The notes beneath the pieces were generated by a model. That model had not been told where the DNA came from and did no database searches. It was given only the letters and a program-made list of their open reading frames with translations. A program made the position numbers and the translations under genes. A stretch of DNA of 64,000 nt. Source: Trichosphaerium sp. ATCC 40318 (lineage: Eukaryota > Protista > Tubulinea). This document shows positions 1 through 64,000 of the stretch, one piece after another. The stretch is from contig JALMLS010000220.1 in assembly GCA_038496445.1 (NCBI GenBank), positions 150,223-214,222 of the forward strand, given 5' to 3'. How positions within the stretch are numbered: the stretch's first letter is position 1; the number at the start of each line of letters is the position of its first letter.

Positions 1-2661
1 GTGCACCAGCACGTACATTATTAGTAAGAAAACGGAAATTAAACCTTCCTATTCGTGATCATCGTAAACCTACATCTCCACGTTCTGGCATGAAACTTTT
101 AAGTTTCCGTAAAAACTCGGTACGTTTTCTCTTGAAATTTGTTTATTTGATTGTTATTTATGACTTGTTCTTATCAACAAAGTTGTTCCAAGATTTTTTT
201 TCTCGACTTTTTTTTGATTTTTTTCCGTTGTGTAGGGCAGAAAGCTATCTAGACAAGGTTCATTTTCTACACCACGTGGTATGCGTAGTCGTTTTAAAAA
301 GAAACATAAAAGACCAAGAAGCATAACAGTAGGTAGTGGAGGTATTGTATAAGATCAAAGCAAGAAACTCACTCTTTTTTTTTTCAAAAACAGGACGTTC
401 AAAAACTCTACGAAGACAAAGTTCAAAGTCAAATGTATTTGAGAGATCATGGAATACATTATTTAGACGAAAAGAACCTAAGGGTAGTAGACAAAGGTAT
501 GAAAGAATACGAAACAACCAGTCTGGTTCTAAAACAACTACTTTAGGGAGAGACCAACTACTATTGAAATGTCTGATATTGTACAAGTACGTATTTGTTT
601 ATTCTACACGCAAAATGTGGTTGCAATGTGCTTACTGTTGTTTCTCGTTTAGACTGAGTCTAGAGCTGCTACAATGAGGCACACACACGAGGATAAGAAA
701 CGTTCAAGGAGTTGGCAAGGTTCTTCTAGTATTAGAAGAAAACGTCATCAATCTTCAACGCAACGTTCACGTATGTGGTCGTTATTTCCGTGGTTTATTA
801 ACCAATAAATTAACACGTGATATAGATAGATGGTTGATTACTCCAAAGCATCTTAGATTAGGTGGTGTCCTGGGAACTGGAACTTTTGGTGTTGTCACAA
901 AAGCAAAGTGGAGAGGCAATCCTGTTGCTGGTACGCTCAGACAGGTTTCATAATCCTACGTGTGTCTAATTTTTTGAGTATAGTTAAGCGATTGAAAGCT
1001 ACTGTTGGTGATGAAGATGCTGCATTTAGTAAACTACAAAAGGAAGCATCTATTTTGATGTAAGTAACTTTTCTTTTTCTTCTTTTGTTCTACTTCTGTT
1101 TTCTTATCTTCTTTTGCAGCCAAAGTAGACCTCATGAGAATCTTGTAAGGTTGATAGGTATAGTAAGAGAACCTTTATCAATTGTTCTTGAATATTGTGT
1201 ACACGTACGTTGTGATGTTTTCGTAGAACGAAATCAGGTTAACATGATTTCTTTCTTTTAGGGATCACTGAAGTACTACATCCAAAATAATCCAGTTATT
1301 CCAAAGAAAGTCAGTTCGGATGTTCTTAAAGGAATAGCTGCTGGTATGATACATTTACATGGAGAAGGAATAATACACAGGCGGTTATCTGCAAGGAGTA
1401 TGTGTTAATATCTTTCTTCTTTTTTTCTTACTTTTCTTTTAGATATTCTCGTACGTTCAAAAGTTCAGTACTTGACTTGGCTGAGCTCTAGCCTTGTTTA
1501 TTACATATTGATATACTTTATTTTTTTGGTTATGCTTATTATTTTACTAGTTGTCTTCAGGGCTTGCTGTTAAGATATCAGATTTTGGGTTTAGTTCTCA
1601 TAGCCTTCAAGGAGTAAGAAAGGATTGCAACCAAAAGAATGTTGCATTTAGTCCACTAAAGTGGATGGCTCCTGAAGAGCTTCGAGGTGATCCCTCATCC
1701 CCATCATCAGGTATTTAATTTTTAATCAAGCATGAGTATGCAAGCGTTAAACTTTTTCTGAAGTAAAACAACCTCGCAAAAAGAAAAAAAGTAAACTTGC
1801 AGTTTGAGCTATTTTCTTTACCACTTAGCAACTGGAGTTACTAACGTGTATATAACTAGATGTATGGAGTTTTGGTGTAGTACTTTATGAAATGCTTCTA
1901 AGAAGAAAGCCATACCCACTTCACAGAAGTCCAATGGTACGCCTTGCGTTCATCTTGTTCTTTTGCAATCCAAGTTAACTTTGTGTCTTTTTTTTGAAGG
2001 TTGCTGAATTGGTTTCGCAAGAAAAGCTCAGACCGTATATTCCCCCTAATATACATATCCTTACTGATGTTATGACAAAGTGTCTTTGTTTTAAACAAGA
2101 GGATAGACCAAGTTTTTCTTATATTGCCGAAAGACTTGATCATTTAAATGAATCTGATGTTCCAGAGCATGCTATTATAGAACCTATGAGATCTGGTTCT
2201 TCATCAAGGCCTATATCTGGTAATAGACCTAGAGCAAGTACATTAGGCTCTGGAAGCTCTAAACACAGTCCGGTATGATATTTGTTTTGTTTTGTATTTT
2301 TTTGTTTTATTTTTAAGTCTTGAACAAACTTGAGCGTATAATATAAGTTTGATGGATTAAACACCTCAAAAACTTAGTTTTCGGCTTGTTAAAAAATACG
2401 AGAAACGCTGCACATGTTGGTTTTTGGTTTTTTTAGGGCACACTCCCTGTAAAGAAAAAAAGTTGATTCTGATGTTGTTTTTTTTTTTAGCCTCAAGATG
2501 GTTTTATCAGTGCACGTAGTGCATCTCCTACTTTGGATGATATACTATCCGATCATTCTGCATACTCTGATTTTAGCAGCGACCAGATGATATCATCACG
2601 TTGGAGGAGTGGTGATGACTTGGACTCTTCATTTAGTGATGGCACTTCAACTATGTTTTAA
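1..2661 (+). CDS. Tyrosine-kinase-like (TKL) kinase-domain protein, multi-exon, begins upstream of window; probable pseudokinase
   Basis: Spliced exons give GVLGTGTFGVV (G-loop), VAVK, IIHRRLSARNIL, KISDFG, PLKWMAPE, SDVWSFG and DRPSF; basic low-complexity N-terminus; stop TAA at 2659-2661. Confidence 0.9.
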
Positions 2662-2860
2662 AAAAAATAAATAATAATACTTGTACAAAAATATGATATT
2701 GTGTTTAAATAACATAAAGCTTCTGCAGTGCCATAATAACACTAAGACCGCTACACGAGAACAATGCGTGTTTGCAGTTGTGCTAGTAAGCGCAACCTCT
2801 CGTAATAAGGCTACTCTACAATAATTATACAACTATTTCATCATCTTCTTTTGTTTCTTC

Positions 2861-5800
2861 TTATGTTTCTTCTTTTTGCACTTGTTCTTCAGTTGCAGTG
2901 TTGCATTCGTTGGATGCTGGTGCTTCTTTCGTGGGAGGCTCTTCCACTTGAGGTTCATATATAGGTACTTTAATTCCTAGGAGGGTTAAGGATTAGTTCA
3001 CAGGATTATAGATATCACATGGGTAGCAGTAGTATAATTGTGTACCTCTCTTCTGAGCAATAAATTTAATGCAATCGTTGAATACTTCATTTTGGACTTC
3101 ATTGGGTTTATACGCCAGTAATGATTCGAACACATCTTTAACATTTATGTCGTTTGTAACACAGAATGAACCAAAACCTTCAAGAGCCTAAAAGAAATAT
3201 ATAAGTATGAGAGCCAACAAAAAAGTTCAATTGATGTTTTGTTTGCTGCTTGGATTCACACTCACACGAAAAGTGTTGTAGTGAGTAGTGAATGTATAAT
3301 GGTTCACAGAGCTTCAATTGTAAATCCAATTATTTATCACGTGATAAAAGAATTACAGCGTAAAGTGAACACATAAACAAAAATAAAAGTTACCTTCGCA
3401 AACTCAGGTTTGATAAACGTGTGGTACATTAAAGGTATACCAAGCTCTGAAGCTGCAATATACTGTTGTATTGCCTTAAGTTCCAAGTTGCCTCCTTATA
3501 GTACATTTAAAAAAGTGTTAAGTAAGCGTGAAGTACCAAAAGCGCCACAACCCTACAAAGGAAACAAAATCAGTGATTTGTTCAAAGCCAACAAAAAAAC
3601 CCCCAAGTTTCGTACCCAGTTTCCTGTTGAAGCAATACAATCATCACCAGTGTGATATTCCTCTTTTCTAGATAATCCAACATATGCTTTGTTTATATCA
3701 CGAAGTAACTTTCTGTGAACAACGTAAACGGCTACAAGCTAAACAAAAAACCTTTGGCTTACTCTTTGACGAATTGCATGTTTCCAAAGTTTACTATTGC
3801 ATCAATGCCTGTGCAAGTCAGTAAATAGATAGCTCGTGTAAATAAGTAACCGTACAGAAAATATGATTATCAAGACATCCAAGCGTTGGATTCAATGGAG
3901 TCTTGTCTTCAAATGAATCTAAGAAAAAACTGAGAATTGTTCGTTTGGCTTAGAGTCAAGTACCTTCAAATTTTAAGCTTCGTGCATATCCACTGTATTG
4001 AGAAAACCTCTCAGCACCGCTAATAACTATAGCTTCGTTTTCTTCCATCTTAGGGCAAAGGAGCATAGACTAAAAGAAGGAACTCCATCAGCAAGAAAAG
4101 CAAATTATTAGTTTTCAGAACAGAAAACCTTACAATGTAGCATTCGGGCTTCAATGCAAATAGAATCTCTTCTTGAACGCAACCACCTTTTAGATACGTT
4201 AATGGTAATTATTTGTCATATACAAGGCCTTATAGACATACCATGCAAAGCGCCACCGCCTATGTATTGATTCGCAAAGTCGGCATGAAACTTTGCTGGA
4301 GAATCTTCAATCTTCATCTCATCATCAACTTTAATAGGCAATAATGGCTTTTCACTTGTACTCCAATCAACGAATTTATCACAAACCTGTAAAATAAGGT
4401 AAGAAAAGTAAAAAATGGATTAAAACATGAACGAGGAGAGTTACCTTTCGATGTATTATGATGTTACCAGTAGGCATTTTCTTTTGGCTTTTTTAGCAAG
4501 TTAGATACTCCAACAAACGCCCAAGGCGATAAATAATATTAGATTACGTACATGCGTCTGAAGTATTCCATTATACAAAGTATGATAGACTTTAAATAAA
4601 TCGTAAGAATCTTGCTTTGAGAAGAAAAAAAGACCTTGTTTGAGGTTGTGCTAGTACGTACTTCTGCAGAGTTTGAAAATAGTTTTTCTTTACCAGGAGC
4701 TGAAGCATAGTCTGTTATAAACAACATACCAAAATCACAATCATTGAATCCCAACCCACTAAGCAACATGGTTAGTTTTCGAAAATATCGAGAAAAAAAG
4801 AAGCAAGCAAAACAAAGAAAAGCAATTCATCACAACACGTGCCCATGTATTATATTTGGATTTTCAAATGTACAAAAGAAGTAGTGTGACAATAAGCAAG
4901 CAACCTTGTAGGCGATGGAGTAAGTAAAGGCACAGCGTTATGCAAAAAAAAAGAATCCAGGGGTTTTTTTAGTAACGTACTTGTTCTCTTGTGAGTACAA
5001 CCTTTGCGTCCTTTCCTGGTGGCAAGATTCTTATTTTTTTATCAAATAGCTCATCTATCCTCAATGCCAATTTTTGTATAAATGGTAAGATAACATCAAA
5101 GAATTCATCTTTACAACCGTAAGTACAATTTTCAAATAAATGACGGATAATAAAAAGAAACTAAAAGATGTTGCTCGTCATTGTCCATTTTTACATGGCA
5201 TCAACGTGTTAACTTTGATAGCCATACATTATACCGTGAGAGGGAAAATACACCCAAGCGATATAAAGAGCACTTGGGAAATATGAAGACCAAAAAAACC
5301 GAAATTCAAATTGTACACACCTTTCAATGCCTTTCTATCTGGAGACTCGCAATATTCATCACAGTAGTACGCTCTAAATTTATGATTTAAAAAATGAGAA
5401 TAAAAAGCTGAAATCACGTGTTGATAACCACAAACTTACTTGAAAAAGTTTGCATGATTTTTGCTTGTACCCAGACCATTCAACAATTCATCAAGCTGAT
5501 CAAGTGATGTCACTTTAGCTGATAATAACTCTTTTTGTATCTCCCATTTCTTAATGGACATATGTGGTAAATAAGCATACGTGAAAGCAATACCATCTTG
5601 GTTAACATTAACAACAAACTAATGAATCAAAAAAACCGTTATTTTTTACCTGTAAGTGAAATGATTGCTTTATCAATGTCTTCCTGAAAAACCTTCAAGT
5701 TTGATAATACTTCAACAGGGGAGATATCAATTTTGTACTTGTCGCCAAAGGGTTTGAAGCCTATTTGACGGTATGTGAGGTCTTCCACGGTAACATTTTG

Positions 5801-6178
5801 TCAACTCTACAAAAGATATACCTATTTTTAAAAGGAGCGAAAAGCAATCTGGGAAGCTTGCAAATGTCTTTGTGAAGATGCTGGCCTTTGTATTAACTCT
5901 TTGATGCATTTCATCACCAGGGCATGCAATTATGTTATTTATCGTTCTCCGTAACCAAGCCAAGGCGATTAGAGCCTAAACAAGGGTCAATTAACGAATT
6001 ATTTATATAACGCGCTTCAGATAAACTAATGTCTTCAGTTTGCTTTATAGAACCCAGTAATTCATCGAACGGCTCCTACAAAACTATTTAGATCGCTTTA
6101 AATTGTTTAATTTCACTTTACTGTTGGGATGACATGTGGGTCCGGTTTCTCTTCTTCAGTGGCATTACTATTACCCAT
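2861..6178 (-). CDS. PARG: Poly(ADP-ribose) glycohydrolase with N-terminal PUB-like domain
   Basis: Spliced exons give ADFANQYIGGG, the PARG signature GGCVQEEILF (about 4157-4187) and TGNW/GCGAF. Exon 5822-5975 reads like a PUB domain. Start MGNSNA at 6178. Confidence 0.88.
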
Positions 6179-6249
6179 TATTGCTTTGTGTGCTTTGGTA
6201 AGTGACAGCAAGCTTGGCTTATTGTTTGGCTTAAGTCACAGTCACCGAA

Positions 6250-7014
6250 TCTATGGCTCAGCAGACGGTTGGTATTCCAATGGCTGCTATAGAACAGAAA
6301 AATGCAGGAACTACGTTTAACGTACTATGTGAATTTGATTCAACTGCACCATCACCTCCAACAACAATACCTCCAGCAGTACCAACTACAGTTTCTCCTA
6401 CCACAACAATACCTCCTACTGCTAGCGCACTATCTACATATACAGAAACACCTATTGCAGATACTCCTCAAACACAGCTCCGATATCAATAATATGGACT
6501 GAATTGATAAGAAAAAATAATGAAAGCTAGCTAGAACTCTTAAATGATGCTTCATTGGCGGTACGAAAAAAACAAGAAAATAATACTAGAATACATCTTC
6601 TTAACGTTGTACTTTATAGTAACTCTTGGGTTACCTGAAGGCTCTATAATTGTATTTGGTGAAGGCGAAACAATACTTCAAGTCGATAAATGTATTGAAG
6701 CAGAAAACCTTACTATTGAAGCAATTGACAGTGTACGCTTGTTGGTTTCTTTCTTCATTGTTATCCTGACTCCTGATTTCTCTAAACACAAGTCACATTA
6801 TCATTCAGTGATAGTTGCAACGATGTAAATCCATCTATAATCGTACCACCATGCAAGAGGCAATCAAAAGAGGAAATCAAAGACTTTCGGGAGAACAATA
6901 CTTATTAAATCAAGTAACAAATGTACTTCAAGTGCAATTCACTTGATATCTCTTTGGAGTTTAACAATCACTGCATTGCTACTCAACAAAAGAATTTACT
7001 CGTATCTCCATTAA
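6250..7014 (+). pseudogene. 5'-truncated, degraded duplicate of the lectin-mucin gene at 7618-10135
   Basis: Shares LCEFDST, a PT-rich stalk, LPEGxxIxFGE, CxEAENLTI and IHLxxLWSLxI with the downstream gene, but has stops and frameshifts from about 6490. Confidence 0.75.
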
Positions 7015-7617
7015 AAATTACTTGATACACAATAAGAGTCTGTCAAGTTTTTACTGCGCTACGTGGTGTCAAAAAGCCTCACTGGTCGCTCCTCAAAACA
7101 ACTACGCATTTTAAAACACACCATTTTTGATAAAAAGTGACATTGTTTCGTTTTAGCCGTCATTGAATCTAAGGCTACGCACATAAGTAAGTCACAAGCC
7201 GTAGTGCCCCTGCTTTCGTTATCTTGCCAATAAACTTTGAAATTGAATACCAGTTCCATAACTGTAAATGATTGTAACGCGCACAGTGCTACTATCAATG
7301 TACGCGTGCAAAAGAGAATAACGCAATGATAAAAAATAACAAATGAATATAAAACAAAACGCGCTCAGTGCCGTACGTGTACGGTGTACGCTAATACCGT
7401 AACAAAGCCAAACTCGGAAGAACGCATAATAAACCCGGGCTATCCTACAAACTGTCCTAACATAATTTACCACTCTCGCATCGGTAGAGAAGGTGTTTTA
7501 GGGAAGTTATACTTTCTTCGACTTGCCTTAAAACCACTTTAGCAATTCAAGACAATTCACATTTATAGCGCACAGGTCATATCACCAAGTTAAAATACAC
7601 GCAATAACAATCACAAG

Positions 7618-10135
7618 ATGATTTCCAGCTTGTGTTTACGCATCGCAGTTATCGCTTGTGTACTAATTGTACACACTACATATGGCGCGCTCGTAAGCAC
7701 CTGTGAGCAAAACGGAAAGACGTATCGATTATACGATAGCGCAGCTTCAGGATGGGAAAGTACTTGTTCAGGAGGTAAATACGACTAAAGGAAGCTCTGT
7801 GTATCTACAAACAAGCTAGCTAAACCTTTAAATGCTTTGAGCTGTACACTAAAAAAAACTGCTTTAGATTTCCATCCAGTAGCTATAACATCAATAGACG
7901 AAGCCATTGCCTTATCTAGTTTTCCTGTACGCTCTATTAAGGATGACATTCCTTTTTCAGTTCGAGAACTTCGTCGCCCAAAAAAAACGCGTTTATTGAC
8001 GAGAAATAACGCTAATCAAATATTTAAACTACGTTCCGAAACTTCCTGCCAAAAAAGCCTCTTGCAATAACCCAAAACAGATTTTAAATTACAAAACGCG
8101 TTTTTTCTTCTTTAGCGTACATCATTAAGCATGTTGGGAGCAATCTTCAACTTTTTTGTACCGCTAAAAAAAGGTAGTAAACTCCCCAAAAACAATCGGA
8201 CATTTCTCCAACGTATTTTTTGTCATCACTAACTCATTTAAAATAGTATTTCCGCATTTCAGTCGCATCCGGTACCACTTGGACACACGGTGGTATTACT
8301 ATAATACCTGGGGTACATTATCCGTTTGATCCACCTTCCCCTGGTTGCAGTCAGTATGAGAAAGGAGTAAGGCGGATTTTTTTATTTTCACATACTTACA
8401 ATTTTCCAAAAGGAAATAGTGGACGCTTGCACTGCAACTCATTTTGTTTGTGAGTCTGATGTATCAATTGGTGCCCCAAGCTGTATTCAAACTAGTTGGG
8501 ACTGCACAACGGGAGCTGAAGTAACAGGGACATACAATGGTACGTTTTTTTGTTTTCGTATTCAATTGCTTACTTGTGTACGTTCTAGGTCATTGTTACT
8601 CAGTGTTTGATATACCAGAGTCAAAATATATGAACTTAGCTCTTTTGTGCCAACAGAAAGGAGGCTACCTTTCTGTTATTACTGATGCCGCTGAAAACAC
8701 TTACATTGCCGATGTGTTGCTCCCTCCAGGAGCTCCACAATTTAATGCTATTGGTCTAACTTCTTACGGGAGATCTAATGTAGGAGATTTTGCTTGGGTA
8801 CGCGATTAAAACGACGTAAAACTAAACTCGTGTTATTCCAAAAACGCACTAACACGTGTTTCAGCAAACAAGCCCAGTACCTGAGCCTTTGGTATATGGA
8901 TCAACCCCTAATGTAGCTCCTTGGGCTCCTGGCGAACCAGACGGCGGAAATGAATATTGCGGTTTCAAGTACGTTTTGTCCTGTTTTGTCGTGGTTTAGT
9001 GTACTGTTTTCTTATAGTTACTGATCCTTTTGATTAGATCAGCATGGGGTACCTGGGGAGATTACAATTGCCATTTACCAGAGCTTGGTGAGGTAAAAAT
9101 GCATGCACTTTGCGAGTTTGATTCTACTACAGCACCTACACCAGCTCCAACCACTCTGCCGCCAACCACAAATCCACCAACTACGCTGCCTCCAACAACT
9201 ATTCCACCAACTACTGCACCGCCAACAACTATTCCGCCAACTACTGCGCCACCAACCACAAGTCCGCCAACTACGCTGCCTCCAACAACTATTCCACCAA
9301 CCACTGCACCGCCAACAACTATTCCACCAACTACTGCGCCACCAACTACAAATCCACCAACCACAAACCCACCAACTACGCAGCCGCCAACTACTCTACC
9401 ACCAACTACATTGCCTCCAGTTGTAATACCAACAACTGCTTCACCAACAGATGCACCAACAACAGTTGCGCCTACAACACAACCTCCAACTACACTGCCT
9501 CCGACGACTGCTTCACCTACAACTGAAGCACCAACAACTGATGCCCCAGCCTTTGAATCTAAACCCCTTAGATTCCAAACAGCGCCAATTTCAACAGTGT
9601 TGACTGACATCATTATGAGTGATTCAGAAAGAAAGCTTGAACTAGCTGAAGACGTCTATGTTGTAGGTACGTTAAAAAAGGTAGTCATTTTTTTTCCCCT
9701 TGTTAACAGTTTTGCGTTTTAGGAAACCTAGAGCTGCCTGAAGGTACTACTATACTATTTGGTGAAAGTGAGACAACGCTTCATATTGGTAACTGCTTAG
9801 AAGCTGAGAACCTAACCATTGCAGCAACTGAGACTGTACGTTCCATATCTGTCACTTATCCTGGTTTGTTGCCTTGAAAACTGATCTTTGTTATCAATTA
9901 GACTAAAGAAGTAACCTTGTCTTTTAATGACCATTGTGAAGATGTAGCACCTACTATAGTAACACCCCCATGCACTGTTTCACAGAGGAAGACAACACAC
10001 TCTTTTGCAAGAACAATAGTTGTTTTCCAATTTGATTTATCAAAAAGCGGAGAATGTACTTCAGATACTATTCACTTGGTAGCTCTTTGGAGTTTAGCTA
10101 TTATAGCATTACTACTTAACTACAGAATCAATTAA
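7618..10135 (+). CDS. Secreted/surface C-type-lectin-like protein with mucin-like PPTT stalk and hydrophobic C-terminus (TM or GPI)
   Basis: Signal peptide MISSLCLRIAVIACVLIV; CTLD-like motifs CQQKGGYLSVI, AIGL, WAPGEPD, EYC, WGDYNC and ALCE; hydrophobic tail LVALWSLAIIALLL. Confidence 0.8.
9150..9545 (+). repeat. Coding tandem repeat, 15-bp unit encoding PPTT[L/I/A/N/S/Q]
   Basis: About 18 near-regular ccrccaacnacnnnn units followed by degenerate PTT units in ORF 9030-9722. Confidence 0.95.
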
Positions 10136-10694
10136 CATTACCTTATCAATTGACATTGATATCGTACATACACATGTGAATGAAGATCCTATTATTTTCG
10201 CAAATGCAGTACAATTTAATTATATTTAATCAAACCAAAACAAAAAACAACAATCCCTTTTGGTCCATAGAATAGAGCAATAAATGTAAAGTAGTGTTAT
10301 TATTATACTGTGTAGTTTTTACATTGTTCGCTTGACAAAGAGAGTTATGGTTTCATTACCTCTACATCAGCGCAAACGTCACTTTTCTTTTTGTATTAGG
10401 GAAAAACCCTTTTGAGTAGATTCATAAAATATGAACAACTCTACAATTGTCGGTATAGGATACGCCGTAGCATCACACAAACGTTTTTAGTTTTTTTAAG
10501 TTTTTTTTGCAGTTTTTGCACGTGAAAGCAAGTTGAAAGTACCCGAAATGTTGTATTATTGTTATGTGAAACGTGAAGCATACAACGCATTGTGTATTTC
10601 GTCGAAGTTCAATGATAGTAGCTTCGGGGAAATAGTTGTGTACTCTAGATAACTCTGATTCCTGTATTGCTCACATTACAATAATTCCACTTAA

Positions 10695-12858
10695 CTCCCT
10701 CGCCGTAACAAAAAATTTCCTCGCCGTAACAAAATTTTAACTTCAATTCTGGACCTAAAATATCTTTAAATAATCTGAATTTTTACACGTCGTAGACATT
10801 ATGTTTATCTTGTTATTCTGGATTAGATAGCCACATAGGTGTTTTTGGTGATGTTCTACGGAATGTACAATAAAAGTATCAACTTTTTCTTTGCCATATG
10901 TTTTTGATGTATGTGATAGGGCACAGTATAAATTGTTATGCTTTTATTATATCTAACGTAGTATTGACTAGGTCCAAGGGCTCAACTAGCAAAAAATAGT
11001 TCATTGCATGAAATGAAGGGTCTTTCAACGAATGTTCCAAAAAAAATAAAGAAACAGCATTTCAAAGGCATGCTAGCACAATACACTCTTGAATTTTTTA
11101 TACTACCTACGCAATACAGAGTTGGTTATACAAACGCTTTTAATAGGCATGTACTGCACAAGGTAACCCAAAAATTGTTTGATGAACACTTTATCTTTTC
11201 TACTCTTTAAACGCTTTTGTAGAGCAATGCAAATGAGTTACGTCTAGTATTTGGTACTTTACAGCGTCTATATATGCATGTGCATGTACACAAAACATTA
11301 AATGCATGTAAAGAATATACAGAGACTGAATTATGTATGACAATGCATTGAATCCATGAAAAATGAGCATTTTCAAATATTATTGATTAATCCTTTGGAT
11401 TCAGTGAAAAGTGTCCATTTCTGAGCTGTTTCATTTGCCAGCTATGTTTTCTTTGTACACATCAAACGACAGCAAATTGTAAATATATCGTAAGCATGTA
11501 CACATGTAGTATTAATAGTTAAATTTATTGGTTTTCTGAATATACAGCTAAATTAATCATGTTGATCGCCAAGTTCTCTTATCTTCAAAAAGTTAATTTT
11601 TTTCCCTGTAGCATTGTAATCTATGATAGCTTTCAAGTTAGATAATGTTAATTGTCTTATGATTCTTAAATAGCACTACTGTAACTCCACCCTTTTTAGC
11701 TCCTTTTGCATATTCAACAACCCAGTTTAGAAAGTCAGAATCCATAAACCTGGCATCAAGTACTGCTTGTGGTTTGAATGGATAGTGCTTTTCAAACCTA
11801 GCTAATAAAATCTTAGCAGCATCTAATGGTTTAATCACTGCCACATGTTTAGCATCTCTCCAATGTGGTACCAATCCGAGTAAGTATGGACATTGTTTAT
11901 CTTTGTGTGAATAAACAGCCATTCCATATACCATTAATCCATCTGGATTTGGCTTACCCGAAATATGAACTGTATTTGTATCTTTTTTAGACCACACCAA
12001 CATTGTTCATCAATGGCAATGTACTCTCCTGCAAGCCAAGCCTCCATACATGCATCTGATACCAATTCACACAAATGATGTACATCAGTGCTGATACTTT
12101 GATTCAAAATATTCCATCACAGTGGACTCAAAAAGTCCAGATTACAGTATTTGCTGTTTGTACTCATTTGAGCTAAAAACCCTTCATAACTAATAGAAGC
12201 TAGTACTGTTAATGAAAGAATTTTTTGCTCTTGTTGCACACCAGAAGTTTGGTCTCGTAACCATTGTGTGCCAAAATAACGTAAAATTTCACTAAGTTTA
12301 ATTTCAACGCCCCACATTTGATTTTTTTTTTTGTTAGCTAGGATTTCACGCTTTTGGTTGGTAGCTATCCGAATGTGGTCCCATATGTGTATTGGTATCA
12401 ATTGGGAGTACACTTGCCCAGCTGTACCCATACCTCGTTGAAACACTCCAAGATTAGGCTGAGACACTTGCTCTTCATGTGGCAATGAAATTGTTTCATT
12501 TTTAAGCACAGTCCATCCCTCGCTTTTAATTTCATTTATGCATCGTTCAAATCCACCCAATACCCATTTTTAGAACTGTCGCTTTGTTTCCGCTTCCGTT
12601 TCCGTTGATTTTTTCTTCGAGCTGCTTCTATTTGGTTGTTGTGGGCTTTTACGTTATCACGCAGCGTTTGCTTCATCAGCTAGTGCTATTTAGAGTGTTA
12701 TTGCTTAACCATATTTCAAAAACTACACAAGTTGCTTAAACATAAATTTTATTACTCGGAGTAGATATTAAACAGTGCGCTCATACATCTTAGCCATGTA
12801 ATATGGCATTTGGTACAAAAGTGTTACGGCGAGGAAATTTTTTGTTACGGCGAGGGAG
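10695..12858 (-). mobile_element. Degenerate piggyBac-family DNA transposon (about 2.16 kb)
   Basis: Perfect 37-bp TIRs at 10695-10731 and 12822-12858; TTAA at 10691-10694 and 12860-12863. Fragmented minus-strand transposase with YIAIDEQ, GKPNPDGLMVY, VLDARF and a Cys-rich tail (CSTC). Confidence 0.88.
11128..12680 (-). pseudogene. piggyBac transposase remnant
   Basis: ORF pieces 12117-12560 and 11638-12003 plus further pieces in shifted frames; frameshift directly after the IDE motif near 12003. Confidence 0.8.
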
Positions 12859-13050
12859 CTTAAGCCAACCCTGAACAGAATAGTAACTAAAAAACGAAAG
12901 TGTACGCTCGGATTGGAAGCAACCAATCTCAATTTTTGTACCAATCAAAAATAACCAGAAAAAGAGAATTTGGGGTCTATTTCCACTTTAGACCTCACCG
13001 AACCATTACCACGTGTTCGGACACTATTAATTTCAACAGAGGGAGGTAAA

Positions 13051-14971
13051 ATGAGTAAAGGGAACAACGAACCAAAAGCTCACTCAGCGCACGAAAGACG
13101 CAAGAAGCTAATGAAAATACTTCATTTCGACACTACTAATCCTCCGAAACTTCATCAGAGATCGGACTCGTACGCAAATAGTCTTCAACTCGCCCAAACG
13201 CTTTCTTCGCATATTTTAAATCAAATACAAGACAATCATACACGTAAGGCTTCGAGAGAAACTCATATCGTTCTAAGCGCTCCATTATCAAAGTTTCTTA
13301 CTTCAAGCCGTAATATGTCATCAAGAAGATCATTCCTACATAAATCAACTCCATTTGTAAAATCTGCTCTTTTCGGCAATGCGTCAGCACGCCATGACGG
13401 AAAAGATATGAACTATTGGGACCAATACGTCAATCGTCATAATCAGCCGATAAAGGCACGTGTGGATTTTTTTTGTTTTTTTTTTTTTTGATGGATAGTT
13501 TTCTTTTGTTAACTCCTTTTTTTGGGTTTAGGATATTCGAGTTATGAGTACAATAAGAATATTGGTATCCATAAAATAGCTTTAAAACAAACAACGATTT
13601 TTTATTCGCTCTAACTATTTTTTTGTAGGCCATTGAGTGGCCTGCTGAAGGCAGAATATTACGTGGAAGGTTATATGAGCCTAAACATAAAAGCGATGAA
13701 AATGGTGTTCTGGTCATCGCATTTTCAGGATCTGGTGGTTCTTCTGAGACTCACCTAAAATCTATAGCCGTTGAGTATACTCTAATAGGTTGTAAGGTTA
13801 GATACGAAGCTGTGCATGGAAAATTATTTGAAAAAAATTGTATCACGTGATTTATTTTTATAAACTGTTGTATTCAGGTGCTTGCTCTTGATTACAGAGG
13901 ATTTGGTGCAAGCTCTTGTCCAAATTATAAGAAAGGATCTCTTTCAGGCAGTTCAAAATACGCCAAGCCAGGTGCGTATCCCCTTATTGTTATTAGGTTT
14001 TTTTTTTGAAGCTGCTAACTAGTTGTTTATCTGTAGGTGTTAAAAAACTACATTCAATTCACTTACTGCAAGACGGATTGGAGTTTTATAATTGTGCTAC
14101 TACTATAATAACCAACCACAAGAAGAAGGTAACCAACACCGGCAAATATTTGCTTAAATGTTGATTTTTTAAACAGGTGTACAAGCCAAAAAATATAATT
14201 ATTCATGGATATTCTCTGGGAGGTCCAATAGCTGCTTATACAGCGTGCAAAGCAGCAAAAAATGATGGGTTTGTACGTGGTCTAATACTAGACAGGATAA
14301 TGGCATCTGTGCACAAGGGCGTTGTTGCTAATGGTACGTACCTGTAAACAAACTTCGTGCTGTTTTGCTGTGACACTTTGGTTCCGGGTTTACAACGCTC
14401 AACTAAGAGGTTTAACTAATTGCACAGGGTTTCCATCATGGGGTGGCTCGCTAGCTTCGTTCACACATGGATCTCTCCACACAGAAGAATGGCTAAAAGA
14501 GCTACGGGAAGTTTATAAAACAATACCCCTTCTAGTCATAGCAGCTGGTCCACAAGATCCTCTAGCGGAAGGAGATAAGCGACTAGGTACGTATCATTAC
14601 TCTTCTACTACAATATCTCTTTCGAGCAATCACGGGTTTTTTTCAATGAAGTTCTTTTAAAAGTTTGACATTCTTGATTCATTCTTCTCATCTGTTTTAT
14701 AGGTTTATTCGCGGAGGTTTTGGGGTTTGATAATGCTAGAAGAGAAGTTGTAAAGGAGGCTGGACATAAAGACCATTATCTTGTTTTTCAAGGTGTTCTA
14801 AAAGTACTGAAACACTTGATCGAGAAACATACAGATAGATTTTCAAATAGACATGTATTATCAGCTTGGTGTGGATACCAGGGAAGGAGTCTAAGTCAAT
14901 CTGCAATATCAAGTGGTTCAAGTTGGCATGGGTGTGATGATGAAGAAAAGAGTAAAAGAGACTCAACTTAG
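13051..14971 (+). CDS. Alpha/beta hydrolase resembling the MARTX toxin ABH domain, multi-exon
   Basis: FSGSGGS, LALDYRGFGAS, nucleophile elbow NIIIHGYSLGGPIAA, GLILDRIMAS; candidate triad Asp (PQDPL) and His (AGHKD). Confidence 0.85.
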
Positions 14972-15725
14972 AACCAAACAATGAAAAACAATGTTGTATC
15001 TTAGTTTTTGTTTGAAGGGATGTGGGTTAGTAAATGTTAAACACATCACTATCAATCTACATAATGCCTGTCTTTTGTTTAAATGTTAAAATAGAAGTAG
15101 TAATTAAAAGTACTTTAACACGTGACATATGTTAATGTTGTAGATCAGTACTGAGTGATATCTCAAACGAACCCCAGCAAGGTTTCAAAAAATGTTAACT
15201 AAGTAGCTTTTTGCTGTACAGGGTGCTGACACTCAACTAAGCTTATGATGCTTTCCCTGGACATATGATACATGCGATCCAAACACCAAGTACATGTTCT
15301 CAAACTTGGGAAAGACAGATAGCAAATCGAAGAGTTCTATAAACCAAGCAAAAATTATTTTGGTACAAAAACCATATGTTTTTATTCGTTAAGTAATTGT
15401 AACCATATTACTGATGAATGTATTGAAGCGTTGACTCCACATCAATACTGTCAAGTTGTGGCTGTATTATTAACCTTGTGTTGCAGTACTCTTTTGGTGT
15501 ATGTGCATTAATAGACAAAAATATGTTATGAAAAGTTGTACAAAATGTTAGATTCTTATCTGAAACAATAACTGACAAAAAAACACGTGCAATTTTTTTA
15601 TGCGCATAACTGAAAGCGTTTATTGTACAAGTATATTTTCACAAGAAGTTTTTTTTACACAAGGTATTTAGGTAACTTTTTTTTTTATCGGAAGTTACAA
15701 AAAAATCGAATAATCAGTACTAACT

Positions 15726-18608
<2,883 letters not shown>

Positions 18609-18767
18609 AGATTGTAATTACTAATTTATTACACTCGATCAGTAATACGTCGATGTGTAAATAAACACCCAAGAGCTGTTACGATCGACTTTTGAATAAA
18701 TTTGGACTCCACAAAACCAAATAAGGCAATATTTTACTATTCTACAAAAAACTATTTCTTTACAAAC

Positions 18768-19733
18768 TTATGAAGCTTCTCCAGCAGCCCTCAATGATAT
18801 CAAGTCCACCTTCGTAGGCACACTAGTGGCGCCAAGGAAAAAGTCGTAGATTACATGATGTTCAATATTCAATGCCGCCTCCTGCAGCTCGTCCAGGAAC
18901 TTGTACCCATCAACTAACGATCTGACTGTTGCAATAGGTACTACAAGCGTTGCATCGTCTGGGTTAATGATCGCAACACGCAATTCATAGGCTGTCAGCA
19001 TCGTTTGACGTTTTTGAAGGACGAAGATATTTTTCCATGTTTTGACCTCGTCTACCCATTTGTATAGCGTCTGGCTCCCTACTCGTTGCCTCTCCCGTAG
19101 TTTAAGTGTTGAAGGCTTGAAATTAAACCAGGATGACACTTTTGTTTCGAATACAGCGCTTGGCATCTTGTCTTCTACTACAACTTCGCATTTGCCTTCG
19201 GTTACTGATTCACATAAATCCGTCCATTCTTTTGTTGTAATATCATCCAGAGGGTGTATTTCGTACTCTTTTTTATTCTTTTTGGGCGTCAGGAAAGCGT
19301 AAATTATTTTTCCCGTATTTAAAGTACAGCGGACCAAGAATACAGAGAGGATGGTTGGAACAACTACTGGTGTTACTGCGCACGCTGCTGTCCCAATAGT
19401 GACGGCGGTTGGTACGACAGTTGCGGTGAGGGTTGTAGTAGCTGAGGCACCAACCACACCTACCAATGCTGACGCAACTAGTTTTCCAACGCCATTTAAT
19501 AGTGTTGCGCCTACAGGACTGCTCATAACTCGAGCTACAAGCACTGTCCACACCCATAGCGTCAAAGCCGTTTTTTCTGAGCCGCTAGCTTTGTGTAAAT
19601 TGAGTTCCTTCGATACTCCAGTAATTTCCCCAGCAGCTGATGCGCACGCGTGTGTGAGGGTTACAGGAACAAGCGTTGTTCCTATAGTAACCCAAACAAC
19701 ATCGCCGACCGCTGCGGGTAAAGCAAGGGCCAT
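18768..19733 (-). CDS. Intronless hypothetical protein, 321 aa, hydrophobic A/V/T/G-rich N-terminal half
   Basis: Long uninterrupted ORF in an intron-rich genome; no family recognised. Confidence 0.7.
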   Translation of the reverse strand: MALALPAAVGDVVWVTIGTTLVPVTLTHACASAAGEITGVSKELNLHKASGSEKTALTLWVWTVLVARVMSSPVGATLLNGVGKLVASALVGVVGASATTTLTATVVPTAVTIGTAACAVTPVVVPTILSVFLVRCTLNTGKIIYAFLTPKKNKKEYEIHPLDDITTKEWTDLCESVTEGKCEVVVEDKMPSAVFETKVSSWFNFKPSTLKLRERQRVGSQTLYKWVDEVKTWKNIFVLQKRQTMLTAYELRVAIINPDDATLVVPIATVRSLVDGYKFLDELQEAALNIEHHVIYDFFLGATSVPTKVDLISLRAAGEAS

Positions 19734-19963
19734 AATTCAATAGTTTTCTTCCGAAACGCTTTGTTTGGTAGAATTGCAGTTTAGTTGACTTGACCAACCA
19801 AGTTTTAGGTCACCCTAGTAATATTAGACATACAAAAGGTACGTACTCCGTAAGGCTCAAACGTACTCCGAGCACTTTGTAAGGCGTTTAGCTAAACAAT
19901 GATCGCCTTTTACATTTCTTGTGTTTTTTATTCGTACCAACATAACTGTAGTACGCAATCGCT

Positions 19964-21589
19964 ATGACATCACTTCTCCTGGACGCTCTCCCGGTAGAGA
20001 TTCTAACGATGATCATTGACAATGACGTTGAGAGCTATATTAAATGGCCTGTACTTTGTCGCTACACCGCTTTAACGCGTTTCGATGACTCATTTCGCAA
20101 ATGCGGCGTGTTTAAAACAGCTTGGCGTTCTGGAAGTCTTCGTAAACGTTTTAGCTTCAAAGACGGTAAGCCAGATGGACTTTGCATTTCGTGGTTCGAT
20201 GGCGGTAACGTTTCCGAGCGCGTACTTTACAAAAATGGCCAAAAACACGGGGAGAGTACTCAGTGGTCCAGAACCGGTCAGATGCTTAAACAGGGCTCCT
20301 ACTGTAACGGAAAGCTGCACGGGGACAGTAAAACGTGGACAGTGGAAGGTAAATTAGAGTCAGAAGGAAAATACGAAAACGGTTTGTGTCTCGAGTATTT
20401 GGACACTAAAAAGGGAAGGTTAACAAAGAAATCGTATAAGAACAGCGAACTAGAAAAACGAGTCATCTTTGACGCGAAAACGAACAAAAAATTGTATGAA
20501 CGTACACGTGTTGGCAGTGATTTATTCCAATCTATTAAATATGATAGCGATGGTTTTGTTGTTCGTAAATATACTGAAACAGGGCAAGGTAAGTTTGAAG
20601 GAAAGTATGAAGAGTGGTATACAAAAGATTCCCCGAAAGAACAATTTTTCTATGTTGATGGAAGGAAAGAAGGCGAGTGTAAGGAGTGGTACACAAATGG
20701 ACAAATGAAACTGTTGTTTGGTTGGTCAAACGAGAAATTTGATGGTAGATACGAGTCGTGGTTTATCAATGGTCAACGTAATATTAAAACAACCTACAGC
20801 AACAACAAAAAAGATGGGGAGTATAAACAGTGGTTTGAAGATACCGGAAAATTACAAGAACATAGTTTCTACAAAGACGATAACCTTCATGGTAATTTCA
20901 AGACATGGTACCATAACGGACAAATAAGGAGGAGTTGTTTCTATGTAAATAATTGTCTGGAAGGAGAGGATATTGAATGGCATGATAATGGTATTATTTA
21001 CTCGAAAGGTTTTTCTAAAAATAGGTTAAGAAAAGGAAGATTGATAACTCAATACAGGGATGGTTCTCTCACACAAGAAGAGTTTTATGACGACAACGGG
21101 AGAATTACAGGAGAAAAGAAACGCTGGCATAACAATGGCAAATTAGCTAGTAAGACATTGTACAAGGATGGTGATGCTGTTGGAAAAGTGGTAAGTTGGT
21201 ATGATAACGGACAAGTACAATGTGTTGAATGTTATTCTGATGGTGAGCTAAACGGGTTATTCCAGAGCTATTACAGCGATGGACAGAAATCATGTGAGAT
21301 TTTTTATCATAACGGAACAAGAGGGTGTGTTACACGTTGGTATCCTGACGGTACTATAAAGCATAAAACTTTTAATAGTATAGAATGTATCGATACAAGC
21401 GGAAAAAATGGACCAAAGTATTGTGATGCATGTGAAGAAGTTGAATGTAAAGAGTATCATCAGAATGGCAAAGTGAAGATGGAATACGTTTATTTTAGAG
21501 GGTATAAGAAGAAAGGGAGTATTGTAAGTGAGTATGACGCTGATGGATCATTAATAAGCAAGCAAACTTGGAGATACAGCAATCGTTAA
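19964..21589 (+). CDS. F-box + MORN-variant (YwqK-like) repeat protein
   Basis: N-terminal LLDALPVEILTMII (F-box-like) followed by many GxxxxWYxNGQ repeats; intron-free CDS; probable 5'UTR intron at 19839-19951 (GTACGT...CTGTAG). Confidence 0.85.
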   Translation: MTSLLLDALPVEILTMIIDNDVESYIKWPVLCRYTALTRFDDSFRKCGVFKTAWRSGSLRKRFSFKDGKPDGLCISWFDGGNVSERVLYKNGQKHGESTQWSRTGQMLKQGSYCNGKLHGDSKTWTVEGKLESEGKYENGLCLEYLDTKKGRLTKKSYKNSELEKRVIFDAKTNKKLYERTRVGSDLFQSIKYDSDGFVVRKYTETGQGKFEGKYEEWYTKDSPKEQFFYVDGRKEGECKEWYTNGQMKLLFGWSNEKFDGRYESWFINGQRNIKTTYSNNKKDGEYKQWFEDTGKLQEHSFYKDDNLHGNFKTWYHNGQIRRSCFYVNNCLEGEDIEWHDNGIIYSKGFSKNRLRKGRLITQYRDGSLTQEEFYDDNGRITGEKKRWHNNGKLASKTLYKDGDAVGKVVSWYDNGQVQCVECYSDGELNGLFQSYYSDGQKSCEIFYHNGTRGCVTRWYPDGTIKHKTFNSIECIDTSGKNGPKYCDACEEVECKEYHQNGKVKMEYVYFRGYKKKGSIVSEYDADGSLISKQTWRYSNR

Positions 21590-22193
21590 CTTTTCACTGT
21601 AGACTCAAAAGCCGAAGTTTAAGTCAATTGTTTACACATTAATAAATTAGAATTCTACTGTTACAATGTAATGACCAACAATTGGATATCATTGTACAAC
21701 ATACTTTACTTTAATCATAACAACAGAAATTCAAAAACAATTATGAGACAATGCTTTGACCAGAGAGAGGGGGCAGGGATAATATATATACTACCCTAAA
21801 TTATATTATTTACTAAAACACTACAACTTTGTAAAAGACCACTCACGTTTGGTAGTAAACACGTGACTTTCTACTCTTACCATTACATTAATTAATCAAT
21901 ATTAATATTTCAATCAGATAGCTTGCTGAGTCTCAAAAGGGTTGCCTATACAACAACCCATCTTAAAAGACTAGATTTAGAATTAGCTAAAAATAGCATT
22001 ACTTCAACCCAAATTTTGTTTCATTTTATTGCCTCGTTTAGTAGCAGCAAAATAGCTACAAAGTCCAAAAGAAATATCTAACTCTTTATTGTGATACAGT
22101 GATTGGTATCATCACTAAGCGCTGACTTTAACTCATTTTTCACATTGGCAACGAAATCAGTGAAGCTGACACATACCATGAGACTTGCAGTAG

Positions 22194-23395
22194 CTAAAAA
22201 TCGCGCGACCAGTTACAGTCAGCATCATTGCAGTCTAGATAGTCAATCATTCTCTGTGTTATTTGAGTATTTATATAATGAATGTAGTCAATGCTTGTTA
22301 AATTCCTAACGCCATCATCAGTGATTTGTAAACATTGGTTTAAACATATTTCCTTAACACCAATAAGACTGCTCACTCCTTTGTCTGTTATGTTTCGACA
22401 TTCGCAGAGGCTAATGAATTTAACACCAACCAAGTATTGTAATCCTTTATCTGTCACAGATGTATGATCAAGCAAAATTGTATGTACTCCAGCAAGTGCC
22501 TTTAAAGTACTATCGTCAACACAATCAAGCTCTGAAATATCTATGACTTTTACACCTGCCAATAGTTTTATCCCGTCATTTGTTACTGATCTACAACCAC
22601 ACAAGTCAATCTGATGTACACCTGCCAAACATGACAGTGTGTCATCTTTCAGTTGTGAACAATTATACATATCTATACAAGGTATACCAGCCAGTAGTTT
22701 CAACACATTGTTTGATATCTGAGAGCAACTGTCAAGATTAATTTTTTTGATTTTGTTTGTTGTTTGATTTTGTGTTAACAGGTACTTTACTCCTTCGTCT
22801 GTAATTTTGCTACATTCACTAAATGATATTGCGCTTGCATTTGTTAGCGCTTTTACACTTTTATCTGTAATATCACATCCATCAAGCTGTATTTTGTGTA
22901 CACTACCTGAAATAGCAATAACACCTTTATCAGTGATGTATCCACAATATGATAAATTAATAGTATGTACTCCAGAGAGTGCTTCAAGACCTGCATCCGT
23001 TACATCTATTGTTGAAATATCAATTGTATGAATGCTACCAGATAGATTTTTAAAGTCATCATCAGCCATTGGAATATTGATAATAGTTATTTTGGTATTT
23101 TTTAAAAGAGGACTTCCGTTCAGCTTGAGTAGATTTTCTCTTGACCTGACATCCACCTTAAAATACCCCAAATGCTGTAAAATGATTGTAGAAAAGAGTT
23201 TACAAACAAATGTTGCAGATATACGGCATTTCTTGCCCAAGAACACCAGAATACAAAATATAATTTCCATTGGCAGATACAGTAATTCTAATGGCCTACG
23301 AATACTCATATTAGTACTACAAAAAGAGGCTACTAATTTGAGCAACAAACAGCTTAATTTATGGCGCACAATACGTACTCTGAAGATTGAAGCAT
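22194..23395 (-). CDS. F-box/LRR protein, paralogue A
   Basis: Micro exon 1 (MLQSSE, 23379-23395), intron 23296-23378, then LLYLPMEIIFCIL F-box and about 13 cysteine-type LRRs (GVHTINLSYC..ITDKG). Confidence 0.9.
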
Positions 23396-23402
23396 CGCTT
23401 TA

Positions 23403-23559
23403 GCTGCAAATGTTGTTCAAGGTCGTGATTTCTACAAACACAACCAAAACGGCTTTCATAGAATACGACAAAACTGTCAGGAATGGTTTTGAACTAACGA
23501 TAATCTGGTCAACTCCAGTGTGAACATAATTCAGACCTACCTTGAACAACATTTACAGC
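23403..23559. repeat. 21-bp inverted repeat pair enclosing the proximal upstream region of paralogue A
   Basis: gctgcaaatgttgttcaaggt (23403-23423) versus accttgaacaacatttacagc (23539-23559), one mismatch. Confidence 0.9.
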
Positions 23560-23943
23560 AATCACGTGATTTCCTACAACAATGCTGTAAAAGAGGTTTC
23601 GCCATTAGACTGTGTTATTTTTCAAAACGAACAGGCTACTTCAATATTTAAACCCATTCTTTGTAGTGCCCTGTACTTACACGTTAACAATGGGCTGTAA
23701 CAAAAATTGGTTCGTGAACAGCTAGCCTTAAAGTAGTTTAGTGTTCTTATAACATTCGTACATTCTCGGTAACATGAGAGATCAGTACGTAATGATAAAC
23801 ATCGAAATAATTTGTTTAAGAGACATAAACAAAGTTTGTTCCGATATACAGGTAACATCAAAATGATTGTTATAACGCTGGCAGTAGCTGAATGTAGTTG
23901 TAATTTTATTTATCTCGACAAAAAACAAAACAAATAATACGTG

Positions 23944-26900
23944 CTACCATTGCTTATTACTTCTTCTTCGCTTGGAGTTGTTATTATACCTTTGTAAAAA
24001 AAAAATTAACAAGTGAAACGAATGGAAAAGAAAGACAATAACAACACATACGATCCTCCTGAATACCTCCTTCTCTTATGGCTTCTGCGTGTATCAGATG
24101 ACTGAGGTTTAATATAACTACCATCACTCTGAAGACCACTACGTCTTGTAGGTGGACTTCTTTCTCTACCACTTGAGCGCCTCTCAACAACGATTTCTCT
24201 CTTCCCAGTATTTCCACGTCCACTTCTGGAACTCTCTCTAGAGTCTCCGTTAGACCCACCATGAGATTGATCCTCTTTATCGCGCATCGTCAGGCTTATC
24301 CTCCCTGCAAACAAATTAGCATGAAATTTTCATCTCGATTTTTTTTTCTCAAAACTCTCACCTCTTTGTATCTTTGTAACACGCACAGATAATATCTGTC
24401 CAATCTTTAAAACATCACATACATTATCACAATTAGGTTTAACTTGAGAATGATGAAGTAAGCCATCCTGACCAACGCCAATATCACAAAAAGCACCAAA
24501 ATCAGTCAAGTTAGTTACTTTTGCTTCAACAACAGCATCAACAGCCAAGTCTTCAACTTTTTTGATTTTCTTTCTAAAAATCGTCTTTGGAAAGTCAACA
24601 CGTAGGTCCTCTTCATATCCACTAAGTGCTTTTATCATATGAGCAAAAGTTAAAAGTCCAACATTGTTCTCTGTAGCCCATTTTACTTCTTTCGCCATGT
24701 TTATATTTTTTAGTTTTTCTAACATTTCTCTTCGTTCCTTTGAACCTTCCTCAAATAGTACTGGTTCATACTTACCCATAAGATGTTCTAAAAAAGACTC
24801 AACCTTGTTGTAAGATTCAGGGTGAATTCCAGTAGCATCTAAAGGATTTGAACCGTTTAGGATACGTAAGAAACCGCTTGCTTGTTGAAAAACTTTATCA
24901 TTTACTCCTGATACTTTTTTCAATTGTTCTCTATTCTTAAACTTTTTTATCTTATCTCTGTAGTCAACAATATCATCCGCTATGTCCTCAGTCATACCTA
25001 AAATAAAAAATCTAAGAACAAAAGAAGAACACACAAAAACACGTGACGAAGACGGTCAGACAACCAAAAAAAAAGAAAACAAAAACAATAAAAAAGAGCA
25101 ATACCAGAAATATGTTGAAGTAAACAAGCACTTGCTACGTTCAGGTTGGCACCAACATCATTAACACATTGTACAACAACATCATGAGAAGCTTCCTTAA
25201 GTGTCTCTTGGTCAACATCATGTTGATACATACCAACACCACAAGACTCAGGTGGAATCTTAACCTACAAGAAAACAACATCAACAATAAAACAATACTT
25301 TACCACACTTTATCAAAAAAACAAGCGTACGCACCAACTCACTAAGAGGATCTTGAAGTCTTCTTGCAATAGAAATTGCACCTCTGTAACTTATGTCAAT
25401 ATGTGGAAACTCCTCTTGCGCAATCATACCAGCGGAGTACACTACATAACTCGTTGAATATTTTGACTCTCAAGAGAGAGCAGAACGCTAAAAATACATA
25501 CCAGAAGCTCCAGTTTCTGAAACGATTGCGTATTTTAACTTTCTACCCACAGATGTTTTTGCATCACGTATAGCATTACTTACAAATTCTTCTGTTTGTC
25601 TACAGCCCTGGCCATTTCCAATGGCTATAACATTCACATTATGCTAGAAATAGTACACATTAGACACCAGTTCTTAGTTCAAGCAAAAAAGCAGCAGGTT
25701 GAGAAAAGGAAAAAAACAAACTGAACGCTACCTTCATCGCAAGCTCTAACATCCATGTTGTAGCATATGTAGTATCACTCTTTGGCGGCAAAGGAAATAT
25801 TTTATCAAATCCTAAGAGTTTACCATGTTTATCGACAATGGCTAGCTTGCATCCATGCTTAAAACCTTAAACTAAAAGTTAAGTTGAAAAAATCAAAAAA
25901 AAACATCACCTGGATCTAAAGCAAGAACACATATATCGTGTACTGGTGGTGCTAATAGTATACTCCTTAAGTTTCTTCCAAAGACTGTAACAGCATGTGC
26001 TTCACTTGTAGACCGTAATTCTTTAAATACTTCTTTAGAAAACAAAGGATGAAGGTACTCCGTAAATGCAGTACTAACAGCATCTTTTAGAATTTTTGAT
26101 ATCTGAAAAAAATAAAAAAATAAGAACACAGCGAGCATTCGTTGTCATTGTCTAAATGACTTGTTACCTTTGTACATGATCTACCTCTTTTAAGTTTATC
26201 TACATAGTGTTTTTCAATACTTGTGAGAAGGATAGACTCGTTTACTGTCAAGGTTAAACTTAGTGCTTTCTCTTTTTCACTAAATACTTTAGTAATTGCT
26301 TAAACAAAGTTATGTGTTGTACCCTCTAAATAGTGCCAATGCTTGATGTGGTGCCACCTGATCTAATGATTTCTTCCACTTGAAGTATGCTTTGTAGTTT
26401 TGTGCTGTTCTTGATCGTTCATTACTACGCCTACTGCACAGTGTAGCTACATGCACTCAGTTCACAATGCCAACCTTACACTTTTGTTATCGTACCTGTA
26501 CCATAATATCTACGTAACTCCTTCTTAAGATAAGTAGAAGATGCTATTGTCTCAGCTAGTATCATCACTACACCGTCCATGATATATCCATCCCTAGTAT
26601 CTTTTCCAAAATCGGACAGAGCTTTATCAAATTCTTCATCTGATATTGTTGTAGTGTTCCACAACATCTAATTCATGAACCTGAATAATCACGTGACAAA
26701 ATATAAAAAACTATACCTCTGCGAGTTTGTCACAACCTTTTTCTCTAGCAGCAGAAGCCTTAGTTTGTGTCTATAAACAGTTAGAAATGACTTTGTTTCA
26801 AGTTCGTAAAACCATGTTGAAAGGAGCAATAATATCCTCCAATTCATTCATATTCCACGTATTCGCAATTTCCATGCGTAAATCAGGTGTCAGAAGCTGT

Positions 26901-27213
26901 TTGCGGTCTAGTTTTGACGTTATCTCTAGTTTTCTGTTTCTAATTGTTGCAAAGTGGTTCCATGAGCGTAGTATGCTCTGAATATCTGCTGGGGCGAGCC
27001 CTTGCGTTTCTTCTTTTCTGTATCGCGCAATAAACGGAACTGTGCATTTTTCATCAACCTTGGACGCGTTACCATTGCATAAAACGGACTTTTAACGATT
27101 TTTACCAGCAATTTTAACGTATTTTCAATTTGCGTGCTTGTATACGACGGTAGGGCGTTATCAATTAATTCTACAACAGCCCCAATGCTATTGTCGCCTC
27201 TGATTGCTGTCAT
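23944..27213 (-). CDS. SRBD1: Tex-family / SRBD1 S1-domain RNA-binding protein
   Basis: [68 protein letters not shown]; S1 motif [16 protein letters not shown]; R/S-rich tail. Confidence 0.92.
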
Positions 27214-27451
27214 CCTGTAACGCGAGAACGTGCTACACCGTAGATGCAACGAAACGTACTGGCGAGGGTGTATTTTTGCTGAGCAGCTTTTGTTGATGGT
27301 CAATTGTTGGTAAAGGCAATGTAGCCTACTAAGGCTTGAACAAGGTCAGTACAGCGTGAGTACAAAGAGTAGCAGGGTGTCATTTAAAATCACGTGCTTT
27401 ATTAAAAAAAGACGTTAAGGCGACATGTACAAGCGATATTATGACTGGATA

Positions 27452-28324
27452 TTAATCCAATCGTTGTTTTGGAATCTCTCGTGTGCCAGAAAACAAAAAC
27501 ATGCTAATGCTAACTAAAAGTACCATACTACCTCCAAACAGAAGCTACATAGTGTTAATACGTATTCTTAAACCATAAAATACAACAAGAAGCTCGTGAA
27601 AGCTATGTTTGTGACGAAATAAAAAAATTATTTGAAAATTTTTTTTGTAACGTATAAATACTGTACCTTGGATGCAAGTCTCGAAAACCGTGCAAACGCA
27701 GCGTATTGCTCAAAAACAGCGCCTTTAGCGACGATAGCGTTCAATAAACCAGAAAAGCATAGAGAGTAAACTATGCACTTAGCCAAAAATATGAGGGTGT
27801 CCTATACGTGTTAGAGGGTAAGGCGTGGTTGCGGTTTAACCCAGTGGTGTAACGGTTACCCATGAATTATTATAATAATTTGAATGGTTCATTATTAGCG
27901 CTACGACGCGCACTAGAGTGGTTTTACGCTTACCTTACTATTTTCTGACAAGGTTAGGATTGGAATAACCATTGCTACTCCGAGACCAATTATCCATCCT
28001 ATTACGCTTGAAGTAAACGCCTGCAATGCGTTATTAGCCAATAAAACCAAAAAAATGTCGAAACTAAAGCGTACTGACTGCCAATGGTCGCGTGAGAACA
28101 TCTCACTTACATTTGAGAGGATGGAGTCCGTGTCGCCACTTTAATTGTTTAGATTGGACAACAAAAAATTCCGTACTTTTGAGGCGCAAGCAATAGCAAG
28201 AACAGCACTATACCTTCGAGTCCAGCGAATATAAGCTAAAAAATAAATTATTTTGTAAAAACGCCTTGCTTTTTCCCAAAAGAGTTACCGAAACGCTCGC
28301 ATGGTTCATCAAACTGCGTGTCAT
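27452..28324 (-). CDS. Small multi-pass membrane protein, unknown family
   Basis: Hand-spliced exons give hydrophobic helices (IGWIIGLGVAMVIPIL, IVYSLCFSGLLNAIV, LLFGGSMVLLVSISMFLF); 5' exon structure uncertain. Confidence 0.5.
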
Positions 28325-28548
28325 GCTACCAATGTTTTGTAATCACAGAAATAATTAAGTTATAATTCTTTTGAAACACAGTATTCTGTTACAGTTTCGC
28401 GTAAGCGCATTGCTGTATAGTTCAGGAGTATTCTGTGCTATGGTCATTCACAGTTTGACGCCTTGGACCGTTCATTTTAGCCGTTAATTTCAAGGCTTTT
28501 GGGCGGTAAAACCGTTCTATCCAAAAATTCAAAACTACACAACCACAC

Positions 28549-28856
28549 ATGCCTTCGCATAACATCCAATACTCTGAAAAATACTATGACGCCGAGTTTG
28601 AGTACAGGTACGATGTTGGCTACGTATTTACAAGCTAACTCCCGCCAGACACGTTATTTTACCTGACGAGATAGCAAAGATACTTCCACAGAACAGGCTA
28701 TTGTCTGAGAACGAGTGGAGACGTTTGGGAGTACAACAAAGTGTAGGTTGGGTCCACTATGCAGTTCACCGGCCTGAACCTCACATTCTACTATTTCGCA
28801 GACATTTGGGAGCTGCAGCCGCCAAAAAACAAGCGCCTACAAGGATGCGCTACTAG
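28549..28856 (+). CDS. CKS1: Cyclin-dependent kinase regulatory subunit (Cks1/Suc1)
   Basis: [15 protein letters not shown]|HVILP...[33 protein letters not shown]; one 41-nt intron; missed by the ORF track. Confidence 0.97.
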
Positions 28857-29165
28857 AAATGGCGAAATTTTACCTGACCGTTCATCCCATATTGTACATA
28901 TGTAAAACAAAACAACATAAAACACAACTACCGAACAAACGGCTAGTATTCGGAATTATTTTTAAAAGTTCGCGTTTAGATTGAGGCGTTTTTTTTTGTC
29001 TTTTTGGAAAGCGCTACGCCATAACAATGTACTTGCCGTGTAATGTGGCGTACTTTGGAAGAAATTATTTTCAAATTTTACGTAAAAAATCTTTTTTTCT
29101 GTTCAAACAACTTTGACTTTTGGAGTTCACCGATTTCCTTGTTTTTATCCATTCCTTACTTGTGA

Positions 29166-31600
<2,435 letters not shown>

Positions 31601-31859
31601 ATTTGGTTTTCAGCTGCTGTTCATTGAGATTAGTATTCAATTGTTTTTTTTACATCTTTTGCAATGTTTTTCTCTTTTTTTTTATATTCATTAAGATCGC
31701 AAACCTTTTTGCGTAAATGTATGAGAACTGAATAATAATAAAAACAATTGTAATTCCCTTTTTTGTTCAAGTACCTAAAACGTTGTTTACATGCCAATGG
31801 CATGACTTTGTCAGTATCTATCACGCTCTGAAGCGGTAAAAGGCTTTGTATATGTTAGT

Positions 31860-32045
31860 CATGTGATTTTCGAGTAGACACCTTACCAGCAGAGATATTA
31901 AAGCACTAACTGAGAGGCACAATATTCTACGGTATTCATTTATTATTGATGAGGGTATAAGCGTTGATGTGGCATATAATTAGGCCATGTGACATGACAG
32001 GTACTGGTGTTAATATGGCTGGTATTCATACAATTAGATTCTGAG
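31860..32045 (+). pseudogene. Eroded LRR relic of the F-box/LRR family
   Basis: Short pieces in different frames read IKALT, IIDEGIS and AGIHTIR, matching the family repeat consensus. Confidence 0.4.
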
Positions 32046-32115
32046 CCCTTTTTGTACACTTTTTCAACTATTTATTTTGTGTCTTGTACAAAAACAATTC
32101 ATAGGTAAGTTAAAG

Positions 32116-33314
32116 TCAAAAAGCAGGCCATTTGATTCTGTCCATTGTTTTGCATCCTAGAGATTCAATCATCTCCTTTGTTATTTGAGTACTTGAATAG
32201 TTAATGTAATCAAGACTTGTTAAATTAACAACACCATCATCAGTGATTGATGAACAGCCTTTTAAAGACATTTTCTTAACACCAATAAGACTGCTCACTC
32301 CTTTGTCTGTTATGTTTCGACATTTGCAGAGGCTAATGACTTTAACACCAACCAAGTATTGTAAGCCGTCATCTGTCACAGATGTACTGTCAAGAAAAAT
32401 AGTATGTACTCCAGCAAGTGCCTTTAAAGTACTATCATCAACACAATCAAGCTCTGAAATATCTATGACTTTTACACCTGCCAATAGTTTTATCCCATCA
32501 TTTGTTACTGATCTACAACCATACAAGTCAATCTGATGTACACCTGCCAAACATGACAGTGTGTCATCTTCCAGTTGTGAACAATTATACATATCTATAC
32601 AAGGTATACCAGCCAGTAGTTTTAACACATTGTTTGATATCTGAGAGCAACTGCCAAGATTAATTTTTCTGATTTTGTTTGTTGTTTGATTTTGTGTTAA
32701 CAGGTACTTTACTCCTTCATCTGTAATTTTGCTACATTCACTAAATGATATTGCGCTTGCATTTGTTAGTGATTTTACACTTTTATCTGTAATATCGCAT
32801 CCATCAAGCTGTATTTTGTGTACACTACCTGAAATAGCAATAACACCTTTATCAGTGATGTATTCACAATATGATAAATTAATAGTATGTACTCCAGAGA
32901 GTGCTTCAAGACCTGCATCCGTTACATCTATTGTTGAAATATCAATTGTATGAATGCTACCAGATAGATTTTTAAAGTCATCAGCCATTGGACTATGGAT
33001 AATAGTTATTTTGGTATTTTTTAAAAGAGGACTTCCGTTCAGCTTGAGTAGATTTTCTCTTGACCTGACATCCACCTTAAAATACCCCAAATGTTGTAAA
33101 ATGATTGTAGAAAAGAGTTTACAAACAAATGTTGCAGATATACGGCATTTCTTGCCCAAGAACGCCAGAATACAAAATATAATTTCCGTTGGCAGATACA
33201 GTAATTCTAATGGCCTACGAATACTCATATTAGTACTACAAAAAGAGGCTACTAATTTGAGCAACAAACAGCTTAATTTATGGCACACAAGACGTACTCT
33301 GAAGATTGAAGCAT
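32116..33314 (-). CDS. F-box/LRR protein, paralogue B (recent duplicate of A)
   Basis: Near-identical to 22194-23395 including the intron; diverges in the last repeats and C-terminus. Confidence 0.9.
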
Positions 33315-34167
33315 CGCTTTAGCTGCAAATGTTGCTCAAGGTCTGTCTGAATTATGTTCACACTGGAGTTGACCCAGATTGTCGCTAGGTCAAAACATAA
33401 ATGGTGTTTGTAGAAATCACGTGATTTCCGCCACACAAACAAAACCAAAACGGCTTTCATAGAATCGACAAAACTGTCAGGAATGGCTAAAAGCGTGCTG
33501 GAATGTGACAAATCTGACCGATCTTCTTCTTGTAAGTTCTGCTATTCATACATTTCTTGAATAAAATACCAGTTTGCATTTTGTAGATTTTTTCAATTAA
33601 CAGTGTTTGCGACGTATAATACCTTTTCTCATTCGTTTTTAGCTACCTATGATTTCTGTGGCTTGAATCTACTATTTACGCACCTGCTAAGGTAATGGCT
33701 AGACAGTGAGCTGACATAGAAAATTTGGTACACGACCTTATGTAAGCCATATTAAATTGACAGTTCAATCAGTCACAGTATAATAGGCCTAAAACTAATT
33801 TGTGGTATCCAAATAAGCGTACAGAGTACTTGTAAGGATCTACAGCGATATAGACATCAAGCGGAGGGCATTGTTTTTCTAATTAAACACATATTTCCTC
33901 AGAGTGTTTTGAAAGTATTGATTCTGCAGCTGATATGTCTGCCTCAAAGGCCTTTCAGCGCTTTACATCACAGGAACAATTGGCATAGAGGCTATTAACG
34001 CTTGAGCAGAATCCATTCTCTTGCTGTTTAACGACCCCATCCTTTAAAATGATGCTTTCTAAAGATACACTAAAACGCAAAAGAAATGTATAAAGAACTT
34101 GTGAAACTTTAAACTCTTAGTTGGTTTAAGCACGTGGGTTGTTTTGAAGAAGTTGAATGTTTTTTAT

Positions 34168-36093
34168 TTAACTTGCTTGTAGCACTTGAAATGATGGATA
34201 CATATCTGGCTTTGCAATAAACCCTGCTTTGTCCCATGTAGCTCCAGGTGCTAAAAATCATGAGTTTTTTAACACACAGTAAGGTTGATTACCGATAGAT
34301 TGCTTAATTGCCACTTGTAATTTTGTTGGCGTTTGCGACACAACTGTCATCTCCCAGCTCTTACTTACAGTAACTCCATATGCACCTACACAGATTCAGA
34401 ATCTCGACTTTTCTTTTTTTTTTTCGTACCTTTCCCGAAGTTGATGTCCATTGTAATTGAGTTTATTGTCTTTGACCCAATATTTTTTATTGCTAAGTAA
34501 TATGTTGCTCCTGAACTGAAGCATGACTGCTTTTCAACAGATACTGAAACACTACTGCACCCTATTGAAAACATAAAATCAGACTCGAAAAAACCAATAT
34601 TTTTTTGGCGGTACTCCAAAAAGTAAACTTACCTTGACACTCGCACCCACTGCCAGAGTACCCTGAATCGCACTCACAAACACCTCCATTGCATGTACCC
34701 TTATCATTACATCCTTGTGGGCACATTGATTGATCTCCAACACATTTTTCACTATCACGTGATTAGTTTTGATATTTTAGTTCATTCGCCTCAAATAAAA
34801 AAAAGAAAAGTCACGTGCCTTATAGAAAAATCTGTAAAGTATGCATGAACATCTTTTTGTGTTGCCCATGAAGGATCACCACCTCCAAAGAAAGTAGAAA
34901 AGAAAATACCATTGATTCCCAATCCAGGAATTGTACGCATTTTAAGACCACCTACAAGGGAAAAAATGGTTGGATTAGGCGTTACACGCACAAACTTGCT
35001 CAAAGTAGCTCAGAAGGCTTTGAGGAAATAACTTTTAAACATCCTTTGACGCTGGCTTTGGCGGGCGGTGAGAAGGAGTTTGCGGCTTTGTTTTTTTTCT
35101 TTTTTCTCTATTTAATTATTCGTACCAATGTCTGCTTTCTTAACGCCATCTACCCATACCTGAAATCCTCCATTGGATTCATTAGGATCGTTCAAGACTA
35201 CTTGTTGTTGGACTTGCTGCCATGTTCCTGGCTTGAACCAAAATAAACCTCTTCCCAACGATTGTCCATCTGAAGGATTACATACTGTCCAACACTATTG
35301 AGATATTGGTTACTATGAGTACGCTCAGATACAGATACTTACTTGATCGCATTGTGTTGAGTTTAGAGGTAGGATATAACCATAAACTTCACCTGTATGA
35401 GTGGTTAGAAGGACGAGAGTCACTAGACAAAAAACACCGCACCTGCGCCGTCAGTTCTGAACATGAATCGTGACGACCAACAATCATCTCCGGCGGGCTC
35501 CTTACCGCCACGGCATTTATTAAACTCTTCTCCTGGTGCTGTACCAAAGAATCCGGGTAACTTTCCGCCCTTGACGAAATCGAAGCCTTTTTCAAACATC
35601 AAGTAATAACTAAAGAAAGGTGTCAATTCTATCACGTTGTGGATTCATTTTCTTTTTGAACCTTAGGCATAGCGTTTTAGGATACGGCTTTATAGGTGAA
35701 GATACCCACTGTGTACCTCCCACAATATCACCGTGAGGGGCATAGCTACCTGTGAAGTGTTAGTAAAGTTAAACTTTTCGAAAGAAAAAGAGGTCACCTT
35801 TTGGATAAAGTACACGCAAAACTTGTCCGAATTTATTTAAAGGGTCGCTCACTATGGCTCTATTGGACTCTCCAAAACTTCCTATAATTGCTGTTAAGCT
35901 AAACCCGACGAGTATAAAAGAATTAGAGGTACCACTACTGCTTATATTCCAATGCTGCTCCCAGTTTCCCGTAAAATTGCCATTCCATATTTGTTGCGCG
36001 TTAGATACACCCAAAACGATAATGATGAACGCCAAATGCTATATGAAGTGTAAACGTAGCGAAAAACTTGCGTTAACGTACTATTTTGTGCAT
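34168..36093 (-). CDS. Secreted polysaccharide lyase family 14 protein with EGF-like repeat and C-terminal CBM49-like domain
   Basis: Signal peptide; LRVLYPKG, FDFVKGGKLPG, SSRFMFR and GIFFSTFFGG..SWA (PL14 motifs); CPQGCNDKGTCNGGVCECDSGYSGSGC (EGF); IKNIGSKTI...APG..GFI (CBM49-like). Confidence 0.85.
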
Positions 36094-37030
36094 TGTTGTC
36101 ACGTGCTAAAATAAGACAATCTTTTCAAAAAAGTACGCTAAGATTCGGTCAACAGGAGTATGTTTGAATCGTACGCTGGACAGGTTAGTACCTGTTCAAT
36201 CAAAGACAATGGGGCCAATAATGGTAATTAAAACAATGGGAGTCCGTGGTTTGCCAAATTGGCTGTTTGAAGTAACCTAACAAGGTTTGGCTGCAGCGTA
36301 AAAAATAGACTTCAACCGTACGGTAGACAACATTTCAAGACAGTAAAAATTGATAATTACAGCATAGGTTTGTACCCATTTTCTTTTTGGCCCTAAAACA
36401 GCCCAACATTTACGAACTTTTATTGTTTGCACTACAAACGCTTTCCTTGAATGCAAAAACGCGAAAACAAACGTTCCAGCAATGATTTAAAAACGTGAAG
36501 CGGTATTTTATGTACAGTAAAAGTTGAGCCGGCTTTATCACGTGGTAGATCACGTGAGGATGATTTTTAACAAAAAACAAAGAATAAAACTATAAAAAGA
36601 TGTAAAATCGAATACGTACGCTACTGTTTCGTTCCATAAAGGTCTATTAGTATTATCGATAACGCATGGGTCGCTATCCCCTGTAATGTCCATGTTGGGT
36701 AGATTCTCTGTAGCAAGAAGTAAGTTAAAAACTTAGTTCGTACGTCTTCGATAGGATTACACGTGTGTACCTGCAAACATTAACCTAACCCACACATGAT
36801 ACTCTCCTTTACTTGTCATATCGTTTTATAAACGTGTAACAGCTCAGAATGTGTAAATATAGTATGAAAAATAACTTTTTTTTGAAAAGCGTGGAACACA
36901 GATTGTAAAGAATTCCGATAACAGAATCTTAACCGATACTGCAGGCGTGTAAAAACTGATTTTCTTAGCAACTAGTGAATCTTATTTATGATGCTACCAA
37001 ATTCGAAATGTAGTCCAAAGCATAACTTTA

Positions 37031-38460
37031 TTAATAACTCTCAAAAAAACTTGGCCAGAAGCCCCCTGTTTCTACATCCTCTACTAGATTTTCAACCATC
37101 TCGTCTGTTATTTGGGTGTTACTATATTCAATTTGATGAAGGCCCTTTAAATTAACAATACCATCATTTGTGATTTGTGAGCACCCTCTTAGGTTAATTC
37201 TCTTAACACCAATAAGACTATTCACTCCTTTGTCAGTTATAAGCTTACAGTCACAAAGGCTTATGACTTTAACACCAACCAAGTATTGTAATCCTTTATC
37301 TGTCACAGATGAACCATTAATCAAAATTGTATGTACTCCAGCAAGCGCTTTTAAAGTACTATTGTCAACACAATCAATACCGAAAATATTTATGACTTTT
37401 ACACCTGCCAATTGTTTTAGCCCATCATTTGTTATAGATGTGCAATAACTCAAGTCAATGTGATGTACACCAACTAAACATGATAGAGTATCATCTTTTA
37501 GTTGTGTACAACCATACATCTCTATACATGGTATACCTGCCAACAGCTTTAGTGTATCGTTTGATATTTGAGTGCAGAAATCAAATTTAATATTTTTAAT
37601 CTTCTTTGTTGTTTGATTTCGTGTCAATAAATACTTTACTCCTTCATCTGTAATTTTCTTGCAGGCATTAAAAGCTATGAAACTTGCATTTGTTAGTGCT
37701 TTTAAACTTTTATCAGTAATATTACAATAAGAAAGCCGTATTTTATGGACATCACGTGAAATGGCAATAACACCTTTGTCAGTAATTCTGGAGCAATCAA
37801 ATAAATTAATAGTGTGGACTCCAGAAAGTATTGCCAATCCATTGTCTGTTATATTAGTCCCAGAAACATTTATTGTATGTATTTTACCAAGGTCTTGAAG
37901 CCATTCATCTTTTAAATACCCGTATGATATGTCTAGTGTATGAATACCACGTAGTGACTTAAGTCCATTATTATGTATTTCGAGCTTACGTGTATCATCA
38001 CGTATATGTAGTACAAGATTATGTACACCTGAAATATTGTTTAACATAGCATCTGTTAATAAGGTCTCCCCTTTTATTTCTAAGCAATGGACACCAGATA
38101 GGCATTTAAAGTTCATCTTAAATAAACAATTGTCAATCACAATTTTTGTGTTTTTTAACAGAGGACTTTTGGCCAGCGTTTGAAGATTTTTCCTTAATTT
38201 AACTTTGATCTGTTTGTACCCCAAATGCTGTAAAATGATTGTAGAAAACAGTTTACAAACAAATGTTGCAGATATACGGCAACGTTTACCCAATAGAGCC
38301 AGAATACAAAATAGAATTTCTGTCGGTAACCAAAGTAACTCTAATGGTCTTTAAAACACCAAATTAGCCAACACAATTATTTTATTTATGGTAAATTTAG
38401 CGATTTATAAGAGAACAAAGGTATAACGTACTCTGGTACATGTATTAGATTGTGATCCAT
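37031..38460 (-). CDS. F-box/LRR protein, paralogue C
   Basis: Exon 1 MDHNLIHVPE, intron, LLWLPTEILFCIL; same repeats as A/B plus extra N-terminal LRRs. Confidence 0.9.
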
Positions 38461-38869
38461 GCTCTCCTTTGTAAGTTCAGGCGTGTACTATTAGCGTAAG
38501 GGCTTTTAACTTAATTGACCTAATTGTAAGAAAATACAATCGTCGTAAACAAATTTCACGGTTACAAGAAAATAAATGGTACACGTGATGTTACGAAAAC
38601 AGTTTTAGATACATTTAAGTAGTTTAGCCCACCTGATTAACCAAACGATCTAGAAAAATTCAACAGTGTTTGATATGGTTCGCAAGAAACGTTTTAATTA
38701 AAAATAACTGTTTATTGTATTTCAGTTAACTTAAAATGAGGAGCTTTTCAGAGTTAAATTAAGTTCATGATGTCCGCCATTATGTCGGCTGAGCCAAAGC
38801 AGTTTTGTAATATAACGAGAGAACAGCGTGGAAAGCCAGTGCAGCCGTTAAGTATTGCTAAGAGCTGTT

Positions 38870-39140
38870 ATTTAAATGAGTCAATACACTACAGATTTAA
38901 GCAAGCTTCCAACTTGTTCACATCATCCACATTGCTTCATACAAAAGATAGGCACCAGTAGGTTTGCAATATCATGCGCATGCTTGTTTTACAGTCTCAA
39001 AGCGAAATTTGTTGCTAACTTGATAGCTGCAACTATCAATGACGCTTTGAAACTGTTGGCAGGTATAACTAGAAAGCTAAACTAGAGCTCACACATTGAT
39101 GCATATCTCAAAAGAGATAGTAGACGCTTGTGATAGTAAT
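38870..39140 (+). pseudogene. Eroded F-box/LRR fragment
   Basis: NDALKLLAGI at about 39038-39067 matches NDTLKLLAGI of paralogue C; surrounding frames are interrupted. Confidence 0.35.
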
Positions 39141-39229
39141 CAAAGGCTTGTGGTTTTATATGCGTGCTATTTGATAGACCTTCATAGTACTAATTAAAAA
39201 ATACAGAAAGTACATAACAAGTTTACTAT

Positions 39230-40230
39230 TTTACAACAAGTCAAGAGTATTTTGGCTTTCTCTGAGAGGTACAAATGTATCTCCAGCGTCAATTGTACTT
39301 TGACTGTTGAACCAAGAGTATCAAGCTCTACCATACTACTAGTTCCAGTACGCCTCTACAAGACCATAATCAGAAATAAACTAAAGAGCTGCAATAATAA
39401 ACTCTCTTACCCTGTCATTTATCATTTGATGCCTTAGGGCGTTAAACCAACCGCTGCCTCTAGATTCCATACCAGAGTCAAATAAATCAACACCATCATA
39501 TTTTTCTTGTCCAGTAGGTAACTCTTGATCTCTAGGACTTACAAAAACATGAGCAACGTTACAAAACACGTCCTCTTGTACCATAAAGTAGTCCTTCATC
39601 GGACTCATAGTCGTCGCCACTACTTGATTGGTTTAATACCTCACCTACTTGTTCAAATACTTCAGGTGTTACTTCTTTTACAACAATCACGCAAATGACT
39701 AGAGATAACCAATTAGAATAGCGAGTCAACAAACAAGTTTACAAAAAAACCCGTCGTACTTATTACAATGACGCATACGCCTAAGCCAAAGAAACAAAAC
39801 ATTATTATGATGCCATAGGTAAGAGCGCCCAGAATAAGCTACCACGGATAAGCAATGAGAAGAACGAAGACATGAAAAACAATTTTGTATGCGCACTCCT
39901 TCAGGTTCTTCAGTAGCAGCTTCAGAAGGTGGACTGTAAAAGTTACGTTAGTCAATACTATGTACTTAACATTTTTACCTTCTAGTAGGTGGTTCTGTTG
40001 TTGAATATGGCGCACCTGTAGGAGGAACAGTACAAAGCGGAGGTATTCTATTACCAACATATAATAGCGCTTTTGTAAACTTAAAGAAAAATGGACTTTG
40101 AAGACCGCAGCCTGGATATTGTAAGTGTCAACTTTATTGCACGTGACACAACCAAATGCAACATAATTTGTGCTTATTAGAGGTTCCACAGTTCTTGTTT
40201 TTAAGAGAATGGAATGGTGCACTTACAATC
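39230..40230 (-). CDS. Putative single-pass membrane protein with P/T stalk; 5' end unresolved
   Basis: Spliced pieces VPPTGAPYSTTEPPTRSPPSEAATEEPE, TM-like LILGALTYGIIIMFCFFGLGVCVIVI, and an acidic cytoplasmic tail. Confidence 0.45.
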
Positions 40231-40829
40231 TTGGCATTTGGCCAAGTTATTGTCCGTATCATTCAAGTTTGCTAATCTTTGCAACTTTTTGCTGTTTGTG
40301 ACTTTTGGTTTTCGTGTTTAGTCAGATCTGACAGATCTTGCAACTTCTGCTGGTTCTTACAGAACTGACAATTTTGCTAGAACTAGCATACCCAACGTTT
40401 TAAATGTGATTCACGTTATTGGAGGCTTGATGGGCGGAAAAATCATGAATACGTGATTTTAAAAAACCACAACAATATTGTTTGTACATTTTTACATCAC
40501 AATATCGCTTCCAGAGATACTGTGAGCGATTTTGGAACTAGTCTTTACAGTTTTTTCCCTTTGATACGGCTTGACGCTTGGCGCTAGCGCGTGGCGGCGT
40601 AGTACGTTAGCCAACAAATAACAAGTAATACAGTCACGTGACTGGTAGTCTAATAAATAATGATGAAAAAGTTTGCAAGTGCTTACAATGGAGTCAAGCT
40701 GTACAACAAACCATTTCTAGTACTCATGATTAACCATTTGCAAACGTGTCAAGTACTAAAAGAGAACTTTTTGCGCTGTTTTGTACACAGTTAAGTAGTT
40801 GTAGAATTGGCTTAGTACTTACGTAAAAC

Positions 40830-42517
40830 ATGGCAGAACCACGAAAAATAAACCATATTGAGGTTAGGAATAGATGTGGAGGCGAAGCTATGAAATGGTT
40901 TGCTGATGAATCCAAGTTTAAAGTTTTTTACACAGACGCATCTAAATCACTTCAACAACAAGTTGTAAATGCTTTTGGCGTTCTTTCAGCTTCAACGAAA
41001 ACAGACCCAGAGTTAAACGCAAAAAAATTGATTGATCCTGATCCATGGGCCGTCTATGCACCTATACACTATAGTCATCGTACTGTAGACTGTTATTCTT
41101 GGGTATGTTAAACGAATTAACGCAAACGAAGGGCCAACTGGTTGTATGTAACTATTAACGGCGTAACGCTTGTTTTAGGTGCCGTGCGAGTTTACAATTG
41201 ACACTAAAAGTATGAGAGTTTGTAAAATATCACACATAGAAGGTATAAGCACTGTACAAAACGTACGTTGTTTCAGTTAAAGCTGGTGCTTGTAAAAAAC
41301 CGTTAAAACCGTTTTTTTTATGGGCAACAGTAAAAAAAAGTTCTTCTCTTCAATACATTGTCTTCGCTTACAGTGCGTCCCTTTTGAGATTTTTCTTTTC
41401 AAACTCACACGGGAGATGAGCGGTCATAGCTTTAAGGACGTTGAGCTTCATGATACTTTTTTTTGTTTTCTGTTTGGACCAAACTAATTCACTTTAGGCT
41501 GATGTGTATGCTGCTATCGCTGCTGCGTTTACTGAGATGATACCACAATTCCAAAGTGCTAATGTCATACCTGAGATACAAGGTCACTCAAGTCTTTTTA
41601 TTTTAGCTTGCAGTACTAACTCGACATAAGATTGTGAGTACATTACACTTCAGGTTATAGTGAAAGCCAAGTCATACAGTATGCCTGCAAATCACGTGCG
41701 TTGTCAAAGAGTTTTTTTCGTAATTTTATTTCTTCACGTGGCTAACACGTGATACTTTAGTCTTATGAAGGGTTCTGGCATGTGGAAGGAACACAAACAG
41801 ACAATATTAAAGGTGTTGGTCTGTATTACTATAATGTCTCATCTAATATTCAAGACTGCGCTTTACGGTTTCGGTATGTTATTCAGTCTCACTTGTTAAC
41901 TAACTAAGATATTCAGGCCGCGTATGGTATCGTATTATTTTGTAGACCCTGTTTATCAAACTAGTGATGACGGTATTGTTACCATAAAAGAAGGCACATG
42001 CATCGCTTTCTCTAATGAAGAATTTGCACACAAGGTGAGTTACGTGCTTTTTTTTGTGTTGTTTTTCGCCCCGTATATTTATTGTATGGCTTAGGCATCT
42101 CTTATGAAGAATGTGAGTTCAACAGAAACGGCAGATAGAGCATATTTAGCGTTCTTTATAATAGATTCAGAAAAACCACAAAAAGATACAACCACATCGC
42201 TTGGACACAGGTCGACAATGTACCATGCTAGATTTCTTTCTCGTCTGTTAGGTACTACTATACAGGTCTAGCACCAATTTATTTATCTAAAGGGTTATCT
42301 AGGATTACCCCTGTTGGTGACATACAGGATATGCGAGTTTGCAAATCTTGGGACAAGCGCTGACTCCAAGAACGATGCTTTAAAATTTTTATCTACAAAG
42401 CGTTCTGAAACAAAAACGAATGTTCTCCAATATTCAGGCGAGAATGCAAGTCCTGGTATGAAAGAAGGTTGGATGGCACGTGATGGAGGTGTTATGACAT
42501 TTTGCTTTTGCTATTAA
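40830..42517 (+). CDS. DUF4246-family protein
   Basis: LQVIVKA, YEGFWHVEG..DNIKGVGLYYY, EGTCIAFSN..FAHK and RAYLAFFIID follow the DUF4246 motif order as I recall it. Confidence 0.72.
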
Positions 42518-42897
42518 TTAACAAATATAATCGTAATGTAATGATAATAAAGATCACAGCTGTACATAGTTTAGAAGCATGAAATGCCTTAAGTTTTTGA
42601 CACGTGTCTCGAACTGACAATCATTATTCCAGAATTAGTATCTAAGTTAGCTAAGGATTATCCAAGATACTCTATCTAGCAGGTAGAAAAGAAGCAATAC
42701 AGCTGAAAAGGAAAAAAGTGCAGAAGAGTCAGCGAGACTAGTTTAGATTTCACAAAGCTTGTCTAGGTAGAAAGTTACAAGTATGGCAAATGCAACCATG
42801 TGTCTTTTTTGATATCATGTGGTCTTATGAGAACAATACAGTAAAATGTTCTCACTTCCGTTTTTTATTTGTATATTTTACAGAAAGTGTTTTTTAC

Positions 42898-44477
42898 CTA
42901 TGCGTCTCCGAAATGTAATCTTTCAAAAAATCTTGACATAACCTTGGAAAAAAATAAGAATGAAAACAAAACAACAAAACATGTGAGAAGTCTTTTTCGT
43001 TACTAAAAACCAAGGTTTATATGAATGTACCTGGAACATTACAAGCAAAATTCCGCCACCAGGTCCTAGCCTTAGTACTTTTGCAAGGTATCCCTTGTAC
43101 AAAGCACGTGCACCTTCCTCCGATGCAACCTTATAGAGGCCAGGAAGAACCCATCTATACGCTGGTTTTCCTTGTTTCACCAGAGCATCTTGGTTCTGTA
43201 TACGTGTTTTTACAACATCAAAAGGTGTATTACATGTTGTACCAGCACTGTAACAAAAGTTTGAGTTGTGGGAATCGCCATAAAAAAAAGAGTACTGAAA
43301 ACAAGTAAGCGTACACGCCAGCAACAAAGCCTGCACAAAAGTCACGAAATAGGAGCTTGGATCTAGAAGAATCCTATACGATTTTTATGGTAAGTAATTC
43401 AGGGTTTCTGAATAAGCAACGTACATCAGGGAGTTTAAATATGGTTGTCTTAAGAAGATGAATAGTGAAAAAGTATGCTCCATTCCAAACACCATTCCTC
43501 CAAAGTGTAGCCTCTAGTCCTTTATAGAAAGCAAATGGACCTTCTTCTGTTAATATCTTGTATGCAGCAACACCAGAGTTCGTGTATTTAGCTTGCTAAG
43601 AAAAATATAAGATGATTGAGCTTAAACTTCTTAAAAATACAAATTGTTGAAAACAACTCTGACAAACTGTCAAGTTCTAACTTCTTTTTACAGTTAAAGT
43701 AGTACTATTTTTGCATACAATTATAAACCGTAACGTCTTTCACGCTAGCGCGAAAAAAAAGCAAAAATGAGTGATTAGAACTGTAAGAAAAAAGAAAGAA
43801 AAACAATTGTCTGAAAACGTTTAAAAAATCATTTTGTCTTTTTCTTCTTCTGTACGTTTTCTTTCGCTTGCATGCGGACTTTTACTAGTTCGAACGGAAC
43901 AATGACAAGCGATTCAGTCATACCTGCACCAGTACCTGCAGCTAGAGCACCAAGAAGAGATAATTTTCCGTTTTTGTCCTAAAAACAGCTTTAGCTTGTT
44001 TGATTTTGATCAAAAGGAGAAATAATATGCCGTACGGAGAACATTGGTTGGTAGGTAGAGTTTGCAGCGAATTTTAGAGCGCGTTTAGGTGCTTCTTGTA
44101 GAATAGGCGGAACAATTCCGCGGTACAACTTTATGGCGCCTTCTTCTTTGATTATAGAGCGAAATACGGTCAATAGGCTTGGGTTGCCAGGGTTGAGTTG
44201 TTGACGCGTTTTTGTAATGTCCAGTGGATACATGATACAGCATTCGATTACGCCTTTGTGTTGTAAGTTTTAGCGCATATGAAGTGTTTAAGAGATATTT
44301 AGCGAGAATGAGCGTAATTTAGCGTAAATTAATAAAACACGATTATACTAGCGATCTTTGGACTGTGTTGGTGTTATTTGATCACTTTTTGTAGAAAACA
44401 TTACCTGCTCCACCACCGGCTAATAGCCTGTAGCCAAAAGGTAATGTGCGCTTCTCTTTATTATTCGTTGTACTCAT
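42898..44477 (-). CDS. Mitochondrial carrier, 2-oxodicarboxylate (ODC/SLC25A21) type
   Basis: Three carrier repeats: YPLDITKTRQQ, VPFELVKVRMQ, TPFDVVKTRIQ; EAPKRALKF, RNGVWNGAYF, RLGPGGGILL. Confidence 0.92.
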
Positions 44478-44762
44478 ATGGCCTGTTTTTATAAACTGGG
44501 AATGTACAACAGAAAATCAATTAAGTTGCCATTCTGCAACTTAACACTGGTACTAAGCTGCTAAAATAATGACATGACAAGCAACACGCATTCACAATAC
44601 TAGTTGACTGTAGTGTATTGCAACTCTTCTTGAACGAATTGACATTGGACATGGATTGGCGCACTTTTGTGAACTATCACTGTCACTTTATTCCACACGT
44701 TTCATTGATACTATAAAATTTTTTATTGTTATTGTGTTGACCAATATCAAACCAATGAGGTT

Positions 44763-45170
44763 CTATTGTTTGAAAGGTGAATAGATAAACGTAGTAGAAA
44801 CGCTCGGCAGTTGAGGTAGAATACTAATACCCAATGACTGAACATATCCCTTTGTTATACGGCTTTCATTGAAGAACATAATGAATTTGAGAGATTTCAG
44901 ATATTGCAAGCAATGGTTTGTTATGTTGTTACAATGAAAAAGAATGAAGTATTCTAGGTTTACCATGTGCTGTAATCCTTTGTTTGTTATCTTTTCGCAA
45001 TCCCACAGTAACAGTTGTTTAAGGTTTGTCATGCACTTGATTCCTTCATCAGTTATACAACTGCTTCCAAAAATAGCAAGGCTTTCAAGATTTACCAAAT
45101 GCCTCAAACTGTCATCTGTTATAATCAAGCGTGTACCCTGTCGTATAGTGAGATATTTAAGACTGTCAAT
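44763..45170 (-). CDS. LRR protein fragment (different repeat subtype); start not resolved
   Basis: Repeats ITDEGIKCMTNLKQLLLWDCEKI; no F-box found upstream. Confidence 0.55.
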   Translation of the reverse strand: MDSLKYLTIRQGTRLIITDDSLRHLVNLESLAIFGSSCITDEGIKCMTNLKQLLLWDCEKITNKGLQHMVNLEYFILFHCNNITNHCLQYLKSLKFIMFFNESRITKGYVQSLGISILPQLPSVSTTFIYSPFKQ

Positions 45171-45913
45171 ATAGAAGGACACAATAGGCAACAACAACAA
45201 TGGTGAGTAGCAACAATGAAAGTGCAATGCAAACACAACACAAACAGAATAATACAAGAATTTTTAGGGAAAAACAAATCCACAAAAGATGTAGGTACCA
45301 AAAACACCCTTAACGGGATTTAAATTCATCCAACACGCGTGAACAGCTGAAAAATGACATAGAACACTGTAAAGATGTGTAAGAGATGATGTATTGAAAA
45401 GATGTAGTGTATGACGTGTAATTTGTGAACTACCACAGTTGTAAAGAACCTAATTTCTATCACTCTTTCACGTGAAAGTAAAAGAAAGAAAATCAAGCTA
45501 TGATGTAAGCTTCCCTTCCCGTGTTTCGACGCTGTCACTACTGTATAAAATGTGTCAAGTGGTGCTAAAAAATAAAAGTCACCATTCTTCAACAAGTGGC
45601 ATTGTAGTACAGCGCCCTATGGTCTCATTGCACATGTTTTTTTTTTTGAAAGTTTTTTTTGTTGAGTAAGGAACAGTTACAGATTTATGTTAAACTCTGG
45701 TACAGGAACGTTATTTGTCCCATTTATGCCACGCTCGTAACAAACAGTTCGTCGTACATGCTTACCAGGGGTATCAGCTCTGTTGAGAGCGGTTTGCATG
45801 ACGCCTTTCCACGTGCTAAAAGAAATTACTATATTAAGAAAACCAGACCGTTAACTTGACTTGACAATATTACTGACGTCAACAACTGCAGACAAATACA
45901 AAAATTGCTAGTA

Positions 45914-47299
45914 ATGAACGTACTGACGCTCTTTATTTTGATTAGTACTATCAGCGCGCTCGCAAATGCTATTCCGGTGCCTTTTGGCACAGCAGTATCC
46001 GTGGGAACGCTTGGACACGAAGAACAAACCGTGTAATGCGCTTTTCTAAACTGATTTTTTCTAAACTGTTCAAATAGCTTCACGCATACTGTGCAAGGTT
46101 CGGATGGTGCTGCTGTCAGTCATTGGTGGATTACAGGACGTACGAACATTAGGAAAATTCTTCTGACTTTTTTTGTTTCAGCCCACGTGAACAATGCCAT
46201 TGTTCGATTTTACATTGATGACAATCCAAGTTTAACTATTGAGCTTATTGCTGACTTCTCCGTTGGCATTGGTTTCGGCGATAGCGAAAGTCCTTGGGGC
46301 ACTCAATTCATTGGAAAAGTACTGACATAAAAACGAACACTTTATTTATAACTGCTATTGTAGGGAGCAAAAGGTGGTGCAGTGTTTAATAGTACGTCTC
46401 TAGTTTGGTTGTTTTCTCCTGCTGATATTCTTGAAGATATCAGGATACCATTTACCTCCTCTCTTCGTGTCTCGGTTCAACAAGCTGCTTCGGATCCGGA
46501 GGGACAATTCTGGTTTATTGTTCGAGGCGCAGAGAACTTGCCTGTGCAAGTTGACGGGTTTAAATTACCTCCAAAGTACGTCACGTGATTTTTTTTTTAT
46601 GGAAGAATTTTCCTAGTAACATTACGTAGTTCTCACCTGAAAGTTTACAAAAATAATGGAACCTACAACCCATTAGAAAAGATAAACCTCGTACAGAGTA
46701 CATCATCGGGATTATTTTTCGCAGTTATGTTGTCTGTACAATCGGAAAACTTGCATTTCCTAGCAGTACGAACACAGTGGTTACCTGTGGGAGTTTTCGT
46801 TAGATACTCATACATTATTGGTAGGGTTGTCTTAGAGCTCATCTTGATGGTAGGCCGAAGATGCTCTTGAGGTAGGACGATGCTTTAAAAAACTTGAAAA
46901 AGCTAATTTGTTCGCTTCAGTTCTGGAACAGAGGATTATTTCGATTCAGCTTACTATTTTAATGGCGGTGGTTTCCATTTGCCAGTATCTGGTCTAACAC
47001 ACATCAATAGAGCAGCAGGTACGCACAGAATAAGAAGTAGTTGTTCTGACTATTGTGGAAGGTCAATCTGAAGTCTCAGCCTACAGATTTCACTACGAAG
47101 ACCCAATTGCTTGGAATAGCAATGGTACTATTGGTATGTAAATGGAGTTGTTATACAGTGACTAAATTTTATTGTAGTATGGAGAAACGGCGATACACTA
47201 GCACCTAATGGTCAGAAATGTATTGACGATGACGGAAAGCCAGCAGCAGCTCCTGCAAAGAGTCAAGTACTATCCTATGCTTATGTTTATGAATGGTAA
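45914..47299 (+). CDS. Secreted DUF2961-family protein
   Basis: Signal peptide; HWWITG, IVRFYIDD, RIPF, SSGTEDYFDSAYYF and SAYRFHYEDPI. Confidence 0.75.
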
Positions 47300-47907
47300 T
47301 AAACATGCTACTCAATGGACGTAACCGCCATGTGATTAAGCCTTTTAACTATTGCAATATTTCTCTTGTTTTGCTCATACTATGTCCACTTGCTCCAAGG
47401 TGCGTTAACCCAGAACAAAAGTGGAAAAGCGTTGGTAGATGAGTTAAGTCGTTAGTTAAGTGGAATTTCTGATTGAAACGCTATTTTTCTTATATTTGGC
47501 GATGTTACAACAAATTGTGCATACATCTTCTTTTTTGTTGGAAGAGCAGACTTGGGAACACTGTTTTCGTGTTTTATAAGCACAACAATTCTACAAGAAA
47601 TAAACCCAGTCATACATGGTGTAGTACAGTTCTCCGATTGGTTGGTACGAACATATTTATTGTAAGGTACCTAAGTCATACAATGAAGGACAACATTGTA
47701 ACACAAATAGTTCACATTGTGATAGATCTACACCTTTTGACAGAAGTGTCAGATCTTGCTAGATCTGCTAATCGTGCTAAAAACTCACTTTCTAGAAAAT
47801 ACTAGTAAAACTTGAATGAAACAGACAATAATATTCGCTTTATAAGACTCTAATATCTTCGTTGTAACTGTAAAAACATTCAAATTTGCTGTACAGTGGT
47901 AATAAGA

Positions 47908-48812
47908 TTAACAGTCCGGCCTTTTATCTTGATTATTGCTGATCCCTATAGATGCATCACCTTCTATTTTATCAACATGTATTGTACGCATGAACTCTTG
48001 TGGTTCTATAGGAGTATTTTGTGTTGTGTTTGCGTTGTCACTTTCATTGTTGAATGACTGCTGGGACATTTCACGCCTCAACAATTGTAAGTATTCTTGT
48101 GCATTTCGTTCTGGTTTCTGTATTGTTGATGCTTTGCATTCTCCTGAATTTTGTGCCCTTTCATATACGTGCCAGTTCAAAAACACTTGCAAGCAATTAG
48201 AAAACTACCTCCGAATCGGATATTTCTTTAAGTTACGTACTTGATGTGAACGAGTGGTTGCAATATTGAATATTTCTCATAATGGGAAAGTAGGCCCTAT
48301 GGATCAGTTAGAGCTATGTCGGCGTATGTTGACATACTCTGCAGCTTTTACCGCTCTTGTTAGTAACTCTTCAACTGTAGCTTCAACCTTGTACGTTAAC
48401 AAATCACTACACTGCTCCCTAGTGAAAGACTCGAATGTACGTAAATGAACACCAGAATGGTGGTGAGGATCAAAACGTATATGACAAATGAAGTACTGAG
48501 AAGCACCACCACCTATAAAAATATGCTAAACATGATATATTAGTTGAGACAATCAAGTAAAAAAAATCAATCACCTTGATTGATCAACGTACATCGGGTA
48601 ATGCTTTAGTACACATAATATCGTATTTACGTTGCGTATAGAGGTCAGGTAAAGAGTGCTTGCCTATAATTTGTTGTGAGAGGGTAACAACTTACGCTTT
48701 TTTTTTGAACAACAAAGAAACTATTGGAACTACCTCTAAGTGCATCGTATGTATTTAACAGTAGAGTTACACGATCACCTGTTTGTTTATTCGTGCTCAG
48801 ATATGATCCCAT
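47908..48812 (-). CDS. Hypothetical multi-exon protein, possible N-myristoylation (MGSYLS)
   Basis: GT-AG introns can join the pieces into one frame; the middle exons are ambiguous. Confidence 0.4.
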
Positions 48813-48950
48813 TTGTGTGTGGTTATAATTGTTTGATGTTTCAATCAATCAAGGTTGCTTAAAAACAGTTCAGAAAACAATTGGTGTTAAGTCTTGTTCT
48901 TTAGCTCACCTTTTAGCACGCGGAGGCCATTATATACGAGTAAACTCTTA

Positions 48951-50228
48951 ATGTCAAGGATATCTAGCAAGGACACGTACGTATTATCGATAATCGGCCG
49001 CAAGAAGGCGTATTTAACAATTACGTAGCCCAGTGTTAACGCTTATTGACCTACCAATCGAAATAGTGGTTTCAGTACTGGAAATATCCGACAGCCCGCT
49101 TATAATCAATGTAGCGCATACGTGTTCGTATATTTACACTGTTACCCACCGACACGTTGGATATGGAACAATTACGCCTCCTATTGAAGACTACGAACTC
49201 CTAAAAAACAGCCCACTACTTTTAAGAACAAAAATCGTCGTTGATACGCTTGCAGAGAGTGTACAAGTAGAAATGTTAGCTGGCGTCCGTTCAGTTTCAT
49301 TATCTGGATGTAAGAATATAACAGACAAGACAATAGAAGCACTTGCAGGCGTCCATAAGATCTCCCTTCATGGTTGTTCTCAGATAACTGATAAAGCGGT
49401 AAAGGCACTCTCTGGTGCCCATAAGGTGGATCTAAACAAGTGCTACAATATTACAGACGAAGGTCTCAAAGCATTAGCAGGAGTACATACTTTAAGTATT
49501 TGGAAGAACGAGAATATAACATCAAAAGGTATTTCAGTTCTTAAAGGAATACATGAATTAAATCTTTGGGATTGCACTGAAATAGATGATGATGGTATGA
49601 AGGGTATATCTGGTGTACATACTATTGATATTGAAGGTGTCAATAGCACTGATGAAGGTTTAGACGCTTTAAAAGGTGTTTGTACTATTGACATACAAGG
49701 TAATACAAAAATAACTGATCAAGGTCTTTCAGCGCTTTCTGGTGTTCAAGATATTAATCTATCATCTTGCACAAGTATTACCGATAATGGTATACAATAT
49801 CTAGGAGGTGTTAAAAGTATTAATCTGTGTAATATCAAGTGTATCACTGATAAGAGTTTAAAAGCATTAAGTGGTGTAGATAGAATTGAGTTATCAGGTT
49901 GTGATAAAGTTACTGATGAAGGTGTTAAAGCTCTTGCTGGTGTTACATTTATAAACTTGGTTCGTTGCTCTCTTGTAACAGATGAAGGTATTAAAGCTCT
50001 TGCTGGTGTCAAAACTGCTTATTTAAAAAGATGTGTAAAGTTGACTGATGTTGGTATTTCTGCTTTGGCCGGTGTTAGGTGCTTGGTATACAGTTTTGTG
50101 TATTAGTTACAGATAAAGGTGTACGAGCATTGAAGGGTATTAAAGCTTTGTATCTAGAGGGGTGTGATCAGGTATCTAATGAGGCTATTAATAGTCTCAC
50201 AGGTTCAATTTGTAGAAGAAATTTGTGA
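48951..50228 (+). CDS. F-box/LRR protein, paralogue D, with a 1-nt frameshift near the 3' end
   Basis: Exon 1 MSRISSKDT, intron 48977-49028, LIDLPIEIVV; LRRs continue in a shifted frame after about 50085 to TGA at 50228. Confidence 0.85.
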
Positions 50229-50469
50229 AAAAGTAAGTAACAATAAAGCTGCTTTGATTCAAAACAATTAATCAATTTTGTATAAGAATCTTTAAATAAA
50301 AGTCCTCTGAGATACGACAAGTGGCATTAAGGGAGTACTTACGTTGTACAGACATCAAAAGTAGAACACGTGATGATAATGTCGACTGTCATAATGAATG
50401 GTAGTCATGAAACAGTTTGACTTTGAACATGCTTGCAAAGAACGAATTTATATTCAATAAGGTAAGCAC

Positions 50470-51278
50470 ATGTCACAAAACCCAAGAGAAACCGCCGTAA
50501 GTGTTCGAGCAATCGTTTTACCAAAAAGAAAGCAGTAGACATAGAACAGGACATATTCGACCTTGTAGCGCTCCCAGTTGAAGTAATAGTTTATATTCTT
50601 AAATTTGGGACGTTTACACTGCGTTCAGCACAAACCTGCCACCGCATACATGATATCGTACACAAACACGTTGGATATCGTAAAATCAATGTTAAAACTG
50701 AAGACGAAGTTATAATTCTTGACAAGAGTCCGCTACTTCAGAATACAGCTATTTCTTTGCGTAAGTTTAAAGTAAATGACGGTCACTTGCATTTGCTTGC
50801 AGGCGTGCACACTATCGATTTGCACGCTTGTAAAAGAATTACAGATGACGGTATAGAGGCATTGGCTGGTGTGCATCAAATTGATCTTGGTGGTACTAAT
50901 GTTACAGATGAAGGTTTGAAGGCATTAGCAGGAGTACATACAATCATTTTGATGTATTGCGAATCAATAACAGATGAAGGTATTAAGGCACTAGTTGGTG
51001 CACACAAGATTGATTTGGCATCTACCAATGTAACAGATGAAGGTTTAGAAGCGCTAGCTGGCATACACACTATCAGCTTGTATTTCTGTGACTATATAAC
51101 AGATAAAGGCATCAAGGCATTGGCTGGTGTGCATCAGATTGATCTCGGTGGTACTAATGTTACAGATGAAGGTTTGAAGTCATTGGCTGGAGTGCATACC
51201 ATTGAGCTGATGTATTGTGAATTAATAACAGATGAAGGTATTAAAGCGTTGGCAAGTGCCAATACAATTGAATTGTAA
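50470..51278 (+). CDS. F-box/LRR protein, paralogue E (short, internal duplication)
   Basis: Exon 1 MSQNPRETA, intron 50497-50549, LVALPVEVIVYIL; LRRs; decayed repeat remnants follow the stop. Confidence 0.82.
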
Positions 51279-51610
51279 ATATAACACATGAAGGCATTGT
51301 TACGTGTCCATAGACTAGATAGCACATAATGTCTATACAGACAATAAGGAGGCATGCAATGACTGTTTTATAGAACAAGAAAGTTCACACAAAACAAAGC
51401 TCTTCAACATTAATGGAGCTGAATAAATTTTGTTTTGTTCTGTTTTTAAACGTAAGGTTGTTAAAGATACAAAACTGGAATCTATAAATACAACTTCTCT
51501 TACAGCAAAAGTATTAATACTTGTCCTCAAAATGACAGCTTTAATTTGTTGAAAACTAACAACTTTTTGGAATTTTATTGAGATACCTTCTGTACCGTTA
51601 CGCGTAGCGT

Positions 51611-54600
51611 ATGGCAGAGTCAATTACTCTTTCAAATGTTGTTCTAGGTTCCCCAAAGCCCAGTAAAGTACTACATGTCATTTTACATACGTTACATTGT
51701 AATCAAACGGACAGGAAGAATACTCGAACGAGGATGTATCAATTGAGTCTGAAGATGAAACGAGGGAGCCTATTGGCGTCACAAAAGCTGCTTCAGATAC
51801 CATAGACGCGCGAGGAGTACGTTTATTGTAAAATTAGTTTTAATGTGACGCAAATAAGTCTCCGCAAGTTCCAGTGCTCATACAAGGCGATCAAGTACAT
51901 TTTCCAAAGGTATTGTTGAAATGTAGAAATATTTGACAGTTCATCCCTCAGTAGATGCCTACGAAGGATAAGGCGCCTCACACACGCATCGCAAAGCTTG
52001 TACGACCTATTGACAAAACAAAAATGTTTAACATATTTTCTCAGCGCGGAAAGTCTGGTCAGGTTGTTTATAATTGCTTGGTGGCTAAAACAGCGCTCAT
52101 TTTACCATTTTGGGTACGTTTTCATGACTTACAAGCAAGAATTTGTTTCAACGGAAAAACACTGACAACATTTTCAATAGTGGTCTACAAAACCTCAAAC
52201 TGCACACTTGCACGATCATGCACAAGCGATATTGAAGCGTAAGATTACAGATGCTAAAGGACAGGAGCTATCACTATGGAAGCAAGACTACACGTTACCA
52301 CCAGAGGTAGCAGATATGGTACAATAAAAAAACACTACATAGAGCCTTACACTGTTGCTAGTACCCACAGTTTCGGGATTTGGTTGGTTGGACTTACCCA
52401 CGGAATCGCTCAGAACTTGACAGCAGTAGAGCAGGACGCTCTTATGGTCTACCTGATCAATCACGTGAGAAAACTTCCTTTTTTTTTTGTAATACAGGAG
52501 TAATTAAACTGTTGTATCTAATGTTGTTTAGCATCATCTCGCTCATGGCTAAAATGTAAGGTAACAAAAAAAGCGAAAAACATGCTTTTCCCAGATCCTA
52601 GACTAGAAGCTATATCAGGTTCAAGTAACAAGAAAGGTACTAATACGGTAAACAAAGAAGGAAGGCAATTTTTCTTACTTTTTTCTATGACAGTACAATG
52701 CAGAGTAACTTTTGATTCAATTGAACTTGTGATGTTTCCTTTTGGTACTGCTGTTTTAGTATTCAAGCTCAACTTGTTACCAAAGAACCAATCGTACGTG
52801 AAGGTATTTTTTTTACAGCCAAAACGTTTTTTTGGAATTTATAAAAAAGACCACTTCTCTGACGTCAAACTCTTCATGCTTACCAATATTAAGGATGGCC
52901 TTACACCATTTGACAACATGGCTTTATCTTACAAAGTTCAGACACTCCCTAAAAGGAGTATTCAGAGGTTGGCAGTTTGGTAAAGATTTCTCTTATAGTA
53001 AAACAACACCGTGAGTGCTATCCACGTTTAATCCCAGTCACGAGCTAAGCAGTTTTTTTAGCGACCCGGGATACTGGCGTAATAAATATCCTGTAGAGCA
53101 TTGGCAATGCCTAGGAAGTAAACTAGCACGCTGCTTGTAAGTATAATCGAAAAAACACCAGTCCTAATATAGAGTCCTTCTTATTCCGTTATTATTCACC
53201 CCACACTTAGGTATGAAGATGAGTATCTATCCTTGAGTACAATTAGCAATTGGCTTGTTATGCCTGGTGGCGGAGATCCTAATAAGTAAGAACATAATTT
53301 GATAGCTTATACTTTCTTGTTTTTTTCGTATTTTAATGTAAGGTCTCACTTAAAATAGTCCTATACCATATCTTGGTGTTGACGGATTTCGTTGTTACCA
53401 CCATGCAGCTATAGTCGTTGACCAACAGATTGAATCAGAAGATTTAAAATTATATTTATTTTACTTGAGAAGGGGTTACGGTAAGTGCTGATGAAGTTTC
53501 AATATTACTTTTATGTTTGGGTGTTTGAATTCTCACGTATAATTTAAAGGACAACGTAACAGACCTCCTGGAGATGAGTATAATATAGGTATAGATAAGA
53601 CAATACATGTAAGAGCAAACAGGCAAGTCAAATCATGATTTATTTACTTCAACAAAAACTTACTATTTCTGTATTAGATATGTAAGTATAGCTCGAGAAG
53701 GCAAGTAATAAAACTGGCAATAGAAATGTGAATGCATTCAAACACTTTTTCTTACTATCAAACTAGGTACTGTGAGTGTATCATGGGAAACACAAAATAC
53801 GAAAAGAGGATTTGAAGTAAGAAAGTGGCCTGGTCAGTTTCTTGGTATCTTCCTACTTCTGGCAATACACGCTCATGGAGGTACTTTCCATTACCCAACA
53901 AATCAAGTTGTGTACCTCTTTATTTAAAGTTAAACCCAACCGAAATCCCAGAGAGCCAAAAGGAGATTTACTAAGTTTGACTTGATCAACTTAAAGTTTT
54001 CTTTTCTTATAGCTAATGGGTTCGTTTAGAGCGATCTGTATTGAATTCTCTATCATATATCACTTCAAAGTCTTCGTCGCTTTTGGGAAAACTTAATAAT
54101 TCCCCAACAATAGAAATAATTGATTCAGTAAGAGGAGAATTGGTAAGAATCAATATAAAACAGAAACCACCAATTAACAAAATATTATTAAGCTGTCTTT
54201 GGCTACAACAATGACACGTTATACTCTTGCTATTAGTAATGATGATTGTGGTGGAGCTACTGAATACTTAGAATTCTCTCAAGCGCTACGTAGTGTACGT
54301 CAATTTTTCCAGTAAACTCAAGGCGTTGGGGGTTTTTTCTTATTTAATTCTGTTTTACAGATTTATTTAATCGACAAACAACGAAAAGAGCTTGGAACAG
54401 AGATTCGTGATGTACTTGATATAATTGAATTAAATCATTTGGAAGAAGAAAGGCGTCTTAGAAGAGAAGAGAAGCAGAGTAAACTGGCAAAATCATCAAG
54501 ACAATGGTGCTTTGATATTTCTATTGCAGTACGTGTCAAAGACACTCTTCTGTCATCCTTCATGCTTGCTTTGGGCCTTTTTTACTTCTCAGGCGAATAG

Positions 54601-55066
54601 TAATTTAACCACATGAGTATCTTGGGTAGTAAACCAACACTCTGTGTTTGAGTGGCTTCCAAAGCTCACCTTTCTATTTTTCTTTGTTGGTATTTTGACT
54701 TACTGAGAATTTACTAGGTTGGTACTTCTGTGTTTTTGCCGTTAGCTATTGTATCTGGAATATTTGGAATGAACAATAAGGATGTACCAATAAGTTGGTC
54801 ATTCTGGAGTTGTATTGGAACATCAATTGCGTTCTCTGTTGTGCTGCTAGTAACATTTTTGATTTTGGCTTGCCGGTACGAAATCCAAACCAGTTTTCAT
54901 TTGTTGGCTGGTTTTTTAACTTAGAACTAGTGTGAAGCATAATGAAAGTTCATGGCGCGGGTTAGTTCCAAGATCCCTGGGCATGAATAGGCGTAAAAGA
55001 GTATCAGGGAATATAGCAATGCGTCAACAAGATAGAGAGCATAACATGTACAATATACACATTTAG
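51611..55066 (+). CDS. CorA-like divalent cation transporter domain protein
   Basis: C-terminal VFLPLAIVSGIFGMN signature followed by a second TM helix, preceded by a coiled stalk; many short introns. Confidence 0.75.
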
Positions 55067-55313
55067 ATCACAAAGAACACAGTTTAACCGTTCCAGTAAC
55101 GTGATTATATGCTCCTAATGTCCTTTTCACTAATGTCTATGGGGGGCTATTGTAGGATAATAGTGCAGTATGTTCTACTCGAGATAACGAACAAGGTGAC
55201 TTGACGTTTTGTTTCTCAGGTTGAATGTAACCTTAATGTCACTAAGTGAGGGTATTTCATTTTGTTCTCGAGACTGGCTTCTTCTTGCACTTCTGCGTAA
55301 GATTAGTTTATAA

Positions 55314-56792
55314 ATGGCAGAACCGAGGAGCTGGCAGTCGGGTTTAGGTGCCCTTAAAGTAAGTACAACCAAAACAGCGTTACTTACTCCACAAAAAGGC
55401 TTCTGTTCAAGAACGACACCTAATAAAGCTTGAAAAAGCTGGTTTTGGGACAATTGAATCAATAGCGCATTCTAGTCCTACAAGACTATGTCAAATTAGA
55501 GGATTCTCTTCAAGACTATCAGAATTTATATTTGCAGAAGGTAAGGTGTTATATAAAGTGGTTAAAACGTTAAAACAAGAAAATGAATTCTGTGAAACAC
55601 GAAAGAAACGTTTCTTTTACATTTTATTTTACGCTTGTTGATGGACGCAACTTGTAATATTTTGGCTCCATAGCGAGAAAGATATGCCGTCCTATTGGTA
55701 AATTTGCAGAAGATGAAAATGTCATTCGTGTCACGTGAGTTGGGACTATTCGTATAAAATTCCTACCAAAAAAACAAAAAAAAATTGTTGTTAGGAGTGG
55801 GTTACGCTGTATCGACTACTATGTTTCAGGAGGTTTCAAAGTAGGCGAAATACTGGAAGTACTAAGTGAAAATCCTCACAAGAGGATGCTACTTGCACAT
55901 CAATTATGTATAACATGCCAGGTATGTCAACACAAAAAAGGACCAATAAAAAAAAAAAAGGAAGCTAAAATAGAAGTTTATATTTTTCTAGTTACAGTCA
56001 CGTGAAGGTGGTATCAACGCCAAAGCAATGTGCGTAAAGTTTAGAGTTATATTTTAATCATTCAAAAAAGATACGTTGATTGTAATAAAGAGATGAATGT
56101 GGATACGTCATTGTTAAGAAGACTTGCTCGGAGGTTTAACTTAAACGAACTTAAAGCACTTGATAATATTGCTGTGGCACATGTACAGCATTTCGACCAT
56201 GTTGTAGCTTCTCTAGACAACGTAAACAGTTTGCTATCTATACATGAGATCTAACAATTAAAAGGTACCTTCGATGTGTTCTGTTGAAGAATATAGTGTT
56301 TTGGTACTTGATAATTTTATTGGTTTGCTGAAATCAGAATACTCTGGTACAGATCTGTATACCAAATACCGTCTATTTAACATCTTATATAGGACGAAGT
56401 GAACTTGGTCAGAGAGCAACAGTATTATCAAGAAGTTTACGGAAGTTGTTAAACATTGCTACAGAGTTCAATGGTTGCTCTTTTTTTTTCTTTCAGTTTT
56501 TATCTCGCAACTAGTTTTCTTATTACTTTCTTACTTCTTTTTGAAAGTTCTTGTTGTGATAGCTGATCAACTTATCCAACATCCAAATATGAGAGGTGTT
56601 ATTGGAGGAAATTACTTGGCACATGCAAGGGGAATGCGGTAAGCAACTTAGGTATTTTGTTAACTTATCATTGGTTTTACAAGGTTACTATTAACAGAAG
56701 AGCTTAACGGAATGACTGGGCTAAAAGCAATGGGTAATAGGTCTCATGATGAGAAAATAACTATCCATGCTACAGATTCAGGATTTTATTAA
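55314..56792 (+). CDS. Divergent RAD51/DMC1-like protein with degenerate Walker A
   Basis: KLEKAGFGTIESIA (HhH domain), GGFKVGEILEV, HQLCITCQL..EGG..KAIYVD, LDNIAVA, YSGRSELGQR and IGGNYLAHA are colinear with RAD51; absent from the ORF track because of introns. Confidence 0.88.
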
Positions 56793-57106
56793 TTGCAGTG
56801 AAGCGAGAAATCAACCTTTTCTAGAACATGTAAATAAACACCTCAACAATGAATGTCATCATTACTCATACATAACCTACACCCTTTTCATCCCTCACAG
56901 ATGGGTGCTAACATGTAACTAAAACAGTTTTACTAGTTAACACTGCACACTCGGATTATCTTCCCAACGTCGACCACTTGAATGCTCAATTGTTGATAGA
57001 AAAAAGTAGACTGGACAGATTTCTGCGTGTCATTTTAAACGGTAAACAAAAGCGTCTAATTCCGTTTGTATTGTCTTGTTGAGGTGAAGCATTGTATATA
57101 AGCAGT

Positions 57107-58509
57107 ATGGCATGGCGGCTAGGCTTGTCAAGTAGAGTACGAACGAAAGCGACAAAAAGCTCGCGTTGTGCTAAGAGGAAATACCACATTGATGTCTTGG
57201 GGTCAAATACGGACGAAAATATGATTATATGTGACCCTAAAAGCGAAAAAGTTTTAAAATACAGAAAACAACGCCTAGAGGAGTCCAAAGAGAACTTGAC
57301 ATCACAACTTGGGTAATTAATGCAAACTAAATGTTTTTCGTTCTACAAGCGCTTAACTCACTCACGTACGCACTAGACGCGTAGAAAGTGACCCAGAAGA
57401 CGTATTACACCAACAGATAATGAACGTATTGAAAGTAACAGTCGTCAAGGAAATACTCAAAGCGGATATGTACGTTGATATACACAGCTACTAGTGTACG
57501 TTACGCCTGACGCATTAAGCGTAGAATGAGAGCGTTAACTTTAAATGAAAATCATCTGGCAGTATTTGTTGATCAAGGTGTACCTACAATCCCAGTGTTC
57601 TCTGATGCCCTTTACGTTAAGAAATTCAGAAGAGACTACCCACACGTTGAGGTAGATAAAAAAGATTACCAGTCATCTGGACAAGGCATCGTACAGAGCC
57701 TTGTTTCTCACCATGAAAATCCATACTTATACCTTGACAACGAGTTTAAAATACCGGTAAGTAAGGGAGAATTCTGGATCACAATGAAAGTTTTTCAAGC
57801 AAAAAAAAACTTTGTCAGAAACTTTTTTTTTCGCTTGTTCTTCTTTTTTTTAGCTGATTGTCGCTCTAATACACGTTTTTATTAGTTGGATAAAGATAAG
57901 TACTTACAAGCACAGAGATCATCATCTTTAGAGCGTATGATAGCGTATATGCCTCTTACCGTACGGCGGAGAAACTCATTTTGTATTTCACAAAAAAACA
58001 GTTCTCAAACAAATCTTATTTTATGTTGTAAGAAAAATCACACTTTGTATCAATTTTCCGCTCTTTCCTCACTTTATAATTGTTCGCTGTTTATATTTTG
58101 CGTAGAAGGATGAAGAATCAAGGTCTTTAATACGAGAATGGTGGAAACTGTTAAGAGATATTGATCACCTTTTTTTTACACGTCAGGAGTATGTTCAGGA
58201 TACATCTAAGGGTCTAAGGGTATTTACATCGGATGTTTATATGCCGCTGGAAAAGTCAGACGAAGAAGAATTTGTTGCTTCTGGAGGTACACGAAATTGT
58301 CATCAAGTGGTACCAGCGCCTTACACGTTTATCCTATAGTCGAAAAAGTACTAGAGGATTGCGTTTCAAAGGGATGTGATCTAAAAATCAACTACTTTTC
58401 AGATGCTAACAAAGCTGCTCTTTTAAACCAGCTAGAACCAGATATTGTTAGTGTTACTGTTACATGTGATGAGTGTGCTAAAATGTTGGATGCAAGGCCT
58501 CAGGATTGA
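57107..58509 (+). CDS. Hypothetical protein with mitochondrial-presequence-like N-terminus
   Basis: R/S/K-rich N-terminus lacking acidic residues; exons joined by GT-AG introns; family not recognised. Confidence 0.55.
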
Positions 58510-59466
58510 GCACACTCAAAGGGCGTAATACAATAAAATACGTCAGTTTTTCGAAACCTAACTAACAACGTGGTTTTGGTTTGCGCAAATGTTGGGGAAC
58601 AATAGAGAAGGAAACTTCATAAACTACTGGTTCACAAAAGCCTTGTCGTGCAGAACAATGCCCACGTTATATTAATGCTGGTAGAGAGAACCGATTGAGC
58701 TGTTGTAACTGCAACCAGGACTGTCTAGAAAAATCTGTTTTAGAAAAAAAAGGCGAACGCGCGGAAATTACTTTACACCACTCGGTTAAACTCTATGTTG
58801 CTTTTTAAAGTTCCCATGTTGGAGTTTGTAGCTTTGGTACAAAAAATCCCGTTTCCCCGCGAGTGTCAAAATTTTAAACTGCTCACGAGAAGCACGACGT
58901 GCATACAAACGCTGTTGAAGGGCATTGAACTTGAGATTTGTTTAAGTTTCGTTTATCAATAAAACCAAAACACTCCAATAGTTGGCAGAGCGAACCACGC
59001 CACTCAAATATATATTATTCTAGGTACGTAATGCATGGGTAATTCATTTGCCTTCTTTTTTGACTACGTTTCTGGTTCGGTACCCAAAACGAGCGAGCCT
59101 AATATGTATAGTCAACTTTATTTACTGTACCTTTACAAACAAAGCAAACCTCGGGTTTTTCTTTCCGCATTGTTTTCGTTTTTGCCTCTCGTGCAGCGTA
59201 AAATTAAACCTAGCTATCTCCGTGCCTATATCCACGTCTAAACTCCAAATTGCTCGAACTCAAAAGCACTTCGCGAAATCTGTTTTTTTCGTAAATTGAG
59301 TTCTTTCGTTGCACCAAATAATTGCACAATTGCTTTTGATATAGTAAGCTTTGCAAGTTTAGACGAGAAAAAAAAATCCAACCTAAAAAAAAGAATACGA
59401 TATCGAAATTGTCGCTTTTCATCCTTTTTTTATTGGCGCTTCTAACCAAACAAGCATCTAGTCGAT

Positions 59467-62400
59467 ATGCAGGACGAGTACGAGGATGGAGTATACTATG
59501 TTGCTACTGCGAATGGCACAACCGATGGGAGAGCGGTGAAAAAGCGCAAAGTAAACAGACCAGTAAGGCTTGTATCTCATGGTACGTGAGGTTCTGCATA
59601 ATGATATAAGGAGTTAAATTGTTAGCGGAATTTTTCCAACTGTTTTAAAACACACTGAAAGCCCTGCACTTGCTAACAAACTACTAAAGCTTGCGATTTC
59701 TGCAAACGGAGACACCTAAAGTGTGATGGACAAAGTCCCTGCCACCAATGCAGCAAACGAAACGCATCGTGTATATACTCAGAGAGGAAAAAGCGAGGTA
59801 CGTTATAGAGTAAGAATAACTGTTTTTTGATACTTTTTCTAAAGGCCCAAAACCACGCCGTAAAAAGATAAAAGAGGATAAAGGAGAATATGAGGAGCAC
59901 TTACAGGTACATAAAAACATTCTGTACAACCATAAAAAAAAAAAAAACCAACACAATTTTTTTTAAGTTTGTTTTAGTTTTTAGTTGTACTAGCGCTCAG
60001 AATACTACCGAAACTCTTTTATTTTACCCAACAGGCGCTTTTTTGTGAGCTCGCACGCTACGCGTTTCCCGAAAACGGTTTGCGGACTTTCTTTTTAAAA
60101 CATTAGAATTGCTCCTCACGTATATTAGACACTTGTGGATGAATTACATAAAGCTCAACAAGAAGCCGAAACTTGGAAGGAAAAATACCGAAGTGAAGTA
60201 CAACGAACAAACCTAAAAAGGCCCCGTAGCGCTACTGATGATCAACCTACTTTTGATGCAGCATTATTTTTGGAAAAGACTTATGGGTAACCAATAATGG
60301 AAAAAAAACATTTTTTGTGATCATATTACGCAAGCGTTGTGTAATCCTGTATTAGGTGGGCTCAAGATGACGGATTACCTTTTTCGTTGGATACAGCAGG
60401 AGCTACAAAAGCTAGGTGAGTCAGTTTTTGGAAGAAATAGTCGATTTTTTGGGAGAAAAACTAACTTTTACTCCCTTTGTAGGAACTTAGATTTTCAGAC
60501 TTGCTTGAGAGCAATGCGTGTTAGAAAAGCCATAAGAGATTATAAACTGAACGCCAAGTTTGTAACGGCTTATGATGAAGTAATTCTTCCGTCACTTCCT
60601 TTCGTTAAGATAACACCTCAAACACATAAAGATCTACAGGAGCTTGCAGTACGTGCTTTTTTTATAACAGAAAAACATGGCGCAACCATTTTTTGACTAT
60701 TTTTCTCAACTGAATAATTCCACTTGCCAGTATGACGCAATCAAAATACTAAAATACTCCTCAAAAATGCGCTTACTTCGGCAGTTGGCTAATTATGTAT
60801 TTTTTGTAGAATATGCCCACTGAAGAGGTCTGTAAACACGATATTATTGTTGTTTCTGCTTTGGAATACTCCATGGTCTGTGCTTTAGGTCCGTACTTTG
60901 TTTCTTACTAATATCAGGCGCCTTTTTTTCATTAAACGGGGAAAAACGGACTTTTTCTGTTTTTTCCAAATTTCGCCATTCCTAACCACAATATTTTGAT
61001 TTAAATGCGTGGAATATCATTAACGTTACTGTAGGCGCTGGATTATGCAAGGACAACGAAACTCAAGCTCAATTTGCAGATATATCTGGAAGTCTCGTTC
61101 ATTATCTTCTCTACAAGAGACAGGCTCAACAGGATGTCTTACTCGTTCAGAGGCTTTTCGATTGTTTGCTACTTATGTGTCAATACTATATTATAAACTG
61201 CAACGAAAGCCAGTACGTCAGTAGACCAGAGACCGGTTCTCGCGTGTTGTTTCACAAGTATTGAACCTTACTGAACTCTTGCATTAATCACAAATTTACT
61301 TAGGGGATACATGATGATAATGCTAGCTTACGCGATATTAAGGACTAATAAGAATATACAAGTAATATCAACCTTATCAAAACAAAGGTAAAGTTTTTTT
61401 TCTTCAATCTCTTTGAGGCTTTTTTGTCTTTTTTTTGCTTTTTCTTATTTTTCGATAATGTTTGTACAAGAAGTTTTGTTCGTTTTTTTTTTTTCTTGTC
61501 GTTCTGACTTTTTTAAATGAAATATGCTACGCGTTCTCGTATTTTTTATTAAACCGATTAATAGGTTTTATTGCTGTCTTATCGCTCAATGTAAAAATCC
61601 TAGTACAAGGATACATTGGTTTGAAATGTGTGAAGCCGAGTTGAATAAAATAGAGGATGAACAAGTAAGGAACAGGCAAATAGTCGTATTGTCTATTGTA
61701 TACCTTAATATAAGCGATGGGCCATATAAGATGAAGTGGGATGTACGTGGTTAAACGAACTCTCTTTTTTTGTTTGTTTTTGGTTTTTCTTTCCTTTTTT
61801 TGATATTTCTCCTTTTTTCTCCGTTGAATTTCTGTTTGTTGACGTTTTTTCTGTTGTATAGGATGATGCTACTGCTGCTTCTTTAACTGCTACTACACAA
61901 CGGGTTCTTGGCATGTTAGAGCAGGTAGATAGTGCCTCTAAGGATTCATTGAGGCAAGCTATGGACACAAGCGGTTCAAAAGTGACGCCGTCTCTTTTCG
62001 GCCAAAATGTTCTTATTGCAAAGGAAATGGAAAAAAAGATATGTATCACTGGCTGTAAAGCTGCTGCGTTATGGAGGCTAGGTATGTACACGGAGAAACT
62101 CTGAAAAAAAAACGTTTTTTTTTTCTGAACTTTTGCGTTGTTTGCGCTAACGCCATCCCAGGACGGAATGCTGAGGCTGGTGAAATGGCTGGTTTGGCTA
62201 TTATTAAATGCAAAGAGTTTGAACACCGTCCATGCTCTTTGGGGCTTCCAGCAGCCCTAGGTTACGCAGTCACAGTTTGTAAAGAATTGAGATTAAAGGC
62301 ACAATTCCAAGAGGGAATTAGACTCATGTTGATTTTGGGTAAAATGTATCCAGTCATTGCTGACTTGGCAAGGGTATGTATAACTACACAGAAACTCAAT

Positions 62401-62636
62401 TGAATATAAACAGTTTCAAGAGAAAAATAGCCAATTTTGAAGAAAACTCGCCTTTATTTTTTTTACTTGCAACGCTAATAGTTTTTTTCTAGACAATTTC
62501 TAAAGGCGTTGACAAGACAATGAATATCAAGCCAATGTTAAGTGCCAAAGGCAAAAAAACAAGAGATAAGCCAAACTGGTCCTTATTAGGGTCAATGTTC
62601 TCACCAGATGCTGCTGATGAGTTTGTATTTTATTAA
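59467..62636 (+). CDS. Zn(II)2Cys6 binuclear-cluster transcription factor
   Basis: Exon at about 59690-59796 encodes ACDFCKRRHLKCDGQSPCHQCSKRNASCIYSERKKRGPK, followed by a coiled-coil exon; additional upstream exons possible. Confidence 0.88.
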
Positions 62637-62745
62637 AAAGACCTGCAAGGCAACAACACACATTTTTTCGGAAAAAACGAAGGAAACTTTCAGGCGGATT
62701 CAAAAAAAGAAAGCCTCTGTGTTGCCCCACAAAGTGTTTTATTAC

Positions 62746-63885
62746 TTATTTTGGAATACTTTCCAAGTATCCGAATAATGTATTAAAGTATTGTGGATTC
62801 TGACAAGGCACTAATGATGGGTCTTTATCTTGGTAGCATTTTTTGAGGTTTGCAATTTTCATCAATTTTGCGCCTGATACTTCCTCAACTATATAAAAAC
62901 TCTTGTAAATAATAAAAACAAAAACCAACATCTTATAAACTTAGTATAAAGTTTTCAAAGTAAAAAAAAAGTCTACGACGAAGGATCGTTAAAAGAAGAA
63001 AAAAAAAATAGTTGCAGATGCTCGTCAAATCTGCTTTTCTCTCCCCGCGCAGAAACGTAAAATGGTTTTTTTTTGTTTGAAAGACTTTAGGGTTTTTGCA
63101 CACGTGATAAATAATATAATAAATTGGTTCAATTATGTACCTTGAAGTGTTAATGAATCAACATCAACGTCCTTGTGTACAACATACACATCAGCGTATT
63201 CATTATTAATGTATGTTCCATTATTTGTAACAAAGTTGACTTTGACTGTTCCAATCTTATTGAATTCCTTCTCTGGCAAATCTAAACCGAGCTCTTCGTG
63301 TAGCTCTTCTCTTGCTATACATATCAATGTTAGAAAGTCCAACACAATTGCCCAGAAGGAAGAAAAGTCGATTTTTTTCGAATTTCGCTTGAAAGTGGCT
63401 GTACGGCATCAAACCAACGTAAAAAGGTATGGTTGCGCCCGCTTTGTTATGACTAGACGTATTACGCCACTATAACGTGGGTTTCAGGGTTTCTTTTTTT
63501 TTCGAAAAGTAAAAACTTACCTGTTTGCATTGATGTTGATCCAGCCTTCACGTGACCGGCTGCTGAGATGTCCCATAAGTTAGGAAATGATTCTTTGCAA
63601 GCTGCGCGCTTTTGAAGAACTACTTCGCCTTTGCTGCAGCAAAAATGAGTTAACTGAACTTCACAACGCTGTAAGATCGCCTGATACGAGTCATCAGGCT
63701 ACGTTAAAGTCGTTTTACAGCTTTAATGGCGAATGGCACTATTTTGTGTTTATTGCGTACCTGGTAGCGATCCAAACATGCACAACGCGGTGCAATAGCC
63801 CTTTTTTATGCACTTCTGAGCGTGGGAGGCTTTTACCAGTTAAATTACCGTTTTCATCTAATACATCAAGATATTCTTCACTCAT
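62746..63885 (-). CDS. Nudix hydrolase (IDI-like subgroup)
   Basis: YLDVLDENG..PRSEVHKKGLLHRVVHVW, LQKRAACKESFPNLWDISAAGHV and Nudix box AREELHEELGL. Confidence 0.9.
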
Positions 63886-64000
63886 GATACTCTAGACAAC
63901 ACAGTGATGAATTTTAATTGCTAAATTCACAGTTTGCGAAGCGTTAAGCCATTTTTTGCTCAAATTCACTCCGATTGGCATTTCAATCATGAGAGAATGT

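Follow-up and report, generated by a model that had tools for sequence, protein, structure and literature searches.

The palindrome CACGTG, with ATCACGTGAT as its best form, is iterated throughout the genome of Trichosphaerium sp. ATCC 40318, where it occurs 53,777 times in 70.3 Mb against 10,418 for the reversed control word (5.2-fold). We tentatively regard it, at somewhat under an even chance, as the recognition word of a dimeric protein maintained in mutation-fixation balance. The window, the whole stretch of DNA that was analysed, comprises 64,000 nt (GCA_038496445.1, contig JALMLS010000220.1, positions 150,223-214,222 of the forward strand). Together with 20 other pieces of the same genome (200 kb) it forms a 264 kb sample, and the reversed word served as the control for all genome-wide counts. 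The host genome is intron-rich and that of an amoeba-like protist.

Abundance and distribution of CACGTG

Exact counting yielded 47 copies of CACGTG in the window (Table 1), in agreement with the by-eye figure of about 45-50 in an earlier note on this DNA, and a site is present at every position named there. Base composition predicts 7.4 copies, 100 dinucleotide shuffles place the expectation at 9.8 (largest 17), and Markov models predict 13.4 at order 3 and 26 at order 4. Across the 264 kb sample, the observed-to-expected ratio is 6.1, 4.4, 4.1, 3.3 and 1.8 for Markov orders 0-4, respectively. Ranked by z-score among hexamers in this sample, CACGTG leads at orders 2-4 and comes third, after the A/T runs, at orders 0 and 1; ACGT alone is mildly enriched (1.36). 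Given that the excess persists at orders 3 and 4, taking ACGT, CACG and CGTG into account does not abolish it, which answers, for this sample, the Markov check proposed in the earlier note.

Genome-wide, CACGTG has a density of 0.77 per kb. The longer forms are enriched more strongly, with 8,954 copies of TCACGTGA against 897 for the reversed control (10-fold), 11,401 of ATCACGTG against about 815 (14-fold), and 3,194 of the 10-mer ATCACGTGAT against 72 (44-fold). This gradation from 6-mer through the 8-mers to the 10-mer indicates that log enrichment is nearly additive per half-site. No report of a genome-wide CACGTG excess in a eukaryote was found in the literature searched. A second palindrome, CCGTACGG, seemed enriched in the 264 kb sample; it occurs 299 times genome-wide against 393 for its control and is not enriched, its sample count probably deriving from a local tandem repeat with several matches at 35-bp steps on contig 7.

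Table 1. Features of the window (positions counted from its first nucleotide)
Feature	Position	Strand	Remark or evidence
CACGTG starts 1-16	273, 814, 3338, 4836, 5415, 8853, 10519, 13010, 13457, 13844, 15119, 15584, 17541, 20505, 21860, 23563
CACGTG starts 17-32	25040, 26690, 27391, 33418, 34131, 34756, 34812, 36100, 36539, 36551, 36760, 37753, 38582, 40140, 40635, 41693
CACGTG starts 33-47	41735, 41746, 42477, 42601, 43105, 45469, 45810, 46184, 46582, 50367, 52462, 55732, 55999, 63101, 63549
All 47 CACGTG	273-63554		Exact count
16-bp perfect palindrome	3333-3348		Five extra complementary pairs around the site
16-bp perfect palindrome	33413-33428		About 130 bp upstream of the start of an F-box/LRR ORF (32116-33288, minus strand)
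14-bp perfect palindrome	40631-40644		Four extra pairs
14-bp perfect palindrome	45465-45478		Four extra pairs
Young piggyBac-like transposon	10690-12863		No site in 2,174 bp; copy comparison
Sole site in 545-codon intronless MORN-repeat ORF	20505-20510	+	ORF list
Two sites at the ends of a putative GC-AG intron starting GCACGTG	34756-34817	-	Read from the sequence alone
Two sites 12 bp apart	36539-36556		Sequence
Sole site in 439-codon F-box/LRR ORF	37753-37758	-	Codon phase CAC/GTG; ORF list
Site across exon-intron junction (exon ...CAC, intron GTG...)	41693-41698	+	Intron 41696-41760 (GT..AG) missing from RNA contigs of two runs
Two sites 11 bp apart in the 65-nt intron 41696-41760	41735-41751	+	Flank a CTAAC branch-like word; RNA contigs
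Site in transcribed exon (42300-42535)	42477-42482	+	Contig of run X2 covers the site, with no difference listed there
Site at exon end, minus-strand gene	43105-43110	-	RNA contig piece 43104-43247, CT..AC joints nearby

The sites are not confined to promoters. As the earlier note had stated for introns, exons and intergenic DNA, RNA contigs place copies within an intron, on a splice donor and in exons, and the excess holds in every coding frame; its proposal of a genome-wide mark is likewise borne out by the total count, the spread over exons, introns and spacers, and the flanks. Classified by the longest covering ORF, 10 sites of the window lie in ORFs of at least 100 codons (0.47 per kb), 29 in ORFs of 40-99 codons (0.74 per kb) and 8 in stop-dense DNA (2.4 per kb). 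Density drops as ORF length grows, from 1.58 through 0.6 to 0.18 per kb, and intronless ORFs of at least 250 codons contain 2 sites in 11.2 kb. Long ORFs show a 2.6-4-fold excess over codon-usage expectation in all three codon phases. His-Val pairs occur as often as expected (69 vs 67.6), and the CAC-GTG spelling among them is raised (16 vs 5.3). The force thus acts on DNA, not on protein.

Short-range spacing is random (exponential, CV 1.06). Among 257 intervals, 8 measure 6-20 bp, where 3.1 would be expected. On the 10-100 kb scale of contig 1, the 8-mer is over-dispersed (CV 1.39), with one 78-kb gap. Downstream of GTAYGT donors the density is about 0.67 per kb, compared with 0.43 per kb on their upstream side, and no position preference emerges beyond noise. 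The 264 kb sample contains 20 copies of GGCACGTG and 7 of GGTACGTG. A home-made semi-Markov Viterbi gene finder and two ORF-bridging intron predictors were dropped and support no claim here, their best recall being 7 of 11 RNA-supported introns with poor precision; iterative training ran away, and one was circular for GC donors.

A young piggyBac-like transposon, present in four full-length copies of 99-100% identity with terminal-repeat matches that hint at a fifth, contains no site, compared with 13 in 12 kb of host flanks at four insertion places (1.08 per kb). Young DNA, in the form of this transposon and the long intronless ORFs, thus nearly lacks the word, but the contrast rests on small numbers, with 2 sites against about 6.7 expected. 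At least 150 reverse-transcriptase matches were found in the genome. In the 6 kb covered by reads, none of 11 strain differences touches a site, a sample too small to carry meaning; the public runs include at least three sources that are nearly identical.

Flanks, neighbouring words and mutation model

The sequences flanking individual copies are unrelated to each other, unlike those of a dispersed repeat or MITE family, and internal repeat matches of any kind cover only 4.9% of the sample. What the flanks share is a symmetric preference for A at -2 and T at -1, with the mirror image beyond the core. Genome-wide, copies with AT on both sides exceed the number predicted from independent flanks by a factor of 1.32 (3,194 vs 2,417). 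The earlier note had described frequent extension into longer perfect palindromes. The four that it named exist exactly, but over 202 sites extension is only weakly above chance, its lengths matching a permuted-flank control except at five extra pairs (3 seen vs 0.4 expected). The comparison of flank self-complementarity with chance that it suggested also turned out negative, since complementarity between flanks at positions 1-8 of these 202 sites never exceeds the base-preference prediction (all z < 1.6). The longer palindromes therefore reflect the symmetric AT flank preference and not self-complementarity of each site.

To characterize the words one letter away, frequencies in the 264 kb sample were compared with order-1 expectation. 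Taken as a whole, the nine classes of neighbour reach 0.97, and those altered at positions 1, 2 and 3 all fall within 0.58-1.27, without trend; the concentration of one-letter deviants at the first and last positions that marks HIP1, the iterated palindrome of cyanobacteria, is absent. The deamination product CATGTG/CACATG is not depleted (0.82-1.14), whereas a Vsr-type model requires 0.16-0.40. In a mutation model with 4,096 hexamer states, whole-word biases alone reproduce both the excess and the undepleted neighbours, a T:G repair route is limited to about 4-fold, and protection of the CpG alone yields at most 1.57-fold. Because the one-letter neighbours are undepleted, Vsr-type T:G repair and CpG protection are rejected in the model. 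The fitted whole-word bias is weak, with S about 1.6 for the core and 3.8 for the 10-mer. Judged by equilibrium frequencies, selection, conversion drive, directed repair by all routes and protection of the whole word from mutation are indistinguishable.

Candidate readers and competing explanations

Nine bHLH genes were found, four of them with a His-Glu-Arg (H-E-R) basic region, and the best protein is closest to the USF, MITF and TFEB structures. The search for a bHLH protein advised in the earlier note thus led to predicted USF/MITF-like bHLH-Zip genes, abundance aside. Its companion search, for a cognate methyltransferase, was less productive: an exon-by-exon search recovered a homologue of DNMT1 together with a single divergent C5 enzyme, whereas Vsr, N4/N6 methylases, sequence-specific methylases and any other enzyme of known CACGTG specificity were not found, although absence in such a search is not proof. 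DNMT1 recognises CpG alone. Tet/JBP also gave no match, a search made uninformative by its equally silent controls; the preference of mammalian TET for CACGTG (PMC9451156) is a lead only. A protein word search for relatives returned none above 65% protein identity, those on 1-kb contigs, and nothing close with genomic context.

Under mutation-fixation balance, the reading we tentatively favour, about 54,000 independent copies would be held above expectation by a weak directional force on the whole DNA word in every compartment. New copies would arise from any one-letter neighbour by ordinary point mutation and would then persist, or disappear at a lower rate, owing to an advantage S of about 1.6 for the bare core and about 1 more for each AT flank, up to about 3.8 for the 10-mer. 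Under such a fixation bias, weakly constrained DNA would be densest, coding DNA would acquire the word only through synonymous spellings, and young DNA would not yet be filled. A strict 6-bp core with symmetric, additive flanks has the shape of the energy landscape expected for a DNA-binding protein that acts as a symmetric dimer; the only identifiable cognate readers would be three or four USF/MITF-like class-B bHLH-Zip proteins. Of the origins considered in the earlier note, a structural or chromatin-protein site appears to fit best, because the core is strict, the flanks are graded, symmetric and additive, and predicted cognate H-E-R bHLH-Zip genes are present. We infer that the binding preference of such a protein shapes the bias; the identity of the motif, taken by itself, makes bHLH proteins the candidates. 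The bias may stem from natural selection for binding, in an architectural or chromatin role, or from a repair or gene-conversion drive. The A at -2 counts against a bHLH reader, as USF and TFEB sites usually have G there. Moreover, we know of no such genome-wide excess in other eukaryotes with USF- or Cbf1-type factors (yeasts, plants and animals), so something extra must be special in Trichosphaerium sp.

An unlikely alternative is a HIP-type ratchet of modification-directed repair, in which a methylase marks the central CpG, mismatch repair keeps the marked strand, and about one site per kb accumulates as a by-product, as in the model of Elhai (2015) for HIP1 (PMC4390886). The density observed here is near the saturation of about 1 per kb proposed for HIP1 (PMC4390886), CACGTG has a central CpG, two C5 methylases are encoded, and in the model the neighbour spectrum is compatible with directed repair by all routes. 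Nevertheless, the methylases recovered include none of known CACGTG specificity, DNMT1 reads CpG only, no Vsr or N4/N6 enzyme was found, the one-letter deviants lack the outer-position bias of HIP1, and a strict enzyme site would not give a graded AT flank preference. To our knowledge, eukaryotic mismatch repair does not use methyl marks. A methylation-linked repair origin of the known kinds, one of the ideas in the earlier note, is consequently not supported, given the enzymes missing from the search, the undepleted neighbours and the failure of the T:G-only and CpG models. Protection of the whole word, by which bound CACGTG would be damaged less or repaired better, so that its loss would slow four- to fifteenfold with gains at the normal rate, is improbable. 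A uniform reduction of loss does reproduce the enrichment and the undepleted neighbours in the model, but the low ceiling for CpG-only protection means that all six positions would need strong protection, and occupancy by a transcription factor usually raises, not lowers, the mutability of a site.

Equally slim are the chances of an RNA or splicing element, with CACGUG in pre-mRNA helping to define the many tiny introns through pairing of two copies or an RNA-binding protein; on this view the distribution of the word would track transcripts with introns. The exonic excess in all three codon phases, the random spacing and the lack of a donor-relative preference beyond noise argue against this, as do the sites upstream of intronless F-box genes (23563, 33418 and 38582) and the perfect DNA palindrome with symmetric flanks, which RNA would not need. 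In its favour stand the copies on one donor and twice within one intron, the putative GC-AG intron starting GCACGTG, the 20:7 ratio of GGCACGTG to GGTACGTG, the near absence of the word from long intronless ORFs and the slightly higher density downstream of GTAYGT donors. It is scarcely credible that the sites are simply promoter E-boxes of the usual kind, members of a dispersed repeat family, or a consequence of base, CpG or tetranucleotide composition. Some sites do lie 130-290 bp upstream of F-box/LRR genes and ACGT is itself mildly enriched, but the 3.3- and 1.8-fold excesses at orders 3 and 4, the sites in exons and introns, the unrelated flanks and the scarcity of internal repeats argue against these readings.

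Relation to known iterated words and implications

HIP1 (GCGATCGC) and the alternate highly iterated palindromes of cyanobacteria (PMC4390886; PMC5861425) are the closest known phenomenon, so the analogy drawn in the earlier note was apt, and CACGTG may be described as a eukaryotic look-alike of HIP1. Both are short palindromes with a CG-containing core, far above Markov expectation genome-wide (here 3.3-fold at order 3, 5.2-fold against the reversed word and 44-fold for the 10-mer). Each occurs about once per kb in coding DNA, in all frames, and in non-coding DNA, with unrelated flanks, and is neither a peptide motif nor a mobile repeat. Their cause is unexplained, and recently arrived DNA tends to lack the word. 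In contrast to HIP1, CACGTG fills a eukaryotic nuclear genome, combines a 6-bp core with graded flanks where HIP1 is a strict 8-mer, has a lower fold excess (5-44 vs 15-300) and one-letter deviants without outer-position bias, and comes without a cognate sequence-specific methylase in our exon-by-exon search. HIP1 is further characterised by sites shared among related genomes and by a periodic density at 10-90 kb; the observation for CACGTG at about that scale is the over-dispersion of the 8-mer on contig 1.

Other systems resemble it in part. The E-box/G-box of class-B bHLH-Zip factors (USF, MITF/TFE, Cbf1, Pho4 and Myc/Max) shares the CACGTG core with T before and A after, and predicted cognate His-Glu-Arg factors, the best nearest to USF/MITF structures, are encoded here. 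Such sites belong to promoters and enhancers, whereas the approximately 54,000 copies found here spread across exons, introns, including a splice donor, and spacers, with an excess in coding phases. Enterobacterial CCWGG, under Dcm and Vsr very-short-patch repair, is likewise a methylatable palindrome raised by a DNA-level process rather than by per-site function; here no Vsr was found, the T:G-derived neighbour is not depleted, and that route cannot exceed about 4-fold in the model. Bacterial DNA uptake sequences and Chi are also short words at high density, kept by a process favouring the DNA that carries them and scarce in foreign DNA. Unlike CACGTG, they are asymmetric and tied to transformation or RecBCD; no similar machinery is known in this system, and none was found.

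A more speculative and rather doubtful extension is that CACGTG serves as a eukaryotic mark of resident DNA, read by a dedicated bHLH-like or other reader so that resident and incoming DNA are treated differently. If so, the roughly 54,000 copies would label long-resident DNA, while young transposons and intronless, possibly acquired genes would lack the word. Its density could guide repair, silencing or chromatin assembly, which would in turn drive further accumulation, and the mark would be a nuclear mechanistic counterpart of HIP1, uptake sequences or Chi.

In the case of HIP1, the filling of certain genomes by a single short palindrome has been debated for some thirty years (PMC5861425, PMC4390886). 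The case described here is eukaryotic, and the reader class of its word, bHLH-Zip, is one of the DNA-binding folds that are understood best. Introns and synonymous sites provide built-in neutral controls, and sex and recombination may act as drivers, so that selection and drive become separable through population genomics and binding assays. Furthermore, the CACGTG bias distorts codon-pair usage and creates putative GC-AG donors; in this lineage it could mislead gene prediction and any promoter analysis that relies on motifs.

Abundance and sequence context of CACGTG

The window, at 37% G+C, contains 47 copies of CACGTG by direct count; the earlier note had estimated about 45–50 by eye, and every position it listed is exact. 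Expectation is 7.4 from base composition, 9.8 by dinucleotide-preserving shuffles (maximum 17), 13.4 at Markov order 3 and 26 at order 4. The analysis was extended to a 264-kb sample, consisting of the window and twenty 10-kb pieces drawn from the twenty largest contigs, and to about 40 kb of gene loci. The sample holds 202 copies, with all pieces between 0.4 and 1.4 sites per kb, and observed/expected ratios of 6.1, 4.4, 4.1, 3.3 and 1.8 at orders 0 to 4. Ranked by z-score, CACGTG is the leading hexamer from order 2 to order 4; with orders 0 and 1 only the A/T runs place above it, leaving it third. An excess reducible to ACGT or CpG frequencies should vanish when these are modelled; that of CACGTG persists at orders 3 and 4. 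Genome-wide, the log ratio to the reversed control rises by approximately one unit per AT flank, in a near-additive manner. A literature search turned up no report of a eukaryote with a comparable genome-wide CACGTG excess.

Genome-wide counts (70.3 Mb) of CACGTG and longer forms containing it, with controls in which the letter order is reversed
Word	Count	Reversed control	Log ratio
CACGTG	53,777	10,418	1.64
TCACGTGA (8-mer)	8,954	897	2.30
ATCACGTG (8-mer)	11,401	about 815	2.64
ATCACGTGAT (10-mer, AT flanks on both sides)	3,194	72	3.79

Past two positions the flanks of different sites are unrelated, and a repeat family was therefore ruled out as the source; only 4.9% of the sample resembles any other part of it. 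When half-sites are pooled, A is favoured at −2 (46%) and T at −1 (40%). Within single sites, left–right complementarity does not exceed the base-preference prediction (all z below 1.6), and palindrome-extension lengths follow a permuted control except in one class, that of five extra pairs (3 sites versus 0.4 expected, two of the three in the window). The long palindromes described in the earlier note are therefore real, yet they are the extreme cases of a flank preference that is symmetric. The double-AT form reaches 1.32 times the independent-flank prediction genome-wide, a surplus that a mixture of AT-rich and coding contexts could explain.

Spacing between sites is exponential (CV 1.06, 257 intervals), with a small surplus of pairs 6–20 bp apart (8 versus 3.1 expected). 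At a larger scale, TCACGTGA is over-dispersed on contig 1 (CV 1.39, gaps to 78 kb). Its gaps there, at 104.8–183.2 kb (78 kb) and 231–281 kb (50 kb) against a mean spacing of 7.7 kb, lie in regionally motif-poor stretches, and CACGTG density drops to 0.35 per kb at 120–140 kb. The palindrome CCGTACGG, the count of which is raised in the sample, is without enrichment genome-wide; its matches recur at 35-bp steps on contig 7 (106.87–106.98 kb, inside sampled piece L007) and contig 12 (732.7–733.8 kb), which suggests a tandem repeat bearing it, the probable cause of the raised sample count.

Position in genes and in young DNA

Compartments were labeled by proxies and by a single RNA-supported 6-kb stretch, in which RNA contigs from four public runs, approximately 99% identical to the window, outline two genes. 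The contigs matching across 40100–46099 come from four public studies, filed under three coded organism labels, and differ from the window at a few positions; several strains or isolates have therefore been sequenced.

Features of the window and sample
Feature	Position	Strand	Remarks
Plus-strand gene	about 40.8–42.5 kb (40823–42535)	+	RNA contigs; intron-dense; exons about 80–160 nt, introns 43–76 nt, one alternative 235 nt; donors mostly GTAYGT
Alternative acceptor	intron 41263–41330 or 41263–41497
Minus-strand gene	43.1–44.0 kb (43104–43978)	−	RNA contigs; intron-dense; exons about 80–160 nt, introns 43–76 nt; donors mostly GTAYGT
CACGTG	41693		across exon–intron junction, CAC/GTG; RNA contigs
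CACGTG	41735, 41746		within the intron whose junction carries site 41693; RNA contigs
CACGTG	42477, 43105		exonic; RNA contigs
Putative GC-AG intron	34752–34818	−	starts GCACGTG
piggyBac-like DNA transposon	10690–12863 (2,174 bp)		terminal inverted repeats about 42 bp
Longest intronless ORFs	18771–23399, 32119–33318, 37034–38350, 49018–51275; sample pieces L005, L008, L013

With constraint approximated by the length of the longest ORF over a position, density falls from 1.58 sites per kb (12–17 fold over expectation) in stop-dense DNA, where that ORF is under 40 codons, through 0.8–0.9 (4–8 fold) at 40–99 codons and 0.6 (3–4 fold) at 100–249 codons, to 0.18 (2 sites in 11.2 kb; 1.1–1.5 fold) at 250 codons or more. 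Within ORFs of 100 codons or more, CACGTG exceeds codon-usage expectation in all three phases (16/5.2, 22/8.5 and 10/2.5), whereas the reversed word is not enriched (7/5.2, 12/7.7 and 5/4.0). His-Val dipeptides show no excess (69 versus 67.6 expected), and their CAC-GTG spelling is increased three-fold (16 versus 5.3) with CAT-GTG and CAC-GTA correspondingly reduced. The force on CACGTG therefore operates at the level of nucleic acid, not protein. Together with the intronic, exonic and junction sites, the all-phase excess and synonymous spelling place the word outside promoters as well as within them, as the earlier note had stated. Separately, GGCACGTG occurs 20 times and GGTACGTG 7 times in the sample, and it is as if GT donors were turned into GC donors by a pull towards the palindrome.

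The piggyBac-like element is present in four full-length copies, and terminal-repeat matches hint at a fifth; because the full-length copies are 99–100% identical, it is young and probably still active. It carries no CACGTG in 2.17 kb, versus 13 in 12 kb of host flanks at four insertion places. Intronless ORFs of at least 250 codons contain 2 copies where about 6.7 are expected; the longest of them encode MORN_2-repeat proteins, F-box/LRR paralogues and a bacterial-type N-acetylmuramoyl-L-alanine amidase, and may have been expanded or acquired recently. The direction of both data sets, in small numbers, is consistent with slow build-up of CACGTG in resident DNA. Reverse-transcriptase matches (at least 150) also occur on many small contigs (C250–C640), many in open frames of 1,000–2,700 codons, and the retroelement load therefore seems large, with apparently intact copies.

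Source of the bias

One-letter neighbours of CACGTG, pooled over nine classes, stand at 0.97 of order-1 expectation in the sample, and the deamination product CATGTG/CACATG at 0.82–1.14. In a 4,096-state substitution model of hexamers, the word rises and its neighbours stay unchanged, matching the data, under any of three forces: fixation bias, a boost to gains by every route, or a reduced rate of all losses. A Vsr-like boost of the T:G route alone, even when made 100-fold, tops out at about 4.2-fold and drives CATGTG/CACATG down to 0.16–0.40, and an immutable CpG within CACGTG alone yields at most 1.57-fold. Given these ceilings and the undepleted neighbours, repair of the very-short-patch type was rejected, as was a simple shielding of CpG from decay. 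What fits in the model is a bias on the whole word, with S of about 1.5–1.8 across the genome and about 2.5 where DNA is unconstrained. CpG is mildly low in the sample (observed/expected 0.87), with RCGY words enriched (ACGT 1.36, GCGC 1.47, ACGC 1.36) and YCGR words depleted (CCGG 0.41, TCGA 0.55, CCGA 0.48), a strong context asymmetry exceeding the share due to CACGTG and GTACGT donors.

The nearest known phenomenon is HIP1, the highly iterated palindrome of cyanobacteria, whose sites are conserved between genomes and vary periodically in density over long ranges (PMC5861425), and a HIP-type, modification-directed ratchet is the main rival explanation. CACGTG lacks HIP1's deviation pattern (PMC4390886), and exon-by-exon genome searches did not recover the defining enzyme of such a ratchet; they matched neither a Vsr gene nor an N4/N6 methylase. 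The searches did recover a multi-exon DNMT1 homologue (contig 7, 645.5–646.7 kb) with catalytic motifs and a target-recognition exon matching DNMT1 structures (E = 2e-17). They also recovered another C5 cytosine methyltransferase, a divergent one (contig 59, 71.5 kb), the match to which includes one in-frame TAG. A role of CACGTG in RNA or splicing is a weaker rival. Around 470 GTAYGT donors, the 40 nt upstream carry 0.43 sites per kb and the 35 nt downstream 0.67, each several-fold above expectation.

The most economical explanation is a mutation–fixation balance by which CACGTG would be kept as the word recognised by a DNA-binding protein that acts as a symmetric dimer, because the core is strict with additive, symmetric flank contributions, short-range placement is random, the bias is realised via synonymous sites, neighbours are undepleted, and the word is scarce in young DNA. 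The bias could stem from either selection for binding or a repair/conversion drive, as the equilibrium data fit either. Nine bHLH genes were found, four of them with the CACGTG-specifying basic region His-Glu-Arg; the nearest structures to the best of these are USF, MITF and TFEB, factors known to prefer T on the 5′ side and A on the 3′ side of the core. The recognition protein is most plausibly a USF/MITF-like bHLH-Zip.
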